Shown: one piece after another, positions 1 through 64,000 of the stretch | How the letters are laid out: every line of letters begins with the position of its first letter | How positions within the stretch are numbered: position 1 is the first letter of the stretch | Assembly (NCBI GenBank): GCA_947089425.1 | Contig: CAMUKG010000009.1 | Span: 775 to 64,774 of the forward strand | Source: an uncultured Clostridia bacterium | Lineage (GTDB): Bacteria; Bacillota; Clostridia; Christensenellales; Pumilibacteraceae | Direction of reading: 5' to 3' | Length of the DNA: 64,000 nt | Notes under the pieces: generated by a model | What the model was told of the DNA's origin: nothing | What the model saw: the letters and a program-made list of their open reading frames with translations, nothing else | Databases searched by the model: none | Made by a program: the position numbers and the translations under genes

Positions 1-2
1 TC

Positions 3-605
3 GGCGCATATTGGGCGCATTGTTTCAAACAGCGGTATATTATAGGGAACAAGGTAATCGACGGAAAAGAGTTTGATTTCAACGGCAAAGGTATTCAGTT
101 TTTCGGAAAGTGCATTTGTTGGGTGTTGCTCACTCTTGTTACGTTCGGCATATATTCGTTCTGGCTCACCGTTAAAGTTAAAAAGTGGAGTGTGCTCCAC
201 ACCAACACGCGCGAAGCGTTAGCTATTGCCGCCGAATTGGGCGTTGCTGTGGGCGATACTGACGAAAAAGCTCCCAAAGTGGCGAAAGGTTTTGTGTTCA
301 GTGTCGCGGGCTTCTTGTTGGTTTTATTGCAAGACTTTTTTAAGGGTGCTGTGTTAGATTATTTCAAAAATAGTTGGCATTTTGGAGGCTATGGTTGGCT
401 GTTCAATTTATTGATGCAATTAGGTGTTCTTGCTGGGCTCGGGTTGTCTATTGCGGGACTTGTTTTAAATAAAAAAGATAAAGCTCTTGACCCTAAAATT
501 GCTCCATATATAATAATCGTTTCTATTGCCTCTATTGTAATTTGCGGTGCATTCTTTTTATTTAATCTGTTTGCGCGATTTGGTATGTTTAGAATCTTTT
601 TATAA
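3..605 (+). CDS. DUF898/YjgN-like membrane protein, 5'-truncated by the window edge
   Basis: Frame is open from position 3 (GAYWAHCFKQRYIIGNKVIDGKEFDFNGKGIQFFGKCICWVLLTLVTFGIYSFW...), upstream of the ORF-track start at 123. IDGK-F-F-G-G plus LLTLVTFGIY-FW resembles DUF898; several hydrophobic segments follow. Confidence 0.55.
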   Translation, partial: GAYWAHCFKQRYIIGNKVIDGKEFDFNGKGIQFFGKCICWVLLTLVTFGIYSFWLTVKVKKWSVLHTNTREALAIAAELGVAVGDTDEKAPKVAKGFVFSVAGFLLVLLQDFFKGAVLDYFKNSWHFGGYGWLFNLLMQLGVLAGLGLSIAGLVLNKKDKALDPKIAPYIIIVSIASIVICGAFFLFNLFARFGMFRIFL

Positions 606-609
606 GGTT

Positions 610-647
610 AAAAACGCCGCCCGATAAAAAATTCGGGCGGCGTTTTT
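610..647. terminator. Bidirectional intrinsic terminator
   Basis: Perfect 15-bp inverted repeat AAAAACGCCGCCCGA/TCGGGCGGCGTTTTT between convergent genes. Confidence 0.85.
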
Positions 648-670
648 GTATGCGTTTATTTACTTGAAAA

Positions 671-2338
671 TTAAAGATTTCTTGCGCTTTGAATGTTGAT
701 TGCGCTTATCAGAGCTTTTATGGAAGCCGACATAATGTCGGTGTCTATTCCCGCGCCGAAATAAGGTTTGCCGCCTATATTCGATATGCCCACATAGGCG
801 CATGCGCGCGACGCGGAGCCGCTTTCGAGGGCATGCTCGGAATAGGTTGTAATTGAAAAATTCAGCTTTAAAGCGTCTTTAAGGGCGTTTGCGGCGGCGT
901 CTAACTGTCCGTTGCCATTACCGCTAATCGAAATAGCGTTGCCGTGACGCATTACGCGCATAGAAATTTGCACTTTGCCCTCGTTTTTTCCGAAAGTGAA
1001 ATCAAGCAGTTCTACGGGAGTGACTATATTCGCGTATTCGCGCAAAAAAACGTCGCGCACTTCGTCGCACGTAAGTTCGCGGTGAAGCTTGTCGGACGCG
1101 TCTTTAACTTTGTAGCCCACGTTTTCGCGCATGGCGGCGGGAAGGGAGAAACCGTATTTCTGTTCGAGAATGTAGCCTATGCCGCCTTTGCCGCTTTGCG
1201 AGTTTATGCGAATTACGTCGGCGTCGTAGTTGCGTCCCACGTCTACGGGGTCAATGGGTAAATAGGGAACGCTCCACACTCCGCCGCCCGCTTTCTCGCG
1301 ACATGCGAGTCCTTTTGCGATTGCGTCTTGGTGCGAGCCCGAAAACGCTGTGAACACCAAAGCGCCCGAATACGGTTGGCGGGGATTAACCGCCATTCCG
1401 CTCAGCCTCTCGTAAGCTTCCACAAGTTCGGGGAGAGCGGAGAAGTCGAGTTCGGGTTCTACGCCGTGCATTGCCATGTTCATGCCGAGCGTGATAATAT
1501 CCACGTTTCCCGTGCGCTCGCCGTTGCCGAAAAGAGTGCCCTCCACTCTGTCGCCGCCCGCCAAAAGTCCGAGCTCGGTGTCGGCTACGGCGGTGCCTCT
1601 GTCGTTATGCGGGTGAAGCGATAGCACCACGTTTTCGCGGCAATGAAGATTTTTCGACATGTATTCCACTTGGCTCGCGTAAATGTGCGGCAAACTCATT
1701 TCCACAGTTACGGGAAGATTGATTATAACTTTTTTGTTTGGCGACGGGCGGAACACGTCTAAAACCGCGTTGCAAACTTCGAGAGCATATTCGGGTTCGG
1801 TGCCCGTGAAACTTTCGGGAGAATACTCGAACAAAAAGTTGCCGTCGGTCTCGTCGGCAAGCTTTTTCAAGAGTATTGCTCCGTCGACCGCTATTTTTTT
1901 GATTTCTTGCTTACTCTTTTTGAACACTTGTTCGCGTTGAGCCACGCTCGTGGAATTATATAAGTGCACAATCGCTTTTTTCGCGCCTTTGATTGCGTCG
2001 AACGTTTTTTTGATTATGTGTTCGCGCGCTTGCGTGAGCACTTGAATGGTCACGTCGTCGGGAATGAGTCCGTCGTCTATAAGTTTGCGGCAAAACGCAT
2101 ATTCCGTTTCGCTCGCGGCGGGGAAGCCGATTTCTATTTCTTTAAAACCCACTTTCACGAGAAGACCGAAGAACTCGACTTTCTCTTCCAAACTCATGGG
2201 GTTTATGAGCGCTTGATTGCCGTCGCGCAAATCCACGCTGCACCATGCGGGCGCACGCTCTATATATTCGCGTTTTGTCCATTCGAGCGACTCGGCGGGC
2301 GGCATAAAGTAGCCGCGTTTATATTTTTTTGTATTCAT
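671..2338 (-). CDS. leuA: 2-isopropylmalate synthase (yeast-type LeuA)
   Basis: WCSVDLRDGNQAL, HPHNDRG, GTLFGNGERTGNVD, AFSGSHQDAI motifs; C-terminal leucine-binding regulatory domain present. Confidence 0.95.
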   Translation of the reverse strand: MNTKKYKRGYFMPPAESLEWTKREYIERAPAWCSVDLRDGNQALINPMSLEEKVEFFGLLVKVGFKEIEIGFPAASETEYAFCRKLIDDGLIPDDVTIQVLTQAREHIIKKTFDAIKGAKKAIVHLYNSTSVAQREQVFKKSKQEIKKIAVDGAILLKKLADETDGNFLFEYSPESFTGTEPEYALEVCNAVLDVFRPSPNKKVIINLPVTVEMSLPHIYASQVEYMSKNLHCRENVVLSLHPHNDRGTAVADTELGLLAGGDRVEGTLFGNGERTGNVDIITLGMNMAMHGVEPELDFSALPELVEAYERLSGMAVNPRQPYSGALVFTAFSGSHQDAIAKGLACREKAGGGVWSVPYLPIDPVDVGRNYDADVIRINSQSGKGGIGYILEQKYGFSLPAAMRENVGYKVKDASDKLHRELTCDEVRDVFLREYANIVTPVELLDFTFGKNEGKVQISMRVMRHGNAISISGNGNGQLDAAANALKDALKLNFSITTYSEHALESGSASRACAYVGISNIGGKPYFGAGIDTDIMSASIKALISAINIQSARNL

Positions 2339-2364
2339 ATTTACGGTGCTCCTTATTTTGCGTT

Positions 2365-2393
2365 ATTTTACCTTATAACGCAAATATTGTCAA
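2365..2393 (-). promoter_or_regulatory. sigma-A promoter of leuA
   Basis: Minus strand TTGACA (2393-2388), 17-nt spacer, TAAAAT (2370-2365); SD AAGGAG ahead of the ATG. Confidence 0.75.
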
Positions 2394-2413
2394 GCGAAAG
2401 GGGTCTAATTTAT

Positions 2414-2442
2414 TTGTCAAAAAAACGCCGATATGATATACT
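2414..2442 (+). promoter_or_regulatory. sigma-A promoter of guaA (extended -10)
   Basis: TTGTCA (2414-2419), 17-nt spacer, TGa-TATACT (2437-2442); divergent from the leuA promoter. Confidence 0.7.
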
Positions 2443-2495
2443 CTTACGGTATAGACATACAATATATGCCTAAAATTAAGCGAGAGGTTATTCAA

Positions 2496-4022
2496 ATGAA
2501 AAAGCAGACTGTTTTGGTGCTTGACTTCGGCGGGCAGTACAATCAGCTTATCGCGCGCAGGGTGCGCGAACAAAACGTGTATTGCGAGCTTTTGCCGTAT
2601 AATATTTCGTTAGAAAAAATTAAATCTTATAATCCCATAGGCATTATTTTCACGGGCGGACCGAACAGCTCGTATTCGGAATCGGCGCCAAAGCCTGCGC
2701 CCGAAGTGTTCGAACTCGGAATACCCGTTCTCGGAATATGCTACGGTTACCAAATAATGGCGCTTCATTTCGGAGGAAAAGTGGCGTCGGGTCCTCGCGA
2801 ATACGGCAAACAGGCTTTTGCTCATAACGGCGGCAAGCTGTTCGAGGGCGTGCCCAAAGAGAGCGACTGCTGGATGAGCCACACCGATTATGTGGCGGAG
2901 CTTCCCGACGGATTTAAAGCGACGGCGAGCACAAAAACGTGCTCAATAGTTGCGTTTGAAAACGAAAAGAAAAAAATGTACGGCGTGCAATTCCATCCCG
3001 AAGTTATGCACACCAAATACGGCACCGAAATTTTGCGCAACTTTTTGTATTCGGTTTGCGGAGCGAAAGGCGACTGGGTTATGTCCGACTTCGTTAAAAC
3101 CGCAGTTGCCGACCTTAAAGCTCGCATAGGAGACAAAAAAGTTCTTTGCGCTCTTTCGGGCGGGGTAGATAGCGCCGTTGCCGCAACGCTCATACACAAA
3201 GCTTGCCCCAACCTCGTTTGCATTTTCGTTGACCACGGGCTTTTGAGAAAATACGAATCGGAAGAAGTTATGCGCGTGTTCAAGGACGAAATGGGAATGA
3301 ACCTTATTCGCGCCGACGCGAGCAAACGGTTCCTTTCGCTTTTAAAGGGCGTAACCGAGCCCGAGAAAAAGCGCAAAATAATAGGCGCGGAATTTATTCG
3401 CGTGTTCGAAGAAGAGGCTAAGAAAATAGGAAAAGTGGACTACCTCGTTCAAGGCACGATATATCCCGACGTTATCGAATCGGGACTCGGCGGAAGCGCG
3501 ACAATAAAGAGCCACCACAATGTGGGCGGACTTCCCGACGTGGTGGACTTTAAAGAAATCGTCGAGCCGCTTCGCGACTTATTTAAAGACGAGGTGCGCA
3601 AAGTGGGCTTCGAGCTCGGACTCCCCGAAAACATAGTTATGCGTCAGCCGTTTCCGGGTCCCGGTCTTGCCATTCGCATAATAGGCGACATAACCGAAGA
3701 CAAGCTCACAATTTTGCGCGACGCCGATTATGTGTTCCGCGACGAAATTGCGAAAGCCAAACTCGACCGCGACATTTGGCAATATTTCGCCGTTCTAACG
3801 GGCGCGCGCAGCGTTGGCGTTATGGGCGACGAAAGGACCTACGACTACACTCTTGCTTTGCGCGGCGTTACGAGCGTAGATGGCATGACCGCCGACTGGG
3901 CTCGCATTCCGTTCGACGTGCTCGAAAAAATTTCCACGCGCATAGTAAACGAAGTTAAGCACATAAACCGCATAGTATACGACATAACGAGCAAGCCCCC
4001 CGCAACAATCGAGTGGGAGTAA
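2496..4022 (+). CDS. guaA: GMP synthase (glutamine-hydrolysing)
   Basis: [52 protein letters not shown]. Start set at ATG 2496 behind GAGAGG, not the ORF-track start 2433. Confidence 0.97.
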
Positions 4023-4051
4023 AATAACTATTTTCGGTTGCCGATAGATAA

Positions 4052-4372
4052 ATTTTCGTTACTTTGCCGTTCGTGGGAAGCAAAAAGGGGAACAGCGATT
4101 CGCAAGAGGCAAACTTCGGCTATATTTTCGGCGGGGCCTCTTATCAGGGCGGAACGTCGGTTAGGCAATATTATAAGAACGATACTTTTGCTAATAATTA
4201 TTTTTACATTCCCTCTACCTTGCGAACGGTTAAAATCACAAACGAAACTGTTATAAATTACGGTGCGTTCCAAAATTGCTCTATGTTGACGTCCATTACA
4301 ATCAACTCGGGAGCCCAAAATAACGTCGGAACAAAAGCGTTTGAAAATACCGCTACGCCTACGTGGATTTAA
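4052..4372 (+). pseudogene. C-terminal remnant of a BspA/TpLRR-type leucine-rich-repeat surface protein
   Basis: Open frame IFVTLPFVG...NFGYIFGG...IPSTLRTVKIT...INYGAFQNCSMLTSITIN...KAFENTATPTWI*, preceded in frame by TAA at 4049-4051; no SD and no signal peptide. Confidence 0.7.
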
Positions 4373-4400
4373 TAGCAAACATAAATCGGAAATAAAATTG

Positions 4401-4442
4401 AACGCGCCTCGAAAGTTTTGTTCAACTTTCGAGGCGCGTTTT
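4401..4442. terminator. Intrinsic terminator, copy 1 of a repeated LRR 3' element
   Basis: AACGCGCCTCGAAAGTT / AACTTTCGAGGCGCGTT perfect arms; a near-identical hairpin lies at 54325-54368. Confidence 0.85.
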
Positions 4443-4482
4443 AAAAAGAGGGCTCGGCTAAAAGTTTATGCAATTCAAACGA

Positions 4483-5004
4483 CTAAAATTTTTGCATACT
4501 CTTGCCCGTGAAGCGCGCGGCGGTTTGCATTAAAGCCTTTTCCGTTTGGTCGGGTTCTTCATCGGTGAAGAGCACGAGCGCGCCGAAAACTCCCGTTTCG
4601 CCGAACACGGGATAGAATGCGGCGAACTTGCTGCGGAATTTTATGCCCGCTTCGGCACACGAGAGAACGGTGCTTTTTTGTTCGCTTGCGGCAGTCTTCG
4701 CCTCTTCCGAGAGTTCTTCGCCCGTAAGTTCGTGTTTGCCCGAGCCCGAGAATTCGAGCCACTCTTCGCACGAACAAACGCCGAGCGGTTTGTCGGTGTG
4801 CTCGTTGAGTACCGAAAGCGCAATCGCGCCCACGCTTTTGAGTTGAGCCGAGAGGTCGACTTTGCGAATAAGAATTTCGCCGCTCGAAAGCGCGCGCATT
4901 TCGAGAGGGTCGCCCACCTCTATTCTGTTGAGTTTTCTGAATTCGCGCGGTATTACTATTCTGCCGAGCGCGTCCAACCTGCGGATAATACCCGTTTCTT
5001 CCAT
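4483..5004 (-). CDS. spoVT: Stage V sporulation protein T (AbrB-type N-terminal domain plus GAF-like C-terminal domain)
   Basis: TGIIRRLDALGRIVIPREFR AbrB/SpoVT motif; ATG at 5004 behind AAAGGAG. Confidence 0.8.
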   Translation of the reverse strand: MEETGIIRRLDALGRIVIPREFRKLNRIEVGDPLEMRALSSGEILIRKVDLSAQLKSVGAIALSVLNEHTDKPLGVCSCEEWLEFSGSGKHELTGEELSEEAKTAASEQKSTVLSCAEAGIKFRSKFAAFYPVFGETGVFGALVLFTDEEPDQTEKALMQTAARFTGKSMQKF

Positions 5005-5091
5005 TTGACTGTCTCCTTTTCGAATGTTATGTTTTATTAAGCGGAGCATTTATGCGCGAAAATCCGGTTCGAGTATATAATGCTCCGCTTT

Positions 5092-5121
5092 TAGCATGTG
5101 GCAACTAAGCACAAAATATGT
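5092..5121 (-). promoter_or_regulatory. Possible sigma-G-like promoter of spoVT
   Basis: Minus strand ACATA-N18-CATGCTA resembles the forespore sigma-G consensus; spoVT is sigma-G-dependent in characterised Firmicutes. Confidence 0.35.
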
Positions 5122-5149
5122 AAAAGCCGTTATAGTTGAGGGGTTTTAA

Positions 5150-5178
5150 TTGACTATTTAAAGAGTTTAATGTATAAT
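5150..5178 (+). promoter_or_regulatory. sigma-A promoter
   Basis: TTGACT-N17-TATAAT. Confidence 0.75.
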
Positions 5179-5245
5179 ACATATGAAAACGCTTTGCTCG
5201 TCAATGCGTTTTCGCGTTGTAATAACTTTAAAGGCTACGGCGTTT

Positions 5246-5632
5246 ATGAAGATTCCCGCAACTATCGATTTCGTCACGTTGCAAAACGGGCGCGAAGAAT
5301 TTACTGCCGACGGTTTCGTCGAGCTAAAAGATTCTTCGGTTAGAATAAGTTATGTTGCCGATTCGTATTCGCTTTCGGTGGAATACCGCGCGGGAGTAGT
5401 TACGGTAATCAGAAGCGGCGAGCATAGCTATAAAGCGTTTTTTTGCGAGGGGCGCGAAACCGTTTTCGAAACAGCGGGCTTTTCGTTGCCGCTTTTTACC
5501 GAGAAACTGCGTTTCAAAGCGGGCGAGCATAGAGTGCATTTGTCGGCAAAATATTCTCTCGGCGGCAAAAATTCAGACGCTACTACGGTAATATTACATG
5601 CCGAGTATTATAAAAATTCGGAGGAACTATGA
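5246..5632 (+). CDS. DUF1934-like small beta-rich protein
   Basis: Pattern (VTVIRSGE...FCEGRET...TEKL) resembles DUF1934. The ORF-track ATG 5183 overlaps the predicted transcription start, so ATG 5246 is preferred. Confidence 0.5.
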   Translation: MKIPATIDFVTLQNGREEFTADGFVELKDSSVRISYVADSYSLSVEYRAGVVTVIRSGEHSYKAFFCEGRETVFETAGFSLPLFTEKLRFKAGEHRVHLSAKYSLGGKNSDATTVILHAEYYKNSEEL

Positions 5633-6291
5633 AAATTCAGTGGCTTGGACATTCCGCTTTCCGACTGACGGAAAGTACGGGCGCGAGCATAATAACCGAC
5701 CCTTTCGACCCGATTATGGTGGGTTATGAAATGGCGTGTCTTCCGTGCGACGCGGTTACAAGCAGTCATGGGCATGACGACCACAACTATTTTAAAGGCG
5801 TGCAAGGGAACCCCGTTATTATAAACGAGTCGGGTTCGTTCGACGTGAACGGAATTGCTATTCACGGCGTGCTCGCCAGCCACGACCCCGAAGAGGGCGC
5901 ATTGCGCGGCAAAAACATTATTTATCAATTCAGACTCGACGGCGTTGCGGTGTGTCATTTGGGCGACATAGGCGAGCCATGCACCCCCGAGCTAATAGAA
6001 CAGCTTAACCCCGTGAATATTTTGCTCATTCCCGTAGGCGGCAACTACACGATTGACGCGGAGCAAGCGAAAGAATACGTTGACCACATAATGCCCGACG
6101 TGGTTATTCCCATGCATTTCAAAACCCGCCGCACCGAACTCGATATAGACAAGGTGGAAAACTTTTTGCGTCTGTTCGACGACGAAACCGTTGTGGAACA
6201 CGACGGCGACGTGCTCGAATTCGACCGCTACGACTTCGACGGTGCGGGCACGAAGATAATACTTCCCAAACGCTATAAAGAGGAAAAATAA
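5629..6291 (+). CDS. MBL-fold metal-dependent hydrolase
   Basis: IQWLGHSAF, TDPF, SHGHDDHN, HLGD, PVGG-YT, IPMHFKT motifs. Confidence 0.85.
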   Translation: MKIQWLGHSAFRLTESTGASIITDPFDPIMVGYEMACLPCDAVTSSHGHDDHNYFKGVQGNPVIINESGSFDVNGIAIHGVLASHDPEEGALRGKNIIYQFRLDGVAVCHLGDIGEPCTPELIEQLNPVNILLIPVGGNYTIDAEQAKEYVDHIMPDVVIPMHFKTRRTELDIDKVENFLRLFDDETVVEHDGDVLEFDRYDFDGAGTKIILPKRYKEEK

Positions 6292-6544
6292 AAGGTATTA
6301 ACGACAGGGCAAGCTTTGTACTCGCGCGTTCCGCGCGCTGTCCCGCAGTCGTGCTACGGGACAAACCTTTTGTCGGCGTCGCAAATTTGCCTTTGCAAGC
6401 AAATTTGCTTCCTTGAATAAAATCTCGTTTAAACGCTTGCTTTATTACATAATAATGTGATATAATATTTCGGTAACGGTTTAATAACGGCGTTTTTTTG
6501 TGCGTTTGCCGTTTTAGGTATAAGTTTGGAGGTCGGTTCACGAC

Positions 6545-6847
6545 ATGAAGAATTTTTTGTTTTCGGTGCCCCGTTGGGTAAGTAATTCTTTTCCCACGAT
6601 TCGCTTGGTGCTTTTAATAGCAATGGTGGTTCTTGCTTTGGCTATGATTGTGGTGGTGCTCTTTCAACCGTCGTCGGGCGAAGGAATGGGCGCTATTTCG
6701 GGGCAAGTATCCGACACTTTCTATTCTAAAAATAAAGGACGTTCGCTCGAAGGGATTATGAAGCGTCTCACCATTGTGCTGGCGATATGTCTTTTCGTTA
6801 TATCCATTCTTTTCTTCGTTACCGTAGTAGTTTATCCGGTGGCGTAA
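6545..6847 (+). CDS. secG: Preprotein translocase subunit SecG
   Basis: Two TM segments flanking VLFQPSSGEGMGAISG; directly upstream of rnr, the usual Firmicute order. Confidence 0.85.
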   Translation: MKNFLFSVPRWVSNSFPTIRLVLLIAMVVLALAMIVVVLFQPSSGEGMGAISGQVSDTFYSKNKGRSLEGIMKRLTIVLAICLFVISILFFVTVVVYPVA

Positions 6848-6877
6848 AAAGAGGTTTGAAAATTCGGTTGAATAACG

Positions 6878-6905
6878 AGAGCGGGCGATTTTTCCCGCTC
6901 TTTTG
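6878..6905 (+). terminator. Intrinsic terminator after secG
   Basis: GAGCGGG/CCCGCTC stem followed by a T-tract. Confidence 0.65.
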
Positions 6906-6984
6906 TTTTTTTACACAGAACGGCGGCAACATGTTGAAAGTACAGAATTTCCTATAAAATGAAAACAAGAGGCAAAAAAATAAA

Positions 6985-9015
6985 ATGAGTAAAGAAAAAA
7001 GAAAAAATAAAAACGGCGGAGCGGCAAAGTCGGGGAATAAGTCTCGCGCTTCGCAAAAGAACGTTAAATCGAAAAAGCGCGCCGCAACGGGCTACGGCGC
7101 GAAAAACTTTACCGAACACGAAAAGTATACGGGAAAAATAGACGCAAGCAGCAAAGGTTTCGGATTTTTAATACGCGACGACGGCGGCGAAGATTTGTTT
7201 ATTCCCGCGCGCGACATGAACACCGCTATCGGCGGCGACAGAGTTGTTGCCGAGCGCACGGGGCACGGCAGAGGCGCGGGCGAAGCGCGAGTGCTCGAAG
7301 TTACCGAGCGAGCTAACACGAGCGTTGTGGGCACATATTGCCGCGATGGTAATTTCGGCTACGTGGTTGCCGACAACAGCCGTCTCGGAACGGATATTTT
7401 CGTTAAAAACGAGCACAGCGGCGGCGCAAAGAACGGCGAGAAAGTGGTGGTTAAAATTCTGTCGTATCCTCCTATGCGTCGCCCCGACGGAGAAATTATC
7501 GAAGTGCTCGGGTTCCCCGACGAAGCGGGAGTTGACGTTTTGAGCATTATACGCGCGCACGATTTGCACGAGAATTTTCCGCTCGGAGTAATTGAAGAGA
7601 GCGGGCGTATTCCCGAGAGCGTGAGCGAAGAAATGCTCGCGGGGCGCAAAGACTATCGCGACGAACTTATAATAACAATCGACGGCGACGACTCGCGAGA
7701 CTTCGACGACGCCGTAACTCTATCGCGCGCCAAAGACGGATTATTCCGTTTGGGCGTGCATATCGCCGACGTGGCGGAATATGTGCGGCGGGGCACCAAG
7801 CTCGATAAAGAGGCGTATGCTCGCGGTACGAGCGTATATTTTCCCGACAGAGTTATTCCCATGTTGCCCGAAAAATTGAGCAACGGAATTTGCTCGCTCA
7901 ACGAAGGCGAGGATAGGCTTACGCTGTCGGTTATAATGCATTTCGACAATTTGGGCAATATAGTTAAGCACAAAATACGCGAGGGAGTTATTCGCTCCCG
8001 CGCGCGCATGACGTATTCGCAGGTTGCCGCCATCTTGGACGGAGACAAAAAATTACGCGAGCGTTACGCGCCTATCGTGCCTATGCTCGAAGAAATGAAA
8101 TTACTCGCCGAACTTCTTCGCAATCGCCGCACCGAGCGAGGCAATATAGAGTTCGACATTCCCGAGTGCAAAATAGTGCTCGACGAGAACGGACGCACGA
8201 CCGACGTGGTTAAGAGCAAGCAACTTGTGTCGCACAAAATAATAGAGGAGTTTATGCTTGCGTGTAACGAGACCGTTGCCGAACATTTCGTGCGCGAAAA
8301 GGCGCCGTTTGTTTTCCGTGCTCACGCCGCGCCTCCCGCCGAAAAAGTGCAAACTCTCGTGTCGTTCGTGTCGGCGCTCGGGCTTACTTTCAAAGGGAAT
8401 TTGAATGCGCCGCAAAGCATCGATTTCGCCCGTTTTCTCGCGTCGCTCGATTCGAACGTTTCGGGAGTGGTGAACCGCGTGGCGCTTAGAAGCATGAGTA
8501 AAGCCGCCTACGAGCCGAACAACATAGGGCATTTCGGGCTTGCCGCGCCTTACTATTGCCATTTCACTTCGCCTATACGCCGCTATCCCGACTTAATGAT
8601 TCATCGCATAATAAAAGATTTTTTGCATAACGGAGAAAAGGCTTTTAAGAAATACGCCGACGCAGTGGGCGATGTGGCAAAGCACAGTTCGGAGCGCGAA
8701 AAACTTGCCGAAGCCGCCGAGCGAAAGGTTGACGACCTCAAAAAAGCGGAATACATGCGCGACAAAATCGGCGAAAAGTATTCGGGAATTATATCGGGCG
8801 TCACCGAGTGGGGAATATTCGTGGAACTCGACAATACTGTCGAGGGGCTCGTCCGTACCGAGAATTTGCCGGGCGGCGGCTATGTTTTCAATGCCGACCT
8901 GTTCCGTCTCGACAGTCCGTCAAGCACGTTTAAGCTCGGCGACTCGGTGAATATTGAGGTGGAAAAAGTGACGGGCGACAGAGTTTCGTTCAAGCTTTGC
9001 GAGTCCGAAAAATAG
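6985..9015 (+). CDS. rnr: Ribonuclease R
   Basis: Cold-shock domains (KGFGFL), RNB catalytic TIDGDDSRDFDDA, HFGL and HFTSPIRRYPDL, C-terminal S1 domain. Confidence 0.93.
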   Translation: MSKEKRKNKNGGAAKSGNKSRASQKNVKSKKRAATGYGAKNFTEHEKYTGKIDASSKGFGFLIRDDGGEDLFIPARDMNTAIGGDRVVAERTGHGRGAGEARVLEVTERANTSVVGTYCRDGNFGYVVADNSRLGTDIFVKNEHSGGAKNGEKVVVKILSYPPMRRPDGEIIEVLGFPDEAGVDVLSIIRAHDLHENFPLGVIEESGRIPESVSEEMLAGRKDYRDELIITIDGDDSRDFDDAVTLSRAKDGLFRLGVHIADVAEYVRRGTKLDKEAYARGTSVYFPDRVIPMLPEKLSNGICSLNEGEDRLTLSVIMHFDNLGNIVKHKIREGVIRSRARMTYSQVAAILDGDKKLRERYAPIVPMLEEMKLLAELLRNRRTERGNIEFDIPECKIVLDENGRTTDVVKSKQLVSHKIIEEFMLACNETVAEHFVREKAPFVFRAHAAPPAEKVQTLVSFVSALGLTFKGNLNAPQSIDFARFLASLDSNVSGVVNRVALRSMSKAAYEPNNIGHFGLAAPYYCHFTSPIRRYPDLMIHRIIKDFLHNGEKAFKKYADAVGDVAKHSSEREKLAEAAERKVDDLKKAEYMRDKIGEKYSGIISGVTEWGIFVELDNTVEGLVRTENLPGGGYVFNADLFRLDSPSSTFKLGDSVNIEVEKVTGDRVSFKLCESEK

Positions 9016-9090
9016 TTTTTAAAAAAATGTATAAAATTTACCAAAGGGAAAAATACTAAGCCTAACAAAATAAAAAGGACGGTATTTTTT

Positions 9091-9471
9091 ATGGTTAAAT
9101 TACTTGCTTCCGCCGCGTTGTCGTTGGTTTCTTTGGTACCTGTTGCGGCGCCCAAACACATTGAAAAGCCCCCTCTTGCCGACGGGGATTCGGTAATCGT
9201 TAAGATTATGCCTCACCGTGCGGAGAAAGCGGACGGCAACTATATTGTGGAGGGAGAAACGAACGCCGACACTCGCTACGAAGAACTTAAAAAGGCGCTC
9301 GACGAAAGATTTTCGCACATGTTCGAACTAAAAGCGAAGCTCGACAAATATCAAAGCGTGGTAAGCGCGAAGTGGGACGAATATTACGTTCTTAACGAGC
9401 AATACAACCGCGAGCTTAAAAAAATCATAGCCTCGTGGGTAACTGAAAATAACTATTTGCAGGAAAAATAA
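9091..9471 (+). CDS. Hypothetical, probably exported protein with a helical C-terminal half
   Basis: SD AAAAGGA; hydrophobic N-terminus; followed by a terminator-like hairpin; no recognisable motif. Confidence 0.55.
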   Translation: MVKLLASAALSLVSLVPVAAPKHIEKPPLADGDSVIVKIMPHRAEKADGNYIVEGETNADTRYEELKKALDERFSHMFELKAKLDKYQSVVSAKWDEYYVLNEQYNRELKKIIASWVTENNYLQEK

Positions 9472-9618
9472 CGTTTTGCGTCGTCAGGCGGTGAAATCCG
9501 CTTTGAATGCCATACTCATAGCTCGCACAATTTGCGTTTTGTGCGGGCTTTTTTGTTGCTTTTGTAGCCTTTCAATGATATAATAAATAGGTTAAAAAAA
9601 CACCTAAGGAAACGAACA

Positions 9619-10707
9619 ATGAAATTAGGAGTGGTAGGTTTACCCAACGTAGGCAAGAGCACGCTTTTTAACGCGATTACCAAAGCGGGCGCGGAATGCG
9701 CTAACTATCCGTTTTGCACGATAGAACCCAACGTGGGCGTGGTACCCGTGCCCGACTCGCGCCTCGACGTGTTGGCTAAAATGTATAGCACGAAAAAGGT
9801 GACTCCCGCAGTTCTCGAATTTGTGGACATAGCGGGGCTTGTAAAGGGCGCGTCTAAGGGCGAGGGACTCGGAAACAAATTCCTTTCGCATATTCGCGAG
9901 GTTGACGCGATTGTTCACGTAGTGCGCTGTTTCGGCGGGAGCAACGTTATTCACGTTGACGGAAGCGTTGACCCGTTGCGCGACATAGAGACGATTAACC
10001 TCGAACTTGTGCTCAGCGACCTCGAAACTGTGCAAAAGCGTCTCGACAAAGCGGAAAAATACGTGAAGTGCGGCGAAAAGAAATATGCCGACGAAGCGGC
10101 TCTCCTCAAAAAAATAAAGGCGGCGCTCGAACAGGGCAAGACGGCTCGCACTCTTTCATACACCGACGAAGAAAAAGAACTGTTGCGCGAATTTTTCTTG
10201 CTCACAACAAAGCCCGTGATTTACTGTGCCAACATAAGCGAGGCTGACATAGGAAAAAGCAACGCCTATGTTGACAAAGTGCGCGAGTTTTCAAAGAGCG
10301 AGGGCGCCGAAACGGTTGAAATATGCGCGAAAGCGGAAGAAGATTTGAGCACTCTCGACGACGCCGACCGCGAAGAACTCTCGCGCGATTTGGGGCTCGA
10401 AGAGTCGGGGCTCGACCGCGTTATTAAGGCGGGATATTCGCTTTTGGGACTTATAAGCTACCTTACGGCGGGCGAAAAAGAGGTTCGCGCCTGGACAATC
10501 GAAAACGGAACCAAAGCGCCTCAGGCGGCGGGGAAAATCCATTCCGATTTCGAAAAGGGTTTCATTCGTGCCGAAATAGTTAGCTACGACGACCTTGTGG
10601 CGTTCGGAGGATTTAACCAAGCCAAAGAAAAGGGCAAAGTGCGTAGCGAGGGCAAAGAATACGTGATGCGCGACGGCGACGTTGTGCTTTTTCGTTTTAA
10701 CGTTTGA
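9619..10707 (+). CDS. ychF: Ribosome-binding ATPase YchF
   Basis: GLPNVGKSTLFNA, ANYPFCTIEPN, DIAGLVKGASKGEGLGNKFL, EGKEYVMRDGD. Confidence 0.97.
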   Translation: MKLGVVGLPNVGKSTLFNAITKAGAECANYPFCTIEPNVGVVPVPDSRLDVLAKMYSTKKVTPAVLEFVDIAGLVKGASKGEGLGNKFLSHIREVDAIVHVVRCFGGSNVIHVDGSVDPLRDIETINLELVLSDLETVQKRLDKAEKYVKCGEKKYADEAALLKKIKAALEQGKTARTLSYTDEEKELLREFFLLTTKPVIYCANISEADIGKSNAYVDKVREFSKSEGAETVEICAKAEEDLSTLDDADREELSRDLGLEESGLDRVIKAGYSLLGLISYLTAGEKEVRAWTIENGTKAPQAAGKIHSDFEKGFIRAEIVSYDDLVAFGGFNQAKEKGKVRSEGKEYVMRDGDVVLFRFNV

Positions 10708-10756
10708 ATAGGCGGCTTTGCCGCAAAGGAGCGGTCGAACGAGACCGAATTAAACT

Positions 10757-12454
10757 ATGGACTATAAAAAAATCATTGCCGATTTGGTTAAAATAGACGG
10801 CGTGAGTAAAGAAGAAATATACGCGAGTATATCGGTGCCGCCTCGCAGAGAGAACGGCGAATTTTGTTTACCGTGTTTCAAGTTCTCCAAAAGTTTGCGC
10901 ATGTCGCCCGTCGCCATCGCCGATAAGCTCAAATCCGAGCTTGTTTTGCCGCCCGAAATTCAAAGCGCGGAGTCGGTGGCGGGGTATCTGAATTTTAAAC
11001 TCAATCGCGCGGTTTTGGCCGAGAACGGTTTGCGCGCGGTAGCCGAAAAAGGCGACGTATTCGCAAATAAACCGAGCAACGGCAAAACGGTGTGTATCGA
11101 CTATTCGTCGGTGAACATAGCCAAGCCTTTTCATATAGGGCACTTGCTCACCACTGCGCTCGGCGGTTCGCTTTATCGCATTTTCAACTATTTGGGGTAT
11201 AAAGCGGTTGGAATAAATCATCTCGGCGATTGGGGAACTCAGTTCGGAAAGCTTGTGTCTGCATATAAGCGTTGGGGCAACGACGCCGACATAGAAAAAC
11301 GGGGCGTTACCGCTCTTATGGAGTTGTACGTTAAATTCCATTCCGAAGCGGACAGTGAGCCCGCGCTCGAAGAAGAGGGTAGGCGCTATTTTAAGCTAAT
11401 CGAAGACGGCGACGAAGAAACGGTGCGAATTTTCGAGCGGTTTAAAGAGCTCACCCTTAAAGAAGTGCAAAAAATTTACGACAGACTCGGCATAACTTTC
11501 GATTCTTATGCGGGCGAAAGTTTTTATAACGACAAGATGCAACCCGTTATAGCGGAGCTCGAAGATAAAGGATTGCTAATCGAGAGCGACGGTGCAAAAG
11601 TCGTCGATTTGTCGGATTTCGACATGCCGCCTTGCCTGATACTTAAAAAGGACGGAGCTACTCTTTACGCCACGCGCGACCTTGCCGCCGCGCAATATCG
11701 GCACGACACCTACGACTTTTACAAGTGTCTTTACGTTGTAGCATACCAACAGAATTTGCATTTTAAGCAAGTGTTTAAGGTGCTTGAAAAAATGGGAAAA
11801 TCGTGGGCGGCGGACTGCATTCACGTTCCGTTCGGAATGGTGAGCTTGGAGGGCGGCGAGGCGCTTTCCACCCGTAAAGGAAAGGTTGTGCTACTGCGCG
11901 ACGTGCTTTCTACGGCGGTTGAAAAAGCGGAGAAAATAATACGCGAAAAGAATCCCGAACTCGAAGATAAAGCTGCCGTTGCCGAAATGGTGGGCGTAGG
12001 CGCAATAGTGTTTTCGGCTCTTTCCACTTCGCGCATTAAAGACATGGTGTTTTCCTATGACAAAGCGCTGTCGTTCGAGGGGGAAACGGCGCCGTATTTG
12101 CAGTATACTCACGCGCGTTGTGCGTCAATACTTTCTAAGGGCAACTATAAATGCGGCGAACTCGGCAATATGGATTGGAACGTGCTTTCCGACGATGAAA
12201 GCGCCGACGTTATAACTCTATTGAATAGATACGACGACGTAGTGCTTGACGCCGCCGAAAAATACGAGCCGTGTTTGATTGCGCGTTATTTGCTTGACCT
12301 TGCGCAAAGTTTTAACAGATTTTATATAGACCACCGAGTAATTTCCGACGACAAAAAAGCGACTGCCGCAAGATTGCTTTTAACCGCTTGCGTAAAATCC
12401 ACGCTCAAAAACGGGCTGTCGTTATTACTTATAAACGCGCCCGAAAAAATGTGA
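10757..12454 (+). CDS. argS: Arginyl-tRNA synthetase
   Basis: SSVNIAKPFHIGH, NHLGDWGTQFG, YATRDLA, LSTRKG, GETAPYLQYTHAR. Confidence 0.96.
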   Translation: MDYKKIIADLVKIDGVSKEEIYASISVPPRRENGEFCLPCFKFSKSLRMSPVAIADKLKSELVLPPEIQSAESVAGYLNFKLNRAVLAENGLRAVAEKGDVFANKPSNGKTVCIDYSSVNIAKPFHIGHLLTTALGGSLYRIFNYLGYKAVGINHLGDWGTQFGKLVSAYKRWGNDADIEKRGVTALMELYVKFHSEADSEPALEEEGRRYFKLIEDGDEETVRIFERFKELTLKEVQKIYDRLGITFDSYAGESFYNDKMQPVIAELEDKGLLIESDGAKVVDLSDFDMPPCLILKKDGATLYATRDLAAAQYRHDTYDFYKCLYVVAYQQNLHFKQVFKVLEKMGKSWAADCIHVPFGMVSLEGGEALSTRKGKVVLLRDVLSTAVEKAEKIIREKNPELEDKAAVAEMVGVGAIVFSALSTSRIKDMVFSYDKALSFEGETAPYLQYTHARCASILSKGNYKCGELGNMDWNVLSDDESADVITLLNRYDDVVLDAAEKYEPCLIARYLLDLAQSFNRFYIDHRVISDDKKATAARLLLTACVKSTLKNGLSLLLINAPEKM

Positions 12455-12502
12455 TTCTTTTTATGTCGTTAATGTCTGATTTGTTGTAAATGTATTAAAT
12501 TT

Positions 12503-12540
12503 ACAGCCCGCCGCATTATAAAAAGTGCGGCGGGTTGTTG
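12503..12540. terminator. Bidirectional terminator
   Basis: ACAGCCCGCCGCAT / GTGCGGCGGGTTGT arms between convergent genes. Confidence 0.75.
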
Positions 12541-12542
12541 TT

Positions 12543-12767
12543 TTAGAACGTGGTGTTGTCGCCTCTGCGAATTCGTCCGCAACCGTCGCTCAACGCGTCG
12601 GGGCAGCCGTCGCGCGTGTTGCAACTGTTTAATAGCATTGAAGCTATTATGAGCTCGTTTATTGAACCGCGCGTCGAATTGGAATTGCACGGGTTGTCGT
12701 TTCCGCCTCGTTCGTTGCTCATTAAAAGCAAAATAAGCAGAAGATTGTAGATGTCGTCTTGATTCAT
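12543..12767 (-). CDS. Small hypothetical protein (74 aa; hydrophobic N-terminus, Cys/Asn/Gly-rich)
   Basis: SD GGAG 7 nt before the ATG; ends just before a terminator; no family recognised. Confidence 0.55.
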   Translation of the reverse strand: MNQDDIYNLLLILLLMSNERGGNDNPCNSNSTRGSINELIIASMLLNSCNTRDGCPDALSDGCGRIRRGDNTTF

Positions 12768-12872
12768 GTTATTTCTCCGTTCTTCGCGTAATAATTACAT
12801 AAAAAGCACGAGCTTTATACTTGCGCGGCAATATATGTTTATATTAAAATATATTCATGGGAGGACGCAAGT

Positions 12873-13214
12873 ATGTTCGATTCCGAAAGATTGCTGATAG
12901 ACAATAAAACTCTCGATTTGGTGCGCAGTTACGTGCCTACCGAAGACGCTCTCGCGGCAATGTCCGACTTTTTTTCGGCGCTTGGCGACGGCACCCGTCT
13001 GAAATTGATTTCGGCGCTGAGCATAACGGAAATGTGCGTCACCGATTTGAGCCTTAGTCTTAAAATAAATCAAACTACCGTGTCGCATCAACTACGCAAC
13101 TTAAAGACAATCGGGGCGGTTAAGGTGCGCAGGCAAGGCAAAGTGTCGTTTTACTCGCTTAAAGACAGCACCCTTCTCGACATCATGCTCAAAGCGGTGA
13201 ATTTTGTATCGTGA
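12873..13214 (+). CDS. ArsR/SmtB-family metalloregulator (CadC-like)
   Basis: FFSALGDGTRLKLISAL, EMCVTDL, SQ/QTTVSHQLR-type helix, RRQGK-FYSL-D wing; SD GGGAGG. Confidence 0.85.
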   Translation: MFDSERLLIDNKTLDLVRSYVPTEDALAAMSDFFSALGDGTRLKLISALSITEMCVTDLSLSLKINQTTVSHQLRNLKTIGAVKVRRQGKVSFYSLKDSTLLDIMLKAVNFVS

Positions 13215-13484
13215 TTTAAAATTTTAAAAGCGGCGCATATTTAGCGCAAAACACAGCCATATTAGAAGTGTACCAAAGACAAAAGCCTTTTCGCGCGGGT
13301 TGCCCTTTTGCCGGCGGAAAGGCGGGTACTACATAGAAAACGGAGTCTCAAACGCGAACCCCTTTGGGGCGTTCGTTATTTTTTTACGTTTGTTCGCCGC
13401 TTGATTTTTTTTTGCCTTTATGATACAATAAAGTTGCAAATAACGAAATCATGCGTTAAAGAAACACAAAGGCAGAGCAACATT

Positions 13485-14195
13485 ATGAATAATATAGGCA
13501 ATTCTTGGGACGAAATATTAAAAAAAGAATTTAGTGCTCCTTATTTTTCGGCGCTTAGCGAAAAGGTTGACGAGGAATATAAAACGCAAACCGTTTTTCC
13601 GCCCTACGAGCAAATTTTCAGAGCCCTTTCTATGATTGACTATAACGACGTTAAAGTTGTTATACTCGGGCAAGACCCGTATCACGGCGACGGGCAAGCG
13701 AACGGAATAGCGTTTGCGGTGAACAAGGGGATACCTCTTCCGCCGTCGTTAATCAATATTTATAAAGAAATCGAATCGGATATAGGAGTGAAGATGCCTG
13801 CAACGGGAACTCTTCTCGGGTGGGAAGAGCAAGGCGTGCTGCTTCTTAACGCCACCCTAACCGTTCGAAAGGCGACTCCTCAATCGCATTCTGCGCTCGG
13901 TTGGCAACGGTTTACCGACGCGGTGACAGTCGCTTTGAGCGCGCGCGAAAAACCTATGGTTTTCATTCTTTGGGGCGCGGGCGCGGGCTCTAAAAAGAGC
14001 TTGATTGCCGCTCGTCATAAGATTCTAATGTCGCCGCACCCGAGTCCGCTTTCGGCGAGCAGAGGCTTTTTCGGTTGCAAGCACTTTTCGCAAGCAAACG
14101 AATTTTTAATCGAGCACGGCATGAAGCCGATAGATTGGGCAAACGTAGACGGCGGACTTGCGTCGTATTACGGCGGCAAGATAATTAGAGTGTAA
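13485..14195 (+). CDS. ung: Uracil-DNA glycosylase (family 1)
   Basis: GQDPYH, PPSL-NIYKE, GVLLLN, SPHPSPLSA motifs; start moved to ATG 13485. Confidence 0.93.
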   Translation: MNNIGNSWDEILKKEFSAPYFSALSEKVDEEYKTQTVFPPYEQIFRALSMIDYNDVKVVILGQDPYHGDGQANGIAFAVNKGIPLPPSLINIYKEIESDIGVKMPATGTLLGWEEQGVLLLNATLTVRKATPQSHSALGWQRFTDAVTVALSAREKPMVFILWGAGAGSKKSLIAARHKILMSPHPSPLSASRGFFGCKHFSQANEFLIEHGMKPIDWANVDGGLASYYGGKIIRV

Positions 14196-14212
14196 AGGAG
14201 TTTGAAATATAA

Positions 14213-15376
14213 ATGGAGAATTTACAGTCTTCGCAAGAACCCGAAACCGTTCAATCCGAACGCAAACAAAAAGGCGGTTTTACGGTTGCTAATACGGCTG
14301 CTAATATAGTTATTGTCGCGTTGCTCGGCGTAATGGTGTTGCTCGCGCTCACGGCGGTGATTTTGCTGTCGGTGGGGCGGCGCGAGACTGCGGAGCAGAA
14401 CTATGAAACCGCTTTTGCGGCAGTGCGCTCGCAAGTGGCGGAAGTGTACGGCAGCGGCACTAAGAGCAACGCGAAAGGAAGCGGCGTGATATACAGAACT
14501 GATGGCGATAAAACCTACGTTATATCGAATTATCACGTTACGGGTTCGGACGGCGCTCCTTTTGTGCGCTTTACCGAATACGGCGAAAAGCATGAGGGCA
14601 AGCTTCTCGGCTACGATTCGTATCACGACATTGCGCTAATAGAGGTTGACGGAACGCACGGCAAAGCGGCAACGCAAGGCGCGAACTACACCGAAGGCAC
14701 GCCCGTGCTTGCAGTAGGGAACAGCCTTGCCTACGGGCTCGCCGCTTTCGACGGCATTGTGTCGCGCACAAGCAGAATGCTAAAAACTCAAAACGAAGGC
14801 GCGGCGGGCGATAAGCGAGTGCCTGTGTTTGCCGTAACGTGCCCCATAAACGCGGGAATGTCGGGCGGAGGACTTTTTACGCTCGACGGACAAATAATAG
14901 GAATAAACACATATCGCACGCAATACGTTCTCGACGGCGATAAAGACCGACCCGTTGAGGGAATGAGCTATTGCGTGCCGTTTTCGCTCGCCGATAAGTT
15001 GGCGCGCAGAATACTGAACGAACGAAGCGGCTCTCAGACGAATATAATTTCGGTGCGAGGCGACACCGATATAGAAGACGCCGTAAATTTCGACGGGTTG
15101 TGTTTTCGGGCTCGCTTTACCGCCGCGGGCTTAACGGTTACCGACGTGTTGCCCGCGTCGGTCGATATGAGCGGCGGAGAAATAATGAGCGGCGATATAG
15201 TGAAGAAAATAGGCTCGCTCGAAGTCTCGGAGTCAACGCCGTTTAGCGCGTTGTTCGACGAATGTTTAAAGTTTGTTCACGACGCGTCGGAGAGCGGCGA
15301 GACTCTTAAAATAGTTCTCGACAGAGACGGGCAAAGCGTAACTGTTAAGTACGATTATAAGCGTTTGAAATATTGA
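14213..15376 (+). CDS. Membrane-anchored HtrA-like (S1C) serine protease with a PDZ-like C-terminus
   Basis: N-terminal TM; GSGVI, SNYHV (His), DIALI (Asp), INAGMSGGG (Ser); C-terminal GDIVKKI PDZ-like segment. Confidence 0.8.
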   Translation: MENLQSSQEPETVQSERKQKGGFTVANTAANIVIVALLGVMVLLALTAVILLSVGRRETAEQNYETAFAAVRSQVAEVYGSGTKSNAKGSGVIYRTDGDKTYVISNYHVTGSDGAPFVRFTEYGEKHEGKLLGYDSYHDIALIEVDGTHGKAATQGANYTEGTPVLAVGNSLAYGLAAFDGIVSRTSRMLKTQNEGAAGDKRVPVFAVTCPINAGMSGGGLFTLDGQIIGINTYRTQYVLDGDKDRPVEGMSYCVPFSLADKLARRILNERSGSQTNIISVRGDTDIEDAVNFDGLCFRARFTAAGLTVTDVLPASVDMSGGEIMSGDIVKKIGSLEVSESTPFSALFDECLKFVHDASESGETLKIVLDRDGQSVTVKYDYKRLKY

Positions 15377-15393
15377 TTTTTTCGGAGAATTTT

Positions 15394-16509
15394 ATGAATT
15401 TTTTCAAAAAAATTTTTAAGTTTGCTTTTATTGCCGTTTTGGCGGTTTCGGCGATTTTTTCGTCATTCGGTTGTTCTATGTTCAATAAAAAACCGAGCGA
15501 CGCTCTTTTGCCGCATTTAATAGGCGAAAGCGAAGCTGACAGCGCACCCGTGCGCCGAGTAAACGCATTGCGAGAAAGCAAGAGTTTTACGACAAACAGC
15601 GTGAACGCGCAATTCGACGAATTGAACGAAATGTTGTATGACGGCTACCGTCCCGATTTCGGCAATGGCGTGTTTCCCGAAATAGAAAAAACTTATAATG
15701 CGGCGATTGCCGTTCTCAATCGCTATATCAAAAACGATTTTTCGGCGTTCGAACGTTTGCACGCCATGCACGATTATTTGGCGTATCACACCGAATACGA
15801 TTTCGAATTGCTTGAAGATGCAAATTCGGCAAAAGAGAGCAATCCCTCTTTTCGTCCCGACGGAGTTTTTTTGGAACGCAAGGCGGTGTGCGACGGTTTT
15901 TCGAAAGCGTTTTTGCTCATGTGCGGAATAGAACAAATTCGTTGCATACGCATAACGGGACTATACTCGTCGGACGGCAACGTGGTGAATCACGCTTGGA
16001 ACAAGGTTTTGCTTGACGGACAGTGGTATAACGTTGACTGCACAATGGATTCGTGGCATGTGTACACCGACAACAAGAATAGGGAAGACATTTTGAATCA
16101 CGGCTATTTTCTCGTGTCGGACGAGGCTATCCTCGCCCCTCTTACAGGGCGGCACACCGAAAGCGGGCTCGACGCGGTGAACTATGAGTGTCCGAGTTCA
16201 TACGACTTTTATTCCGAAACTCCGCTCGGAATAGGTTCGTACAAAATGAAACTTACGAGTAGCGACGAACTTTTAGATGTGTTTTCGAAAATAAAAGCGA
16301 GCAAACGCAAAATAGGCAAGGTGGAATTAAAACTCGATTTTCCCGAATACGACAAGAGCAATCTTTCGCGCCCCGACGCATACTCTTCTTATATAGCGGA
16401 AGCGTATAAAAAAGTTTCGGACGCAGACTTTGCGTTTAAGCCCGAGAGCGGAATGTATCCTTACATGCGCTATCCCGACGGAGTATTCGTGTTTTTGATT
16501 TACGCATAA
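15394..16509 (+). CDS. Lipoprotein with a transglutaminase-like (Cys-His-Asp) domain
   Basis: Lipobox SFGC; AVCDGFSKAF, HAWNKV, WYNVDCTMD. Confidence 0.8.
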   Translation: MNFFKKIFKFAFIAVLAVSAIFSSFGCSMFNKKPSDALLPHLIGESEADSAPVRRVNALRESKSFTTNSVNAQFDELNEMLYDGYRPDFGNGVFPEIEKTYNAAIAVLNRYIKNDFSAFERLHAMHDYLAYHTEYDFELLEDANSAKESNPSFRPDGVFLERKAVCDGFSKAFLLMCGIEQIRCIRITGLYSSDGNVVNHAWNKVLLDGQWYNVDCTMDSWHVYTDNKNREDILNHGYFLVSDEAILAPLTGRHTESGLDAVNYECPSSYDFYSETPLGIGSYKMKLTSSDELLDVFSKIKASKRKIGKVELKLDFPEYDKSNLSRPDAYSSYIAEAYKKVSDADFAFKPESGMYPYMRYPDGVFVFLIYA

Positions 16510-16585
16510 ATTGACATGGGCATTAAAAAGACGGTTTGAGCGTAGAACGATAGTTCGTCCGGAAAACCGTTGAGAAAATGCTTAA

Positions 16586-16619
16586 AAAGAAAAGCCCCGA
16601 ATTTTTTTCGGGGCTTTTC
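16586..16619. terminator. Bidirectional terminator
   Basis: AAAAGCCCCGAA / TTCGGGGCTTTT arms between convergent operons. Confidence 0.8.
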
Positions 16620-16637
16620 AAATGTGTGAAGGTAATA

Positions 16638-16868
16638 TTATTTTTTCATTTCGCTTTCTATAAAGTCGCAAAGCGCGCCCACGCGGGTGAGCTCTTCCAC
16701 TTTTTCGTCGGGAATGGTTATGCCCGTTTCTTCTTCGAGAGTGAAAAGCATTTCCACTATAACGAGCGAATCGGCGTTTAGGTCGGCTCGAATATCTGTG
16801 TCGCGCGTTATAGCGCTTTTGTCGACTTTAAGATATTTTGCGAGCATTTCGGTAACTTTTTCAAACAT
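16638..16868 (-). CDS. acpP: Acyl carrier protein
   Basis: 76 aa, acidic, DLNADSL phosphopantetheine-site motif; SD AAGGAG directly after the leuB stop. Confidence 0.85.
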   Translation of the reverse strand: MFEKVTEMLAKYLKVDKSAITRDTDIRADLNADSLVIVEMLFTLEEETGITIPDEKVEELTRVGALCDFIESEMKK

Positions 16869-16882
16869 GATTTATCTCCTTT

Positions 16883-17965
16883 TTATTTTCCGTTTAAAAC
16901 TTCGAGCGCAATCAATTCGCCCATTTTCGAGCAAGACACCTTTTTGTTTCCCGTAGAATAAATGTCGGGGGTGCGGTAGCCTTTGCTCAGTATAGTGTTT
17001 ATCGCTTTTTCGAGCGCTGCCGTTTCTTTGGGAAGTTCGAGCGAAGTTGAGAGCATCATTGCGGCGGCGAGGATTGTTGCAATGGGGTTAGCCGTGTCGG
17101 TGCCCGCAATGTCGGGGGCGGAGCCGTGAATGGGTTCGTAAAGTCCGAGCTTGGACGCGCCCAAACTGCTGCTCGGCAAAAGTCCGATAGAGCCTGTAAT
17201 CATTGCCGCTTCGTCCGAAAGAATGTCGCCGAACATGTTGGGGCAAAGGAGCACGTCGAACTGCGACGGGTCTTTCACGAGTTGCATCGCGCAATTATCC
17301 ACAAGCATGTGGCTTAGTTGAATTTCGGGGTATTGCTCCGCAACTTTGGTAACGGTCGAGCGCCAAAGCTGACTCGATTCGAGCACGTTGGCTTTGTCTA
17401 TACTCGTTACGCGCTTGCTTCTTCCCATTGCGACGTCGAAAGCCACTTTGGCAATGCGTTCGATTTCCTTTTTGGAATATGCTTCGGTGTCATACGCCTC
17501 TTGCCCGTATTTGCCCGCACGGTAGCCGCGCGGTCCGAAGTATATGCCGCCCGTAAGTTCGCGCACCACCACGAGGTTTATTCCCTTTTTGGTAATGGCG
17601 GGTTTGAGAGGGGAGTCGCCTCTAAGTTGCTCGTATAGCACCGCAGGACGAACGTTGGCGTAGAGTCCGAGCGCGCTTCTCAAGTTGAGCAATCCTTTTT
17701 CGGGGCGCAAGTGAGTGGCAAGATTATCCCACTTAGGGCCGCCCACAGCTCCCAAAAGCACGGCGTCCGACTTTAAGCAATCGTCGATTGTTTCTTGCGG
17801 AAGCGGCACGCCGGTGCTGTCGATTGCCGCTCCGCCCATGAGCGGAAATGAATATTTAAAGGTGTGTCCGAAACGGTGCGCCACAGCTTCGAGGCATCCT
17901 ATTGTTGCGTCGACGATTTCGGGTCCTATTCCGTCGCCGCGAATTACAGCGATTTTACAATTCAT
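16883..17965 (-). CDS. leuB: 3-isopropylmalate dehydrogenase
   Basis: [44 protein letters not shown]. Confidence 0.95.
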
Positions 17966-18014
17966 AATTGAGTTCCCTCCTTTTGTTTTTATGTGATTTT
18001 TTATTTTCTTTCGA

Positions 18015-18479
18015 TTATTTTAAAAGTCCGCCGCGCTTTATTATGGCGCGTATTTCGACGGGGTAGGGCGGCACCGAATATTCTTTATTCAGTCGCTTAT
18101 TAAATATTTTTCCTTTTTCGAGGTTCACGCTTATTTCGTCGCCGCTTTCGGCGTCTTGTGCCGCTTGCGGGCACTCCAAAATGGGAAGCCCTATGTTTAT
18201 GGCGTTTCTGAAAAATATACGCGCAAAACTTTTCGCTATAACGCACGATATTCCCGATTCTTTAATGGAAAGCGGGGCGTGCTCGCGCGACGAGCCGCAT
18301 CCGAAGTTTTCGCCCGCAACCATAATATCGCCGTTTTTTACTTTGCTTGAAAAGTCGACGTCTATGTCTTCCATGCAGTGTAAGGCGAGTTCGCGCCCGT
18401 CCGATGAATTTAAATATCTTGCGGGGATTATAACGTCGGTGTCTACGTTGTCGCCGTATTTATGCGTTTTGCCCGTCAT
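18015..18479 (-). CDS. leuD: 3-isopropylmalate dehydratase small subunit
   Basis: [36 protein letters not shown]; ATG 18479 behind AGGAGG. Confidence 0.93.
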
Positions 18480-18510
18480 TATTGCGAGAAACCTCCTAAT
18501 AAAATTTAAA

Positions 18511-19761
18511 TTAAATTGCGCCGAGTTTTCCGAGCACCGCGCTCGACGCAGCAACATATGGCGACGCGAGGTATATTTCGCTCGATATGTGTCCCATGCG
18601 CCCCACAAAGTTGCGGTTGGTGGTGGCGACGCATCTTTCGCCTTCTGCGAGAATGCCCATATATCCGCCCAAACAAGGTCCGCACGTAGGCGTGGAAACG
18701 ACCGCTCCCGCGTTTATGAATATTTCTATAAGTCCTTCTTTCACCGCTTGCAAATAAATCTCGTTGGTGGCGGGAATTATTATTGCGCGAACTCCGCGCG
18801 CAACTTTTTTTCCGCGCAAAACTTCGGCAGCCGCGCGCAAATCGGATATATGCCCGTTGGTGCAAGAACCTATTACCACTTGGTCTATTTTAACATTTCC
18901 TACTTCGTCTATCGTTCGTGTGTTTTCTGGCAAGTGGGGGAATGCCACCGTAGGCTTTAAAGAGGCAAGGTCGATATTTATCGTGCTCTCGTAGTCGGCG
19001 TCGAAGTCGGCTTTGTAAACTTTTCCCGCGCGCGTCGTTCTGCCTTTCAAGTATTCGGCGGTTGTGTCGTCCGCTTCGAAAATTCCGTTTTTCGCACCCG
19101 CTTCTATCGCCATATTACAAACAGTGAAACGGTCGTCTATATTTAAGTTTTTGCAACCGTCGCCCGTAAATTCGAGCGACTTATAAAGCGCGCCGCTCAC
19201 GCCGATTTTGCCTATTAAATGAAGCACTACGTCTTTGCCGCAAATATGCTCGGCTTTTTTGCCTTTTAGAGCAACTTTAATCGCTTGCGGAACTTTGAAC
19301 CATGCGGTGCCCGTAGCCATTCCGTAAGCCATATCGGTGGAGCCCACTCCTGTGGCAAACGCTCCGAGCGCACCGTAGGTGCAAGTGTGCGAGTCGGCGC
19401 CTATCACGAGGTCGCCCGCCGCGATGAGTCCTTTTTCGGGCAAAAGAGCGTGCTCTATGCCCATTTGCCCCACGTCGTAAAAGTGGGTTATGTTTTCTTT
19501 GCACGCAAAATCGCGGCACTTTTTGCACTGTTGCGCCGACTTAATGTCTTTATTCGGAACAAAGTGGTCCATAACGAGAGCCACTTTGTCTTTGTCGAAA
19601 ACGCCGCTTTTTCCCGCCTTTTCGAGTTCTCCTATTGCAACGGGCGACGTGATGTCGTTGCCGAGCACAAGGTCGAGCTTGGCTGTTATGAGTTGCCCTG
19701 CGGTAACTTCACGCAGTCCCGCTTTGTCGGCGAGTATTTTTTGCGAAAGCGTCATGCCCAT
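18511..19761 (-). CDS. leuC: 3-isopropylmalate dehydratase large subunit
   Basis: [37 protein letters not shown]. Confidence 0.93.
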
Positions 19762-19804
19762 AATTTGCATTCCTTTACGTTTTTAACGTGCACGACGTGG
19801 AAAA

Positions 19805-21481
19805 TTAAAATTTCTTCTTTAACACAGCGCCTTGTGCCGCGCTCGTAACAAGATATTTGTATCTTAAAAGCCAACCGCTCGGCTCGTCGTCTTTCGGACG
19901 GTATTTTTTTAGCCTTGCCGTCATTTCTTTGGCGTTTATTTCGAGGTTGAGTTTTCCTTCGGGTATGTTTATGCTTATTTTGTCGCCGTCTTTAACGAGA
20001 GCTATTTTGCCGCCCGCCGCCGCTTCGGGGCACACGTGCCCTATTGCCGCGCCGCGCGTGGCTCCCGAAAATCTTCCGTCGGTGATAAGCGCCACGTCTT
20101 CGTCGAGCCCCATGCCGCAAAGCGCCGAAGTGGGAGAGAGCATTTCTCTCATGCCCGGTCCGCCCTTAGGTCCTTCGTAACGAATGACGATTACGTCGCC
20201 TTTTTGAATTTTGCCGCCCATAATCGCGCGCACGCAATCTTCTTCGCTGTCGAAACATTTTGCTTTTCCTGTGAACACGAGCATTTTTTCCGACACCGCG
20301 CTACGCTTGACCACGGCTCCGTCGTCGGCTATGTTGCCTTTGAGCACCGCTATTCCGCCGCAAGGAGAAATGGGGTCGGACACGGGGCGAATGGCGTTGC
20401 CCGTTATGCGGGCGTTCGAATAGGAATGGGAAATCGATTTTCCCGTTACGGTGAGAGCGTCGCCCGCGATTATGCTGTTTCCTTTCTTGTCTTTCACGGA
20501 TGAAAGTTCGTTCATAACCGCCATAATGCCGCCGCTCGCGCCGAGTTCAGCCATATCGCGTTCGGTCGCGGGACTGAGTTTGCAAAGGTTGGACGTGCGG
20601 TCTGAAATTTCCTGCAATAGGTCGAGCGTGAGAGTTATATTGCATTCCGCCGCTATTGCAAATAGGTGAAGCACCGTGTTGGTGGAAGCGCCTATTGCCA
20701 TGTCGACGGCGAGCGCGTTTTTAAAAGCCTCTTTTTTAAGAATCATGCGGGGGTGAATATCGTTTTCAACGAGCTTCATAATTGTTTCGCCTGCCTTTTT
20801 CGCAAGACGAATACGCTCCGATTTCACGGCGGGAACAGTCCCGTTACCGGGCAAAGCCATTCCGAGCGCTTCGCTAAGGCAATTTATGCTGTTTGCCGTG
20901 TACATCCCGCAACAGCTCCCGCAACCGGGACACGCGCAGTTTTCGAGTTCGGCCAAGTCGTCGAGCGACATTTTGCCCGCTTTAACTTTGCCTACCGCCT
21001 CGAACATTGTGGAAAGACTCGCTTTTTGCCCGCGAAATACTCCGCTTTCCATAGGTCCGCCCGACACGAGCACGGCGGGAAGATTTACGCGAGCCGCGCC
21101 CATAAGCATACCGGGAACTATTTTGTCGCAATTAGGCACGAGCACGGCGCCGTCGAATGCGTGCCCTATGAGCATACTTTCCACGCCGTCGGCAATGAGC
21201 TCGCGGCTGGGGAGAGAGTAGCGCATTCCGTCGTGCCCCATAGCTATGCCGTCGCATATTCCGATAGACGGAACAACTACGGGTGTGCCGCCCGCCGCGT
21301 AAATTCCCGCTTTAACCGCGTCGGTGATGCTGTCGAGGTGCATATGACCGGGCACGATTTCGCTTTTCGCCGAAATTACCGCTATAATCGGCTTTGCGAT
21401 TTCTTCGTCGGATAGTCCGAGCGCTTTATACAGCGCGCGCTGAGGAGCTTTTTCTATTCCCGAACTCAATTCTTTAGACAC
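19805..21481 (-). CDS. ilvD: Dihydroxy-acid dehydratase
   Basis: [50 protein letters not shown]; GTG 21481 fits the SD spacing best. Confidence 0.95.
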
Positions 21482-21515
21482 TTTCAATTCCTCTCTTTGT
21501 TTTGTATACTCTATT

Positions 21516-21545
21516 ATTATATCAAAACTCGGGCGAGTTTGTAAA
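21516..21545 (-). promoter_or_regulatory. sigma-A promoter of ilvD-leuCDB-acpP
   Basis: Minus strand TTTACA-N18-TATAAT with TGn extension; the spacer holds the palindrome AAACTCG-GG-CGAGTTT (21525-21540). Confidence 0.7.
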
Positions 21546-21598
21546 GTCGATTTAACGACCGAAAACGCTATAATTTTCCGAAAGCGCGGAAAATATGA

Positions 21599-21630
21599 AA
21601 AAACGGTTCGATTTTTCGCTCGAACCGTTA
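21599..21630 (-). terminator. Terminator after ilvN
   Basis: AACGGTTCGA / TCGAACCGTT arms followed by a T-tract on the minus strand. Confidence 0.75.
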
Positions 21631-21661
21631 AAAAATTAAACTTAAAGAAGAGAAGTTCGGT

Positions 21662-22150
21662 TTAAAATCCGCTTTCGCCGCGCTCCAACGCAGTGAGCCC
21701 CGTGCGCACGAGCTCTATTATTCCGTAGTGCGAAACCACGCCTATAAACGCGTCGATTTTATTTGGCTCGCCCGTGAGTTCGACAATAAGAGAAGTTGGC
21801 GAAAGGTCTATCATTTTGGCTTTGTAAATATTGCAGGTGCTCTCTATTTCGGGACGGTTCGATGGGTGCATTTTCAGTTTTATTATAAGAAGTTCGCGGC
21901 AGACAGCTTGCGAGGGGTTTAAAAGCCCCACCTTTTTCACGTCGACGAGTTTGTCGAGTTGGCGCGTGATTTGTTTTATGGTTGAGTCGTCGGCTCCGGC
22001 GACGAGCGTCATGCGCGAAAATTCGGGGTTTTCGGTGGCGCAAACTTGCAAACTGTTTATGTTGTAGCCGCGCCGCGAAAAAAGCCCTGATATGCGGGTG
22101 AGCACGCCGCTCTTATTCGACACGAGCGCCGTTACGATATACTGGTTCAT
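21662..22150 (-). CDS. ilvN: Acetolactate synthase small subunit
   Basis: NKSGVLTRISGLFSRRGYNINSL ACT domain; ELVRTG; 4-bp overlap with ilvB. Confidence 0.93.
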   Translation of the reverse strand: MNQYIVTALVSNKSGVLTRISGLFSRRGYNINSLQVCATENPEFSRMTLVAGADDSTIKQITRQLDKLVDVKKVGLLNPSQAVCRELLIIKLKMHPSNRPEIESTCNIYKAKMIDLSPTSLIVELTGEPNKIDAFIGVVSHYGIIELVRTGLTALERGESGF

Positions 22151-23847
22151 GCGTTTTCCTCCTTGATTTCGGTTATAATGTGCTCAGCCGACTTTCCTGC
22201 CGGAATCATCGGGAGTACAAATTCGTCGGGCATTATTTTGCAATCGACCACAACGGTGCCGCGAGTTTCGAAAGCCGTTTTCACAACGCTTTCTACGTCT
22301 TCGTTTTTGTCGAGAGTCAGCCCCGTAGCGCCGAAAGCTTCGGCGAGTTTCACGTAGTCGGTTGGTGAGTCGAGAATAGTGGATGAATAGTGCTTGTGAT
22401 AAAAAAGAGTTTGCCACTGACGCACCATTCCGAGCACGTTGTTGTTAAACACGAAAATTTTAACTTCCAAACCGTTTTTGACGCAAGTGGGAAGCTCGTT
22501 CATGTTCATGTGAAACGAGCCGTCGCCCGTAATCATCGTAACGGGTTTTCGAGTGGCTACCGCCGCGCCTATCGCCGCGCCCAACCCGAAGCCCATTGTG
22601 CCGAGTCCGCCGCTCGTCAAAAAAGTGCGGGGAAGCGAAACGGAATAAGATTGAGCCGTCCACATTTGGTGCTGCCCCACGTCGGTGGTAACTATTCGGT
22701 CGGCGGGCGACAGCTCCGCGAGCGCTCGCAAAAGCTTTCGCGGGCAAAGCGGCATTTTAGAGTCGATAAACGGATACTGTTTTTTGAGTTCCGCGCATCT
22801 TTGTTGCCATTCGGAATTAGGGTGCGGCTTCGCGTTTTCGGTGAGCCAATAGAGCGCTTGCAAAGCGTCGCCTATAATATGAGCGTGAGAATTCACAATT
22901 TTATCTACTTCGGCACTGTCTATATCTATATGAATTATTTTCGCGTTTTTGCAAAAGCTTTTGGGGTTGCCTGCCACGCGGTCGGAAAACCGCGCGCCTA
23001 TTGCGATTACGGCGTCGCATTCGCCGAGCGCTTTCGCTACCGCCGCCGAGCCGTGCATTCCGAGCATTCCGAGAAATAGCGGGTGATTCGCGGGCATCGC
23101 GCCCAATCCCATCATAGAGCTCGCTACGGGCGCGCCGAATTTTTCGGCGAACTCGCGCAATTTTTCGCACGCGTTCGATATTATAACTCCGCCGCCCGCA
23201 TATATGAGAGGCTTTTTCGCTTGCGACAGTATTTGCGCCGCCTCGCGGGCTTGCTCGTCTATTTTGAGCGGCTCGACGCGTTTTTGAACGGGTGAGGCGG
23301 GAACGTATTCGGCTACGGCTTGCTGAACGTTTTTGGGCACGTCCACAAGCACGGGGCCGGGACGCCCGCTTATCGCTATTTCAAACGCTTGCCTCAAAGT
23401 GGGTGCGAGCTCGCGCACGTCTTTAACAATAAAATTGTGTTTCGTAATAGGCATCGTCACGCCCGTTATGTCCACTTCCTGAAAGCTGTCGCGCCCGAGC
23501 GAAGTTAAAGGAACGTTGCCCGTAATCGCCACAAGCGGTACGCTGTCCATATTGGCGGTGGCAATTCCCGTTACGAGGTTGGTGGCGCCCGGTCCCGACG
23601 TGCTCATTACTACGCCCGCTTTTCCGGTAGCGCGCGCGTAGCCGTCGGCGGCGTGGCAAGCCCCTTGTTCGTGACTTGTGAGGATTTGTTTAATTTTGTC
23701 GCGGTAAAGATACAGCGCGTCGAACGTGTCTATTATATAGCCGCCGGGATAACCGAAAACGTGCGTAACGCCTTGCTCGATTAGCGTCTCAACTATAATT
23801 TCGGCGCCGCGCAACATTCTGCCTTTTCCGTTCGAAGTTTCTTTCAT
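22147..23847 (-). CDS. ilvB: Acetolactate synthase large subunit
   Basis: FGYPGG, HEQG, TSGPGATN, DVGQHQMW, SGGLGTMG, GDGSF..N TPP-binding motif. Confidence 0.95.
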   Translation of the reverse strand: MKETSNGKGRMLRGAEIIVETLIEQGVTHVFGYPGGYIIDTFDALYLYRDKIKQILTSHEQGACHAADGYARATGKAGVVMSTSGPGATNLVTGIATANMDSVPLVAITGNVPLTSLGRDSFQEVDITGVTMPITKHNFIVKDVRELAPTLRQAFEIAISGRPGPVLVDVPKNVQQAVAEYVPASPVQKRVEPLKIDEQAREAAQILSQAKKPLIYAGGGVIISNACEKLREFAEKFGAPVASSMMGLGAMPANHPLFLGMLGMHGSAAVAKALGECDAVIAIGARFSDRVAGNPKSFCKNAKIIHIDIDSAEVDKIVNSHAHIIGDALQALYWLTENAKPHPNSEWQQRCAELKKQYPFIDSKMPLCPRKLLRALAELSPADRIVTTDVGQHQMWTAQSYSVSLPRTFLTSGGLGTMGFGLGAAIGAAVATRKPVTMITGDGSFHMNMNELPTCVKNGLEVKIFVFNNNVLGMVRQWQTLFYHKHYSSTILDSPTDYVKLAEAFGATGLTLDKNEDVESVVKTAFETRGTVVVDCKIMPDEFVLPMIPAGKSAEHIITEIKEENA

Positions 23848-23871
23848 AAAAAGTTCCTCGCAAAATATTGT

Positions 23872-23909
23872 AAAAAGAGGGCCCCGAATTATTCATTTCG
23901 GGGTCGCTC
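23872..23909 (-). terminator. Terminator downstream of ffs
   Basis: Minus strand GAG..CCCCGAA / TTCGGGG..CTC-TTTTT. Confidence 0.7.
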
Positions 23910-23925
23910 CGCTTTGTTAAAAAAA

Positions 23926-24193
23926 GCTGTGCATCCGCTTTTGTCGTACCGCACCGAAGCGTTCTTCCGACAGTAAACTCCTTCGAAGCTACCTTGTGGC
24001 ACACATTATGGTCTACTTAGTGCTGCTGCCGTCAAGCCCTGACACGGTTCATAGTATAACGTTGCACAAGACCCCGATATCATCATCACACGAACGGTAA
24101 CGGACCTTCCATACGATACGCCGAGAGCGGCTTTCTGCCTCGCTGTAGCGGATTGCGAGTTTAGGGCACCGCTAGCTCCCCACATAGCACAGC
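23926..24193 (-). ncRNA. ffs: Signal recognition particle RNA, large (Alu-domain, Bacillus-type scRNA)
   Basis: 5' GCTGTGCTATGTGGGGAGCTAGCGGTGCCCTAAACTCGCAATCCGCT resembles the Firmicute Alu domain; helix-8 region GAACCGTGTCAGG-GCT-TGAC-GGC-AGCAGCACTAAG; 5' GCTGTGC pairs with 3' GCACAGC; about 268 nt. Confidence 0.92.
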
Positions 24194-24199
24194 ATAGTC

Positions 24200-24228
24200 A
24201 GTATAACAAAAAACCGCTTGTTTGGCAA
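24200..24228 (-). promoter_or_regulatory. sigma-A promoter of ffs
   Basis: Minus strand TTGCCA-N17-TATACT with TGn extension; predicted +1 matches the RNA 5' end at about 24193. Confidence 0.8.
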
Positions 24229-24260
24229 GCGATTTTTTATTATGCCGAAAAATAATTGTT

Positions 24261-25241
24261 TTATATTCCGAGTGCGGACATGAATTGTTCTATCGTTTGA
24301 TAGCGGTTTTCGGGAAGAAGAGCGAGCGCGCGCATAACAGCTTTTTCCACATGATACGGCACTTTAAAACCGAGTTTAGACGGGGCGGGGAGGGTGTCGG
24401 ACTTTTCTCGTTCCGCCGCTGTTGCGGGAATGTAGCCCGTGAGGCAATTATATAATGTTGCGCCGATTTGATACACGTCGCTGTAAGGTCCTTGCTTATA
24501 TTTGTCGCTTCGGTAAAATTCGATGGGAGAGTAGCCCGCTTTGAGCACCGAATAAGGCTTTTCGGGCGTTTTCATTTTATAAAGCGACGCCGCTCCGAAG
24601 TCGATAAGTTTTACGTATCTGTTCTCCACTATCAAAATGTTTTCGGGGCTTATGTCTTTGTGTATTACTCCGTGCTCGTGCAAAATCGAGAGAGATTCGA
24701 GCACGGGGCGCAACAAGTTTAAAGCCGTTTCCGCCGAAACTCTATATCCGCGTTCCTTTAAATAGGCATAAAGCGATTGCCCTTCGAGATAGTCGGTTAC
24801 TATGTATGCCGAATTGTTAGCTTCGAAAAAGTCCAAAAGCTTAACGACGCCGTGCAAATATTTTATTTGCATTAAAATTTTGGCTTCGGCAATGAATGCG
24901 TTGAACCAGTGATTATATGCGGCTACCGTTTCGGGAGTGTTCACGTTCACGCGTGTTCCGCCGCTTTCTCGTACCGCGAAATCTTTCGGAAAGAATTCTT
25001 TTATAACGACTTTGCGGCTTCTGCCCATATCGCGCCCCACATACGTTATTCCGAATCCGCCCATTCCGAGCTGAGTGCCCACCAAATAGCGTCCGTTGAG
25101 CATTGTGCGAACGGGAAGAGCGGACGGCGGATTTTTCATATCCGAGCCGCGTTTTCGGCAAACGGGACACATGCCGCCGTTGTCGAGGTCGGCAAAGCAG
25201 GCGGGGCATATTTTGTTTGTGTCGCGAGTGTCTATTCCCAT
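24261..25241 (-). CDS. Soluble Hanks-type Ser/Thr protein kinase with N-terminal zinc ribbon
   Basis: CPAC..CPVC; GMGGFGITY, VVIKEF, HKDISPEN, DFG, GYSPIE, SDVY; no TM or PASTA domain. Confidence 0.88.
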   Translation of the reverse strand: MGIDTRDTNKICPACFADLDNGGMCPVCRKRGSDMKNPPSALPVRTMLNGRYLVGTQLGMGGFGITYVGRDMGRSRKVVIKEFFPKDFAVRESGGTRVNVNTPETVAAYNHWFNAFIAEAKILMQIKYLHGVVKLLDFFEANNSAYIVTDYLEGQSLYAYLKERGYRVSAETALNLLRPVLESLSILHEHGVIHKDISPENILIVENRYVKLIDFGAASLYKMKTPEKPYSVLKAGYSPIEFYRSDKYKQGPYSDVYQIGATLYNCLTGYIPATAAEREKSDTLPAPSKLGFKVPYHVEKAVMRALALLPENRYQTIEQFMSALGI

Positions 25242-25247
25242 AATTAA

Positions 25248-25277
25248 AGTATACACCGAAAGAAGTTTTCAAGTCAA
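25248..25277 (-). promoter_or_regulatory. sigma-A promoter of the kinase (leaderless geometry)
   Basis: Minus strand TTGACT-N18-TATACT, then 6 nt, then ATG. Confidence 0.65.
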
Positions 25278-25341
25278 CCGAAAACGGGCGACGAGAATGC
25301 GAAAAGTATTTGCGAAATCGCGAGCACATGCGGGAATTTAA

Positions 25342-25371
25342 TTGACATTATGTGCATATTTCGGGTATAAT
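25342..25371 (+). promoter_or_regulatory. sigma-A promoter of ileS
   Basis: TTGACA-N18-TATAAT. Confidence 0.75.
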
Positions 25372-25483
25372 TAAAAAAGAAGGCGAATGTCGAGCCCGAT
25401 TATTTGGTTAGCTCCGCATTGTCAACCGCTCGGTGTAAAAACGTGCCGCGCGGTTTTTCGCAGATTTTAAGGACGAACGAAGC

Positions 25484-28400
25484 ATGTACAAAAAAGCAGA
25501 ACCGAATCAAGACGCAACGTTGCGAGAAAAAGAAATCATCGAATTTTGGAAGAAAAACGACGTTTTCAACAAGACGCTTTCGGCTACCGCAAAGGGAAAG
25601 GAGTTTTCTTTCTACGACGGACCGCCCACCGCGAACGGTAAGCCGCACATAGGGCATATTCTAACCCGCGTTATGAAAGACATAATTCCGCGCTACAAGA
25701 CGATGAAAGGTTTTCACGTGCGCAGAAAGGCGGGGTGGGACACTCACGGTCTGCCCGTTGAACTCGAAGTGGAAAAGCAACTCGGTTTCGACGGCAAGCA
25801 AGACATAGAAAAATTCGGGATAGAGCCTTTTATAGGCAAATGCAAAGAGAGCGTTTGGAAATATAAAGGCGAATGGGAAAAAATGAGCGACCGAGTTGGC
25901 TACTGGGTGGATATGGACAACCCTTATATCACCTACGACGACAACTATATAGAGTCGGTTTGGTGGGCGCTCAAAGAAATCGACAAAAAAGGTTTGATAT
26001 ATAAAGGGCACAAGATTGTGCCGTATTGCCCCCGTTGCGGCACGGCGCTGAGCAGTCACGAAGTTGCGCAAGGATATAAAGACGTAGAGGAAAAAACTTG
26101 CGTAGTAAAGTTTAAAGTTATAGGCGAAGAGAACACGTATATTCTCGCTTGGACGACAACCCCTTGGACGTTGCCCTCGAACGTCGCTTTGTGTTTTAAC
26201 GCCGACTACGATTATGCCAAAGTGGAAAAAGACGGCGCGCGCTATATTCTCGCGAACGAACTCGTGAGCAAGCATTTCGACGGTGACTATAAAATAATAG
26301 ATGTGAGAAAAGGCAAAGAATACGAGCGCACGCGCTACGAGCCGCTTTTCGACTATTATAAGAAAGAAAACAAAGATTGCCATTACGCCGTGTGCGACGG
26401 TTACGTGACTCTTTCGGACGGCACCGGCGTTGTTCACATTGCTCCCGCATTCGGCGAAGACGATGCGCAAGTGGGAAGAAAGTACGATTTGCCGTTTGTT
26501 ATGATGGTTGACGAAGCGGGCAAATTCAAAAACGAAGCTACCGAGCTGAAAGGAATTTTCTGTAAAGACGCCGACAAACTCATTCTTAAAATGCTCAAAG
26601 AGAAAGGGCTTTTGTTTAAAGAGCTCATGTTTACTCATAGCTATCCTTACTGCTGGCGTTGCGACACTCCGCTTTTGTATTACGCGCGAAGCACATGGTT
26701 TATTAAAATGACCGAATTGCGCGATAGGCTTGTGAAAAACAATGCGTCGGTAAATTGGATGCCCGAAAGCATAGGAAGCGGGCGCATGGGCAACTTCCTC
26801 GAAAACGTAATCGATTGGGGACTCAGCCGCGACCGCTATTGGGGCACGCCGCTTCCCATTTGGGTGTGCGACAAGTGCGGCAAAACTCACGTTGTGGGGA
26901 GCCGCGAGGAACTGAAAAAACTCGGCAAAATAAAAGGAGACATAGAACTTCATAAGCCGTATGTAGACGCGGTGGAATTCGAGTGCGAATGCGGCGGAAA
27001 AATGCGCAGAACACCCGAAGTTATAGATTGTTGGTTCGATTCGGGAAGCATGCCTTTTGCTCAATATCATTACCCGTTCGAAAATAAAGACGTGTTCGAA
27101 AAGACTTTTCCCGCCGACTTTATATCGGAAGCGGTTGACCAAACGCGCGGCTGGTTTTACACTTTGCTTGCAATATCCACGCTGTTGTTCGATAAAGCGC
27201 CGTTTAAAAACTGCATAGTGCTCGGGCACGTTTGCGACAAAAACGGGCTCAAAATGAGCAAGCACAAAGGCAACGTGGTAGACCCGTGGTCGGTACTCGA
27301 CAATCAAGGAGCTGACGCCGTTCGTTGGTATTTTTACACGGCAAGCGCGCCCTATCTTCCGAGCAGATTTTATCCCGAAGCGGTTTCGGAAGTGCAAAGA
27401 AAGTTTCTCGGCACTCTGTGGAACACATATTGTTTCTATATTCTATACGCCGAAATCGACTCGTTCGACCCTACGCAATATAAACTCGATAAGTGCAAAT
27501 TGGCGGTTATGGACAAGTGGATTTTGAGCGCGCTCAATTCGCTTGTCGCTACCGTCGACGAAGGACTTGCGTTATATAAAATTACCGAGTCGGCTCGCGC
27601 TATTGCCGACTTTACCGACAGCCTGAGCAACTGGTATGTGCGCCGTTGCCGCGAGCGCTATTGGGGAAGCGACATGTCGGACGACAAAATCGCGGCATAC
27701 ATGACTTTATATACGGTGCTCGAAACCCTTTCGCGGCTGTGCGCGCCTTTCACTCCGTTTATTGCCGAAAGCATTTATCAAAACGTTGTGAAAAGCGTTA
27801 ATAAGAAAGCGCCCGAATCGGTGCATCTTGCGTCTTTCCCCGAATGCGACAAAAAATATATCGACAAAAAGCTTGAAAGCGATATGGCTATTGTGCTCGA
27901 AGCGGCAACGCTCGGGCGTAGCGCGCGCAACGCGAGCAAAGTTAAAAATCGCCAACCGCTTTCCCGTTTGCTTCTTGCGGGCGAGGGCACCGCGCGTCTC
28001 GACGATTCGCTTAAAGCTGTTATTGCCGACGAACTCAACGTTAAAACGATTGAAATCATAGACGGGACCGCCGAATACGTAGCCTACGAGGTCAAGCCTC
28101 AACTTCGCACGCTCGGTCCCAAATACGGCAAGCTGATAGGTAAAATCAAAGAAGAACTTGCTGCAAACGGCGAAGCCGCCGTTAAAGGAACAAGCGGCGG
28201 AAGAATGTATAAAACGGTTATAGGCGGCGAAGAAGTGGAGTTTACTGCCGACGACCTTTTGGTTAAGGTGGTGAGCAAAGAGGGGTTTGCGGCGGAAAGC
28301 GGCGAACTCGTTACTTGCGTGCTCGACACTGCGCTTACCGACGAACTTGTGCGCGAAGGATTTATGCGCGAACTCGTGAGCAAAATTCAAGCTATGCGCA

Positions 28401-28594
28401 AAGACATGGGCTTCGAAGTGACCGACCACATAATTTTAACGCTCGGCGGCGACGCGGAAATAACCGATGCGGTTAAGAGTTTCGAAAAGGAAATTTGCTC
28501 GGCGGTGCTGTGCGATTCGCTTTCGCTCGGCGACGACGGAGAAACGACTGACATAAACGGCAAAACCGCTTATATAGCCGTTAAAAAAGCATGA
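25484..28594 (+). CDS. ileS: Isoleucyl-tRNA synthetase, type 2 (eukaryote-like)
   Basis: FYDGPPTANGKPHIGH, GWDTHGLPVE, WGLSRDRYWGTPLP, KMSKH; long C-terminal extension without the IleRS1 zinc finger. Confidence 0.95.
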   Translation: MYKKAEPNQDATLREKEIIEFWKKNDVFNKTLSATAKGKEFSFYDGPPTANGKPHIGHILTRVMKDIIPRYKTMKGFHVRRKAGWDTHGLPVELEVEKQLGFDGKQDIEKFGIEPFIGKCKESVWKYKGEWEKMSDRVGYWVDMDNPYITYDDNYIESVWWALKEIDKKGLIYKGHKIVPYCPRCGTALSSHEVAQGYKDVEEKTCVVKFKVIGEENTYILAWTTTPWTLPSNVALCFNADYDYAKVEKDGARYILANELVSKHFDGDYKIIDVRKGKEYERTRYEPLFDYYKKENKDCHYAVCDGYVTLSDGTGVVHIAPAFGEDDAQVGRKYDLPFVMMVDEAGKFKNEATELKGIFCKDADKLILKMLKEKGLLFKELMFTHSYPYCWRCDTPLLYYARSTWFIKMTELRDRLVKNNASVNWMPESIGSGRMGNFLENVIDWGLSRDRYWGTPLPIWVCDKCGKTHVVGSREELKKLGKIKGDIELHKPYVDAVEFECECGGKMRRTPEVIDCWFDSGSMPFAQYHYPFENKDVFEKTFPADFISEAVDQTRGWFYTLLAISTLLFDKAPFKNCIVLGHVCDKNGLKMSKHKGNVVDPWSVLDNQGADAVRWYFYTASAPYLPSRFYPEAVSEVQRKFLGTLWNTYCFYILYAEIDSFDPTQYKLDKCKLAVMDKWILSALNSLVATVDEGLALYKITESARAIADFTDSLSNWYVRRCRERYWGSDMSDDKIAAYMTLYTVLETLSRLCAPFTPFIAESIYQNVVKSVNKKAPESVHLASFPECDKKYIDKKLESDMAIVLEAATLGRSARNASKVKNRQPLSRLLLAGEGTARLDDSLKAVIADELNVKTIEIIDGTAEYVAYEVKPQLRTLGPKYGKLIGKIKEELAANGEAAVKGTSGGRMYKTVIGGEEVEFTADDLLVKVVSKEGFAAESGELVTCVLDTALTDELVREGFMRELVSKIQAMRKDMGFEVTDHIILTLGGDAEITDAVKSFEKEICSAVLCDSLSLGDDGETTDINGKTAYIAVKKA

Positions 28595-29517
28595 GCGAAA
28601 ACGTTGCGCAAGAGAGCGGAAACGCTCGCATAGGCTTGGCAAGCGGTTGGCGCGACTACGAGGTTATTGCGACGGGCGACGGCGAAAAGTTGGAGCGGTG
28701 GGGAAACGTGCTCTTATTGCGTCCCGACCCTCAGGTAATTTGGCGTTCGCAATTCGAGCTCGGAAAATACAAAGGCTTGTGCGCGAGATACGTGCGAAGC
28801 AGTTCGGGCGGCGGCTTTTGGGAAAAATACAAAAAGTATCCCGAAGAGTGGAACGTTTCGTATCGCGAACTCGAATTCTCAATCAAGCCTATGGGCTTTA
28901 AACACACGGGGCTTTTCCCCGAGCAAGCCGCCAACTGGGATGTAATGCGCGAGCTTATAAAGTGTGCAAAAAGAGAAATTCGAGTGCTCAATTTGTTTGC
29001 CTACACGGGCGGAGCTACGGTGGCGTGCGCAAAGGCGGGCGCGTTCGTGACCCACGTAGACGCGGCGCGCGGAATGGTGGACAGAGCAAAAACAAATTGC
29101 GCGTTATCGAATATTCCCGCCGACAGAGTGCGCTATATAGTGGACGATTGCGCAAAATTCGTCAGTCGCGAAATAAAGCGCGGCAAAACTTACGACGCCG
29201 TTATAATGGACCCTCCGTCTTACGGGCGGGGTCCGAGCGGAGAAACTTGGAAGCTCGAAGACTGCATATACGACCTTGTGAAACTTACTTCGGGCGTGTT
29301 GAGCAATAAGCCGCTGTTTTATTTAATAAACAGTTACACAACGGGGCTTTCGTCGCTCGTGATGAAAAATATTCTTACGCTCGCGCTTCCGAAAGGAGAA
29401 ACGCGAGGTTACGAACTCAGCTTGCCGACGTCCGAAAAGGGAATAGAACTCCCGTGCGGAAACTCGGCGCTTTGGCTCGGCAATACTCATAAAGCCGATT
29501 ATGCGGCGGAGAAATAG
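28591..29517 (+). CDS. Class I SAM-dependent methyltransferase (RlmI/RlmK-like)
   Basis: VLNLFAYTGG, HVDAA, MDPPSYGRG. Confidence 0.85.
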   Translation: MSENVAQESGNARIGLASGWRDYEVIATGDGEKLERWGNVLLLRPDPQVIWRSQFELGKYKGLCARYVRSSSGGGFWEKYKKYPEEWNVSYRELEFSIKPMGFKHTGLFPEQAANWDVMRELIKCAKREIRVLNLFAYTGGATVACAKAGAFVTHVDAARGMVDRAKTNCALSNIPADRVRYIVDDCAKFVSREIKRGKTYDAVIMDPPSYGRGPSGETWKLEDCIYDLVKLTSGVLSNKPLFYLINSYTTGLSSLVMKNILTLALPKGETRGYELSLPTSEKGIELPCGNSALWLGNTHKADYAAEK

Positions 29518-29520
29518 GAA

Positions 29521-30234
29521 ATGGAAACCGAACCGATTATACTTTACGAAGACAATCAAATAATAGTTGCGGTGAAACCGCACAACGTTCCCACGCAAGG
29601 CGATTCGAGCGGCGACCCCGATTTTTTGAACGCGATTAAGCAATATGTTAAGGTGAAATATAACAAACCGGGCAACGCGTTTATAGGGCTCGTTCACAGG
29701 CTCGACCGCCCGACGGGCGGCGTTATGGTGTTCGCTCGCAACAGTAAGTCGGCGGAGCGTCTCGGCGAGCAAATAAAAGCGGGCGAGTTCGATAAGAAGT
29801 ATTTGGCGGTTACGGTGGGCACCCCTCGCGACCGCAGAGCGCGGCTCGGGAATTGGCTCGTTAAAGACGAAAAAGAAAACGTCGTTCGAGTTGTTCCCGC
29901 AAAGTCGGACGGCGCCAAATTCGCCGAACTCGATTATAACGTGCTCGAATGTAACGAAAAAATGGCGCTTTCGGACGTTAAGCTTTACACGGGACGAAGC
30001 CATCAAATTCGCGTGCAACTTTCGAATATCGGCACTCCCGTATTCGGCGACGCAAAATACGGCGGCGACACTCTCGCCAAAGGCTATAACCTCGCTCTTT
30101 GGGCGTATCAACTCACGTTTACTCATCCCACGACCAAAGAGACTATGGTATTCAAAGTTTTTCCGCCGCTTGAAAAGACTCCTTGGAAGTTCTTTCAGGT
30201 GGAAAAATATATAAACACGGTAAAACCCGAATAA
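29521..30234 (+). CDS. RluA-family pseudouridine synthase
   Basis: KPHNV, HRLDRPTGG, TGRSHQIRVQL, GDAKYG. Confidence 0.9.
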   Translation: METEPIILYEDNQIIVAVKPHNVPTQGDSSGDPDFLNAIKQYVKVKYNKPGNAFIGLVHRLDRPTGGVMVFARNSKSAERLGEQIKAGEFDKKYLAVTVGTPRDRRARLGNWLVKDEKENVVRVVPAKSDGAKFAELDYNVLECNEKMALSDVKLYTGRSHQIRVQLSNIGTPVFGDAKYGGDTLAKGYNLALWAYQLTFTHPTTKETMVFKVFPPLEKTPWKFFQVEKYINTVKPE

Positions 30235-30271
30235 AACAACAGCCCCGAAAGGCGGGGCGAAGGAGAACCCT

Positions 30272-31792
30272 ATGCTAATTTACCCCTCTGTAGAAAGTCT
30301 GCTCTACTACGCGCAAGCGCATCTGCTTCTCGACGACCTCGATGTGATTTGGGCGCGCAATCTTTTGCTCGACGAACTCAAATTGCACGACTACGTTCAA
30401 TACGAAGTTGATTACGACGCAATCGAAGCACTCGACCGCCCCGACACCGTTCTCGAACCGCTTGTTGCTTACGCTGTGGAAAACGGCATAATATCGGAAG
30501 ACAAGCGCGAATATTTCGCGGGAAAACTCATGAACATAGTTTGCAAGCGTCCCGCCGAAGTTACCGATATTTTTAACGATTTGCACCGCAAGAGCCCCGC
30601 GAAGGCTTTCGATTGGCTTTACGATTACGGCATTAAGAGCGACTACATTAAGCTCACCAAAATAGGCGAGAACATAAAGTGGGACGCGAAAGGCACGCGC
30701 GGAAAACTTGAAATAACAATAAACACTTGCCGTCCCGAAAAGAGCAACAAAGAGACGGCGGAAGCGCTCAAATCGCAAAAAACGGAATATCCCGCTTGCA
30801 CCATTTGCAAAGAAAACGAGGGATTTGCTCACGGTTCGCAAATTCGCACCACTCTTCGCACCGTGCCCGTAGAGCTCGGCGGAGAAGAATGGTTTTGGCA
30901 ATTCTCGCCGTATGCCTACTTTAACCAACACGGCATTGCGGTAAACAGCGAGCACGTTCCCATGAAAATAGACGACGCTACAATCGATAAATTATTCGAC
31001 TTTGTCGACTTTATGCCAGGCTACTTTATAGGTTGCAACGCCGCGCTTCCTCGCGTGGGCGGCTCGGTGCTCACTCACGACCATTTTCAGGGTGGCGCGA
31101 AACTCATGCCCATGCACAAGGCGCCCGCTCTTATAAAGCTCAAAAACAAAGAATATCCGTATATCGATATGTGCGTAGTGGATTGGTACAATTCCGTTCT
31201 TCGCCTTTCTTGCTCCAACCGCGAGAAGCTCGAAGAGTTTGTGCAAAAGGTAAATAACGCTTGGGCTGATTACAGCGACGAAAGCGTGAGTATTATTGCG
31301 AAAACGGACGAGCAGCATAACGCGATTACGCCCATTGTGCGCAAGGCAGACGACAAATACGTGGTGGAAATCATATTCCGCAACAACCGCACGAGCAAAG
31401 AATATCCCGACGGAATTTTCCACGCTCATCCCGAATATCATAACATAAAGAGCGAAAGTATAGGGCTAATCGAAGCTATGGGGCTTTTCGTGCTTCCGGG
31501 CAGACTTGCAAGCCAAATTGCCGAAATAGAAAAATACCTCACCAAAGAGGAGAAATATTCGGAGAGCAAGCTTTCGCCCGACATGGCGTGCCACAAGCCT
31601 ATGATTGAAAAGCTTGTGAAGGCGGCGGGTAGCTCCAAGCTCAGCGCAGTTGAAGCTAAGCTCAACATAAAAGACGAAATCAACCGCGTTTGCGAGGAAA
31701 TTCTTGTGAATACCGCTGTGTTTAAGCCCGACGAGCAAGGCAAAGCGGCTTTCCTCAAATTCCTTTCCACGCTCGGCATAGAAGCGAAATAA
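30272..31792 (+). CDS. galT: Galactose-1-phosphate uridylyltransferase (type II)
   Basis: ITINTCRPEK, YPACTICKENEG, QFSPY-YFNQH, HDHFQGG, IGLIEAMG; no galK or galE adjacent. Confidence 0.88.
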   Translation: MLIYPSVESLLYYAQAHLLLDDLDVIWARNLLLDELKLHDYVQYEVDYDAIEALDRPDTVLEPLVAYAVENGIISEDKREYFAGKLMNIVCKRPAEVTDIFNDLHRKSPAKAFDWLYDYGIKSDYIKLTKIGENIKWDAKGTRGKLEITINTCRPEKSNKETAEALKSQKTEYPACTICKENEGFAHGSQIRTTLRTVPVELGGEEWFWQFSPYAYFNQHGIAVNSEHVPMKIDDATIDKLFDFVDFMPGYFIGCNAALPRVGGSVLTHDHFQGGAKLMPMHKAPALIKLKNKEYPYIDMCVVDWYNSVLRLSCSNREKLEEFVQKVNNAWADYSDESVSIIAKTDEQHNAITPIVRKADDKYVVEIIFRNNRTSKEYPDGIFHAHPEYHNIKSESIGLIEAMGLFVLPGRLASQIAEIEKYLTKEEKYSESKLSPDMACHKPMIEKLVKAAGSSKLSAVEAKLNIKDEINRVCEEILVNTAVFKPDEQGKAAFLKFLSTLGIEAK

Positions 31793-31910
31793 ACTGCATT
31801 TAAATAAATTTTTCCAAACAAAAAGAGCGTTTCGGCGTGCATAAAACCGCCGAAGCGCTTTTTTATACGCTTTTTACTCCATTTACATACATTTCCATAG
31901 GGCACCGGTA

Positions 31911-31939
31911 TTGACGATTTCGTCTTTTAATGTTAAAAT
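31911..31939 (+). promoter_or_regulatory. sigma-A promoter
   Basis: TTGACG-N17-TAAAAT with TGn extension. Confidence 0.7.
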
Positions 31940-31982
31940 CTATTTGAAAATTAAGGTTTCAACAGAATTTAGGAGGTAAAGT

Positions 31983-32912
31983 ATGAAAGATAAACTTTTG
32001 GCGATTGTGTGCGGCATTATAATGAGTTTGAGTTTCGCCGCATGTTCCGAGAACGACGGACAAGCTCCGAACGTTCCCGATTCTTTGCCGTCGGAAGAAT
32101 TGCCCGTGTTTCCCGACGAGCCGAGCGAACCCGATTCGCCGTCGGAAGAGGACCCCGATGAACCCGAAGCGCCGAGCGTGCCCGAAGTTCCCGAAACTCC
32201 GAACATTCCGAACGAGCCCGAAGTTCCGCCGCAAACCAACGAGCCTACTTCGCCCGAGCCTCCCGCACCGCCCAAACCGCAAGCCGACGAACTTGTGTCG
32301 AGCACGGTGAACGGACTCAACATTCGCAGCGGAGCGGGTGCGAAATATTCGGCTATCGGAACGCTCGATAAGCAAGATATGGCTATGCCCGTGCGAAAAG
32401 TGGGGAGTTGGTATGAAATTCAATACAAGAACAAACTCGGTTACGTTTCGTCCGCTTATGTCTCGCCCGTCAGTTTTGAAAAAGGCTCCAACGCAATAGA
32501 GCGCGTGATTGACGCAGGCAAAAAGTTGCTCGGATTGCCTTATGTGTTCGGCGCTCAACGCTATCATTGGGGCAACGGAGTGCTAAACACAAACTACGAC
32601 GGAAAAAGCTACGATTGTTCTTCTTTGATGCAGTACATATTCAAAAAGGGCGCGAACGTCAACCTTGCCATGACTTCGCGCGAACAAAGTCTGCAAGGCA
32701 ACTACGTGGCTAAAAAGGACATTCGCAGAGGCGACTTGCTGTTTTTCACAAACGCGTCGCGTTATAACAAAACGGGAGTGGAGCGCATAGGGCATGTGGC
32801 GCTGTATCTCGGCGACAACATTATTCTACACACAGCTTCCGACCACGCGGTTATTGAGCCTATGAGCGCTCAACGCCATAACTATTACATTACGGCGCGG
32901 CGAATAGTGTGA
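31983..32912 (+). CDS. Lipoprotein: Pro/Glu-rich linker, SH3b domain and NlpC/P60 peptidoglycan endopeptidase
   Basis: Lipobox FAAC; EP/PE-rich spacer; LNIRSGAG (SH3b); YDCSSLMQ and GHVALY catalytic Cys/His. Confidence 0.88.
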   Translation: MKDKLLAIVCGIIMSLSFAACSENDGQAPNVPDSLPSEELPVFPDEPSEPDSPSEEDPDEPEAPSVPEVPETPNIPNEPEVPPQTNEPTSPEPPAPPKPQADELVSSTVNGLNIRSGAGAKYSAIGTLDKQDMAMPVRKVGSWYEIQYKNKLGYVSSAYVSPVSFEKGSNAIERVIDAGKKLLGLPYVFGAQRYHWGNGVLNTNYDGKSYDCSSLMQYIFKKGANVNLAMTSREQSLQGNYVAKKDIRRGDLLFFTNASRYNKTGVERIGHVALYLGDNIILHTASDHAVIEPMSAQRHNYYITARRIV

Positions 32913-33098
32913 CAAACAAAATAATTTAATAAAAACTACGCGACGCTTGGGCTTTTTTTGCTCGGGCGTCGTTTTTTTACCGTTGCAATTTGCCGACATA
33001 ATCCGCGCGACGCTTACATATAAATAACCGACAACGGTAAACGCGAAAGATAAAACATGCAAAAGAAAAGAATACACGAAAAAACTGAGAGGTTTAAA

Positions 33099-34553
33099 AT
33101 GAAGATTAAAAGATTGAGCAAAGTGTTTGCATTGTTGTTGTGCGCGGCGTTTGCGCTCACGGCGTTCGCGGGGTGTAAGAACAAGGAGAGCGAGCCGCGT
33201 AGCGCCTACACTATCACGGCGGAAGTGAACACGCAAGACATGACGGTTACGGCTTTGTGCGAAATCGACTATGTTAACCGCACCGAAGTTGAACTCTGCG
33301 AAGTTTGGTTCCATTTGTATCCCGCCGCTTATCGCGACGGCGCGAGTTTCACTCCCGTAACGGCGTCCGAAACGGGGAGCGCATATCCTAACGGCATATC
33401 TTACGGCGGAATAGAAATAAACGGCGTTGCGGGCGGCGAATACGAAATCGGCGGCAGAGACGACGACATTCTTATTGTGAAGCTTCCTCAAAGCATAATG
33501 CCCACACAGCATGCCAAAGTCACGGTGGACTACAAACTCAAATTGCCGAATATGCGCCACCGCTTCGGCTACGAAAACGACACCATAAACTTAGGCAATT
33601 GGTTCCCGATAGAATGCGTTTACGACGGCGGCTTCGACGATTCGCCTTATTACAGCAACGGCGACCCGTTTAATTTGCCCGTTTGCGATTACAACGTGAA
33701 AATAACCGCGCCAAAAGATTACATTGTGGCAATGCCCGCGCCCGCCACTCGCGCTGAAAACGGCGAGCAAGCATCCACAAGTTGCACGCTCAATAAGGCG
33801 CGCGATTTTGCGGCGGTGCTCGGCAAATTCCAAACGCTTTCGGGCGACGCGAACGGCGTGAGCGTTAACTACTATTACACTGCCGACGACAAAGCCGAAG
33901 AGCATTTAAAAGCGGCGTGCGATTCTCTTTCGTATTTTTCCGACAGTTTCGGCGCGTATCCTTATGCGTCGTATAGCGTGGTTCAAACTGCGTTCAATCA
34001 AGGCGGAATGGAATACACGGGGCTTGTGTATGTTTCCGACTCCGCCCGCGACGCTATGATTACCGAAGTTATAGTGCATGAAACGGCGCACCAATGGTGG
34101 TATGGAATAGTGGGGAACAATCAAGTTAAACACGCTTGGCTCGACGAAGCTCTCGCCGAATTTTCCACAACTCTGTTTTATAAAAACAATTCCGATTACG
34201 GCGTGAAATACGACGACAGAATTGCCGACGCTATGGGCGGGTTCACTCTGTTTTGCGAGCTCGGCAAAGTGTCGGACACTTCTATGGACCGCAGTCTCGG
34301 CGACTTTACGAGTTCTACCGAATACACCTATATGACTTACGTTAAAGGTCAGCTCATGTACGACAGCCTTATGAAAACGCTCGGAGAGAAAACTCTCGTT
34401 GCGGGGCTCAAAAATTATGCGAGCAAGTGCGCTTTCACCACCGCCGAGCCGGATAATTTAATAGCGTGCTTGGAGCAAACTTCGAAGCGCGAACTCAAAT
34501 CTTTTATAAGCGGATTTGTGGACGGAACTGTTAAGCTTTACAGCATAAATTAA
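33099..34553 (+). CDS. M1-family zinc aminopeptidase lipoprotein
   Basis: Lipobox FAGC; GGMEY, HETAHQWW, WLDEALAE; ATG 33099 behind GAGAGG. Confidence 0.85.
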   Translation: MKIKRLSKVFALLLCAAFALTAFAGCKNKESEPRSAYTITAEVNTQDMTVTALCEIDYVNRTEVELCEVWFHLYPAAYRDGASFTPVTASETGSAYPNGISYGGIEINGVAGGEYEIGGRDDDILIVKLPQSIMPTQHAKVTVDYKLKLPNMRHRFGYENDTINLGNWFPIECVYDGGFDDSPYYSNGDPFNLPVCDYNVKITAPKDYIVAMPAPATRAENGEQASTSCTLNKARDFAAVLGKFQTLSGDANGVSVNYYYTADDKAEEHLKAACDSLSYFSDSFGAYPYASYSVVQTAFNQGGMEYTGLVYVSDSARDAMITEVIVHETAHQWWYGIVGNNQVKHAWLDEALAEFSTTLFYKNNSDYGVKYDDRIADAMGGFTLFCELGKVSDTSMDRSLGDFTSSTEYTYMTYVKGQLMYDSLMKTLGEKTLVAGLKNYASKCAFTTAEPDNLIACLEQTSKRELKSFISGFVDGTVKLYSIN

Positions 34554-34576
34554 ACCGCAAAGGGGAAAGACGGCAA

Positions 34577-35275
34577 ATGTTTATAACACTTAAAAGACGC
34601 AATATTTTGATAGGGCTTTTGGTTGTCGCGCTCACCGTAGGGCTGTGCTTTGCGGTTACGGCAACCGCCACGAGCGCGTATTCGGTGCCCAAAACGGGCA
34701 AAACCGTAATTATAGACGCAGGGCACGGCGGCGCCGACGGCGGCGTTGTGGGAGTTACAACGTCGGTGAAAGAAAGCGACATAAATCTTTCAATCGCGCG
34801 CTCGCTGAAACATTTTCTTAAAACTAAGGGTTACGACGTTGTTATGACGCGCACAACAACCGACGGTTTATACGGCATGACAACCAAAAACAAAAAACTC
34901 AAAGACATGCAAGAGCGCAAAAAGATTATAGAGGAAACGAAAGCCGATTTGGTAGTGTCGGTGCATTGCAATTCGTATCCTCGTCGCGACCAAGTGGGCG
35001 CGCAAGTGTTTTACGCTCCCGGCAGCGAAGACGGGAAACAAAAAGCGGACATTATGCAAAATATTTTAAAAGCCACGCTCGACACCGAGCGAACCGCAAT
35101 GAGCGGCGACTACTTTATATTGCAGTGTTCTAAGACTCCTTCGCTTTTGGTGGAATGCGGATTTTTAACCACTCCGAGCGAAGAGAAAAAACTCGTTTCG
35201 GCATCTTATCAAGAAAAAGTTGCATACGCGATTTTTACGGGAATACACACAATTCTCGGCGAAGAAAACGCGTAA
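34577..35275 (+). CDS. cwlD: N-acetylmuramoyl-L-alanine amidase (Amidase_3), CwlD-like
   Basis: IIDAGHGG-DGG, ESDINL, SVHCNS, VECGFL; N-terminal TM. The CwlD identity is inferred from size and architecture. Confidence 0.65.
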   Translation: MFITLKRRNILIGLLVVALTVGLCFAVTATATSAYSVPKTGKTVIIDAGHGGADGGVVGVTTSVKESDINLSIARSLKHFLKTKGYDVVMTRTTTDGLYGMTTKNKKLKDMQERKKIIEETKADLVVSVHCNSYPRRDQVGAQVFYAPGSEDGKQKADIMQNILKATLDTERTAMSGDYFILQCSKTPSLLVECGFLTTPSEEKKLVSASYQEKVAYAIFTGIHTILGEENA

Positions 35276-35278
35276 TAG

Positions 35279-35590
35279 TCTATGTTGTCGTTAAGCGTAA
35301 CGAATCGAATGTTGTATAACGGAAACACATAGTCGAGGTACTGACCATTATATAGTTTCTGCCGAAACGCGACATATCATTGACGAGAATAGTATTTATT
35401 ATTCCTTGATTGGCGTCTTCGAGCAATCGCTTTACGTCCGGACGCTCGAAAGCAGTTCCCGAAATGCCGTCGTCCACATAGACGTTGTGGAGCGTCCGGC
35501 CTTGTTTGTCTATGTATTCCGAAAGGATAGCCTTTTGGTTTTCTATGGACAAAGACTCGCCGGCGCATTCGTCATCTATACTTACTGGAA
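35279..35590 (-). pseudogene. Frameshifted, truncated large serine recombinase (N-terminal catalytic domain only)
   Basis: DDECAGESLSIENQK..YVDDGISGTAFERPD..DMSRFGRNY, continuing after a frameshift as GQYLDYVFPLYNIRFVTLNDNID and ending at the amidase stop; the YxRxS start motif is degenerate. Confidence 0.85.
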
Positions 35591-35829
35591 TTACGGGCGA
35601 CGAAATCGCTTACCGACAAGGCGACGGCGTTTGCATTATTCCTACGGTTGTCTGAAAGATTAAACATCATAATTTGCAAATTGCACGTTCGGCATCCGCC
35701 AAAGAGCATATACTCACCGCGTTCTCGATTTTTCCGTCAAATGAGAGTAAAAGCATTGCGCAAACAACGAATTGTCAAGTGGATTTTTAGAAAAAGTTTG
35801 AAAAAATTCAAAAAAAATGCCAAAAACGC

Positions 35830-35859
35830 TTGACAATTGTGTAAAGGTAGATTTATAAT
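35830..35859 (+). promoter_or_regulatory. sigma-A promoter of the fructan operon
   Basis: TTGACA-N18-TATAAT. Confidence 0.8.
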
Positions 35860-35864
35860 GCAAA

Positions 35865-35878
35865 TGGAATCGTTTCCA
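35865..35878. promoter_or_regulatory. LacI-type operator 1
   Basis: TGGAATCGTTTCCA near-palindrome at the predicted +1. Confidence 0.7.
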
Positions 35879-35952
35879 AACAGATATGATTTTTGTTGAA
35901 ACGAAATTTATTTAATTTTTGCAGCGGCACGTTGTATTTGATGAGGTAATTT

Positions 35953-36861
35953 ATGATACTTTGTGTGGGCGAAATTTTGGCGGATATGATAGGAATCGGC
36001 AAAGGCGGTGCGTTTAGTTATGAACGCAAAGCCGGCGGCGCGCCTTTTAATGTAGCTTGCGCTGTAAAAAAGCTCGGTTCGTCAGTAGGTTTTGTAGGGG
36101 CGGTTGGCGATGATATTATAGGCGACTATCTTATTGATTTTGCCGGAGAGCGCGGCTTTGACTACACTCTTATCGAAAAAAGGGAAAACGAGAATACAAC
36201 GCTTGCTTTTGTGAATATAGACGACTCGGGCGAGCGTTCGTTTTGCTTTTATCGCAAAAACACGGCTGACTATTTGTTGCCGAATGTAAGCGAGCGGATA
36301 ATAGAGACATCGAGTATAGTACATATAGGTTCGCTTATGCTGTCGGAAGAAGCGGGACGCAAAACGGCGCTCGCTCTTTGCGAGCGTGCGCACAAAATGG
36401 GCAAAACTGTGAGTTTCGACGTAAATTTTCGTTCGGATATTTTCCGCGACGCCGAAAGCGCGGTTAAGGCGTACAAGAAAATTATAGAATTAGCCGACGT
36501 TTTGAAATTTTCGGAAGACGAAGTTAATATTTTCGGAGAAGAATACGTTTGCGGTTTGACCGACAAACTGATATGCGTAAGCTTAGGTAGCAAGGGAAGT
36601 AGGTGGCAATATAACGGAAAAAGCGAAATTATTTCGTCGGTAAAAGTAAAACCGATAGATACTACCGGAGCGGGCGACGCGTTTTACGGCGGTATTTTGC
36701 ATTGTTTGGACGGAATAAATATAAAAAATCTTACAGTAAAACAGCTGAATGAAATATTGGCTTTTGCCAACGTGTGCGGCGCGCTTAATACTCTTAAAAA
36801 AGGGGCGATAGACGGCTTGCCCGATAAAGACACTGTAGTTCAAACGTTAAGAAAAGCATAA
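35953..36861 (+). CDS. PfkB-family carbohydrate kinase (probable fructokinase)
   Basis: GGAPFNVA, FDVNFR, DTTGAGDAF; lies in a GH32 operon. Confidence 0.85.
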   Translation: MILCVGEILADMIGIGKGGAFSYERKAGGAPFNVACAVKKLGSSVGFVGAVGDDIIGDYLIDFAGERGFDYTLIEKRENENTTLAFVNIDDSGERSFCFYRKNTADYLLPNVSERIIETSSIVHIGSLMLSEEAGRKTALALCERAHKMGKTVSFDVNFRSDIFRDAESAVKAYKKIIELADVLKFSEDEVNIFGEEYVCGLTDKLICVSLGSKGSRWQYNGKSEIISSVKVKPIDTTGAGDAFYGGILHCLDGINIKNLTVKQLNEILAFANVCGALNTLKKGAIDGLPDKDTVVQTLRKA

Positions 36862-36883
36862 ATAAAAATTTTTATGTAAAATT

Positions 36884-36896
36884 TGGAATCGATTCC
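36884..36896. promoter_or_regulatory. LacI-type operator 2
   Basis: T-GGAATCGATTCC (perfect 12-bp palindrome) 14 nt upstream of the large GH32 start. Confidence 0.7.
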
Positions 36897-36910
36897 GTGA
36901 GGTGGAAAAA

Positions 36911-39900
36911 ATGAGTGCGAATAAGCAAGTCGGAAAGTTGAGTTTGTGGTGCATAACGGTTGTTCTTTTTGCGTGCGCTATTGCCGCAACTGTTACGTGC
37001 GCGCCTAAACAAAAGGCGTATGCGGCGCAAATTTCGGTAGAGGGTGCGGGCGACGCGTTCGTGTATTCCGAAGAGAGTTATGAAGCGGACGAAAGCTTTG
37101 CGTATGTTTCTACCGCTTGCTTCGAACGCGGAAATGCCGCAGGGCTTGTGTTCGGCGGCAAAGAAAACGACAGTTGTTTTGTTTTTAACGTAGACAGAGC
37201 GAACAACTTAGTAAAACTTATGTACTTTTACAATATGGCGGAAGATAAAAAAGTTGCGGTGCTTAAAGAAGAATACTATGTGGGAAGCAAGATAATGAAC
37301 GACGGCGAGAAAAGCTACGTGCAAAGCCGTACCGCAAATTTAGATAAAGTGTATTTGAAAGTTACCGTGAACGGCGACGGTACCGCCGAATTTTACGCCG
37401 ACGGAATACGCCGTTTTGCGTTCGTGGACGGAAGCAAACCTGCCGCCGAAATAAATTTGAATTCTTTTAAGCTCGAAGACGAAACTCCGATACGATATGA
37501 CGGCGGACTTTTGGGATATAATTGTTTTAATGCAAAAGTGAGTTTTACCGACACGCTTATAGGCAAAATGGATTACGGATATTACGGAGAGTTATATCGC
37601 AATCAATATCACTTTTCGCAATTTGCGCATTGGAACAACGACCCTAACGGATTGGTGTATTACAACGGATATTATCATTTATATTTTCAACACAATCCTT
37701 ACGGCAATACATGGGATGCAATGCACTGGGGACACGCGCGCAGCACAGATTTGGTGCATTGGGAACTGCTGCCCATAGCTTTGGTGCCCGACCGTGATTT
37801 ATCTGTCGACGTAGGCGCAATGTGGTCGGGTAGCGCAAGAGTTTATCATAAAGGCGACAGCGGCGTAATAGACGGCTATAATTGGTTTGACGCTACCGAT
37901 AAGCAAAAAGGCGACGCTCTCGGTTTAATAGCGTATTACACCCGTTTCGATAATGGAGGCAACAGACATCAAATTTTAGCGTATTCCACCGATGGCGGAC
38001 TTAGTTGGAACAAACGCGATAATATTAAAAGTACGGTATCTCTCGATTTGCAAGGCAATCCCGTAAACGGGGGATCGTGGCGCGACCCGAAAATATTCGA
38101 TATATCCGCTCTCAACGGGGTTGGCGATTACAAATGGGGAATGGCGCTTACCGATATGGAAGACAATACGTTGTTCTTCCTCAAATCCAAAAATCTTGTG
38201 AGTTGGGAACATGCGGGAAGTTATTTCGTTTATCGCCCCGAATGCCCCGACGTGTTTACGCTGTCTACCGACGACGAAACGGAACATACCGTAATAACGT
38301 TTACTTCGCGTTACTACGTAGTGTGCGATTTGGCTTACGAAAACGGCAAAATCGTAATGAAAGAGCCTAAGGCGGATAATCCCGCCACAATCGAAAGATT
38401 GGATAGAAACAGCGAATATTTGCAAATTATGGATTATGGCGTAGATTCGTATGCGGGGCAAACTTTTTACATCGACGCAAATTCCGACAGCGAATATAAA
38501 GGTGAATCGGTGGGGTTGAGCTGGTTTTCGGGTGTTCCGAACGACGATAAGTCGATAGAGAGCGGAGTTTTGCAGACGGCGCGTAAGATATGGAACGGCG
38601 GAGGCATGACCGTTCCGGTGGTTTACGGCTTACGAAAATCGGGCGAAAAATATGTTCTCACGTCTACGCCGATTACCGTAGACAACGAAAGCGATTTTGC
38701 CAAAACGCGACTTAACGGTATAGATGATATAAACGGGCATTGTTTCGAAATATCCGCAACGGTGCAAAACGACGGAGCCGAGCCTGTGTATTTCAGAATA
38801 AACGGCAGTGCGGACGGAACGCGCTATACCGAAATAGGCTGGAATTCGCAGGACGGATATTATGTGGACCGAACTTATACCGAAGACGCCGGCATAAACT
38901 TTCCTTTACCGAATTACGCATGCAAGTACGTTTCGAATATGGGTAAATCGAACAAGACGTTGGAATTTTACATTCTTTCTGACAACGGCGGCGTTGAAGT
39001 GTATTGCGACGGGTTCACCGTTCCGTTCTACATTTTAACGTTTGCTTCACCGTATTCGGTAAAAGCAACGTTTACTGCCGATTCGTCGGCAAACGCGGAA
39101 TTGACTGTAAACGAAATAGCGTCGGTGTGGCGCGGCGAGAGCGAGGAAACGCTAATCAATATTTCGGACATGCAAATAGATTTGGGGGCGGAACTCGGTC
39201 AGTCGCAAATCGTAACGGCATATGCGCAAGGAAAGGAAATTGAGTGGGAAGTCGTGGAAGGTACGGATATTATAGAAGTGAAGCCAACTTCTACGGGCGC
39301 CGAAATCATAGGCAAAAAGGCGGGCTCGGCACGCGTAAAAGTTTCTGCGGGATTGAGCAGCCGAACAATAGACGTAACGGTTCACAGCGGAAAGGCGGAA
39401 AGCGATTTTACTTTTACTACCGACGGTATAGTGTCGGGTAGGTGGTATTATAGCGGCAACTCGCTTATAGGCGAGCAATCGGGCGGCGACGGATTTATTC
39501 TCGCAAACGAGAGCGGCGGAGACTTTACTTATACCGCGCAATTCGATTTGGGAAGCGGAGCGGCCGCCGCGCTTGTGTTCAGAGCTACCGCCGAAAACGG
39601 CAAACTCACGAGCTACCTAATTGCGAATTACGACAATAATTCCAAGATAGTTAAGCTGTGGTCGCAAAACGGAGAGCTCGCTAACGTTCCCGCCGGAAAT
39701 CCGAATATCGAAAATCTTGTGCTTACGGCGGAAACCAAAGGCAAAAACGTGAAAGTGTATCTTAACGGAAACAAGCTTATAGACTGTGTCGTACGCGATA
39801 CCGACCCCGTAAGCGGCAAATTCGGTCTTAACGTATGCGCGACGCGCGCGGCATTTTCGTTGATTACCGTGCAAAAGAGCGAATACGGTTATTCGGGTAG

Positions 39901-40525
39901 CGGCGATTTTGTAATAAAGAGCAGCGTGGAACAGCAAGCTTTGGAAATAGTGAATACCACTCTCGGCAATACGGCTCTTTCGCAAGGTCAGTATGAAACG
40001 GTAGGACGCGAAATAAGAATAAAGCAGAGTTATATCGAATTATTGCCGTCGGCGGGTGAATACAAGTTTGTTATTTACGGTTCCGCGTTTACGTTTACGG
40101 CAAAAGTAATCGTGGAAAGCATACCGCAAACCGAACTTGTCGCCGTTACGGTTGACGAGGGAATAAACGCAACGATATGGCTCGGTAACAGTAACGTTCA
40201 ATACGTGAAAGTGAACGGCGCGGAGCTCGACGCCGGTTTATACAAAATATACGGTTATGTGCTTACGGTTATGCCCGACGCCTTTGAAATAGGAGAAAAC
40301 ACCGTGTCTGTCAACGATACGCAAGTTACGACGGTTACGGTTCGAGAAGTGCCTAAAAATGCGGTTTTAAGCGGCGGCGAGAGCAAAAAGTCGAACGTCG
40401 GTTTGATTGTGGGGCTTAGCGTGGGAATTCCCGTTCCGATTATAGCGACGGCTGTCGTTGCGGTGGTATTGATTTGGCGCAAAAAGAAATCGGCAAACAA
40501 AAACGACTCGGAGAAAAAGGAGTAA
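36911..40525 (+). CDS. Secreted, C-terminally membrane-anchored multidomain GH32 exo-beta-fructosidase/levanase-like enzyme
   Basis: Signal peptide; WNNDPNG, WSGSA, WRDP, ECPD; CBM66-like modules on both sides of the catalytic domain; Ig-like and X2-like segments; terminal TM plus RKKK. Confidence 0.85.
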   Translation: MSANKQVGKLSLWCITVVLFACAIAATVTCAPKQKAYAAQISVEGAGDAFVYSEESYEADESFAYVSTACFERGNAAGLVFGGKENDSCFVFNVDRANNLVKLMYFYNMAEDKKVAVLKEEYYVGSKIMNDGEKSYVQSRTANLDKVYLKVTVNGDGTAEFYADGIRRFAFVDGSKPAAEINLNSFKLEDETPIRYDGGLLGYNCFNAKVSFTDTLIGKMDYGYYGELYRNQYHFSQFAHWNNDPNGLVYYNGYYHLYFQHNPYGNTWDAMHWGHARSTDLVHWELLPIALVPDRDLSVDVGAMWSGSARVYHKGDSGVIDGYNWFDATDKQKGDALGLIAYYTRFDNGGNRHQILAYSTDGGLSWNKRDNIKSTVSLDLQGNPVNGGSWRDPKIFDISALNGVGDYKWGMALTDMEDNTLFFLKSKNLVSWEHAGSYFVYRPECPDVFTLSTDDETEHTVITFTSRYYVVCDLAYENGKIVMKEPKADNPATIERLDRNSEYLQIMDYGVDSYAGQTFYIDANSDSEYKGESVGLSWFSGVPNDDKSIESGVLQTARKIWNGGGMTVPVVYGLRKSGEKYVLTSTPITVDNESDFAKTRLNGIDDINGHCFEISATVQNDGAEPVYFRINGSADGTRYTEIGWNSQDGYYVDRTYTEDAGINFPLPNYACKYVSNMGKSNKTLEFYILSDNGGVEVYCDGFTVPFYILTFASPYSVKATFTADSSANAELTVNEIASVWRGESEETLINISDMQIDLGAELGQSQIVTAYAQGKEIEWEVVEGTDIIEVKPTSTGAEIIGKKAGSARVKVSAGLSSRTIDVTVHSGKAESDFTFTTDGIVSGRWYYSGNSLIGEQSGGDGFILANESGGDFTYTAQFDLGSGAAAALVFRATAENGKLTSYLIANYDNNSKIVKLWSQNGELANVPAGNPNIENLVLTAETKGKNVKVYLNGNKLIDCVVRDTDPVSGKFGLNVCATRAAFSLITVQKSEYGYSGSGDFVIKSSVEQQALEIVNTTLGNTALSQGQYETVGREIRIKQSYIELLPSAGEYKFVIYGSAFTFTAKVIVESIPQTELVAVTVDEGINATIWLGNSNVQYVKVNGAELDAGLYKIYGYVLTVMPDAFEIGENTVSVNDTQVTTVTVREVPKNAVLSGGESKKSNVGLIVGLSVGIPVPIIATAVVAVVLIWRKKKSANKNDSEKKE

Positions 40526-40530
40526 GAAAT

Positions 40531-41499
40531 ATGGCGGCAACAATATCGGACGTTGCAAAATGCGCGGGCGTTGGCATAGGCACCGTGTCGCGCGTGTTGA
40601 ACGGCGGGAAATCGGTAAAAGCGGACAAACGTCAGGCAATCATGCGAGCCATAGAGGAGCTAAACTACACTCCCAACAGTATGGCTAAACGGTTACGCAA
40701 ACAAAAAAACGGTGTAATTGCGCTTATGGTGCCTATTGTAAATCATCCGTTTTTCGCACAATTTACCGATTGTATCGAGCAGGAGGCGGATAAATTCGGT
40801 TATTCGATTTTATTGGTTGCGTCTCAACAACATGCGGAAAAAGAGAATGAAATATTGGATAGAATAGAACGCCGAGAAGTGGATGGCGCAATATTCGTTA
40901 CGCATCATAATCATACGCCCGAGCGTCTTAAAAGTTATCCGCTTGTTTCGGTAGACAGACATCTGGCGGAGGGCGTGGCTTACGTTACGAGCAACAATTA
41001 CGAATCCACAAAAAACGCCGTTGAGTATCTTATAGAGCGAGGTTGTAAAAACATAGGGTATGTAGGCACGAAGCCTCTTGTCGATTCCGAAGTATTATTG
41101 CGCGAAAAAGCGTATCGCGACGTTATGAACGCGCATAATCTTCCGCTCTCGGCGCTCAATGAAGTTGCGGTGCACGGTGATGAAATAACGCTTGTTAACG
41201 AGTTCTTCAAGAAGTTTCCAGACTTAGACGGTGTGTTCGCTTCGGGATACAGCGCCGCTCAATGCGTATGTGAAGTCGCTTTACAAAGCGGAAGAAAAAT
41301 ACCCGACGACCTTCAAATGGTGGCTTACGACGGCAATTTCAAGCAGTGGGGCGGTCGGAACATTACTTGCGTGCAGCAACCAATTGAGAAAATGGCTCAA
41401 TCGGCAGTCAGGCTGTTGATAGACAGAATAAACGGTAAAACCGTGCCTATCCGTACGGTTCACGAAACTAAGTTAATATTAGGTGACACAACCAAGTAA
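40531..41499 (+). CDS. LacI-family transcriptional repressor
   Basis: TISDVAKCAGVGIGTVSRVLN HTH, YTPNSMAKRL hinge, periplasmic-binding-protein fold. Confidence 0.92.
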   Translation: MAATISDVAKCAGVGIGTVSRVLNGGKSVKADKRQAIMRAIEELNYTPNSMAKRLRKQKNGVIALMVPIVNHPFFAQFTDCIEQEADKFGYSILLVASQQHAEKENEILDRIERREVDGAIFVTHHNHTPERLKSYPLVSVDRHLAEGVAYVTSNNYESTKNAVEYLIERGCKNIGYVGTKPLVDSEVLLREKAYRDVMNAHNLPLSALNEVAVHGDEITLVNEFFKKFPDLDGVFASGYSAAQCVCEVALQSGRKIPDDLQMVAYDGNFKQWGGRNITCVQQPIEKMAQSAVRLLIDRINGKTVPIRTVHETKLILGDTTK

Positions 41500-41524
41500 T
41501 AAATAAAAATATAGGAGGCAAAAA

Positions 41525-42862
41525 ATGAAAGGTAAAAGGTTTTTAGTGAAAGCGGCGGTTCTTATGCTGGCTGTGTGCTGCATTGTGAGTTTTGCGGCTT
41601 GCGGCGGCGGAGGTAAGGGCGAAGAAGTTGAAAGCAGAACGGATAAATACGGTAACACTCTTGTTACCATTATGGTGCACAAAGATTCTTCTACCAAAGA
41701 AGGCAAAGCATACCAAAAGTGCGTTGACGACTTTAACGCCGCATATAAAAGTAAAAACATTAAAGCGCAAATTACGTTTGTGGCGCAAACGTCGGGTGTT
41801 GACCAGTATGAGGCTACCATAAGCAATTTATACAGGCAAGGCGGCGGTAAGCTGTACGACATTATCTCGTTTGACGCGCCCAAATGCGCGGGCTACGCGA
41901 AGAGCGGAATTTTGTACGATATGACGAGCGCTCTCGGCGACTATACCGACAACTTTATTTCCGAATCGGTGAACCGTTATGACGGAAAAGTTTACGGATT
42001 GCCCATTCAGGAATCGAGCGCAGGCTTTTATTATAACAAAGTCGTGCTAAACGCCGCCGGCATTACCGATGGAGAAATTGCTGGTTACCAAACAAACGGT
42101 TGGACTTTCGAGCAATTTAAAGCGGTGTGCGAAAAGCTGAAAGCAGCGGGAAAGACGGCGGTGGATATGCAACTTGCCGCCGGCGGCGAAACTTGCACCT
42201 ATTTGCTGTATCCGCTCGGAAATGCGGCGGGCGGCGAGTATGTTTCGGCTGACGGAAAAACCGCAGACGGGTATTTGAACAGCGCGCAAACAAAGGAAGG
42301 ATTTCAATTCATAAAAGACTGCATAGACAACGGCTACACAAATTACCAAATAGACGGGAAGGCGTTCTTAACGGGTGACAGCGTGGGCATGTATTTATCT
42401 TCGGGTTGGACTATTCCCGACATAAAAGAGCAGTATAAAGATAACTTTACGGGCGGTTGGGGAATTTTGCCCTATCCTCATAAGTCGGGTAGCGATGCCG
42501 TTTCTGCTACGGGAAGTTGGAGCTTCGGCATTACCAACAACGGTATACGCAATAAGGATGCGGCGGTAGAACTTATTAAGTGGATGACGAGCGACGAGAG
42601 CGCAACCACCATAACGAACGCTACGGGCATGATAGCGGCGAAATCTACTATAAACAAAAATTACGAAGCTACTTCGCCCGAAGGAGTGTTGTATAATCAG
42701 CTTGTAAATTCGGGCAAAGCTCGTCCGTCGATGGGTGCGTATGCCGATTTTTCAACCGAGTTCAATCTTATCATAACGGGATTACGCACCGACAGCGTAG
42801 AAAAAGTGCTTAACGAACACACCACGTCTTTGCAAACAAAAATAAACCGTAACGACAGGTAA
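41525..42862 (+). CDS. Sugar ABC transporter solute-binding lipoprotein
   Basis: Lipobox FAAC; DGKVYGLP, FYYNK, TGSWSFGI; adjacent permeases. Confidence 0.88.
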   Translation: MKGKRFLVKAAVLMLAVCCIVSFAACGGGGKGEEVESRTDKYGNTLVTIMVHKDSSTKEGKAYQKCVDDFNAAYKSKNIKAQITFVAQTSGVDQYEATISNLYRQGGGKLYDIISFDAPKCAGYAKSGILYDMTSALGDYTDNFISESVNRYDGKVYGLPIQESSAGFYYNKVVLNAAGITDGEIAGYQTNGWTFEQFKAVCEKLKAAGKTAVDMQLAAGGETCTYLLYPLGNAAGGEYVSADGKTADGYLNSAQTKEGFQFIKDCIDNGYTNYQIDGKAFLTGDSVGMYLSSGWTIPDIKEQYKDNFTGGWGILPYPHKSGSDAVSATGSWSFGITNNGIRNKDAAVELIKWMTSDESATTITNATGMIAAKSTINKNYEATSPEGVLYNQLVNSGKARPSMGAYADFSTEFNLIITGLRTDSVEKVLNEHTTSLQTKINRNDR

Positions 42863-42887
42863 TTACGGTTGTAACAAGGGGAGTAAA

Positions 42888-43859
42888 ATGCTAATAGGTG
42901 CTTTGTCGGTTTTTATCGCTATGGCAGCCGCGTTTGGAACGGTGGCTGCGGTAGACGTTGTAAAAGCCAAAAAATACAAAGAAAGATATAGAATAAGAGA
43001 GTGCGGAACGGCTTATCTTATGTTGTTGCCCGCTGTGGCTTTGGCGTTTATTTTCATAGTGTTGCCCATAGTTTATTCGCTCGGGTATGCGTTCACCGAT
43101 TTTCACATGTATTACCCCAACGATATAAAGTTTATAGGGCTTGACAATTTTAAAGAGTTGTTCAGAGAAATCGGCGTAAAGGGCGAATTGTATCACGCAA
43201 TCATAAACACCGCTATATTCGTAGTGTGCGTTGTGCCGTTGCAAATCGGACTTGCGCTCGTGCTCGCTCTGTTTACCAACCGCAAGAAAAAAGGCGTGAA
43301 GATTTTCAAAGTCTGTTTTTTCACGCCGGTAGTAATCTCTCTTACGGTTACGTCGTTTTTGTGGGTGCAAATTCTCGCGCCCAACGCATCGGGGCTTTTG
43401 AATTCTTTTTTAAGCGTTTTCGGTGCGGAGCCTATCGACTTTTTGGCTCAGGAAAAAACGGCGATGCTGTGGATTGTGCTGATGAGCGCCTGGCAGGGTT
43501 GCGGGTATCAAATGCTTATATTCAGTTCGGGGCTTACGAATATACGCGACGATTTATATGAAGCGGCGTCGTTGGACGGAGCGGGTTCTTGGCAAAAGTT
43601 CTTACATATTACGCTTCCCGGTTTGCGCTCTACTTTGCTGTATATCACAATTACCGTATTTGTGGGAGCGTGCAGAGTTATGATACAGCCGATGTTGATG
43701 ACTGATTATAAATTGCATACGGTTACGCTCAGCTATTATATGTATCAACTCGGTTACGGTTCCAAACTCGTAGGACTGTCGTCGGCCGTCGCTCTCATGA
43801 TGACGGTGGTAATAGGCATTATAACTCTGCTTCAACGCAAGTTTTTGAAGGAGGATTGA
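42888..43859 (+). CDS. Carbohydrate ABC transporter permease 1
   Basis: FIGLDNF; DLYEAASLDGAGSWQKFLHITLP EAA motif. Confidence 0.92.
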   Translation: MLIGALSVFIAMAAAFGTVAAVDVVKAKKYKERYRIRECGTAYLMLLPAVALAFIFIVLPIVYSLGYAFTDFHMYYPNDIKFIGLDNFKELFREIGVKGELYHAIINTAIFVVCVVPLQIGLALVLALFTNRKKKGVKIFKVCFFTPVVISLTVTSFLWVQILAPNASGLLNSFLSVFGAEPIDFLAQEKTAMLWIVLMSAWQGCGYQMLIFSSGLTNIRDDLYEAASLDGAGSWQKFLHITLPGLRSTLLYITITVFVGACRVMIQPMLMTDYKLHTVTLSYYMYQLGYGSKLVGLSSAVALMMTVVIGIITLLQRKFLKED

Positions 43860-43860
43860 T

Positions 43861-44772
43861 ATGACGAATACCTCTTACGCAATAGGTGCGGTAACGAAGA
43901 CTGTAAATAAGCCAGCAAACGGAAAAAAGAAAGCGTTAACCGTTATATGGTATGTATGCGGCGCGTTGTTTTCGTTGCTGTTTATTTTGCCCGTTATTTA
44001 TATGCTTGCCGTATCGACAAAAAGTCAGCTTGCCGCCGACAGAGCAAGGGGCATAGCAATGTTCTTTCCCGACTTTATGAATTTGAACACCTTTTTCAGC
44101 AATTATTCTAAGGTGTTTACCGCTTACGGAATTTGGCGCAACGCGCTTAACAGTTTCATGTATGCCGCTGTGGCAATCGTTTGCAATATCTTGGTGAACG
44201 GACTTGCGGGCTATGCTATATCGAAATTGAATTTTCCGGGCAAAAAGTTCTTCACGTTTATTATTTTATTCCTAATTATAGTGCCTGTTGAAACGTCTAT
44301 TATTCCTATGTATATGGTGGTTACCGAGCTTCTCGGGCTGCAAGACCGCGCCACAGTGCTCGGAGTTATACTTCCGTCGTGCATAAGCATATTCAACATA
44401 TTCCTGTTTATACAGTTCTTTCAAGGCATACCCGGCGGATATGAAGAGGCGGCAAGGATAGACGGCGCAAGCAGACTCAAAATATTTTTCAGCATTATAT
44501 TGCCGCTGAGCAAACCCATTGTGGCAACGGTAGCCGTGTTTTGTTTTATCGGCGTGTGGAACGACTATCTTTGGCCTATGATGCTGCTTACGCCGTATCC
44601 CAATATGATGCCGATACAAGCTGTTTTGCAAACCATACAGAATATAGAGGGTGTTACTACGGGTGAAATTATGGCGTCGTTGGTTGTTACCAGTATACCC
44701 ATTTTTGTGATTTATGTAGTTGCGCAAAAGTATATAGTGCAAGGGTTCGGTTCGGCGGGACTGAAAATGTAA
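43861..44772 (+). CDS. Carbohydrate ABC transporter permease 2
   Basis: YEEAARIDGAS EAA motif, WNDYLWP. Confidence 0.92.
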   Translation: MTNTSYAIGAVTKTVNKPANGKKKALTVIWYVCGALFSLLFILPVIYMLAVSTKSQLAADRARGIAMFFPDFMNLNTFFSNYSKVFTAYGIWRNALNSFMYAAVAIVCNILVNGLAGYAISKLNFPGKKFFTFIILFLIIVPVETSIIPMYMVVTELLGLQDRATVLGVILPSCISIFNIFLFIQFFQGIPGGYEEAARIDGASRLKIFFSIILPLSKPIVATVAVFCFIGVWNDYLWPMMLLTPYPNMMPIQAVLQTIQNIEGVTTGEIMASLVVTSIPIFVIYVVAQKYIVQGFGSAGLKM

Positions 44773-44792
44773 AAATTGCTCATGGAGGAAAT

Positions 44793-47324
44793 ATGAAGAA
44801 CACAAAAAAAATAGGAGCGTTTGTTGCGGCGCTGGCGATTGCCGTAACCGGGTTCGGTTTTAGCGGTTGCACGAAAAATGAAGTTAAAACTACATTGCTT
44901 GCAAAATACACGTTTGAAAACGTGAGCGGCACTCAGGTAGTGAATGAAGCCGACGGTACGCGCGACAATATAAGCTACGTTTTCAATGCCGAAAACGCCG
45001 ACTATTTGGTGAAAGAACCTTCCGAACCGCTTGTTAAGCGGGGGGGGGTGAAAGGTAGCTGTTTATATATGGACGGGTTTTCTACGTATGTGGAAAACGG
45101 TAAGTTTTCAACGCCCGAAACCGCCGTTACGCTTTCGGCGTGGGTAGCGCCTCGCGTATTCGAGAATTTGCCTTATTACGGCGACCAGTCGGAAGCGAAA
45201 GGACAGCCGCGTTTAACGTCGGTAATCAACAAGGGCAATATAGAAATCGGGCAAGGTTTTTTGCTGGGGTACGGAAAACTCGGTATGTGGGGATTGCAAC
45301 TTGCGCTTCACAATTCCGATAACGATACGAATTCCGTTATCGCTTTTTACGACCCCGTAAACGCTTTACCGCTTTACGAGTGGTCGCATATTGCCGCTAC
45401 GTATAATGGCGATACGGGCTATGTAGCTCTGTTTTTCAACGGCGAGAAAGCATACGAGGACATCATTCCCGAGCTCGTAAATACCGAGATAATAGAGAGC
45501 AACGAGCCATTGTATGTAGGCGCGTACTGTGCTCCCGTTACCGAGTTTTCGATAAAAAGACAAATGCCGTCGGGGCTCATCGACGAAGTGGCGATTTACG
45601 GCGAAAGCTTAACGCCCAAACGGGTGCGCGAATTATTTGAGGACTGTGCGCCGAACGGAGTAATACCCAAGTTGGATTACGAGCAAATTGCCTTAGATTC
45701 TTCGGTGTATGAGGGCGACAGATATCGTCCGCAATATCACGCAATACCGCCTGCGGTTTGGATGAACGAGCCTCATTCGCCGTTTTATTACAAAGGCAGA
45801 TACCATGTGTTTTATCAGTGTAATCCTTCGGGACCGTACTGGTCTCAAATACGTTGGGGGCATATCGTAAGCGACGATATGATACATTGGAAATACGTCA
45901 AAGACGCCGTAGTGCCCACTGCGGGAATTTGCCCCGAAGGCGTATGGACGGGCGGCGCTTGCATAGGTCCGGACGGAACGCCGTGGCTTGCGATTACCGC
46001 AGGCACAAACTTATACGGCAATCCGAATCACGGAGGGCAAAACGTGGCGTTTGCCCACGCGGCAGACCCCGACGACCCCGACCTTACCGAATGGATTGTG
46101 GAAGATACTCTCACGATTACGCAGCCCAACGACAACAGTATGGGCGAGCGAGAGCAATTCCGCGACCCGTTTGTTTGGTACGATGACGAAACGAGCCGGT
46201 ATTTTATGCTTGTAAGCACATCCGTACCGGGTGCCGGCGGTTCCGCAAACGTGTATACTTCGCAAAATATGCACGAGTGGGAACATCACGGCTATATTTA
46301 CGAATGTCCTTATCCCGATTACGACATAGCGGGCGAGCACTGGGAGTGCGTCGTGCTTTTGCCTATATCCACAAAAGACGGCAAAACCCAAAAGTATATA
46401 CTCTTTGATTGCCCGCAGTACGCCCGCGGTGAAAATCCGCCGCAAGTGGAATGCTATTATTGGATAGGAACGTTTGATAAGAATGCGTGCAGATTTATTC
46501 CCGACAGTCACGAACCTAAACTTTTCGACGTGGGCACGGCTACGTTTACGGGTCAAAACGGATATTGTTTTTTAACCGACGAACAAAAAGCTGCCGGACT
46601 TACTTATGAGCAAGGACGCACCGTGCTGTATTCGATTGCGCAGGGCAAAGACGCAGGCACGGGGCTTAATTACTATGCGGGTTGGGCGCACAACTTTTCG
46701 TTCCCGCTCGAACTATGGCTTTCGGATGACGGAAACGAAGTGATACGCGAGCCAATAAAAGAGATAGAAAGTTTGTACGGCAAAGTGGAATACGAGTATA
46801 GCGGCGACGGCATGAGTGCCGCGCAGATAAATTCCGCAATAGGCGAAATTCGCGGCGACACCATAAAAATCGACGCAAAGATAACTCTTGCGCCCGCAGC
46901 CGAAAACTATGCGGCAAAAATAGGAGTAAGATATAATCCGAATACTTCGGCGGAAGGCACCGAACGCACTTTTATAGTATTTTCAAACGGAAAAGTGGAA
47001 GTGGACAGATTGCAATCCACGTTGCGACCGGGAGTGAATACGCAGTCGCTTCACAGCTGGGCTTTCGGCGACGCGCGCGAATTTGACGTTACCGTTCTTT
47101 TGGACCGCTCTATGCTCGAAGTTTATATAAACGGAGTAATGAGCGCTACAATGCGCATATATCCGCATTACGGAGATTCCGACTATATACGGGTATTTGA
47201 CGAAAATGCGGGACTGCTTATAAAAGAATTCAAAATTACGCAAATGAAGAGCGCTTATACTGCCGACGGAAGCATTACGCCGCCGTATTACGGCAATACG
47301 GGTAATTTGGCGGATAAAGCATGA
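44793..47324 (+). CDS. Lipoprotein GH32 with N-terminal LamG domain and WMNE motif (endo-inulinase / CFTase-like)
   Basis: Lipobox FSGC; LamG (TLSAWVAPR..WSHIAATY..FFNGE..GLIDEV); HAIPPAVWMNEPHSP at 45759, FRDP, WECVV, AGWAHNFSFP. Confidence 0.8.
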   Translation: MKNTKKIGAFVAALAIAVTGFGFSGCTKNEVKTTLLAKYTFENVSGTQVVNEADGTRDNISYVFNAENADYLVKEPSEPLVKRGGVKGSCLYMDGFSTYVENGKFSTPETAVTLSAWVAPRVFENLPYYGDQSEAKGQPRLTSVINKGNIEIGQGFLLGYGKLGMWGLQLALHNSDNDTNSVIAFYDPVNALPLYEWSHIAATYNGDTGYVALFFNGEKAYEDIIPELVNTEIIESNEPLYVGAYCAPVTEFSIKRQMPSGLIDEVAIYGESLTPKRVRELFEDCAPNGVIPKLDYEQIALDSSVYEGDRYRPQYHAIPPAVWMNEPHSPFYYKGRYHVFYQCNPSGPYWSQIRWGHIVSDDMIHWKYVKDAVVPTAGICPEGVWTGGACIGPDGTPWLAITAGTNLYGNPNHGGQNVAFAHAADPDDPDLTEWIVEDTLTITQPNDNSMGEREQFRDPFVWYDDETSRYFMLVSTSVPGAGGSANVYTSQNMHEWEHHGYIYECPYPDYDIAGEHWECVVLLPISTKDGKTQKYILFDCPQYARGENPPQVECYYWIGTFDKNACRFIPDSHEPKLFDVGTATFTGQNGYCFLTDEQKAAGLTYEQGRTVLYSIAQGKDAGTGLNYYAGWAHNFSFPLELWLSDDGNEVIREPIKEIESLYGKVEYEYSGDGMSAAQINSAIGEIRGDTIKIDAKITLAPAAENYAAKIGVRYNPNTSAEGTERTFIVFSNGKVEVDRLQSTLRPGVNTQSLHSWAFGDAREFDVTVLLDRSMLEVYINGVMSATMRIYPHYGDSDYIRVFDENAGLLIKEFKITQMKSAYTADGSITPPYYGNTGNLADKA

Positions 47325-47335
47325 GGAGGGAAGTT

Positions 47336-49909
47336 ATGCGTAAAGCAGTTAATAAAAAATTATTTGCGGCTCTTATAATTGCCGTAATGGCGGCGGCGTC
47401 GCTTGTATTTACGGCTTGCGGCGACAAACCGTCCGTTGCGCAAGAACTGCCCGTAGAAGTAATAAACGGCGGATTCGAAACTGCCGATTTAAGCGGTTGG
47501 ATAGTAGAAAGCGGCGAGGCGTTCGACGACGACAGCGTGTCTTCGCGCAAAACATTTTCGTACGCTTACGATTCGGCGCACAAACAAATTCCGATAAATC
47601 AGACGGGAAACTGGTATCTTGACGGCAAAGGCTACGACGGTAACCGCAGTCACGGGTATACGGGGAGCATACGCTCCAAGAACTTTATGTTAAGCGGCGA
47701 CGGAACCGTTTCGGTTAAGCTCGCGGGCGGCGCGCTCGTGGTGCGCAAAGGAGAAAACGCGCCTCTTAAAAGCAAAGAGAAAATTTGCTACGTGGGCGTG
47801 TACACCGCCGAAAACGATAAGCTTGTGCACAAATTTACCAACTCATATTTTTTCGAGCATACCGAAAACTATGTAAGCGTTGAAGACTATGAAAACGGCA
47901 CTTGCTGTACCGATAATTTTTATCGTTATACCGCAGATTTATCGGAATACGTCGGAAAAGAAATGTACATTCGCATAGTGGATAACGATACCTACGTGTA
48001 TTACGGTTATATTAGCGTTGACGATATTCGCGTGGGCGATGCGGAAGAACAGAGCGAGGGCGTGTACTTCGAAAAGTCGCGCGAGTTTGTGCCTGACGCG
48101 GAAGCGCCGAACAAATACGAAGTAAAAAACGGCGGGTTCGAAACGGGTTCGCTTGCGGGATGGACGGTAGTAAGCGGCGGAGCTTTCTCGCATGACGGGG
48201 TAAATTCGAACGCATATTGGTGGAACGAAAATATACCGTATTGTCGCGACGGCAAATATCATTACGGTTTTTATAAGCCTACCGAAACGGGAGTGTTGCG
48301 TTCAAGCGAGTTTGTGCTTGGCGGCAGCGGATATATAAGTTATAAGTTGGGCGGTTGCCGCAACAACGAGCTTACGTATTTGCGTTTTATGGTAAAGAAC
48401 GGCGATACAGCCGAAGAAGTGGCTCGCTATTCCAACTTCAAATTTTGGAACTATCAATTCCCGTACGTGCAGAACGGGTTGCGTATGCTCAATCTTGTGC
48501 AGTATTACGCCGACTTTTCCGCATATCTCGGCAGAACTATGTATATAGAAGTCGTAGACGAAAACACTTCGTCCGATGACACCGACTGCATAACGCTCGA
48601 CAGCGTGCAAACGTATTGGGAGAGTAAGCCGCAGTGGTACAACAGCATAGCTTTTGAGGCAAAAGTCAATCCCGATTCGATAGATATCGAACCCGACAGT
48701 CCGTATCAGCTTAAAAACGGCACGTTTGAAACGGGTGATTTGACGGGTTGGACGCTTGACGGCAACATAGGCGTGGTGTCTTCCGATTACGGTTGGTGGA
48801 ACGAGAATTTCCCGTACAATAAAAAAGGAAGATACCTGTTTACGGGTATAGCGCACGAAGGCGAAAAGGGAACGCTTACGAGCGACGCGTTCGAACTCGG
48901 CGGCATAGGAGTGATTTCGTTCCGTATGGGCGGCGGCGCAAATCCCAAACAAATTTATGTTTCGGTACTTAACGCCGACAACGGCGAGGAACTCGCGCGG
49001 TTTGCCAACGTCAAATTCTCCGATAAGAATACTGCGGGAATCAACGTAAACAGCTTTTTGGCGAATATGGTGCAGTATAAAGTCGATTTGACCGAGCTTG
49101 GAATTGCGCTCGGCACGAACATTAAGTTGCAAGTGGTGGATAACGCGGTAGCCTACTGGGGACTTGTTACGGTTGACAGCTTTATCACGTACTACGAAAA
49201 TGAAGAGCAAGTGCCTAAAAAAGCTTTTACGGCTGAAAATATAAAACCGGAGACCGACGCCGTATTCGGAGAAAACGATTCTCATCAAATCCTTAACGGC
49301 AATTTCGAAACGGGCGATTTGACGGGGTGGAGCGTAACGAGCGGCAACGTTAATTCAAACATAGCCGTTCAAGCCGCGACTACGTTTTGGAACGAAGACC
49401 TTCCGTATAACAAAGGCGGCATGATGCATTTTGACGGGTGGAAAGCCAACGGCGACGAAGCGGCATCGTATTCGTTGCGCTCCGAAGATTTTACGCTCGG
49501 AGGCAGCGGCGTGATATCGTTTAAGATGGGCGGTAAAACGGCTGAACTCAAAGTGTATAAAGCGGACGGGACTTTGATTGCCGCTTATGCCAATACGGCG
49601 TTTGCCGATATAAATTTCCCCAAAGTTGACGACGGTTGCCGCCTTGCAACCATGACTACGTTCGTTGCCGATTTGAGCGAATACAAAGGGCAGGAGCTTT
49701 ATGTGGAAATTTGCGACCGACCGTTTAAAGACGGCGAAACGGGTTGGGGCGTTGCATTCTTCGATGAAATCATTACTTATTACAAAACCGCGCCAGTCGT
49801 GGAAGAAATGTTCGATACCGTCGAACTTAATTCGCAAACGGCTTTGGGCGGCGTTGCAAAAAGTTACGATATTTCTTGGGAAGTTGCGGTGAATACCGTA
49901 AAAAAATAA
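47336..49909 (+). CDS. Non-catalytic lipoprotein with four tandem CBM38-like modules
   Basis: Lipobox FTAC; NGxFETxxLxGW repeats at about 47465, 48128, 48716 and 49295, each with L.S..F.L.G.G..S.K.GG-type and YIEVVD-type motifs; no GH32 catalytic motif. Confidence 0.7.
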   Translation: MRKAVNKKLFAALIIAVMAAASLVFTACGDKPSVAQELPVEVINGGFETADLSGWIVESGEAFDDDSVSSRKTFSYAYDSAHKQIPINQTGNWYLDGKGYDGNRSHGYTGSIRSKNFMLSGDGTVSVKLAGGALVVRKGENAPLKSKEKICYVGVYTAENDKLVHKFTNSYFFEHTENYVSVEDYENGTCCTDNFYRYTADLSEYVGKEMYIRIVDNDTYVYYGYISVDDIRVGDAEEQSEGVYFEKSREFVPDAEAPNKYEVKNGGFETGSLAGWTVVSGGAFSHDGVNSNAYWWNENIPYCRDGKYHYGFYKPTETGVLRSSEFVLGGSGYISYKLGGCRNNELTYLRFMVKNGDTAEEVARYSNFKFWNYQFPYVQNGLRMLNLVQYYADFSAYLGRTMYIEVVDENTSSDDTDCITLDSVQTYWESKPQWYNSIAFEAKVNPDSIDIEPDSPYQLKNGTFETGDLTGWTLDGNIGVVSSDYGWWNENFPYNKKGRYLFTGIAHEGEKGTLTSDAFELGGIGVISFRMGGGANPKQIYVSVLNADNGEELARFANVKFSDKNTAGINVNSFLANMVQYKVDLTELGIALGTNIKLQVVDNAVAYWGLVTVDSFITYYENEEQVPKKAFTAENIKPETDAVFGENDSHQILNGNFETGDLTGWSVTSGNVNSNIAVQAATTFWNEDLPYNKGGMMHFDGWKANGDEAASYSLRSEDFTLGGSGVISFKMGGKTAELKVYKADGTLIAAYANTAFADINFPKVDDGCRLATMTTFVADLSEYKGQELYVEICDRPFKDGETGWGVAFFDEIITYYKTAPVVEEMFDTVELNSQTALGGVAKSYDISWEVAVNTVKK

Positions 49910-49929
49910 TTGAATGAGAGGGTAGAAAA

Positions 49930-52725
49930 ATGAAAAGAGCAATTAAAAGACTGTCGGTTATTGTGATGTCGCTTGTAATCGTGTTTTCGGTTGCCGTATT
50001 TGTTGCGGCTTGCGGTGACAAAAACAACGACAATCCCCCTGCAAACGAACAAACCGAACCGGTAAAAATCAAAGACGGCGAGGCGATAAGTCTTACGGTA
50101 GAGGAAGAGTGTAAGAGCATAATCATAGCCGATTATGTTACGGTGAACGGAAATAACGTAACGGTTGCGTCATCGGCTCCCGATATAGCGACGGCTACGC
50201 TTACGGACGGAGTAGTTACGGTAAACGCCGTTAAAAAAGGAACGGCAACGGTAACGGTTACGTGCGGCAATGTGGAAATTGCGTTTGCTGTTACGGTGTC
50301 CGAAAAGTCTGTTGCTCCGCCTGCGACGGTCGAGTATACCGTTTCGCTCAACGGCGAGGAAAGCACGGTTGAAGAAAACGGAATTTTCACGTTGCCCGAA
50401 TCCTTTACTCCCGAAGATGAAGATTTCGAGTTTGTACGTTGGAATATAGTGGGCGACCATGAAATAAGCGGTAATAAAGTGACCGTTCTCGGCGATTTAA
50501 CGATTACCGCCGAAACGCTCAGGAAAGGGGCGGAGAAAATCAAAGACGGCAATTCGCTTACTTTCACAGTCGGCGACGCCGCAAAGACTGTAACCGTAGC
50601 GGAATATATAACGACGCACGGCAATGACGTTTCTGCGAATTCCGATACGCCCGCCGTCGCAACGGCTACGCTTACGGACGGAGTAGTTACGGTAAACGCC
50701 GTTAAAAAAGGAACGGCAACGATAACGGTTACGTGCGGCAATGTGGAAATTACGTTTGCGGTCACGGTTGGCGATGCTACGCAAATTACGACTCCGTCGG
50801 TAAAGAATGCCGAAGTCGTAATTTCGGAAACGCACGATTTGTATTCGGGCGATTATACCGTTGATTTGGCGGAGAATATCGAACTTGCGAACCTTATAAC
50901 GGGTTATATGGTAAATTCGGAGTCTGTTGACGGTACAACGTATTCTATAAGCGGCGACACGTACACGCAAACGCCCACGCTTGTTACTTTAAACGTAACG
51001 GCGACTTACAATGGCGGCTCTGTAAACTATGTATACAAGGTAAATATAATCGATACTACGGCATACCGTATACGCAACGGCGGATTCGACGACGGACTCG
51101 ACGGTTGGCAAAAGATAGGGCAAATCGGCAATATCAGCGAAGCTACGGCGTATTGGACTAACGACAACGACGGTAACGGATATTCATATAACGCCGACGG
51201 CAAATTCTTTTCGGCATACGAACCTTCCGACAGGTTTGAAAGCAATATAGGAGCGCTTATCAGTTCGCCGTTTAAAGTGTCGCAAAACGGAATTATAACG
51301 TTTAAACTCGGCGGCGCAAAGCACGATATATTTGTTGACGTAGTAGATACCGAAAACGGCGAAATAATCGCGCGTTACGGCAACAGCGCGTGGGCGGAGA
51401 CTACCGACAATTTAAAGAGCGGTTGCACGCTTATCGCCTATAAAGCGACGTTACCCGCAAGCGCGGTTGAAAAGACGGTGTACATTCGCGTTATAGATAT
51501 GGCGCAATCCGATTACGGCGTACTGTTTTGCGATTCGTTCGTTACGTATTACGAGAGCGCGCCCGAGAGCGGTATCGACGCGGTGGATATAACCGACCGC
51601 CCCGCGACCGTATACGAATTATATAACGGCGGATTCGAGCAGGATATGAAAGGTTGGGTTATTTCGGGCGGAGATATCGGTGCCGTGACTGCCGATAAAG
51701 GTTGTTTTAACAACGGTGACCCTAACGACACTACTAAGGCTTACGGTCAGGAAGACTCAAAACTTTTCTCGTTTTGGAGTTGGAACGAAGCGGAAAACAA
51801 AGAATACAATCGCGAGGGCAATCTCGGCACGCTTACAAGCAATATGTTTGTTTTAAAGCCGAATAAATTCGTATCGTTCAAGTTTGGCGGCGGAAAAAAC
51901 CGTAACGTATTTATAGAACTCGTTAATGCCGAAAGCGGAACGGTTATCGCGATATTCCGTAATGACAACGTTGTTGAGGGAAATGAAAGCGCGCTTGTAA
52001 GTTATAGTTATGCGCCTACAACAGCCGAGCTTTCCGCCGATGCTCTGTGTTACTTCCGCGTAGTAGACAACGCCGTAACCGATTGGGGATGCTTTACCGC
52101 CGACGCGTTTAAAGTTAACCTCGACAGTGCGCCTACGGATAGCGCTCTCGCGGTTAATTGTTTGAGCGAATATAAGTCGTTGATAAACGGCAGTTTCGAA
52201 GACGGCAATCTTAACGGGTGGACCGCTCCCGCCGGAAATGCTCTCGGTGCGGTGGTGAATACCGAAAAATCGGAGAGTTGGTATCAGACCAACGAAAGCA
52301 CGAAAGACGGTAACTGGTTATTTACGTTCTACATTCCGAACTGGGGAGATAGTAACAATAAAGAAAAAGGAACGGGCGTTATTCGTTCGAGCGCGTTTAT
52401 CCTTGATAAGAACGGCATTGTATCTTTCCGTTTCGGCGCGGCGCATAATAGGGAGGTATATATAAACGTTTACACAACGGGCGGAAGACTTTTGGCGACG
52501 TTCCGTAACAATGCCTTTACCGAAGCTACCGTTATGGTACAGTATTACTATCAATTTGATAATGCCGAAGAACTGTCTTGCTACTTTGAGATTGTAGATA
52601 ATGCGGAAAAGGATTACGGGTGCATTGTTATGGACGACTTCCGCGTAAACCTCGAAGCTGCGCCTAACGGAGCGATTCTCGGCAGTTCGCTTACAAAAGC
52701 GGAACGAGACCAAGCAAATAATTAA
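49930..52725 (+). CDS. Non-catalytic lipoprotein: two Ig-like (Big_2) domains, linker domains and three CBM38-like modules
   Basis: Lipobox VAAC; duplicated ATATLTDGVVTVNAVKKGTAT; NGGF/NGSF modules at about 51076, 51625 and 52186. Confidence 0.7.
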   Translation: MKRAIKRLSVIVMSLVIVFSVAVFVAACGDKNNDNPPANEQTEPVKIKDGEAISLTVEEECKSIIIADYVTVNGNNVTVASSAPDIATATLTDGVVTVNAVKKGTATVTVTCGNVEIAFAVTVSEKSVAPPATVEYTVSLNGEESTVEENGIFTLPESFTPEDEDFEFVRWNIVGDHEISGNKVTVLGDLTITAETLRKGAEKIKDGNSLTFTVGDAAKTVTVAEYITTHGNDVSANSDTPAVATATLTDGVVTVNAVKKGTATITVTCGNVEITFAVTVGDATQITTPSVKNAEVVISETHDLYSGDYTVDLAENIELANLITGYMVNSESVDGTTYSISGDTYTQTPTLVTLNVTATYNGGSVNYVYKVNIIDTTAYRIRNGGFDDGLDGWQKIGQIGNISEATAYWTNDNDGNGYSYNADGKFFSAYEPSDRFESNIGALISSPFKVSQNGIITFKLGGAKHDIFVDVVDTENGEIIARYGNSAWAETTDNLKSGCTLIAYKATLPASAVEKTVYIRVIDMAQSDYGVLFCDSFVTYYESAPESGIDAVDITDRPATVYELYNGGFEQDMKGWVISGGDIGAVTADKGCFNNGDPNDTTKAYGQEDSKLFSFWSWNEAENKEYNREGNLGTLTSNMFVLKPNKFVSFKFGGGKNRNVFIELVNAESGTVIAIFRNDNVVEGNESALVSYSYAPTTAELSADALCYFRVVDNAVTDWGCFTADAFKVNLDSAPTDSALAVNCLSEYKSLINGSFEDGNLNGWTAPAGNALGAVVNTEKSESWYQTNESTKDGNWLFTFYIPNWGDSNNKEKGTGVIRSSAFILDKNGIVSFRFGAAHNREVYINVYTTGGRLLATFRNNAFTEATVMVQYYYQFDNAEELSCYFEIVDNAEKDYGCIVMDDFRVNLEAAPNGAILGSSLTKAERDQANN
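50191..50751 (+). repeat. 90-bp intragenic direct repeat (50191-50280 and 50662-50751)
   Basis: 89/90 identical by manual alignment; encodes Ig-like beta-strands. Confidence 0.9.
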
Positions 52726-52745
52726 AAACAAGGACAATTTAAGTT

Positions 52746-54089
52746 ATGGCATATGAACAAATAAGACCTGTATTTCATATTACGGGCGGAAACGGTTGGA
52801 TAAACGACCCCAACGGATTGGTTAAATTTAACGGCGAATATCATGTATTCTATCAGTATTATGCCGAAGCGACTTATTGGGGGCCCATGCATTGGGGACA
52901 CGTTAAAAGCAAGGATTTGACGCATTGGGAAAGACTCCCCGTTGCAATCCGTCCCGACGAACAGGACGACGGTTGCTTTTCGGGTAGCGCCATAGTTCAC
53001 AACGGCAAAATGTGGCTTATGTACACAAGCTACAAAAAAAACGACGGCGGAGTAAGCGAACGGCAACTGCAAGCGCTTGCTTCGTCGGACGACGGCGTAT
53101 ACTTCTTTAAGCATGGCATAGTGATAGGCGAGGACGATTTGCCCGAAGGATACTGTGCTTGGAGTTTCCGCGACCCTAAGCTTTTGCGTGTAAACGATAT
53201 GTTTTACTGTTTTGTTGCCGCCAAAAAGCGCGAGGGGAATGGCAGAATTCTTTTATACAAATCCGTTGATTTGTTTAAGTGGACTTTTGTGTGCGACGTA
53301 ACCGACCGCGATAACGGAGGCAAAATGGTTGAGTGTCCCGATTACTGTACTCAACTCGGACTGCTTACATACAGCGAACAGTTTCAACCGCACGAGGGGA
53401 ATACGCACCTAAATATCCATAGTGCGTTCGCTCAATTCGGTACGTTTGACTTTAATAAACCTTTTGTTCCCGACAGTAAGCGGCAAATTATCGATTACGG
53501 GTTTGATTTTTACGCTTCGCAGTCGTTTGCCGAAGAGCCGATTATGATAGGCTGGTTGGGCATGTGGGACAGAAACTATCCTTGCGCAAAATACGGCTTT
53601 GCCGGTATGCTTACCGTTCCGCGTCGTTTGCAAAGAGTGGGAGACGAGCTCGTTCAAACGCCTATATATACCGCTAAAAAGGTGTGCGAAAAGTCGGTGA
53701 AAGGCAAATTGACAGACAATATATCGGTGGGCGCGGTTCGTTTCGAGCTCAACGGTTTGCGAGCGTTCGATTTGAAAATGCGCAAGTCGGGCGACGAATA
53801 TGCCGAATTTACGCTTTCGGGCAACGAGTGGGTGTTTAACCGCTCTCGTTGCGGTGCGCAAATTGTGGGGGCGGAGGAAGACGACGATTCGCTTGCGGGA
53901 ATTCGCCGTATGCCTTATCGCTACGCTCAAACCGATACCGTTGAAATCGTCTTCGACTTATTTTCGGTTGAAATTTTCGTGAACGGTAAAGCTCTGTCGT
54001 CTACGCTGTATCCCGCCCCCTCCGCCGACGGACTCGAACTGACTGTTGATTGCAACTCTTGTACCTATACTCGCTACGAAATCGAATAA
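52746..54089 (+). CDS. Cytoplasmic GH32 beta-fructofuranosidase / sucrose-6-phosphate hydrolase-like
   Basis: WINDPNG, CFSGSA, FRDP, ECPD, DYGFDFYA; no signal peptide. Confidence 0.88.
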   Translation: MAYEQIRPVFHITGGNGWINDPNGLVKFNGEYHVFYQYYAEATYWGPMHWGHVKSKDLTHWERLPVAIRPDEQDDGCFSGSAIVHNGKMWLMYTSYKKNDGGVSERQLQALASSDDGVYFFKHGIVIGEDDLPEGYCAWSFRDPKLLRVNDMFYCFVAAKKREGNGRILLYKSVDLFKWTFVCDVTDRDNGGKMVECPDYCTQLGLLTYSEQFQPHEGNTHLNIHSAFAQFGTFDFNKPFVPDSKRQIIDYGFDFYASQSFAEEPIMIGWLGMWDRNYPCAKYGFAGMLTVPRRLQRVGDELVQTPIYTAKKVCEKSVKGKLTDNISVGAVRFELNGLRAFDLKMRKSGDEYAEFTLSGNEWVFNRSRCGAQIVGAEEDDDSLAGIRRMPYRYAQTDTVEIVFDLFSVEIFVNGKALSSTLYPAPSADGLELTVDCNSCTYTRYEIE

Positions 54090-54148
54090 ATTCAAATTAG
54101 AACGGACTACAAAAAACGGTTGCCGCTTTTAAACGGCTGTTGCAACGA

Positions 54149-54179
54149 AAAAAGGCGAATGCAAATGCTTCGCCTTTTT
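54149..54179 (+). terminator. Terminator of the fructan operon
   Basis: AAAAAGGCGA / TCGCCTTTTT arms. Confidence 0.75.
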
Positions 54180-54198
54180 GACTTCTCACCCCGCAACG

Positions 54199-54318
54199 AT
54201 AGGGACTTTCAAGAATTGTAACGGGGGTACTTCAATCGTGGCGCCCGACAGCGTGACTTCCATCGGAGCGGGCGCATTCGCCTATGTGGATTTAATTGGA
54301 AACAAAAATCGGATATAA
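54199..54318 (+). pseudogene. Degenerate BspA-type LRR fragment (not in the ORF track)
   Basis: Translates IGTFKNCNGGTSIVAPDSVTSIGAGAF, a decayed AFxxCxxLxSIxIPDSVTSIGxxAF repeat; its 3' end is homologous to 4357-4444. Confidence 0.7.
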
Positions 54319-54368
54319 ATTTTGAAAACGCGCCTCGAAAGTTTCGTTTGGCTTTCGGGGCGCGTTTT
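54280..54368 (+). repeat. Copy 2 of the ~90-bp LRR 3'-end/terminator element
   Basis: 35/40 identity to 4357-4396, followed by an identical AACGCGCCTCGAAAGTTT and a matching 3' arm. Confidence 0.85.
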
Positions 54369-54398
54369 AGGTTTCTTATTTTCTTTTAAAATCTGTTT

Positions 54399-54905
54399 TT
54401 ATTCGTTATATGCGGGTGATACGTCGTATGGTTTGCCGTTAAGTTCTTTTACGAACAGTGCGCGGATATAGCCTTTCGCGGTGGAAGTGGAGTGCACAAA
54501 AAACTGCTTGCCGTAGTAATAGCGGGCGAGCTTATAATATTTTGAGTTTGTGTGCAGAGTTATGGCGGCATAACCTTGTTCGTTGCAGTAGTCGATAGCC
54601 GCTTGAAGCAACCCGCTTCCCACGCCTGCGTTGCGAATTTTGGGATTCACGCCGAAGCGATAAAGATAGGCGAGTTCGGGGCTTATGCCTTTAATGCGCA
54701 CGCTTCCCAAAATTTTTCCGCTTTCGTCTTTTGCCACGAAAACGCAATTATTAGCAATATCGTCCAAAACGGCGGATTCGGGTTCTTCGAGCGCTTTAAT
54801 ATGGCTCTGAGGTCCGACTTCGGCGGCGTATAACTTAAACGCTTTGCGCGTTATGTCGTTAATCGCTGCGGCGTCCTGTTGTTCGGCTTTTAAAAATCGT
54901 ATCAT
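54399..54905 (-). CDS. GNAT-family N-acetyltransferase
   Basis: RFGVNPKIRNAGVGSGLL acetyl-CoA motif A; starts 6 nt after the argF stop. Confidence 0.85.
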   Translation of the reverse strand: MIRFLKAEQQDAAAINDITRKAFKLYAAEVGPQSHIKALEEPESAVLDDIANNCVFVAKDESGKILGSVRIKGISPELAYLYRFGVNPKIRNAGVGSGLLQAAIDYCNEQGYAAITLHTNSKYYKLARYYYGKQFFVHSTSTAKGYIRALFVKELNGKPYDVSPAYNE

Positions 54906-54911
54906 ACTTTC

Positions 54912-55859
54912 TTATTTGTTTTTCATTAGTAAATACATAACTGCTTTTTGCGCGTGCAGACGGTTTTCGGCTTCTTCGAACACAATGCTTTGCACTCCGT
55001 CTATAACGCCCTCGCTCACTTCTTCGCCTCTGTGAGCGGGCAAGCAGTGCATAAATACCGCGTCTTTCGCCGCTTTCGCCATAAGTTCTTCGTTCACTTG
55101 ATAAGGCATAAGGGCGTTCACCTTTTCGGGCGATTTATCTTGTCCCATAGAGAAAAACACGTCGGTATAAACCACGTTGCAATCGCGGATAGCCTCTTCG
55201 GGGTCGGAAGTAACCCAAACTTTTCCCGATTTTGCGGCTGTCGCGACTATTTCTTCGTTCGGCGTATAGCCTTCGGGCGAGCATATAGCCACTTCCATGC
55301 CCGCTTTTGCTCCTCCGAGCATGAGAGAGTGCGCCATGTTGTTGCCGTCGCCGAAATACGCCATTTTGAGTCCTTCGAGTTTTCCGAAATGTTCGTATAC
55401 CGTCATGAGGTCGGCAAGCACTTGGCAAGGGTGGTATTCGTCGGTTAAGCCGTTTATAACGGGACAGTTGCTGTATTTGGCGAGTTCCTCAACGTCCGAC
55501 TGTTTAAACGTGCGAATCATTATTCCGTCTATTCCGTAGCGATTGAGTACGAGAGCCGTGTCGCGTACCGTTTCGCCGCGTCCGAGCTGAATGTCGCCCT
55601 GTTGCAAAACGAGCGCTGAGCCGCCGAGCTGTTTTATTCCTTGCTCGAACGAAACTCGGGTGCGTGTGCTCGACTTCGAGAAAATCATCGCGAGCGTTTT
55701 GTTTTTAAGGTAGGCGTGCTTTTTGCCCGCATGTTGTTTTTGTTTGAGTTTTATTGCCGTGAGAATTATTTCGTATATTTCGTTCACCGAATAGTCGGCG
55801 AGAGTGAGCATGTGCTTGTTATTTATGCTTCCTTTCGGTTTATATGCGCTTATATCCAT
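54912..55859 (-). CDS. argF: Ornithine carbamoyltransferase
   Basis: STRTR, HPCQ, DVFFSMG, HCLP. Confidence 0.95.
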   Translation of the reverse strand: MDISAYKPKGSINNKHMLTLADYSVNEIYEIILTAIKLKQKQHAGKKHAYLKNKTLAMIFSKSSTRTRVSFEQGIKQLGGSALVLQQGDIQLGRGETVRDTALVLNRYGIDGIMIRTFKQSDVEELAKYSNCPVINGLTDEYHPCQVLADLMTVYEHFGKLEGLKMAYFGDGNNMAHSLMLGGAKAGMEVAICSPEGYTPNEEIVATAAKSGKVWVTSDPEEAIRDCNVVYTDVFFSMGQDKSPEKVNALMPYQVNEELMAKAAKDAVFMHCLPAHRGEEVSEGVIDGVQSIVFEEAENRLHAQKAVMYLLMKNK

Positions 55860-55962
55860 TAAGGGGGAATCCTCCGAATTTTAATTGAAAAAAATATTAT
55901 AGCACGGCTTGCGCCGTGCCGTCAACAGGCTGTAACGCTTTTTTATAATTTGAGTGCGTTTT

Positions 55963-57156
55963 TTAAACGTTTGTGTGCGCGAAAAGCTCCATAAGTTTGT
56001 CGCACGCCGCGTCGATCTCTTCTTCGGTTACGGTGTAGGCGGGGGCGAACCGTAAGGTATTGTTTCCCGCCGTGAGAATAATAACGCCTTTTGCCGCCAT
56101 TTTGCCGACGATTTCGGTGTTTTTAACTTTGTCGGTAAGGTTTACGCCTATTAAAAGTCCTTTGCCGCGAACGTCGCGCACGAAGTTGAATTTTTTGAGC
56201 TTGCTGAGCTTGCCCACAAGATACTCGCCTTTTTTGGCGGCTTCTTCGAGCAGTCCGTTTTTCAGTTTATCAACAACAACGTTTGCCGCCGCGCACGCAA
56301 GGGGGTTGCCGCCGAACGTGGTGCCGTGTTCGCCGGGTGCGAACGCGACCGCCGCTTCTCCGCGCGCCAAAACGGCGCCTATCGGCACGCCGCCTCCCAA
56401 ACCTTTGGCAAGCGTTATAATGTCGGGCTGTATGCCGTAATGCTCGAAAGCGAACATTTTGCCGGTACGACCCATTCCCGTTTGCACTTCGTCAATCATA
56501 AACAAAATGCCTCTGCTTTTCGCGAGAGCGTAGGCGTTCACAATATAGTCGTAGTCGGCGGGAAGCACTCCGCTTTCGCCTTGAATAACTTCCAAAATAA
56601 TGGCGGCGGTTGTGTCGTCCGCCTCGTTTTTGAGCGCCGCGAAATCGTTATACGGCACGTGAGTGAAGCCTGCGGGAAGAGGAGCGAACGGGCGCGAATA
56701 TTTTTCTTGCCCCGTAGCCGTGACGGTTGCGATTGTTCTTCCGTGAAAAGAGCCGTTTGCCGTTATGATTTTCGGGCGGTTTTCGCCTTTTTTGTAAAAA
56801 TGTTTGCGAATGAGTTTGATGGCACCCTCGTTCGCTTCGGCGCCGCTGTTGCACAAAAACACTCTGTCGAAAATAGTTCCGTCCAAAAGTTTGTCGCATA
56901 GCTCGGTTTGAGGAATATTGTAGTAAAGGTTCGATACGTGAATAAGTTTGTGCGCTTGCTCGCAAACGGCTTGCGTGAGTTCGGGATCGTCGTGTCCCAA
57001 ACAGTTCACGGCTATGCCGCCGCCCATATCTATGTATTCGTTACCCGCAGTGTCGTATAGCTTACTGCCTTTGCCGTGTGTGAAACAAATGTTCTGTCGC
57101 GCAAACACCGTCATATAGTTTTTGGCGTCGAGCTCTTTTATTTCTTTAAAGTCCAT
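55963..57156 (-). CDS. argD: Acetylornithine aminotransferase
   Basis: NSGAEANE, FHGRT, DEVQTGMGRTG, TLAKGLGGG, HGTTFGGNP. Confidence 0.93.
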   Translation of the reverse strand: MDFKEIKELDAKNYMTVFARQNICFTHGKGSKLYDTAGNEYIDMGGGIAVNCLGHDDPELTQAVCEQAHKLIHVSNLYYNIPQTELCDKLLDGTIFDRVFLCNSGAEANEGAIKLIRKHFYKKGENRPKIITANGSFHGRTIATVTATGQEKYSRPFAPLPAGFTHVPYNDFAALKNEADDTTAAIILEVIQGESGVLPADYDYIVNAYALAKSRGILFMIDEVQTGMGRTGKMFAFEHYGIQPDIITLAKGLGGGVPIGAVLARGEAAVAFAPGEHGTTFGGNPLACAAANVVVDKLKNGLLEEAAKKGEYLVGKLSKLKKFNFVRDVRGKGLLIGVNLTDKVKNTEIVGKMAAKGVIILTAGNNTLRFAPAYTVTEEEIDAACDKLMELFAHTNV

Positions 57157-57226
57157 TGTGGCGAACGTAATCTCCTTTTTTGCAAAATGTGAAAGTACAA
57201 TTTAAAGCGATTGCGCTTTCAAAGAA

Positions 57227-58105
57227 TTAGTCGGGAATAACCATAGTCCCCACGCCCGAATCGGTGAACAGTTCGAGCAAAATGGAGTGGGGAACGGTGC
57301 CGTTTAATATGAGCACGTTTTTCACTCCGCATTCGATTGCTTCTATGCACGAAAGCGCTTTCGGAACCATGCCGCCGCGAATGCGCCCGTCTTTCGTCAT
57401 GGCGCGAAGGGCGGAAACTGTGATTTCGGGAATGAGCGAACTTGGGTCGGTTTCGTTTTCGCGCACGCCGTCAACGTCGGTGAGGTACAAGAGCTTTTCG
57501 GCGTGCATCGAGCCGCCGATTGCGCCCGCCGCAGTGTCGGCATTTACATTATATGCGCTTCCGTTGCTTCCTACGCCGATTGTTGCAATTACGGGGATAT
57601 AACCTTTGGCAATAAGCGTGTCGAGCACCGAAGTGTTTATACTCGTGATTTTGCCCACGTAGCCGTAATCGGTGCCGCTTTCGTCGCAATATTTTTCCAC
57701 CGCTATAAGCCCGTTGTCTTGCCCGCTTACTCCGAGCGCCTTAACTCCCATTGTGCCGAGCGCCGCCGCAATGTTTTTGTTGAGCTTGCCGAGCGCCATT
57801 TGCACGACTTCCATAGTTGCGGCGCAAGTTACGCGCAATCCGTTTTCAAACCGCGATTCTATGCCGAGCCGCTTTAAAAGCGAATTTATTTCGGGACCGC
57901 CGCCGTGCACCAAAACGGGATTCACGCCCACTATTTTGAGAGTGGCAACGTCTTGCATAATTGTTTTAATAACCGACGGATTGTTCATTGCGTTTCCGCC
58001 GTATTTGATTAAAATCGTCTTTCCGCGATAGCGCGAAATATACGGGAGCGCTTCGGTTATTATTTTCGCGCGCTCTATTAGTTCGTTTCGTTTTAAGTCG
58101 TCCAA
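57227..58105 (-). CDS. argB: Acetylglutamate kinase
   Basis: EALPYI, IKYGGNAM, VHGGGP, YNVNAD, GGMVPK. Confidence 0.94.
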   Translation of the reverse strand: MDDLKRNELIERAKIITEALPYISRYRGKTILIKYGGNAMNNPSVIKTIMQDVATLKIVGVNPVLVHGGGPEINSLLKRLGIESRFENGLRVTCAATMEVVQMALGKLNKNIAAALGTMGVKALGVSGQDNGLIAVEKYCDESGTDYGYVGKITSINTSVLDTLIAKGYIPVIATIGVGSNGSAYNVNADTAAGAIGGSMHAEKLLYLTDVDGVRENETDPSSLIPEITVSALRAMTKDGRIRGGMVPKALSCIEAIECGVKNVLILNGTVPHSILLELFTDSGVGTMVIPD

Positions 58106-58130
58106 CGTCGTTGTTCCTTATTTGTTTTAT

Positions 58131-59168
58131 TTATAGGCAAGAGCCCACTACGGGAAGCCCCGAGTCTTCTTCGAGTGCGAACATAATGTTAAGATTTTGA
58201 ACCGCTTGACCCGAAGCGCCCTTTAAAAGATTGTCTATTGCCGACACAACGATAATTCGTCCGTTCTTGCGGTCGATTTTGTAGCCGAACGCGCACACGT
58301 TGCTGTGCGTAACCCATTTGAGTTCGGGCAACACGCCTTCGCCGAGCGGCACCGCGAATTTTTCGCCGTCGTACATTTTATACGCTTCGTCAATATCGTG
58401 CGCTTCCGCTCCTTGCGATAAATAAGCGTAGGCGGTCGCGAGTATGCCGCGCTTTGCTGGCAAAAGGTGAGGGGTGAAACTTATCGATATTTTTTTGCCG
58501 CCTATGCTTAGCTTTTCCTCTATTTCGGTGGTGTGGCGGTGAGTTGTTACGCCGTAAGCTTTAAAGTTTTCGTCCGTTTCGCAAAAATTATACGCAACGT
58601 CCGCTTTTCGTCCCGCGCCAGTAACGCCGCTTGCCGCGTCTATGATTATGCCGTCCGATTTAATAACGCCATGTTTTATAAGCGGATAAAGGGGTAAAAT
58701 GGAGCAAGTGGTATAACAACCGGGATTGCCCACAACGCTCGCTTTCGCAATGTCGGCGCGATTGATTTCGCAAAGTCCGTACACCGCGCTTTTATTCAGT
58801 TTGGGGCAAGGGTGCGTTACGCCGTAAGTGTTTTCGTAAAGTTTAACGTCGGTATAGCGAAAGTCGGCGGATAAGTCTATAACTCTCACGCCTTTTTTGT
58901 TCAGCTTTTCTCCCACCGCCGCGCTTGCCGCATGGGGCAAAGCGGTGAAAACTACGTCGGAGCCGTTTGCAATAGTGTCGGGGTCGGGCTCGTCGAACAG
59001 TCTGTCGCCGTAGGCAAATCCGAGCGCGGGATAAAGTTCGCGTAATTTTGTGCCCGCGTTGGAGCGGGAAGCCGCATAAGAGAGTTCGAGCTCGGGATGA
59101 GAGTGTATGAGTTTTAACAGCTCGAACCCTGTGTAGCCGTTGGCGCCTATTATCGCCGCTTTAATCAT
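58131..59168 (-). CDS. argC: N-acetyl-gamma-glutamyl-phosphate reductase
   Basis: GANGYTG, DLSADFR, GNPGCY, SGVTGAG, HRHTTEI, DNLLKGASGQA. Confidence 0.95.
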   Translation of the reverse strand: MIKAAIIGANGYTGFELLKLIHSHPELELSYAASRSNAGTKLRELYPALGFAYGDRLFDEPDPDTIANGSDVVFTALPHAASAAVGEKLNKKGVRVIDLSADFRYTDVKLYENTYGVTHPCPKLNKSAVYGLCEINRADIAKASVVGNPGCYTTCSILPLYPLIKHGVIKSDGIIIDAASGVTGAGRKADVAYNFCETDENFKAYGVTTHRHTTEIEEKLSIGGKKISISFTPHLLPAKRGILATAYAYLSQGAEAHDIDEAYKMYDGEKFAVPLGEGVLPELKWVTHSNVCAFGYKIDRKNGRIIVVSAIDNLLKGASGQAVQNLNIMFALEEDSGLPVVGSCL

Positions 59169-59200
59169 GAGTATTTCCTCCGAATAGTGTTATACAAATA

Positions 59201-59230
59201 ATTATACAATGAAATGAATATTTATGCAAG
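59201..59230 (-). promoter_or_regulatory. argC promoter with overlapping ARG box
   Basis: Minus strand TTGCAT-N17-TATAAT; AATGAATATTTATGCAAG (59213-59230) fits the ArgR/AhrC box and covers the -35. Confidence 0.75.
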
Positions 59231-59329
59231 CATTTTGTGTCGTCTTTCGCACAAATTTACAATGCGCAAGAAATATGACGTTGAAAAGATAATTGTTTAA
59301 TAATTTGCGCACATTTTTTTGTTTTGCTA

Positions 59330-59358
59330 TTGACAAATTTTGCGGCTAATGTTATCAT
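59330..59358 (+). promoter_or_regulatory. sigma-A promoter
   Basis: TTGACA-N17-TATCAT with TGn extension. Confidence 0.7.
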
Positions 59359-59444
59359 AAAAATATAAATTATTCCTAAGCATTATGATAAAAAACTGCC
59401 TTGCCTTTTATATAGCGTGAGATATACAAAACGAGGTGAGAGTC

Positions 59445-61655
59445 GTGAAGAAAAGATATTTCGTTATAACAATTTTATCGTTGCTTCTTGTTTGCGGCGT
59501 TGCGGCAATTTTAGGTTGTTCTCATTCTCGCGATGTGTTTTATACGGTGGAATATAAGGCGTCCGACGGCGGCGCGGTTAGCGGTGAAACGATACAACAA
59601 GTGAAAAGCGGTGAAAGCACCACAGAAGTCGGCGCCGTCGCAAACGAAGGCTACGAATTTGTGGGGTGGTCGGACGGGAAAAACGATTCTTGGCGATGGG
59701 AAGACGGGATAACGGATAATCTGTCGTTTACCGCCGAGTTCAAACTCCGCGAAGTTTTTGTAAACTACGACGCGGGGGAAGGCGGTTATATAAGCGGCAA
59801 GACGCATCAACCGATGCGGTACGGCGAAGACGGCGAAGCCGTGCAAGCAATGCCGCTCGGCGGATACAAATTTATAAAATGGTCGGACGGTAACTCGGAC
59901 AGTATACGCACAGATTGTGACATTAAAAATAATATTACGTTTACGGCGGAATTCGAATTTTTGTATGACGGCGGCGAGGGTACGAAAGAAAATCCTTTTG
60001 TTATAAACACATATCAACAATTAAAAGATATGAGCGTATATCCCGAGAATTGTTATATTCTGAATAACGATTTGGATTTGTCGGGAGTCGAACACGAACC
60101 TATTTTTGCTTATCGAAATGAATTTTGCGGGACGTTTGACGGAAACGGGCATATAATTAAAAATCTTTCCGTTAAGTCAAACGCGCCGTTTTCGTCATTG
60201 TTCGGAGTTATAGGCGACGGCGGAGCCGTGCGCAACCTAACTTTTACAAACTTCGAACTTAACGCTTCCGATAACGGCACGACCGATTATGCGGCGGGAG
60301 CCGTTGCGGGTGTGGCATACGGCGATTTGGAGAATATAACCGTGAACGGAAAACTCGCGGTAGCGGGAATGGAGCGTCCGAAAATATTCGTAGGCGCGAT
60401 TGCGGGCTATGCAAGCGGAAAGATTATAAATTGTAATGCAAATATGTCAATCGAGTTTGAAGAAAGTCAAGGCGCTGTTGCTCAATCCGCCGCGCAAAAC
60501 GACGAGCTCGAATTGCTTTCGGACGCAAGCGTAAACATAGGCGGAATTGCGGGCGGTAGCGCGAACTCGATAATAAAGAGCTGTAATGTAACGGGAAAGA
60601 TTGAGGTTAAGCAAGCGAGTCGGGCGATTTACGTCGGCGGAATGATAGGAAGCTATATAAGCGACAGTGAAGGCCATAGCGCATTTATAGAAAATTGCGA
60701 CACCGACGTGGATATTACGGGGGTAAACGGCAATGTGTCGGCGGGCGGGCTGATATGCTTACTCAAAACGGAAAACACTTCGAGAGTAATAGTGCTCGAA
60801 TGCGTTACGAAAGGCAAAACGGAAGCATATAATGCTGCGGGCTTTATATATAAAATCCCTAACGGCGCTGTCGATATATACAATTGCCATGTTGACGGCA
60901 ACGTGGTTGCCGTAAGTTATGCGTCGGGATTTTTATATGACGCAACAAACGTAAAACTCACCGATTGTTATGTTGCGGGAAATGTAGAGACGACTGCAAG
61001 TGAAAACGGCGCGAGCGGCGGTTGCGCGTCGGGATTTTTTTACCGGCTCGAAAAGAATTCGGAGCTTAAACTTTGTTATGTGTCGGGGCAAGTTAAGGGA
61101 ACGAGCGCTGTCGGTTTTGCGTTCGTAGGGTTTGATTGTAAATTGGATAGGTGCTATTCTTCGGGAGACGTAACGGCCGATTTGCACGGCGCGGGATTTG
61201 CGTTTAGCCAAATTAGAGGAAAAATACAAAATTGTTATTCTGTGAGCAACGTACATAGTTCCAATACCGACGCAAATGCGGGCAGAACCTTAATAGCGGG
61301 TTTTGTAGTGGCTATTAAAGATTCCGATTTGTTAAACTGTTATTATGGCGGAAACGTTACGGGAACTGTTTATGCGTCGATTCCTGCAACGTCTGAACCT
61401 ATGATAGGCGCTTTTATAGCTGTAACCGATAACACCAATATAATAAATTGTCATGTTTTACATGCGGAAAAAAGTTTTGCACTCGAAGTTATAGGACAGA
61501 AAAGGAATAGCGAAACGGTAACGATTGACTTAAAAGCGTACGATAAAGCTTCGGATATGCTCATGTTGGCGGAAACGCTCAACGGCAATTCGGGCAATTT
61601 AATTTGGGTAAACCGTGCAAACAATTTTCCTCGATTATATTTTGTTAAAAGTTAG
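59445..61655 (+). CDS. Surface lipoprotein with two InlB B-repeat-like domains and a GLUG-repeat region
   Basis: Lipobox ILGC; GYEFVGWSDG / GYKFIKWSDG; GEGTKENPF-I, F-GTFDGNGH-I-NL and many GG(L/I)xG-type repeats; GTG 59445 behind GAGGTG. Confidence 0.75.
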   Translation: MKKRYFVITILSLLLVCGVAAILGCSHSRDVFYTVEYKASDGGAVSGETIQQVKSGESTTEVGAVANEGYEFVGWSDGKNDSWRWEDGITDNLSFTAEFKLREVFVNYDAGEGGYISGKTHQPMRYGEDGEAVQAMPLGGYKFIKWSDGNSDSIRTDCDIKNNITFTAEFEFLYDGGEGTKENPFVINTYQQLKDMSVYPENCYILNNDLDLSGVEHEPIFAYRNEFCGTFDGNGHIIKNLSVKSNAPFSSLFGVIGDGGAVRNLTFTNFELNASDNGTTDYAAGAVAGVAYGDLENITVNGKLAVAGMERPKIFVGAIAGYASGKIINCNANMSIEFEESQGAVAQSAAQNDELELLSDASVNIGGIAGGSANSIIKSCNVTGKIEVKQASRAIYVGGMIGSYISDSEGHSAFIENCDTDVDITGVNGNVSAGGLICLLKTENTSRVIVLECVTKGKTEAYNAAGFIYKIPNGAVDIYNCHVDGNVVAVSYASGFLYDATNVKLTDCYVAGNVETTASENGASGGCASGFFYRLEKNSELKLCYVSGQVKGTSAVGFAFVGFDCKLDRCYSSGDVTADLHGAGFAFSQIRGKIQNCYSVSNVHSSNTDANAGRTLIAGFVVAIKDSDLLNCYYGGNVTGTVYASIPATSEPMIGAFIAVTDNTNIINCHVLHAEKSFALEVIGQKRNSETVTIDLKAYDKASDMLMLAETLNGNSGNLIWVNRANNFPRLYFVKS

Positions 61656-61700
61656 AAAAGCGGTTTTAATAAATTATGTTGGTTTTATGGCGTTTAAGAT

Positions 61701-61729
61701 TTGACGAATAGCATGGCAAATGCTATAAT
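61701..61729 (+). promoter_or_regulatory. sigma-A promoter with overlapping palindrome
   Basis: TTGACG-N17-TATAAT (TGn); ATAGCAT-N5-ATGCTAT at 61708-61726. Confidence 0.7.
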
Positions 61730-61802
61730 GTATAGCGAGCCTCGCAATAAAAGTTAGGGGTTCGCTATATTTAAGAAATCGAAAAAGGAGGTTTACCCCG
61801 TA

Positions 61803-63383
61803 GTGGCGCAAAAAGGCGTTTGCGAGTTGTGCGGTTTTGCCGACGACAGCTATCGAATAGAAGAAAACGGCGCGGTTATGCGCGTGTGCAAATTTTGCCA
61901 CGACGGGCACCTCGAACGCATGGGGCTTTCGCCCGACGCGGACAAACCGCTCGGCGATGCGGCGCTTGCGCTCGACATAGACCTCGAAGCCGACGGCTTA
62001 GACACCGAAGGGCTTTCGGGCGAAGAACTTTTGCGAATAGAAATGGAGCTCGCTGCGCGCAAGCAGGAGAATTCCCGCGTTCCCACTCTCGACCCCGAAG
62101 AGCTCGACACGTTGCTTAACGTATCCGAAGACGACAAGCGAGTGCTCGGAAACGTGCGGCAACGCGAATTGCGGCGCAAGAAAAAAGCTGTGGAATCGGG
62201 CGAAGACGAATCGGGCGAAGATTATAAGGCGTCGGAAGAGCTGATTAGAAGCGGCGAAGAACTGCAAAGGGTTATGGAAGAGCTTGAAAACGTGGCCGAC
62301 GAACCCGAAAAGCCGTTTGAAGACGAAGCCGAAGCGGCGCCGTTAATAGCCAAAATAGTGGCTCCCAAATCGAGCGGCGGGGCAAAAAACGAAGATACTC
62401 CCGCAGAAATTGCGGCGACCGAAGCGGACGCGACGATAACGGAAGAAACGGGAAATGTAAATGTTCAAGGCTCCGAAGAACATGAAGAAAAACATGAAAA
62501 AGAGAGTTTCGAGCCCGAACCCATAGAAAAAAACACAGAACAGTCTCACGAAAACAAAATTGCGGCGCAAATAAGCGCGTCGCGCGAGGAGAACGAAATG
62601 AGCAACAAGCAAAACGCCAAAAAGCCTGCCGGCAGGGAAACGCGCGAGAACAAAGACGAACTTGTGCGCGAAAAAATTCATGCGGCGGCTAATCAAACGA
62701 TAGACGACGAGCGCATAAAAATCACGAGTCCCGAAGTGGCGCTCAGCAAAGACACCCGACCCAAAACCAACCTTGACGTTGCAATTTCGGAATACTCGGG
62801 CGGCGTAAGGTTTTTGGACTCGTTTAAATACGTTATGCACAAAGTGAGCTATGCCGTATTTTTGGGACTTATAGTTTTGGCTGTGTCTACCGTGCTGTTT
62901 ATCCGCGACGGTTGGCAACACGGACTTATAGTGCTCGGCGGCGGCGTGGGCGCGGTTGCGCTCGGCTTTTTGCTCCTGTGGTATTTGTCGCACTGTTATG
63001 AACTCGACCGCAGAGCTTTGTTGTTGCGCATACGCCAACAGGAAATTCTCTTCGAAAGTATGGACGGCGATTGCTATCGCGAACTTCGCACAAAGTTTAC
63101 TATAATAAAAGCGCTCGGTTGGCTGTTGAACAAACTCACCGTTTTGTTGCCTCTGCTAATTCTCGTGGGCGGAAACGTTGCCGCAGTAATAGCCGCTTTC
63201 CTCAAAACTTTTTGGTTGTTCCCCGTGCTGTCGGCGGCTACCACCGTTGCGGCGGTGCTCGCTTACTACATAATAAAGTTCTCCGCCGACTGGATAGCTT
63301 ACGCGCTCGATCGCGAACGCAACCAACAAATTCAACAGCAAACGTTGCTCGACATTTTGAGCGAACTCAAAAAGGGCGAATAA
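61803..63383 (+). CDS. Hypothetical membrane protein: N-terminal zinc ribbon, long acidic region, four C-terminal TM segments
   Basis: CELCG..CKFC; E/D-rich middle; two hydrophobic hairpins; SD AAAGGAGG. Confidence 0.65.
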   Translation: MAQKGVCELCGFADDSYRIEENGAVMRVCKFCHDGHLERMGLSPDADKPLGDAALALDIDLEADGLDTEGLSGEELLRIEMELAARKQENSRVPTLDPEELDTLLNVSEDDKRVLGNVRQRELRRKKKAVESGEDESGEDYKASEELIRSGEELQRVMEELENVADEPEKPFEDEAEAAPLIAKIVAPKSSGGAKNEDTPAEIAATEADATITEETGNVNVQGSEEHEEKHEKESFEPEPIEKNTEQSHENKIAAQISASREENEMSNKQNAKKPAGRETRENKDELVREKIHAAANQTIDDERIKITSPEVALSKDTRPKTNLDVAISEYSGGVRFLDSFKYVMHKVSYAVFLGLIVLAVSTVLFIRDGWQHGLIVLGGGVGAVALGFLLLWYLSHCYELDRRALLLRIRQQEILFESMDGDCYRELRTKFTIIKALGWLLNKLTVLLPLLILVGGNVAAVIAAFLKTFWLFPVLSAATTVAAVLAYYIIKFSADWIAYALDRERNQQIQQQTLLDILSELKKGE

Positions 63384-63617
63384 TAAAAAGAAAAAACGGC
63401 GTAACGTATAAAAAGCGTTGCGCTTTTTATATGGCGCGCCCAAATCCCGTTTGTGCAATTTTTATAATTGCGTCGGCGTTTTTTGTTCATAATGTAGTTG
63501 ATATTTACTTTCGCAATATAGTATAATATAATTGTTCGAAAGAGCCGCTTGCAAGCTCGCGCGGTTGTGCGGGCGGCGCAAGAAAAAAATCGAAAAATCC
63601 GTTATGGAGGGAAGAAA

Positions 63618-64000
63618 ATGGCAAGTCTGTCGTTAAGACACATCTACAAGATTTATCAAGGCGGAGTGAAAGCGGTTAGCGACTTTAACCTTGAAATCGA
63701 CGACAAAGAGTTTATTGTATTCGTAGGACCTTCGGGTTGCGGCAAATCCACCACGCTCAGAATGGTGGCGGGTCTCGAAGAAATTTCGGCGGGCGAGTTG
63801 TATATAGACAACAAGCTTGTGAACGACGTGGAGCCCAAAGACCGTGACATTGCAATGGTGTTCCAAAACTACGCTTTGTATCCGCACATGACGGTGTATG
63901 ATAACATGGCGTTCGGCTTAAAGCTTAGAAAAATGCCTTCGAAAGAAATCGAAAAGCGCGTTAACGAAGCGGCGGCTATTCTCGGCATATCGCAACTTCT
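63618..64000 (+). CDS. msmX: Sugar ABC transporter ATP-binding subunit (MsmX/UgpC type), truncated by the window edge
   Basis: [50 protein letters not shown]; SD GGAGG; absent from the ORF track because it has no stop in the window. Confidence 0.9.

What the first reader, a model, noticed from the sequence alone, without database searches (positions are those of the whole stretch)
35830..54179. Complete Gram-positive fructan-utilisation locus resembling a Bacteroides PUL
Seen: one promoter, two operators and one terminator bracket ten genes: kinase, anchored exo-GH32, LacI, ABC SBP and two permeases, an endo/transferase-type GH32 lipoprotein, two binding-only lipoproteins and a cytoplasmic GH32. 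Inference: surface capture, then endo cleavage or cyclisation, then import, intracellular hydrolysis and phosphorylation, i.e. a selfish inulin/levan strategy in a probably uncultured gut clostridium.
Basis: partly seen in the sequence, partly recalled or inferred. Interest (0 to 1): 0.7.

Follow-up and report, generated by a model that had tools for sequence, protein, structure and literature searches.

The report
Gut Clostridia fructan locus, split fructanotransferase-like
This is a real ten-gene operon for eating plant fructans in an uncultured mouse-gut Clostridia bacterium; its surface enzyme and two "binding-only" lipoproteins together correspond to the separated parts of a known soil-bacterial inulin-cyclising enzyme, and the same cassette is conserved in about 80 gut species that nobody has studied.

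Summary
Ten co-directional, tightly packed genes lie between a perfect sigma-70 promoter (35830-35859) and a hairpin terminator (54149-54179). Two copies of a LacI-type palindrome are present.

- a PfkB fructokinase-like kinase;
- a 1,204-aa surface GH32 with CBM66;
- LacI;
- a lipoprotein SBP and two permeases;
- a LamG+GH32 lipoprotein;
- two non-catalytic repeat lipoproteins;
- a cytoplasmic GH32.

Corrections:
- The big GH32 is held by a C-terminal membrane helix, not an LPXTG signal.
- The window encodes no ABC ATPase.

New findings:
- The GH32 lipoprotein (g7) aligns end to end (35% identity, E 1e-134) with the catalytic core of characterised cycloinulo-oligosaccharide fructanotransferases (CFTases). 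It shares their Glu nucleophile.
- The repeats of g8 and g9 are homologous to the CFTase N-terminal repeats that define CBM38, an inulin/levan-binding module.
- The locus is therefore a CFTase-like machine split into separate lipoproteins.
- Gene order is conserved in the ~80 species-level gut MAG loci retrieved.
- A Paenibacillus CFTase locus has the same logic.

Best reading: an inulin-type fructan Gram-positive PUL with endo cleavage at the surface. Cyclisation and "selfishness" are unproven. It is a new variant of a known kind.

The parts
35830..35859 (+). Sigma-70-type promoter, TTGACA-18 nt-TATAAT
   Evidence: 12/12 consensus match, the only one in 35200-55000. A-rich tract upstream.
35865..35878 (.). 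Operator O1, LacI-family palindrome TGGAATCGTTTCCA, 6 nt downstream of the -10 box
   Evidence: Exact match to TGGAAWCGWTTCCA. The same palindrome is conserved beside the cassette in distant relatives.
35953..36861 (+). g1: PfkB-family sugar kinase, fructokinase-like (302 aa)
   Evidence: PF00294 E 1e-47. Best NCBIfam hit is fructokinase NF006957, E 2e-57, below its cut-off. 36% identical to the kinase half of the PfkB-GH32 fusion in the P. polymyxa CFTase locus.
36884..36897 (.). Operator O2, TGGAATCGATTCCG, between the g1 stop and the g2 ribosome-binding site
   Evidence: 1 mismatch to the palindrome. Together with O1 it is the only match with <=1 mismatch in 64 kb.
36911..40525 (+). g2: surface GH32 (canonical NDPNG/RDP/EC). 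It has a signal peptide, an N-terminal CBM66-like domain, a Big_2-like spacer, CBM66 (aa 844-995 of the 1207-aa ORF) and a C-terminal TM anchor. Predicted exo-fructanase.
   Evidence: GH32N E 2e-49 and GH32C E 1e-9. PDB best hits are exo-inulinases 8i12 and 1y4w; SacC CBM66 4azz gives E 1.4e-11. The N-terminal domain is weakly similar to CBM66. C-terminal helix present, no LPXTG. ORF from GTG 36902; the likelier start is ATG 36911.
40531..41499 (+). g3: LacI-family repressor (322 aa from ATG 40531)
   Evidence: LacI HTH E 3e-17 plus Peripla_BP domains. Orthologues are 321-322 aa. 32% identical to the LacI of the P. polymyxa CFTase locus.
41525..42862 (+). g4: lipoprotein solute-binding protein of a CUT1-type sugar ABC importer
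   Evidence: SBP_bac_8 and SBP_bac_1. Lipobox SFAAC, conserved in 67/71 orthologues. No close solved relative, so the ligand is unknown.
42888..43859 (+). g5: ABC permease (MalF/UgpA-like)
   Evidence: BPD_transp_1; NCBIfam hits.
43861..44772 (+). g6: ABC permease (MalG/UgpE-like)
   Evidence: BPD_transp_1; NCBIfam hits.
44793..47324 (+). g7: lipoprotein with Laminin_G_3 + GH32, Glu nucleophile (WMNEPHS, E326), RDP (D458) and EC (E518). Homologue of the CFTase catalytic core. Predicted endo-acting inulin-type fructanase or fructanotransferase.
   Evidence: Pfam. Lipobox FSGC. WMNEPH[SA] in 76/77 orthologues. 35% identity over aa 45-820 to B. circulans CFTase residues 570-1308, E 1e-134. PDB best hits are only 122-143 bits.
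47321..49909 (+). g8: lipoprotein made of four ~180-aa CBM38-type beta-sandwich modules; no catalytic domain
   Evidence: Repeats at aa ~45-245, 266-445, 462-640 and 655-830. Model pLDDT 86.5. 37% identity over 543 aa to CFTase residues 58-542. Over 1000 homologues, all unnamed.
49930..52725 (+). g9: lipoprotein with two Big_2-containing modules (an internal duplication) followed by three CBM38-type modules
   Evidence: Big_2. Repeats at aa ~379-555, 562-740 and 749-915. 30% identity to the CFTase repeats. 119-nt direct repeat 50179-50297 / 50650-50768.
52746..54089 (+). g10: cytoplasmic GH32 beta-fructofuranosidase (ScrB/BfrA-like, canonical NDPNG)
   Evidence: GH32N E 6e-79, no signal peptide. 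PDB 7vco E 2e-66 and T. maritima 1uyp E 6e-57.
54149..54179 (+). Intrinsic terminator-like hairpin flanked by an A-run and a T-run (could act in both directions)
   Evidence: -16.3 kcal/mol, z -3.8, 0/200 shuffles as stable. Sequence.

Best explanation
A LacI-controlled operon lets an uncultured mouse-gut Clostridia bacterium (Christensenellales-like) use inulin-type and mixed plant fructans. It fits the published definition of a Gram-positive PUL.

Proposed mechanism (only sequence features are shown; the roles are inferred):
1. The repressor g3 binds the two palindromes O1 (over the transcription start) and O2 (before g2). An intracellular fructose-containing sugar relieves it.
2. The lipoproteins g8 (4 CBM38-type modules) and g9 (3 modules on Ig-like spacers) hold the polymer at the membrane surface. 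The CBM66 domain(s) of g2 help.
3. The lipoprotein g7 cuts beta-2,1 chains internally into oligosaccharides. Its LamG+GH32 core is homologous to cycloinulo-oligosaccharide fructanotransferases and shares their Glu nucleophile. The products are most likely linear.
4. The membrane-anchored g2 trims chain ends and branches.
5. g4-g6 import the oligosaccharides, powered by a shared ATPase encoded elsewhere.
6. g10 hydrolyses them in the cytoplasm and g1 phosphorylates the fructose.

In soil bacilli the parts found in g7, g8 and g9 are fused in one secreted enzyme. Here they are separate lipoproteins.
For: Gene content and domains.

Regulatory signals. The operator is conserved in relatives.

Synteny: the order g2-g3-g4-g5-g6-g7-g8-(g9)-g10 is kept in the ~80 species-level MAG loci retrieved, at 33-92% protein identity.

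g7:
- 35% identity, 426 bits, E 1e-134 over aa 45-820 to the characterised B. circulans CFTase (UniRef O52973). 34% identity to the P. polymyxa CFTase.
- The Glu nucleophile motif is invariant in 76/77 orthologues. g2 and g10 keep Asp.
- Glu is the nucleophile of the endo-inulinases INU2 and Arthrobacter S37 (PMC5245892, PMC5984348).

g8/g9 repeats:
- A profile of the repeat hits the CFTase N-terminal repeats at E 1e-64 to 4e-67. That region defines CBM38 and binds inulin/levan (PMC10076258).
- GH32 is the only glycoside hydrolase family fused to this repeat among the long family members.
- The fold is a beta-jelly-roll nearest to known CBMs.

Other evidence:
- CBM66 in g2.
- Lipoboxes conserved.
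- The P. polymyxa CFTase locus has the same parts: LacI, ABC importer, fructokinase, cytoplasmic Asp-type GH32.
- Mouse-gut origin.
- Low-level RNA contigs over all ten genes.
Against: - No activity, binding or induction has been measured for any protein of this clade except the distant CFTases.
- 35% identity does not fix product type or linkage specificity.
- Against solved structures, g7 scores best with exo-acting Bifidobacterium beta-fructofuranosidases and plant invertases. It does not score best with endo-inulinase 3rwk.
- The SBP has no characterised close relative.
- CBM66 and the spread of the cassette in grass-eating animals would also fit levan or graminan.
- The palindromes are two mismatches from the CcpA cre consensus (my comparison), so they might be cre sites.
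- RNA contigs also cover the flanks and may include DNA.
- No ATPase gene is present.
Confidence: 0.7

Rival explanations
1. Cyclisation model. g7, helped by g8/g9, is a true cycloinulo-oligosaccharide fructanotransferase. It converts inulin at the cell surface into cyclic DP6-8 fructans that only the producer can import. This would be a fructan counterpart of the cyclodextrin pathway.
For: - The only characterised proteins I identified by direct alignment as relatives of g7 are CFTases.
- The CBM38-type repeats that accompany CFTases are encoded next door.
- The Paenibacillus CFTase locus has the same overall logic.
Against: - CFTases carry WMNEAHA, while g7 and all its orthologues carry WMNEPH[SA]. 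That motif is shared with the cytoplasmic, non-CFTase paralogue in Paenibacillus.
- The Paenibacillus locus includes an intracellular Glu-type LamG-GH32 that could open rings. The window locus has only an Asp-type exo-like GH32 (g10), which should not attack a ring without ends (inference).
- Identity is only 35%.
Confidence: 0.15
2. Short-sugar or exo model. The locus serves sucrose, raffinose or short FOS. g7 is an ordinary exo-beta-fructofuranosidase or a catalytically dead binder. g8/g9 are adhesins or scaffolds unrelated to fructan.
For: - The best solved-structure matches of g7 are exo-acting enzymes.
- Foldseek neighbours of the repeat include gingipain adhesin and MAM domains.
- Simple GH32+ABC+LacI loci for FOS are common.
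Against: - Three GH32 genes, two of them surface-exposed, plus CBM66 and seven CBM38-type modules argue for a polymer.
- The repeat is fused only to GH32 among glycoside hydrolases and is homologous to an experimentally inulin-binding region.
- RDP and the acid/base Glu are conserved in g7.
- Glu nucleophiles are active in endo-inulinases.
Confidence: 0.1
3. Sub-claim rival. The two palindromes are catabolite-responsive (cre) sites bound by a global CcpA-like regulator, rather than operators of the locus-encoded LacI g3.
For: - The sites resemble the cre consensus TGWAANCGNTNWCA with two mismatches (my comparison).
- g3 itself scores E 1.6e-40 with the ccpA model, although far below its cut-off.
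Against: - Exact copies of TGGAAWCGWTTCCA appear 7 times in 1.56 Mb of related loci, where about 0.02 are expected. Each lies next to the cassette, upstream of g2 or of the kinase.
- No other site with <=1 mismatch exists in the 64-kb window.
Confidence: 0.2

Closest known systems
Cycloinulo-oligosaccharide fructanotransferase (CFTase, GH32) of Bacillus (Niallia) circulans (UniRef O52973, 1503 aa) and Paenibacillus polymyxa (1333 aa), with its locus
   Same: - g7 is collinear with the CFTase LamG+GH32 core (35% identity, E 1e-134). [quoted passage not shown]
- The g8/g9 modules are homologous to the CFTase N- and C-terminal repeats.
- The P. polymyxa locus also holds LacI, an SBP with two permeases, a fructokinase and a cytoplasmic Asp-type GH32.
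   Different: - Here the catalytic core and the binding repeats are separate lipoproteins, not one secreted polypeptide.
- The motif is WMNEPHS, not WMNEAHA.
- There is no intracellular Glu-type LamG-GH32.
- There is an extra membrane-anchored exo-type GH32 with CBM66.
- The host is an anaerobic gut Clostridia MAG, not an aerobic soil bacillus.
- Cyclising activity is untested.
CBM38 (inulin/levan-binding module defined on Paenibacillus macerans CFTase residues 32-389)
   Same: - The repeat profile built from g8/g9 matches the equivalent region of the P. polymyxa CFTase (73-257, E 4e-67; 260-367) and of the B. circulans CFTase (56-239, 242-423).
- CBM38 is described as two beta-sandwich domains (PMC10076258). 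That matches two ~180-aa repeats.
   Different: - The modules stand alone in non-catalytic lipoproteins, as arrays of 4 and 3. None of 168 repeat-bearing ORFs in the related gut loci is fused to GH32.
- The P. macerans reference sequence and the dbCAN CBM38 model were not available.
- Binding is untested.
Fructan Gram-positive PULs Eub-3/Eub-4 of Eubacterium rectale and Roseburia inulinivorans (Sheridan et al. 2016, PMC5320581)
   Same: GH32 + ABC transporter + LacI + fructokinase. Eub-4's GH32 carries CBM66. The window locus meets the same gpPUL definition.
   Different: - Those loci are listed with GH32 as their only CAZyme family and no stand-alone binding proteins. The paper states that polysaccharide binding is expected to rest on CBMs within enzymes.
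- The window locus has three GH32s, two of them at the surface, plus two dedicated binding lipoproteins.
Bacteroides thetaiotaomicron fructan PUL (surface endo-levanase BT1760, surface glycan-binding protein, SusC/D, periplasmic GH32, fructokinase)
   Same: The division of labour is the same: a surface lipoprotein endo-enzyme, non-catalytic surface binding lipoproteins, a dedicated importer, internal exo-GH32 and fructokinase. This is a comparison of logic. BT1760 is described in PMC5245892 and PMC6560043. The rest rests on established knowledge of this PUL.
   Different: - No SusC/SusD; an ABC importer instead.
- LacI instead of a hybrid two-component sensor.
- BT1760 uses an Asp nucleophile and is only distantly related to g7 (E 2e-10).
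- The binding proteins are unrelated in sequence.
Endo-inulinases with a Glu nucleophile (Aspergillus ficuum INU2, PDB 3RWK; Arthrobacter sp. S37 EnIA)
   Same: - WMNEP motif with a catalytic Glu.
- The catalytic residue numbers reported for the Arthrobacter enzyme (E323, D460, E519) nearly coincide with g7's (E326, D458, E518). This suggests the same N-terminal extension, but that is inference from numbering only.
   Different: - INU2 is a weak match (E 4e-20, rank 20 against the PDB).
- g7 has PHS where endo-inulinases have PNG.
Bacillus subtilis exo-levanase SacC with CBM66
   Same: g2 combines a canonical GH32 with a domain matching SacC CBM66 (PDB 4azz, E 1.4e-11).
   Different: g2 is far larger. 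It has a second CBM66-like domain, Ig-like spacers and a C-terminal membrane anchor.

Membership tests
Gram-positive PUL (gpPUL; Sheridan 2016) | At least one polysaccharide-degrading enzyme | tested here: met
   Three GH32 genes above the Pfam cut-offs. Definition quoted.
Gram-positive PUL (gpPUL; Sheridan 2016) | A linked carbohydrate transport system | tested here: met
   SBP plus two permeases. The ATPase is not in the locus or the window.
Gram-positive PUL (gpPUL; Sheridan 2016) | A linked transcriptional regulator | tested here: met
   LacI-family g3 with two conserved palindromes.
Bacteroidetes PUL | Adjacent SusC-like TonB-dependent transporter and SusD-like lipoprotein | tested here: not met
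   No such domains in any of the ten proteins. The large SRP RNA and MAG labels point to Firmicutes.
GH32 (g2, g10) | Five-bladed propeller plus beta-sandwich domains with the NDPNG nucleophile, RDP and EC motifs | tested here: met
   Pfam GH32N/C. Motifs seen in the sequence and in orthologues.
GH32 (g7) | Same domains and catalytic triad | tested here: met
   GH32N E 4e-51 and GH32C E 2e-13. RDP and EC are present. The nucleophile position holds Glu instead of Asp in 76/77 orthologues, as in the CFTases and endo-inulinases that belong to GH32.
CFTase (EC 2.4.1.248) | Sequence homology to the LamG+GH32 core of characterised CFTases | tested here: met
   35% identity, E 1e-134, over g7 aa 45-820 against O52973 residues 570-1308.
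CFTase (EC 2.4.1.248) | CBM38 repeats in the same polypeptide as the catalytic core | tested here: not met
   g7 has no repeat. 0 of 168 repeat-bearing ORFs in the related gut loci carry GH32. The repeats are in g8 and g9.
CFTase (EC 2.4.1.248) | Nucleophile motif WMNEAHA, as seen in the CFTases examined | tested here: not met
   g7 and its orthologues have WMNEPH[SA]. It is not established that this motif decides cyclisation.
CFTase (EC 2.4.1.248) | Intramolecular transfructosylation giving cycloinulo-oligosaccharides | not testable with these tools
   Needs an enzyme assay with product analysis.
CBM38 | Homology to the N-terminal repeat region of CFTase (P. macerans residues 32-389) | tested here: met
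   The repeat HMM hits P. polymyxa CFTase 73-257 (E 4e-67) and 260-367, and B. circulans CFTase 56-239 and 242-423 (E 1e-64). Region defined in PMC10076258. The test used orthologues, not the P. macerans protein or the dbCAN model.
CBM38 | Binds inulin/levan | not testable with these tools
   Needs ITC or affinity electrophoresis with g8/g9 modules.
CBM66 (g2 aa 844-995) | Sequence match to the SacC C-terminal module | tested here: met
   PDB 4azz/4b1l/4b1m, E 1e-11. Pfam PF06439 scores 24.3 bits, just below its 26.8 cut-off.
Endo-inulinase (EC 3.2.1.7) | Glu nucleophile in a WMNEPNG-type motif | tested here: inconclusive
   WMNEP is present, but followed by HS, not NG. The overall match to INU2 is weak.
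Endo-inulinase (EC 3.2.1.7) | Random internal cleavage of beta-2,1 fructan | not testable with these tools
   Needs product analysis.
Bacterial lipoproteins (g4, g7, g8, g9) | Signal peptide ending in a lipobox Cys | tested here: met
   FAAC, FSGC, FTAC and VAAC. The Cys is invariant in 60 g8 homologues. The pattern is found in 67/71, 65/77, 75/87 and 23/30 orthologues.
Sortase-anchored surface protein (g2) | LPXTG-type motif before the C-terminal hydrophobic segment | tested here: not met
   No motif in g2. 3 of 69 orthologues match a loose pattern.
'Selfish' polysaccharide use | Little or no release of breakdown products to the medium | not testable with these tools
   Needs culture or labelled-glycan uptake experiments.

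The most novel reading that the evidence does not exclude
Uncultured gut Clostridia, and some Bacilli-labelled MAGs, carry a CFTase-type fructan machine taken apart into membrane-tethered pieces: a Glu-nucleophile catalytic lipoprotein plus free-standing CBM38-array lipoproteins. These may assemble at the surface next to an ABC importer. That would be a Gram-positive counterpart of the Bacteroides utilisome. It might convert dietary inulin into cyclic or defined-length oligosaccharides that only the producer can import.
Probability: 0.15. Interest if true: 0.8.

Novelty: new variant of a known kind. Interest (0 to 1): 0.55.

Why it matters
Inulin and related fructans are the most widely used prebiotics. 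Their breakdown in Firmicutes is understood only for simple single-GH32 loci.

This cassette is conserved in roughly 80 species-level genomes from mouse, human, chicken, rabbit and ruminant guts, and none of them is cultured or studied. It offers three things:
- A candidate endo-acting or transferase fructan enzyme family in gut anaerobes, with a Glu nucleophile.
- The first case I could find of CBM38-type modules used as stand-alone surface glycan-binding lipoproteins. The original gpPUL paper assumed that Firmicutes lack this role.
- A testable link between soil CFTase loci and gut fructan use.

If the products are special (cyclic or of fixed length), this would change how competition for prebiotics is viewed. 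It would also offer enzymes for making defined fructo-oligosaccharides.

Tried and rejected
- **New CBM family for g8/g9.** Sequence searches of g8, g9 and a repeat profile against the PDB gave nothing useful. Pfam and NCBIfam gave only sub-threshold LTD, CBM_4_9 and NTTRR-F1 hits. I first took the repeat for a new CBM family. I dropped that once the library-wide profile search and the CFTase comparison showed CBM38 homology.
- **Structure search.** Foldseek on the full and single-repeat models confirmed a CBM-like jelly-roll but named no fructan binder. This is consistent with no CBM38 structure appearing among the matches.
- **Sortase anchoring of g2.** Rejected.
- **ATPase.** I looked for the ABC ATPase across the window and found none.
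- **Fructotransferase of the levan (DFA-IV) type.** Rejected for g7: 4fff is its weakest GH32 match.
- **Transcript evidence.** RNA contigs from mouse metatranscriptomes show scattered low coverage only. They cannot show induction or transcript ends.
- **Rfam.** No leader RNA in the locus.
- **Literature.** Searches for Christensenellales/Christensenellaceae with GH32 or fructan found no description of this cassette. The original CFTase papers (PMC92681, PMC168824) are not held.

Full report

Yes. Between 35.8 and 54.2 kb there are ten + strand ORFs with gaps of 1-49 nt.

Pfam and NCBIfam assign them as follows:
- g1: PfkB kinase. The best named model is fructokinase, but below its cut-off.
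- g2: GH32 N- and C-domains, with a weak 3-keto-disaccharide-hydrolase/DUF1080 hit.
- g3: LacI.
- g4: solute-binding protein.
- g5 and g6: two BPD_transp_1 permeases.
- g7: Laminin_G_3 + GH32.
- g8 and g9: two large proteins without any catalytic domain.
- g10: GH32 without a signal peptide.

The regulatory signals are also there.
- The promoter TTGACA-18-TATAAT at 35830-35859 is the only 12/12 match in the scan.
- A palindrome TGGAATCGTTTCCA lies 6 nt behind the -10 box. A second copy, TGGAATCGATTCCG, lies between the g1 stop and the g2 ribosome-binding site. These are the only sites with at most one mismatch in the 64-kb window.
- The hairpin at 54149-54179 folds at -16.3 kcal/mol (z -3.8) and is followed by a T-run.

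Flanks. The flanking genes are housekeeping genes: M1 peptidase and amidase upstream, and a convergent arginine operon downstream. The block is therefore a discrete unit.

- g2 ends in a hydrophobic helix plus a basic tail but has no LPXTG. The same holds for its orthologues.
- g2 probably starts at ATG 36911, and LacI at ATG 40531.
- No ABC ATPase is encoded anywhere in the window. Sugar importers of this type in Firmicutes are known to share an ATPase encoded elsewhere (MsmK/MsmX); this is established knowledge.

**2. Where does it come from, and is it conserved?**

The stretch is found almost word for word in mouse gut metagenomes and in one ENA assembly.

A scan of species-representative genomes with a g8 alignment found 129 related places. 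The best 80 are all in MAGs from mouse, chicken, rabbit, sheep, goat, deer, buffalo, reindeer and human guts. Most are labelled Clostridia, Eubacteriales or Christensenella; some are labelled Bacilli, Erysipelotrichaceae or Anaeroplasma.

The order g2-g3-g4-g5-g6-g7-g8-(g9)-g10 is kept in essentially all loci long enough to show it, at 33-92% protein identity. g9 is the variable member: it can be absent, single or duplicated. The kinase sits at either end.

The operator palindrome recurs exactly seven times in 1.56 Mb of these loci, where about 0.02 are expected. It lies upstream of g2, or in front of the kinase gene in the Bacilli-type loci.

This is a conserved cassette, not a chance cluster.

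**3. What are the parts?**

g2. It has the canonical NDPNG/RDP/EC motifs. Its best solved relatives are exo-inulinases. Residues 844-995 match the CBM66 of B. subtilis SacC (E 1e-11). Its N-terminal domain is weakly similar to that CBM66.

g10. It resembles sucrose-6-phosphate hydrolase and the Thermotoga beta-fructosidase, so it is a cytoplasmic exo-beta-fructofuranosidase.

g4, g7, g8 and g9. They have lipoboxes that are conserved in orthologues.

g7. This is the interesting enzyme.
- In 76 of 77 orthologues the nucleophile motif reads WMNEPH[SA]. That is Glu where nearly all GH32 enzymes, including g2 and g10, have Asp. RDP and the acid/base Glu are kept.
- The literature ties a Glu nucleophile to the endo-inulinases INU2 (E43) and Arthrobacter S37 (E323).
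- Against solved structures, g7 matches best the exo-acting Bifidobacterium enzymes and plant invertases (122-143 bits). It matches INU2 only weakly.
- None of its >500 database homologues carries an informative name.

g8 and g9.
- They consist of four and three copies of a ~180-aa module starting with NGGFETGDLTGW.
- There is no sequence match in the PDB.
- AlphaFold models are confident: pLDDT 86.5 for the whole of g8 and 93.3 for one repeat.
- The fold is a beta-jelly-roll. Its nearest solved neighbours are carbohydrate-binding modules: a porphyran CBM, then CBM61, 27, 22, 16, 4 and 6. Adhesin and MAM domains follow.

**4. The link to CFTases**

A profile of the repeat, searched against 1.84 billion representative proteins, found 2,031 clusters at E<=1e-3.
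- Among the 28 longest of the 150 best hits, GH32 is the only glycoside hydrolase family present. It occurs in 7 proteins, and Laminin_G_3 also occurs in 7.
- In the 147 newly returned hits I could re-scan, 11 are GH32 fusions, and seven of those carry the WMNEPH[ASG] motif.
- These fusions come from cultured Paenibacillus, Caldicellulosiruptor (Anaerocellum), Halalkalibacter and Guptibacillus.
- One of them, P0263, is 61% identical to the 1,503-aa protein UniRef O52973 of Niallia (Bacillus) circulans. It is also 61% identical to a 1,333-aa P. polymyxa protein that NCBI names cycloinulo-oligosaccharide fructanotransferase.

Direct comparison then shows two things.

(a) The repeat HMM built from the window hits the CFTase N-terminal repeats and one C-terminal repeat:

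| CFTase | Region hit | E-value |
|---|---|---|
| P. polymyxa | 73-257 | 4e-67 |
| P. polymyxa | 260-367 | 1e-16 |
| B. circulans | 56-239 | 5e-64 |
| B. circulans | 242-423 | 4e-64 |
| B. circulans | 424-530 | 1e-16 |

According to PMC10076258, CBM38 was defined on residues 32-389 of the P. macerans CFTase. It consists of two beta-sandwich domains and binds inulin/levan with micromolar affinity. The g8/g9 modules are therefore CBM38-type modules.

(b) g7 aligns from residue 45 to 820 with residues 570-1308 of the B. circulans CFTase. This covers its LamG, propeller and sandwich domains, at 35% identity, 426 bits and E 1e-134. The key motifs line up as follows:

| Motif | g7 | B. circulans CFTase |
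|---|---|---|
| Nucleophile | WMNEPHS | WMNEAHA |
| Transition-state stabiliser | FRDPFVWYD | FRDPFVWYD |
| Acid/base | WEC | WEL |

So g7 + g8 + g9 correspond to the catalytic core and the binding repeats of a CFTase-type enzyme, encoded as three separate lipoproteins.

**5. Comparison with the Paenibacillus locus**

In P. polymyxa CP042272 the CFTase gene is preceded by the following genes:
- a LacI gene;
- two permeases;
- a lipoprotein SBP;
- a PfkB-GH32(Asp) fusion;
- a cytoplasmic LamG-GH32 with WMNEPHA, which is 34% identical to g7 over its full length.

The logic is the same as in the window locus: regulator, ABC import, fructokinase and an intracellular exo-type GH32.

Two differences bear on mechanism.
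- The gut locus lacks an intracellular Glu-type enzyme that could open rings.
- g7 carries the EPH motif of the non-CFTase paralogue and of the SLH-anchored fusions, not the EAH motif of the CFTases.

I therefore favour linear products (endo-inulinase-like action) over cyclisation. I keep cyclisation as a live rival at about 15%.

**6. Mechanism proposed**

Shown:
- domain content;
- motifs;
- lipoboxes;
- synteny;
- operator conservation;
- homology to CFTase core and repeats.

Inferred:
- g3 represses at O1/O2.
- g8/g9 and the CBM66 of g2 bind the polymer.
- g7 cuts beta-2,1 chains internally.
- g2 trims ends and branches.
- g4-g6 import oligosaccharides.
- g10 and g1 finish the job.

Mouse metatranscriptome contigs at >=99% identity touch all ten genes at low depth. 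This is compatible with expression, but it says nothing about induction or transcript ends.

The substrate could include levan or graminan. CBM66 binds terminal fructose of levan-type chains (citing Cuskin 2012). The cassette is also common in grass-eating animals.

**7. Comparison with what is known; novelty**

- The locus meets the published gpPUL definition.
- It is not a Bacteroidetes PUL, because it has no SusC/D.
- Known fructan gpPULs (Eub-3/4) list GH32 as their only CAZyme family and have no separate binding proteins. The authors assumed that binding rests on CBMs inside enzymes.
- GH32, CBM66, CBM38 and CFTase are all known families.
- What is new is the arrangement: a CFTase-like core and CBM38 arrays as separate lipoproteins next to an ABC importer, plus a second surface GH32. 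This is conserved across many uncultured gut species.
- I found no paper describing it.

I rate it a new variant of a known kind, of moderate interest. It would rank higher if the products prove to be cyclic or if the lipoproteins form a complex.

**8. Verdict**

| Item | Verdict |
|---|---|
| Observation | Confirmed |
| Confidence in the general function (fructan utilisation gpPUL) | About 0.85 |
| Confidence in the specific mechanism as stated | About 0.7 |

Noticed in passing
window 35280-35552 (- strand): A 90-aa ORF is a fragment of a serine recombinase/resolvase N-terminal domain (PF00239 positions 15-83 of 145, E 4e-13). It lies directly upstream of the locus promoter. It may be a remnant of the element that brought the cassette in.
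   Followed up: no
L068, L073, L075, L079-L084 and L078 (Bacilli-, Erysipelotrichaceae- and 'Firmicutes CAG:449'-labelled MAGs): The same cassette, at 46-55% identity for g8, occurs in MAGs labelled as a different class. There it lacks g9, and in most of these loci a kinase gene lies after g10. In L068, L073, L079, L080, L083 and L084 the palindrome TGGAAACGTTTCCA lies downstream of g10, ahead of the kinase gene where one follows. This suggests horizontal spread between gut lineages.
   Followed up: partly
L059, L072, L074, L080: Contigs carrying the cassette sit in bins labelled Akkermansia muciniphila, Coriobacteriaceae, Lachnospiraceae and Hallerella. These are more likely mis-binned contigs than true hosts.
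   Followed up: no
L086 7537-9810 (Paenibacillus polymyxa CP042272): Next to the CFTase gene there is a cytoplasmic LamG+GH32 paralogue with a Glu nucleophile (WMNEPHA) and a PfkB-GH32 fusion protein. The former is a candidate for the enzyme that opens imported cyclofructans. I did not find it described.
   Followed up: partly
window 50179-50297 and 50650-50768 (inside g9): A 119-nt direct repeat, 92% identical, spaced 471 nt apart. It reflects a recent internal duplication of the Big_2-containing module of g9.
   Followed up: partly
window 54325-54368: A second, stronger hairpin (19 bp stem, -31.2 kcal/mol, z -7.0) lies between the fructan operon and the convergent GNAT/arginine genes. It is probably their terminator. 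The 140 nt between the two hairpins hold no ORF.
   Followed up: no
window 23927-24192 (- strand): Large bacterial SRP RNA (Rfam RF01854, 169.5 bits). It is the only Rfam match in the window and is consistent with a Firmicutes host.
   Followed up: no
window 54399-59168 (- strand): A GNAT acetyltransferase is followed by genes with ornithine carbamoyltransferase, aminotransferase class III, amino-acid kinase and semialdehyde dehydrogenase domains. This is an arginine biosynthesis operon convergent with the fructan operon.
   Followed up: no
P0241 (3900 aa) and P0244 (3220 aa): Giant proteins carry 6-10 CBM38-type repeats. P0241 also has FIVAR domains, which suggests very large surface fructan-binding proteins in other bacteria.
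   Followed up: no
L004/L005 18.8-23.3 kb: One relative has a second fructan module immediately downstream: a divergent LacI, an unknown 457-aa protein, a 978-aa GH32 and another permease.
   Followed up: no

Follow-up and report, generated by a model that had tools for sequence, protein, structure and literature searches.

Described systems for fructan use in the gut include the operons of Gram-positive bacteria (e.g., Roseburia inulinivorans and lactobacilli) and the fructan PULs of Bacteroides, with the endo-levanase BT1760, and to our knowledge these systems employ Asp-type GH32 enzymes. Among enzymes with a glutamate nucleophile, EnIA of Arthrobacter sp. S37 releases linear inulotriose to inulopentaose (PMC5984348), and cycloinulo-oligosaccharide fructanotransferase (CFTase) activity has been published for strain LX16 (PMC4835578). 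The Paenibacillus macerans enzyme reportedly carries a CBM38 at residues 32 to 389; the reported ligands are inulin and levan for CBM38 and the chain ends of levan for CBM66 (PMC10076258). Across GH32 enzymes, the D of the RDP motif acts as transition-state stabiliser and the E of the EC motif as acid/base (PMC3829992).

The locus that we compare with these systems lies in a 64-kb window (the whole stretch of 64,000 nucleotides analysed) and centers on one open reading frame, the target, which begins with ATG 5 nt downstream of a GGAGG ribosome-binding site, encodes 843 amino acids (aa) plus a stop, and has the same coordinates as in the original prediction:

44793..47324, + strand: target gene, encoding an 843-aa lipoprotein with LamG, a Glu-type GH32 domain, and a GH32 C-domain; probable endo-fructanase (sequence, Pfam, orthologue alignment, and model)
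44793..44870, + strand: lipoprotein signal peptide, ending in the lipobox FSGC (Cys26; invariant in 24 orthologues)
45081..45626, + strand: LamG (Laminin_G_3), residues 97 to 278 (Pfam 3.8e-14; confidently packed in the model, pTM 0.89)
45738..46754, + strand: five-bladed propeller catalytic domain (Glyco_hydro_32N), residues 316 to 654 (Pfam 3.6e-51; Foldseek)
45759..45776, + strand: nucleophile motif WMNEPH, residues 323 to 328 (E326), in the column of the catalytic Asp (3PIG, 2AC1) and invariant
46161..46169, + strand: RDP motif, residues 457 to 459 (D458, putative transition-state stabiliser; sequence and orthologues, role per PMC3829992)
46344..46349, + strand: EC motif, residues 518 and 519, preceded by W517 (E518, putative acid/base; sequence and orthologues, role per PMC3829992)
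46824..47237, + strand: C-terminal beta-sandwich (Glyco_hydro_32C), residues 678 to 815 (Pfam 1.5e-13)

Given the lipobox and its invariant cysteine, the enzyme is predicted to be tethered to the cell surface by a lipid anchor; this lipoprotein signal was absent from the original prediction. The motifs that had been named there (in addition to WMNEPH, these are HAIPP at 316 to 320, QIRWGH at 352 to 357, VSDDM at 359 to 363, HW at 365 and 366, YYWIGTFD at 555 to 562, FDVG at 578 to 581, and AGWAHN at 629 to 634) are all present, as is LamG ahead of the catalytic domain. HMMER alignments place E326 in the column that holds the catalytic Asp of solved GH32 structures (WINDPN in 3PIG and WMNDPN in 2AC1), and the GH32 catalytic triad is complete (E326/D458/E518). 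Eleven positions (W323, M324, N325, E326, P327, H328, R457, D458, P459, E518, and C519) do not vary among 24 orthologues of 63 to 87% identity. Pfam and comparison of an AF2 model with GH32 structures both recover the GH32 fold of a beta-propeller followed by a beta-sandwich. This model was built on an alignment of 65 sequences (pLDDT 90.2, pTM 0.89), an earlier one built on 24 close orthologues having been poor (pLDDT 63.6), and Foldseek matches it to GH32 structures at TM (target) values of 0.75 to 0.88, the match covering half of the query; exo- and endo-acting enzymes rank together, and fold does not separate modes of action. A search of NCBIfam returned sub-threshold matches only (sucrose-6-phosphate hydrolase and BfrA models). 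Conservation in 346 genomes rules out a pseudogene or a chance reading frame.

By alignment, the target is a member of the LamG-GH32 Glu-nucleophile subfamily, which is the group of bacterial endo-inulinases and CFTases. As references we used a Paenibacillus polymyxa “endoinulinase” (QAT77244.1; P0396, 757 aa), whose name is the depositor's and for which we found no published assay, and three candidate CFTases, P0378 (1333 aa) and P0376 and P0416 (1338 aa), P0416 being from strain LX16. These three are called CFTases by inference from the published activity of LX16, the location of the CBM38 region, and length: we take the published CFTase to have 1333 aa, as P0378 does. The original prediction had stated that endo-inulinases and CFTases share LamG and a Glu-type GH32 domain, and this rule stands: the core is common to the candidate Paenibacillus CFTases, to P0396, and, from residue numbering, to EnIA. 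The seven long subfamily members examined all have LamG directly before GH32N, as do P0378, P0416, and P0396. With E ≤ 1e-30, the target has matches in at least 260 clusters (50% identity), and W[MTA]NEPH occurs in about 110 of the best 150 cluster representatives; the core marks a large subfamily and is therefore no indicator of cyclisation.

Identity of the target to both P0378 (1e-137) and P0396 (1e-134) is 34% over some 790 to 810 aligned positions. In a neighbor-joining tree, the target family forms its own clade (100% bootstrap) outside that of P0396, all deeper nodes of this simple tree having bootstrap values below 50%. Clustering had been proposed as the way to tell a CFTase from an endo-inulinase, and its outcome is split: the target falls outside the candidate-CFTase clade but is not placed with hydrolytic endo-inulinases either. 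No member of the target clade has been characterised so far and the deeper nodes are below 50%, so function is transferred across roughly 34% identity. A homologue search with the P. polymyxa “endoinulinase” did not return EnIA, its matches being dominated by Paenibacillus orthologues of at least 79% identity.

The target belongs to a 10-gene operon whose gene order is constant in the 80 related loci as far as these reach and whose boundaries are a consensus promoter and a strong terminator (both by sequence match only). Beyond the target itself, it comprises the following:

35830..35859, + strand: putative promoter, TTGACA-18-TATAAT (12/12), some 95 bp before the first gene of the locus (consensus match only)
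35953..36861, + strand: PfkB-family sugar kinase, probable fructokinase, 302 aa (Pfam PfkB 1.2e-47)
36902..40525, + strand: surface-anchored Asp-type GH32, WNNDPN at 244, 1207 aa; probable exo-fructanase (Pfam, sequence)
40531..41499, + strand: LacI-family regulator (Pfam LacI and Peripla_BP_3; likely ATG at 40531, mechanical ORF start at 40474)
41525..42862, + strand: ABC solute-binding lipoprotein, 445 aa (Pfam SBP_bac_8 and SBP_bac_1)
42888..44772, + strand: two ABC permease genes, 42888 to 43859 and 43861 to 44772 (Pfam BPD_transp_1)
47321..49909, + strand: 862-aa lipoprotein with four CBM38-like modules (BLASTP against P0378, module HMM)
47441..48076, 48104..48652, 48692..49237, and 49271..49825, + strand: modules of the 862-aa lipoprotein (module HMM)
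49930..52725, + strand: 931-aa lipoprotein, Big_2 domains and then three CBM38-like modules (Pfam Big_2, module HMM)
51052..51588, 51601..52155, and 52165..52677, + strand: modules of the 931-aa lipoprotein (module HMM, domain E 7.8e-24, 2.6e-15, and 1.5e-20)
52746..54089, + strand: cytoplasmic Asp-type GH32, WINDPN at 18, no signal peptide, 447 aa; exo beta-fructofuranosidase type (Pfam 5.9e-79)
54325..54368, + strand: terminator-like hairpin with a 19-bp stem after the last gene (consensus match only)

The kinase gene is present in all related loci that reach far enough upstream and is relocated in some Bacilli loci. The 1207-aa GH32 protein has a signal peptide, a CBM66-like module (residues 844 to 995), and a C-terminal membrane anchor; its best solved relatives are the exo-inulinases 8I12 (1.6e-28) and 1Y4W and, for the module, the CBM66 of the Bacillus subtilis levanase (4AZZ, 1.4e-11). 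The 447-aa GH32 enzyme is closest to 7VCO (1.6e-66) and the Thermotoga maritima invertase 1UYP (6.4e-57), and no close or informative solved relative was found for the 445-aa binding protein.

Directly downstream, the start of the 862-aa lipoprotein gene overlaps the target stop by 4 bp, and the two genes adjoin in every related locus that extends downstream; the gene for the 931-aa lipoprotein occurs in about two thirds of related loci. Repeats of the 862-aa protein share 30 to 44% identity with residues 57 to 393 and 1170 onward of P0378 (BLASTP, E 6e-54 to 4e-14), in which the module HMM detects three CBM38-like modules (72 to 252, 257 to 383, and 1166 to 1332). Our search for a solved relative of the repeat lipoprotein found none, nor did the literature searched contain free-standing CBM38-repeat lipoproteins.

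Relatives and gene neighbors point to ordinary cleavage of dietary fructan, with short linear products, rather than to the synthesis of rings. We consider the target probably to be a lipid-anchored, endo-acting fructanase of the cell surface that uses a Glu nucleophile and whose nearest functional analogue is bacterial endo-inulinase (EC 3.2.1.7). For this enzyme we infer endo action and hydrolysis over transfer and, for the repeat proteins, binding of fructan; a preference for beta-2,1 linkages is favored, as inulin is the substrate of every subfamily member characterised to date. The two CBM38-like repeat lipoproteins would capture polymeric fructan at the cell surface, and the LamG-GH32 enzyme would then cut internal fructosyl linkages by a retaining mechanism (E326 as nucleophile, D458 as stabiliser, and E518 as acid/base), with water as the acceptor, so that the products would be short linear oligosaccharides. 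Chain ends would be trimmed by the membrane-anchored Asp-type GH32 with its CBM66-like module, and the oligosaccharides imported by the ABC system and converted to fructose phosphate by the cytoplasmic exo beta-fructofuranosidase and the PfkB kinase, and the LacI-type repressor would control the whole unit. Both the surface and the cytoplasmic Asp-type enzymes are of exo type and need free chain ends; linear products have such ends, which fits endo-hydrolysis.

An endo-acting enzyme might nevertheless be specific for beta-2,6 levan, or for the mixed-linkage graminan and phlein of grasses and cereals, rather than for inulin. Gut genomes of mice and ruminants contain the target clade, and the cereal and grass fructans that these animals eat are largely of the levan and graminan types. 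The modules of the locus add a caveat on linkage, in that CBM38 is reported for levan as well as inulin (PMC10076258) and the solved relatives of the CBM66-like module in the neighboring surface GH32 derive from the B. subtilis levanase. We still regard a levan- or graminan-specific target as unlikely: all Glu-type LamG members for which an activity has been published or deposited act on inulin (these are EnIA, the CFTases, and the “endoinulinase” of P. polymyxa), and the solved endo-levanases are distant from the target (E of ~4e-5 for BT1760, 6R3R/7ZNR, and 4e-17 for LevB1, 9H8I).

It is improbable that the target is instead a surface fructanase of exo-acting or processive type, one that takes fructose or a small unit of constant size off the chain ends, with Glu being only a trait of its lineage. 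A second exo enzyme would be redundant in an operon that already has a surface Asp-type exo-like GH32, and the characterised members of the subfamily are endo-acting. The nearest solved structures, by both sequence and fold, do belong to exo-acting enzymes (plant invertases and, at 2.5e-34, Bifidobacterium longum 3PIG; the fungal endo-inulinase 3RWK reaches 1.8e-13), but no structure from the subfamily has been solved and a ranking among distant structures says little.

The original prediction held that the cell converts inulin into cyclic fructans and imports them through the ABC system; this was not borne out. For the target to be a CFTase, the fructosyl-enzyme intermediate would have to be passed to the far end of its own chain, giving rings of DP6 to 8 for ABC import. 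We know of no sequence rule that separates hydrolysis from cyclising transfer in the Glu-type LamG-GH32 subfamily, and no determinant of cyclisation that could speak against this. The target shares the subfamily, 34% identity over the whole core, and secretion with the Paenibacillus/Bacillus candidates, and CBM38-like modules in the two adjacent genes bring every CFTase module type into the locus. These modules, however, sit in separate lipoproteins, whereas the candidates carry two fused at the N terminus and one C-terminal repeat, neither of which the target possesses. The target also lies outside the candidate-CFTase clade (100% bootstrap and WMNEAH throughout, in a neighbor-joining tree whose references were identified by inference), reads WMNEPH instead, and has 5 of the 66 residues specific to that clade, a signature (including WMNEAH) that was derived in this analysis and is no established rule.

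The loci differ as well. In three candidate CFTase loci (L081, L082, and L083), the secreted enzyme is accompanied by an adjacent cytoplasmic Glu-type LamG-GH32 without a signal peptide, and such a putative ring-opening partner, as a criterion for CFTase loci, is likewise an observation of this analysis rather than an established rule. The target operon has no such gene: on the cytoplasmic side there are only Asp-type matches in all 80 related loci, the target is the only Glu-type GH32 in the 64-kb window, and a tblastn survey of related loci found none with a second match assigned to the target protein. An exo enzyme finds no chain end on a ring, and the ABC binding protein is unrelated to that of the Paenibacillus loci, to which it shows no similarity. 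Moreover, the subfamily is large and CFTases are known only from Bacillus and Paenibacillus (PMC4835578). We thus hold a CFTase to be very improbable, and equally remote is the broader proposal that the target, alone or in concert with both CBM38-repeat lipoproteins, catalyses intramolecular transfructosylation on the cell surface of an anaerobic gut bacterium and yields cyclic or anhydro fructans unusable by the exo-fructosidases of competitors. Were cyclisation to occur here, Bacillus and Paenibacillus would no longer be the only known sources of such an activity; it would reside in a clade spread over hundreds of gut species and constitute a new competitive strategy in the gut. As for true CFTase producers, a testable idea is that a cyclofructan pathway might open its rings with the cytoplasmic “endoinulinase” encoded beside the CFTase.

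Relatives of the target are encoded in 346 gut species genomes, mostly Christensenellales and including mouse and ruminant gut genomes; the target also occurs in metagenomes of the mouse gut, and one metatranscriptome from the same source contains fragments (weak RNA evidence). Our literature search on the gut family of the target, on CAG-552 with inulin, and on LamG with GH32 found nothing specific. Cultured members of the Christensenellales/Pumilibacteraceae group have been described with a minimal set of carbohydrate enzymes and starch as the sole predicted substrate. If the target is a surface endo-fructanase, the large and little-studied Christensenellales, including Pumilibacteraceae, would own a dedicated and strongly conserved machine for polymeric dietary fructans, with an enzyme type at its center that has so far been characterised only in soil bacteria; this would bear on which gut organisms consume prebiotics of the inulin type and the fructans of cereals. 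The enzyme and the two separate lipoproteins, which hold four and three CBM38-like modules, would then be a Gram-positive counterpart of surface glycan-binding proteins, and the split arrangement offers an easy test of CBM38 specificity.

Compared with known systems, the operon as a whole resembles the gut fructan operons and PULs, which likewise combine surface binding and cleavage, oligosaccharide import, a cytoplasmic GH32 with a fructokinase, and a sugar-responsive regulator; the endo-levanase BT1760 is itself a marginal match to the target. Aspergillus ficuum INU2 (3RWK/3SC7) has in common with the target a Glu nucleophile (E43 in WMN(D/E)PN), endo action on inulin (PMC3829992), and the fold (TM (target) 0.84) but lacks LamG. 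Its sequence match to the target is distant and weaker than those of Asp-type exo enzymes, for which reason the two glutamates were probably not inherited from a common endo-inulinase ancestor, and WMNE was rejected as a sign of such ancestry with fungal enzymes. P0396 shares WMNEPH and an architecture of LamG, GH32N, and GH32C only, at 34% identity over about 800 positions, but it has no signal peptide and is therefore cytoplasmic, its gene stands beside a candidate CFTase, and it belongs to a different, well-supported clade. EnIA resembles the target in layout: judged from published residue numbers, its 2439-bp gene and Glu323/Asp460/Glu519 parallel the 843 aa and E326/D458/E518 of the target (PMC5984348), implying in both an N-terminal region of about 300 residues, then a Glu-nucleophile GH32, and no further modules. 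The two differ in motif (WMNEPN type as published for EnIA, WMNEPH in the target) and in setting, EnIA being a secreted, soluble enzyme of a soil actinobacterium and the target a predicted lipoprotein within a gut Firmicute operon.

The original prediction placed an ORF at 44793-47324 on the plus strand, and these coordinates are exact: the ORF is real, a GGAGG ribosome-binding site stands ahead of its ATG, and all of the motifs quoted for its product occur at the expected places. The encoded protein has 843 residues and three Pfam domains: Laminin_G_3 (LamG; residues 97-278), Glyco_hydro_32N (316-654), and Glyco_hydro_32C (678-815). Its WMNEPH motif spans residues 323-328, with E326 (Glu-type) sharing an alignment column with the catalytic Asp of solved GH32 enzymes, and RDP (457-459) and EC (518-519) complete the GH32 triad; across 24 orthologues (63-87% identity), the residues of all three motifs never vary. 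Unremarked in that prediction, the N-terminus is a lipoprotein signal (lipobox FSGC) with an invariant Cys26, on the strength of which the enzyme should be tethered outside the membrane.

The gene is the seventh of ten on the same strand, which run from 35953 to 54089 with short gaps or overlaps and are flanked by consensus matches to a promoter and a terminator:

35830-35859: promoter, 12/12 match to the sigma-70 consensus, upstream of the ten genes
Gene 1: PfkB kinase
Gene 2: surface GH32 of 1207 aa with an Asp nucleophile (WNNDPN), a signal peptide, a CBM66-like module, and a C-terminal membrane anchor
Gene 3: LacI regulator
Gene 4: ABC binding lipoprotein
Genes 5 and 6: two permeases
Gene 7, 44793-47324 (+): the LamG-GH32 enzyme
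Gene 8, 47321-49909 (+): 862-aa lipoprotein
Gene 9, 49930-52725 (+): 931-aa lipoprotein
Gene 10: cytoplasmic Asp-type GH32 of 447 aa
54325-54368: terminator with a 19-bp stem, downstream of the ten genes

The best solved relatives of gene 2 are exo-inulinases, and those of gene 10 are exo beta-fructofuranosidases (7VCO, 1.6e-66; 1UYP, 6.4e-57). The mechanically called LacI ORF begins at a TTG (40474) still within the 3' end of the 1207-aa GH32 gene; its first ATG (40531), 6 bp past the stop of that gene, is the likelier start codon. Promoter and terminator enclose no ABC ATPase gene, so the transporter presumably relies on a shared ATPase encoded elsewhere. Gene order is constant wherever the 80 related loci reach far enough, except that some Bacilli loci (~50% identity) have pfkB on the downstream side and that LacI deviates in one locus. 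Directly after the LamG-GH32 gene, all related loci reaching that far have the 862-aa gene; about two-thirds of the loci have the 931-aa gene. A literature search returned no published description of this conserved operon.

We consider it probable that the LamG-GH32 enzyme is a hydrolytic, surface-tethered endo-fructanase, acting most likely on beta-2,1 fructan: it would cut the polymer at the cell surface by hydrolysis, and the resulting linear oligosaccharides would pass to the ABC importer. That the same mechanism is instead directed at levan or graminan seems to us rather unlikely but a real alternative, given what the hosts eat and the range of ligands reported for CBM38 and CBM66. In an AlphaFold model built from a 65-sequence alignment (pLDDT 90.2, pTM 0.89), LamG is confidently predicted to pack against the GH32 body. 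Foldseek matches in the PDB are confined to the GH32 half (TM relative to query, ~0.5), with no solved structure matched that spans the LamG-plus-GH32 whole, and exo- and endo-acting enzymes are ranked together: plant invertases, B. longum 3PIG, T. maritima invertase, and endo-inulinase 3SC7, the last with a TM (target) of 0.84. As modeled, the fold leaves the mode of action undecided; exo or processive action by this enzyme we regard as quite improbable.

An exhaustive search with the catalytic half of the enzyme against representatives of clusters formed at 50% identity yielded at least 260 matching clusters at E <= 1e-30. W[MTA]NEPH occurs in about 110 of the best 150 representatives, and LamG directly precedes GH32N in 7/7 long members checked; on these sequence characters, LamG plus Glu-type GH32 constitutes a large bacterial subfamily. 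The original prediction's rule that WMNE and LamG mark endo-inulinases and cycloinulo-oligosaccharide fructanotransferases (CFTases) holds at this subfamily level but cannot tell a hydrolase from a cyclizing transferase. Among the reference enzymes, the endo-inulinase EnIA of Arthrobacter sp. S37 (2439-bp gene; Glu323, Asp460, and Glu519) releases linear products, inulotriose to inulopentaose (PMC5984348). Its catalytic positions differ by no more than three residues from E326, D458, and E518 in the window enzyme, so the layout is the same. P0396, a 757-aa protein deposited as ‘endoinulinase [Paenibacillus polymyxa]’, likewise joins LamG to a GH32 with WMNEPH. The window enzyme is 34% identical over ~800 aligned positions to P0396, and equally so to P0378, a 1333-aa P. 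polymyxa protein that we class as a candidate CFTase together with two 1338-aa proteins, P0376 and P0416 (the latter from Paenibacillus sp. LX16). This classification draws in part on the length of the published CFTase, which we take to be 1333 aa. All three candidates have two modules at ~72-383, in agreement with the CBM38 region reported at 32-389 in the P. macerans CFTase (PMC10076258), followed by LamG, GH32, and a related C-terminal repeat; cyclofructan-6 production has been shown for strain LX16 (PMC4835578).

In a neighbor-joining tree of 200 LamG-GH32 cores (680 columns, 100 bootstraps), the window family and two sister lineages form their own clade with 100% support, and all deeper nodes fall below 50%. 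Every member of the candidate-CFTase clade (100% support) has WMNEAH; in the ‘endoinulinase’ clade (100% support) the motif is WMNEPH, as in the window enzyme. At 66 signature columns, defined by one residue in >=90% of the candidate-CFTase clade and <=10% elsewhere, the window enzyme has the CFTase residue in five. Taken together, these results show no specific kinship of the enzyme with CFTases. It falls outside the candidate-CFTase clade, contrary to the kinship first proposed, and in this tree it is not inside any named endo-inulinase clade either. It is a new, uncharacterized member of a known enzyme subfamily, in a conserved operon.

With each species represented by a single genome, 346 genomes encode a relative of the enzyme; the 80 best matches belong for the most part to Christensenellales metagenome bins of mouse, ruminant, and human gut origin. 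Among cultured organisms, Pumilibacter intestinalis CLA-AA-M10 is closest (87% identity), and mouse gut metagenomes contain the exact sequence. In CLA-AA-M10 (L002) all ten operon genes recur, their proteins 68-91% identical to those of the window. In one mouse gut metatranscriptome, short contigs of low depth align to the LamG-GH32 gene (window positions 45101-45411, 45455-45605, and 46369-46635) and to other operon genes, which hints at expression in vivo, with DNA carry-over as an alternative source. The carbohydrate-enzyme set of the Pumilibacteraceae (GTDB f__CAG-552) has been described as minimal, with starch the sole predicted substrate of P. intestinalis and Anaerocaecibacter muris (bioRxiv 10.1101/2022.03.07.483007). 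Relatives of 56-57% identity lie on contigs binned as Prevotella, Sodaliphilus, and Hallerella (L060, L064, L065), through either mis-binning or cross-phylum transfer; the two contigs extending beyond the relative (L060, L065) keep the Firmicutes-type ABC operon order. Bacilli metagenome bins (L069, L070, L072, L073, L077) hold nearly the same operon (~50% identity), except that the kinase gene has shifted to its downstream end; the locus may have passed from one class to the other, Clostridia or Bacilli.

The operon contains the only GH32 genes of the 64-kb window, whose remaining genes are housekeeping (leu/ilv, arg, tRNA synthetase, and RNase R, among others). A 739-aa protein with a Listeria-Bacteroides repeat and GLUG motifs (59436-61655) and the following 526-aa ORF without a Pfam match (61803-63383) may be surface proteins, and a 331-aa Ser/Thr protein kinase gene (24261-25256, minus strand) sits between branched-chain amino acid biosynthesis genes and ileS.

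The candidate-CFTase loci of three Paenibacillus species share one gene order: LacI, two permeases, a ~540-aa binding protein, an Asp-type PfkB::GH32 fusion (in L081 and L082 a single polypeptide of 822-827 aa), a 757/758-aa Glu-type LamG-GH32, and, directly after it, the secreted candidate CFTase.

L081: PfkB::GH32, 5072-7540; LamG-GH32, 7537-9810
L082: PfkB::GH32, 5073-7556; LamG-GH32, 7537-9810
L083: PfkB::GH32, called as two pieces of 679 and 136 aa; LamG-GH32, 7529-9805

In L081, the 757-aa protein (P0467, 99% identical to P0396) has no signal peptide and begins directly at its LamG domain, and the candidate CFTase has a signal peptide. We infer that these loci fit a pathway in which rings are made outside, imported, and opened inside by an endo-acting enzyme; by analogy with cyclodextrinase, the 757/758-aa LamG-GH32 could be the ring opener. 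The window has no second Glu-type GH32, only the secreted enzyme; its cytoplasmic GH32, being of the exo type, depends on a free chain end, whereas the Paenibacillus loci hold the Glu-type LamG-GH32 partner. The two binding proteins show no similarity, and the permeases are only 25-29% identical. Barring an enzyme encoded elsewhere in the genome, cyclofructans made by the window operon would be an import that it could not open. Cyclizing transfer is thus highly improbable, even granting that no sequence rule for cyclization is known and that the enzyme's clade is uncharacterized: the missing CFTase affinity (5/66 signature residues) and the exo-type cytoplasmic GH32 speak against it and, with the dissimilar binding protein, against the proposed synthesis of cyclofructans for ABC import.

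The interest of the hydrolytic endo-fructanase that we favor lies in ecology (fructan use by Christensenellales) and in a split CBM38 arrangement, not in cyclofructan chemistry. The 862-aa lipoprotein (for which no related solved structure was found) and the 931-aa lipoprotein consist of four and three copies, respectively, of a ~180-residue module opening NGGFETGDLxGW. These modules match the CBM38 region and C-terminal repeat of P0378 at 30-44% identity (E 6e-54 to 4e-14), so what is fused to the CFTase core in Paenibacillus is carried by separate surface proteins in the window operon.

Follow-up and report, generated by a model that had tools for sequence, protein, structure and literature searches.

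Two adjoining genes of a mouse-gut Clostridia bacterium related to Pumilibacter, here called A and B, encode lipoproteins containing seven modules that are, by sequence similarity, true homologues of the CBM38 repeats of cycloinulo-oligosaccharide fructanotransferases (CFTases). A and B are probably non-catalytic, multivalent surface proteins that capture fructan in trans, and we regard it as likely that they belong to an operon for fructan utilisation that is conserved among Pumilibacteraceae-like gut Clostridia. They adjoin the GH32 gene GH32b in the window that we have analysed, a stretch of 64,000 nucleotides (Table 1).

Table 1. Features of the locus around genes A and B (nucleotide positions are those of the window)
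Feature	Position	Strand	Description	Basis or comparison
GH32a	36902..40525	+	secreted GH32, C-terminal membrane anchor, CBM66 homologue	Pfam
CBM66 homologue in GH32a	39431-39886 (aa 844-995)			PDB sequence search
LacI-family regulator	40474..41499	+		
Sugar ABC importer	41525..44772	+		conserved synteny
ABC importer, lipoprotein substrate-binding protein	41525-42862	+		
ABC importer, two permeases	42888-43859, 43861-44772	+		
GH32b	44793..47324	+	lipoprotein: LamG-like domain, GH32 propeller, GH32 C-domain	Pfam
Gene A	47336..49909	+	lipoprotein, four CBM38-type modules	
A signal peptide and lipobox	47336..47419	+	...LVFTA-C, Cys codon 47417-47419	sequence
Module A1	47453..48115	+	divergent subtype, ~14-aa insertion, no WW..PY loop	
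Module A2	48116..48709	+	WWNENIPY loop	
Module A3	48704..49288	+	WWNENFPY loop	40-43% identity to CFTase N1/N2
Module A4	49283..49870	+	FWNEDLPY loop	43-46% identity to CFTase N1/N2
Gene B	49930..52725	+	lipoprotein, Ig-like N-terminal region and three CBM38-type modules	
B signal peptide and lipobox	49930..50013	+	...FVAA-C, Cys codon 50011-50013	sequence
B Ig-like "stalk"	50014..51063	+	two Big_2-type repeats, ~aa 73-118 and 215-280	
Module B1	51064..51612	+		35-37% identity to CFTase N1/N2, E 1e-28 to 1e-31
Module B2	51613..52182	+	WW..PY loop diverged	27-30% identity to CFTase repeats, E 1e-17 to 1e-20
Module B3	52171..52722	+	WW..PY loop diverged	29-30% identity to CFTase repeats, E 1e-19 to 1e-22
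GH32c	52746..54089	+	cytoplasmic beta-fructosidase, no signal peptide, canonical WINDPNG motif	
Strong hairpin, 19 pairs, then T-rich tail	54325..54368	+		

The modules of A and B

The A ORF (47321/47336-49909, + strand) encodes 862 aa, or 857 aa when read from the second Met; the alternative upstream ATG lies at 47321, and the database copy P0001 starts at 47336. The B ORF (49930-52725, + strand) encodes 931 aa. As described in the first-pass annotation, the two proteins contain seven modules of ~190 aa with the motifs listed there, four in A (starting with NG.F[ED] at aa 49, 270, 466 and 659) and three in B (aa 383, 566 and 753). The modules align across ~195 columns with 25-34% identity to the first, and their consensus reads NGGFETGDL.GW ... 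W(W)N...PYN ... G.LRS..F.L.G.G.ISFK.GG ... V.Y.ADL ... VVDN...D.G....D.F.TY.E. Comparison of module against module by BLASTP gave 24-38% identity over ~180 aa, and the comparison with CFTase repeats of other organisms gave E of 1e-18 to 1e-51. On the E-values, a chance repeat was rejected.

A homologue search with A alone returned only Clostridia proteins without names. The CFTases were reached through a search of representatives, its GH32-fused matches and a further search with P0136. The reference enzymes were those of Niallia circulans (BAA24360.1) and Paenibacillus polymyxa (in a cluster with AAL82574.1), taken as proxies for the founding P. macerans CFTase (AAG47946.1), which was absent from the cluster members listed. 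A profile made from the seven modules matched the N-terminal repeats of both with E of 1e-58 to 1e-62 (aa 58-242 and 243-428 of the N. circulans enzyme, 1e-58; aa 76-260 of the P. polymyxa enzyme, 1e-62), and it also matched the C-terminal repeats of both (5e-20). This bore out the first-pass view of the modules as CBM38-like. At the level of single modules, the BLASTP identity to CFTase repeats was 40-46% for A2-A4, 31-34% for A1 and 27-37% for B1-B3, with A2 being the closest of the seven to the CFTase N1 repeat (44-46%, E 1e-50 to 1e-51).

The founding region of CBM38 comprises residues 32-389 in the CFTase of P. macerans; beta-sandwiches have been described for it in AF2 models (PMC10076258), and it is reported to bind inulin and levan (PMC10076258, citing Lee et al. 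2004). The layout CBM38x3+GH32+CBM38, assigned with dbCAN to a Defluviitalea enzyme (PMC7355431), is equal to that which the seven-module profile finds in P0136 and in the CFTases. These similarities make the modules of A and B homologues of the CFTase CBM38 repeats, with fructan as their probable ligand.

Fold, catalysis and anchoring

The AF2 model of A2 (pLDDT 87.6, pTM 0.85) is an all-beta jelly-roll beta-sandwich, and the full-length model of A (pLDDT 86.9) comprises a helix at aa 7-22, a disordered linker and four beta-sandwiches. The best PDB match of A2 in Foldseek was the porphyran-binding CBM 8xmz; further matches were 2zey, 1pmj and 2y64, with CBM16, CBM27 and CBM4 structures among the next. 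CBMs, MAM domains and adhesin domains made up the single-module matches. Foldseek matched no enzyme fold to the module, the enzyme and toxin entries retrieved being covered over a small part of the chain only (target TM-score 0.09-0.21), and the matches of the full-length A model were for the most part arrays of jelly-rolls in tandem, with no catalytic domain of a glycosidase among them. Sequence searches of the PDB with A and with the module profile returned only the N-terminal motif of 8xmz and detected no structure of a CBM38 homologue.

Pfam and NCBIfam found no catalytic domain in A or B, in agreement with the absence of a catalytic motif noted at first sight. Their output consisted of sub-threshold CBM_4_9, LTD and NTTRR-F1 matches only, plus Big_2 in B. 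Since CBM38 is absent from both libraries, these scans say nothing against a CBM38 assignment.

Some glycosidase families use the jelly-roll fold, and four residues (two Asp, one Ser, one Asn) do not vary between any of the modules. Both features would suit an unrecognised catalytic site in A and/or B, for example that of a glycanase or lyase with a jelly-roll fold and fructans as its substrate. We have rejected this reading, which we hold to be highly improbable, on the grounds of the fold and of the accessory use of the modules: no jelly-roll glycosidase was present among the top 50 Foldseek matches of the single module, the modules on real GH32 enzymes are accessory, repeated and variable in number, and the invariant residues could well serve a structural role or bind metal, as they do in folds of the CBM4/22 kind.

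Inspection of the sequences revealed a lipobox in each protein (VFTA-C in A, VAA-C in B). The lipobox Cys is invariant in an alignment of 60 orthologues, and a lipobox-like Cys occurs in 115 of 120 homologues. The view of A and B as separate lipoproteins thus held, each having a signal peptide that ends in a lipobox with a conserved Cys. Both would be lipid-anchored at the outer face of the cytoplasmic membrane, with the N-terminus at the membrane, and are likely to be exposed at the surface. The Ig-like stalk that had been proposed for one of the proteins was found in the N-terminal part of B, where Big_2 scored above the Pfam cut-off (28.1 bits vs 22.8; Big-like, 26.0 bits) and where beta-rich stretches lie between and after the two repeats.

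The operon and its GH32 enzymes

The intergenic gaps measure 11-20 nt throughout 44772-52746, and the hairpin downstream of GH32c is the likely operon end. A promoter scan gave scores no better than those of shuffles. One RNA-Seq run yielded contigs at least 99% identical to A and B, at a depth of 2-5 at which DNA carry-over is possible. Upstream, GH32a matched exo-inulinases and the SacC CBM66 4azz (E 1e-11, PDB sequence search).

The order of nine genes is kept in 36 gut Clostridia genomes, including that of the cultured Pumilibacter intestinalis: GH32 with CBM66, LacI, ABC importer, CFTase-type GH32, A, B (1-4 copies) and cytoplasmic GH32. GH32b, A and B follow each other in 36/36 loci, wherever the flanks are present. 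The three-gene block, for which a survey of MAGs had been suggested, is thereby kept in 36 genomes, within the nine-gene locus. No account of the arrangement in gut Clostridia was found in the searchable literature, as the first-pass annotation had supposed; the searches gave nothing useful on CAG-552 combined with GH32, nor on endo-inulinase combined with fructanotransferase.

We have also considered a ligand other than fructan, be it a different glycan of dietary or host origin or polymers of the cell's own wall. A and B would then be general adhesins or wall-associated scaffolds that travel with the operon. In P0263, from another organism, a GH125 domain (alpha-mannosidase family) is joined to a module that shares 43% identity with A2, so that modules of this type do not go with fructans in every case and their ligand specificity is uncertain. 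Many of the relatives are long surface proteins, rich in Ig/FIVAR, that carry no enzyme. In addition, the WW..PY loop, whose residues are invariant or nearly invariant over 60 orthologues, is missing from module 1 in all 112 four-module orthologues and is missing or diverged in the B modules. Against this stand the place of A and B between GH32b and GH32c, strictly kept in the 36 loci, and the top identity to CFTase repeats, which are reported to bind inulin (PMC10076258). Fusions point the same way: 12 of the best 150 cluster representatives join the modules to a GH32b-like core (a Rosetta-stone link), and in these top 150, most of whose non-module regions were incompletely scanned, 13 catalytic fusions were recognised, 12 of them with GH32. 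A non-fructan ligand is hence quite unlikely in our view.

In the fructan-capture reading that we prefer, the seven modules would bind beta-2,1 fructan (inulin-type) multivalently and keep the polymer at the cell surface. Binding may use the conserved W-W-x-E-x-x-P-Y loop of A2-A4, and the loop-diverged A1 and B1-B3 may see other fructan features. The polymer would be cut by the co-anchored, CFTase-core-type GH32b and by the membrane-anchored GH32a with its CBM66; the ABC importer would take up the oligosaccharides and GH32c would complete their hydrolysis in the cytoplasm, with the operon under LacI control. In this reading the joint action of A and B with the enzymes is inferred, as is what GH32b produces.

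GH32b (843 aa) aligned over its full length with the CFTase cores (34-36% identity over ~750-820 aa, E 1e-134 to 1e-136). It contains WMNEPH, FRDPFVW and WEC, the Glu of its unusual WMNE motif being E326, and has WMNE.H, FRDPFVWYD and WE(C/L) in common with these cores. GH32 enzymes other than the CFTase type carry WMNDPNG in place of WMNE, and GH32a and GH32c of the same locus, unlike GH32b, retain the canonical NDP. The block had been named a split CFTase, and this name stood in part. The binding arrays are indeed detached and encoded after a CFTase-core homologue with WMNE.H; however, the repeats do not share its polypeptide, GH32b having none, and sit in the two genes directly downstream.

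Taken literally, a split CFTase would mean that GH32b is a cyclising fructanotransferase with A and B as its detached, docking binding subunits. Inulin would be turned into cyclofructans at the surface, and these would be imported and hydrolysed by GH32c, a private-good route comparable to the use of starch by way of cyclodextrins. The full-length match to CFTase cores (E ~1e-135) with its motifs and the canonical NDP of the two neighbouring GH32 enzymes speak for such a route, as does the fact that, of the relatives recovered with this type of core, only the CFTases have been characterised by experiment (PMC4835578). The fused Paenibacillus protein P0241 (core plus three modules) is ordered as GH32b then A, and its first post-core module is the one nearest to A1 in BLASTP. 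On the other hand, GH32b shares just 35-36% identity with the CFTases and lies at about the same distance from each of the fused relatives aligned, most of them uncharacterised and none of the other cores CFTase-named, and its clade may also hold endo-inulinases. It also lacks the C-terminal repeat found after the core in every fused relative examined, and no module of A or B matches that repeat type. We have accordingly judged a true split CFTase rather unlikely. The broader proposal is that widespread gut Clostridia (Pumilibacteraceae/"CAG-552"-like) convert dietary inulin with a surface CFTase-type GH32 and trans-acting CBM38-array lipoproteins into cyclofructans, usable only by cells whose ABC importer and cytoplasmic GH32 match them; this, too, seems unlikely.

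Significance and comparison with known systems

Inulin-type fructans are the most used prebiotics, and to our knowledge their surface capture has been worked out solely for Bacteroidota (SusD, SGBPs). Should A and B prove to bind fructan, Firmicutes would have their first described surface proteins that bind fructan specifically without a catalytic role, and CBM38 would gain a role outside enzymes. The locus recurs in no fewer than 36 gut species, whose hosts are mice, humans and ruminants and which belong to a poorly known, slow-growing lineage. It places in gut anaerobes the CFTase-type GH32, which until now has figured as an enzyme of soil bacilli with industrial use. A surface cyclofructan route, if true, would be for fructan what the cyclodextrin pathway is for starch, and would be without precedent in the gut. 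The species description of Pumilibacter intestinalis predicted the use of starch only (10.1101/2022.03.07.483007); the locus, conserved in this cultured species, thus points to a testable nutrient niche.

The first-pass annotation had also called A and B SusE/F-like, which holds as a functional analogy only. Like SusE/SusF and the levan PUL SGBP BT1761 of Bacteroidota, they are non-catalytic lipoproteins of tandem beta-sandwich CBM-like domains. Genes of SusE/SusF-type SGBPs lie beside those for enzymes and transporter of the same glycan, and the presumed role of the proteins is to retain the polymer on the cell surface. These SGBPs reside in the outer membrane and work with SusC/D, whereas the locus of A and B has neither and its uptake would proceed via the ABC importer. 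Homology to SusE/F was rejected, as the sequences are unrelated and the locus lacks SusC/D; the sole structural signal to SGBPs was a generic weak Foldseek match to the BT SGBP-B 7kwb (E 1e-4, rank 46).

Among Firmicutes, Sas6 and Sas20 of Ruminococcus bromii (starch) and the CBMs of cellulosomal scaffoldins are non-catalytic multi-CBM surface proteins that act in trans. They employ other CBM families for other substrates and are anchored via dockerin/cohesin or sortase, whereas A and B are anchored via a lipobox. No fructan example of stand-alone CBM proteins in Gram-positive gut bacteria was found in the literature searched. The CBM66 of Bacillus subtilis SacC, which has a homologue in GH32a, binds fructan too; however, its fold is LamG/ConA-like, it binds levan chain ends and it bears no relation to the A and B modules.

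The CBM38 repeats of the CFTases from P. macerans, P. polymyxa and N. circulans are homologous modules of ~185 aa, also in tandem, and share NG/P.FETGDL.GW, WW.E..PY, GSG.ISFKLGG and VVD....WG...D.F with A and B. They are linked to a LamG and GH32 core of the WMNE type, as A and B are to GH32b. In the CFTases, which belong to aerobic soil bacilli, the modules are fused to the enzyme, whereas in the anaerobic gut Clostridia bacterium they form two separate lipoproteins, of four and three modules, encoded downstream of it.

Architecture of genes A and B and of the GH32 locus

The adjacent lipoprotein genes A and B lie in a locus with three GH32 genes (GH32a, GH32b and GH32c). The ORFs and the NG.FE module starts (aa 49, 270, 466 and 659 of A; aa 383, 566 and 753 of B) bore out the four plus three modules proposed in the first-pass annotation, and the consensus of the seven aligned modules reproduced the motifs it had listed. 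Pairwise identity between modules was 24-38% over ~180 aa (BLASTP), with N5, G6, F8, G15, W16, S75, F78, N130, D177 and D190 (residues numbered as in the alignment's first sequence) common to all seven. Module A1 (window 47453-48115) stood apart as a subtype of its own, carrying an insertion of ~14 aa. For gene A, the start at 47336 is the more likely one, and an identical database copy (P0001) of 857 aa agrees with it.

The same annotation had described both proteins as lipoproteins without catalytic motifs, one array being carried on an Ig-like stalk, and our results agreed. Each N-terminus has a hydrophobic signal peptide ending in a lipobox (VFTA-C in A, VAA-C in B). Its Cys did not vary in an alignment of 60 orthologues, and 115 of 120 homologues have a lipobox-like Cys. 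Pfam revealed Big_2-type Ig-like repeats within residues 1-378 of B, and the Pfam and NCBIfam scans returned no catalytic domain in A or B.

Features of the locus and of the downstream arginine biosynthesis genes (window coordinates)
Feature	Position	Strand	Description
GH32a	36902-40525		secreted; C-terminal membrane anchor; CBM66 homologue
CBM66 homologue of GH32a	39431-39886		aa 844-995; E 1e-11 to SacC 4azz
LacI regulator	40474-41499
ABC importer	41525-44772		lipoprotein substrate-binding protein and two permeases
GH32b	44793-47324		lipoprotein; LamG-like domain, GH32 propeller, GH32 C-domain
Gene A	47336-49909 (alternative start 47321)	+	857 aa (862 aa from 47321); four CBM38-type modules
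Gene B	49930-52725	+	931 aa; Ig-like region and three CBM38-type modules
GH32c	52746-54089		cytoplasmic beta-fructosidase
argF	54912-55859	-
argD	55963-57156	-
argB	57227-58105	-
argC	58131-59168	-

Based on the intergenic gaps of 11-20 nt between 44772 and 52746, and on a 19-bp, GC-rich hairpin with a T-rich tail 236 nt past GH32c (54325-54368) that is the sole strong terminator-like site in window 36-55 kb, the genes from GH32a to GH32c look like one operon. Given the CBM66 homologue in GH32a (levan-binding in B. subtilis SacC), the locus contains two different fructan-binding module families. The GH32a C-terminus is a hydrophobic anchor, not an LPXTG motif. Directly downstream, the arginine cluster spans 54912-59168. 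A 739-aa ORF (59436-61655) without an NCBIfam match has a signal-peptide/lipobox-like start (…ILGC) and two N-terminal "GYEFVGWSDG"-type repeats, read by eye.

Relationship to CFTases and CBM38

The modules matched nothing above threshold in Pfam, NCBIfam or the PDB sequences, and comparison with real sequences of cycloinulo-oligosaccharide fructanotransferases (CFTases) was thus needed. Searched against 1.84 billion cluster representatives, the seven-module profile reached 1674 clusters (321 below 1e-30), and 12 of the 150 best representatives had a GH32 domain resembling GH32b. Using one of these 12, P0136, as query, we have reached named CFTases: P0308 (BAA24360.1/O52973 of Niallia circulans, source name cycloinulo-oligosaccharide fructanotransferase), the P. 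polymyxa cluster P0347 (containing AAL82574.1, source name CFTase) and a CFTase-named cluster including Paenibacillus sp. LX16, whose CFTase activity has been measured (PMC4835578). The module profile matched P0308 at aa 58-242 and 243-428 (1e-58 each), P0347 at aa 76-260 (1e-62), with a weaker match to aa 261-423, and both C-termini (5e-20 each). In BLASTP, modules A2-A4 were 40-46% identical to the CFTase N-terminal repeats, closer than to one another, with 31-34% for A1 and 27-37% for B1-B3.

The founding region of CBM38 comprises residues 32-389 of the P. macerans CFTase (1333 aa) and has been described as two beta-sandwiches that bind inulin and levan (PMC10076258). A Defluviitalea enzyme is annotated in dbCAN as CBM38x3+GH32+CBM38 (PMC7355431), a layout identical to that given by the module profile in P0136 and P0308. 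Through the profile and BLASTP matches and this agreement in layout, the CBM38 similarity proposed in the first-pass annotation passed a direct test against the N. circulans and P. polymyxa CFTases; judged by sequence, the modules of A and B belong to this known family.

The WW..PY loop is invariant or near-invariant in modules 2-4 across 60 A orthologues, and the CFTase repeats conserve it too. Module 1 lacks it in 112 of 112 four-module orthologues, and in the B modules it has diverged. We regard the loop as a candidate binding site, and A1 and the B modules as candidates for a different specificity.

The AlphaFold2 model of A2, computed with 34 diverse module sequences, was all beta (pLDDT 87.6, pTM 0.85). 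Its best Foldseek PDB match was the porphyran-binding CBM 8xmz (E 3e-5, TM 0.72 on target), followed by CBM16, CBM27, CBM4, MAM and gingipain adhesin domains, with no enzyme fold among the matches. That A and B are cryptic enzymes is very unlikely. By PDB sequence searches, CBM38-type modules apparently have no PDB homologue. Full-length A (pLDDT 86.9, pTM 0.58) was modelled as four sandwiches joined to the lipid-modified Cys by a disordered linker, matching mainly other tandem jelly-roll arrays.

GH32b aligned over its full length with the CFTase core (34-36% identity, E ~1e-135, vs. 2.5e-34 for its best PDB relative). It shares with CFTases and the other aligned fused cores the signature WMNE(P/A/S)H, FRDPFVWYD and WE(C/L), the first standing where the canonical GH32 nucleophile motif reads WMNDPNG. 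GH32b has WMNEPH (aa 323-329) and the named CFTases WMNEAH, one aligned fused core deviating (P0136, WTNEAH); GH32a and GH32c retain NDP, with Asp rather than Glu. The modules are found in A and B, detached from the neighbouring CFTase-core homologue, which is module-less.

Such a core type and motifs would also fit a true split CFTase, in which GH32b makes cyclofructans together with A/B. The Paenibacillus fusion P0241 (core plus three modules) mirrors the order of GH32b and A, and A1 is closest, among the modules compared, to its first post-core module (35%, 1e-28). However, GH32b is equidistant (35-36%) from all fused cores aligned, it has no repeat C-terminal to the core, as all the fused relatives examined do, and a GH32b-A/B complex is only putative. 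We consider a split CFTase unlikely.

Distribution of the locus and of the module family

When one genome for each GTDB species was scanned, 36 loci were recovered. Besides the cultured Pumilibacter intestinalis CLA-AA-M10 (A orthologue 79% identical), they all come from gut MAGs of Clostridia type, with mouse, human and ruminant hosts, a few records being filed under other taxon labels. The order GH32a-LacI-SBP-perm-perm-GH32b-A-B-GH32c, and with it the proposed three-gene block GH32b-A-B, was kept wherever a locus had enough flank, with the tandem B-like genes numbering one to four. In L003, L007, L013, L025, L031 and L033, two to four tandem B-like paralogues (24-43% identity to B) accompany a single-copy A, which suggests that B-type genes are diversifying. 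The window is present in mouse gut metagenomes, and one RNA-Seq run gave low-depth contigs at least 99% identical to parts of A (49318-49550) and of B (52429-52602). The P. intestinalis type strain has the complete nine-gene locus (NZ_CALPCH010000003.1, 53251-75806). This whole fructan locus contrasts with the protologue, where starch alone was predicted as used substrate (10.1101/2022.03.07.483007).

Among the 150 best representatives of the profile search, 56 were module-only arrays, 12 were fusions to GH32b-like cores (Paenibacillus, Cohnella, Caldicellulosiruptor, Halalkalibacter and others) and one, P0263 (834 aa), combined a GH125 domain with two modules, the first 43% identical to A2. 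The 48 B-like members scanned had Ig-like or FIVAR domains only, bar one with a GDSL domain. The GH32 link is therefore dominant, not exclusive. GH125 enzymes are metal-independent alpha-mannosidases, and the fusion implies that the module type is not confined to fructan enzymes; it keeps alive a non-fructan ligand, which seems quite improbable to us. Giant relatives (P0121, 3900 aa; P0125, 3220 aa; P0127, 2319 aa) have up to 10 modules, those of P0121 largely set apart by ~250-aa stretches; a Pfam scan of P0127 gave no match.

Proposed function and comparison with known systems

Building on the observed homology, anatomy, predicted fold, lipobox, synteny and RNA traces, the best-supported reading, and in our view a likely one, takes A and B to be non-catalytic lipoproteins for multivalent fructan capture that act in trans. 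Presumably surface-exposed, they would capture fructan multivalently for the co-anchored GH32b and for GH32a, and cooperation in trans would help GH32b, whose relatives carry the same modules in cis. Import of the putative products by the ABC system would come next, and then cytoplasmic hydrolysis. With a cultured host at hand, the lead is solid and testable; it would be a new principle only if GH32b and A/B did make cyclofructans.

The idea of surface proteins that have several CBMs and no catalytic function is known, as in SusE/F and other SGBPs of Bacteroidota, and in the Sas proteins and scaffoldins of Firmicutes. The first-pass annotation knew of no description of the present arrangement, and none of separate CBM38-array lipoproteins turned up in the literature searched. 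What is new is that CBM38 arrays occur as separate lipoproteins adjoining a CFTase-type GH32 that has no modules, and that this arrangement is conserved throughout a lineage of gut Clostridia.
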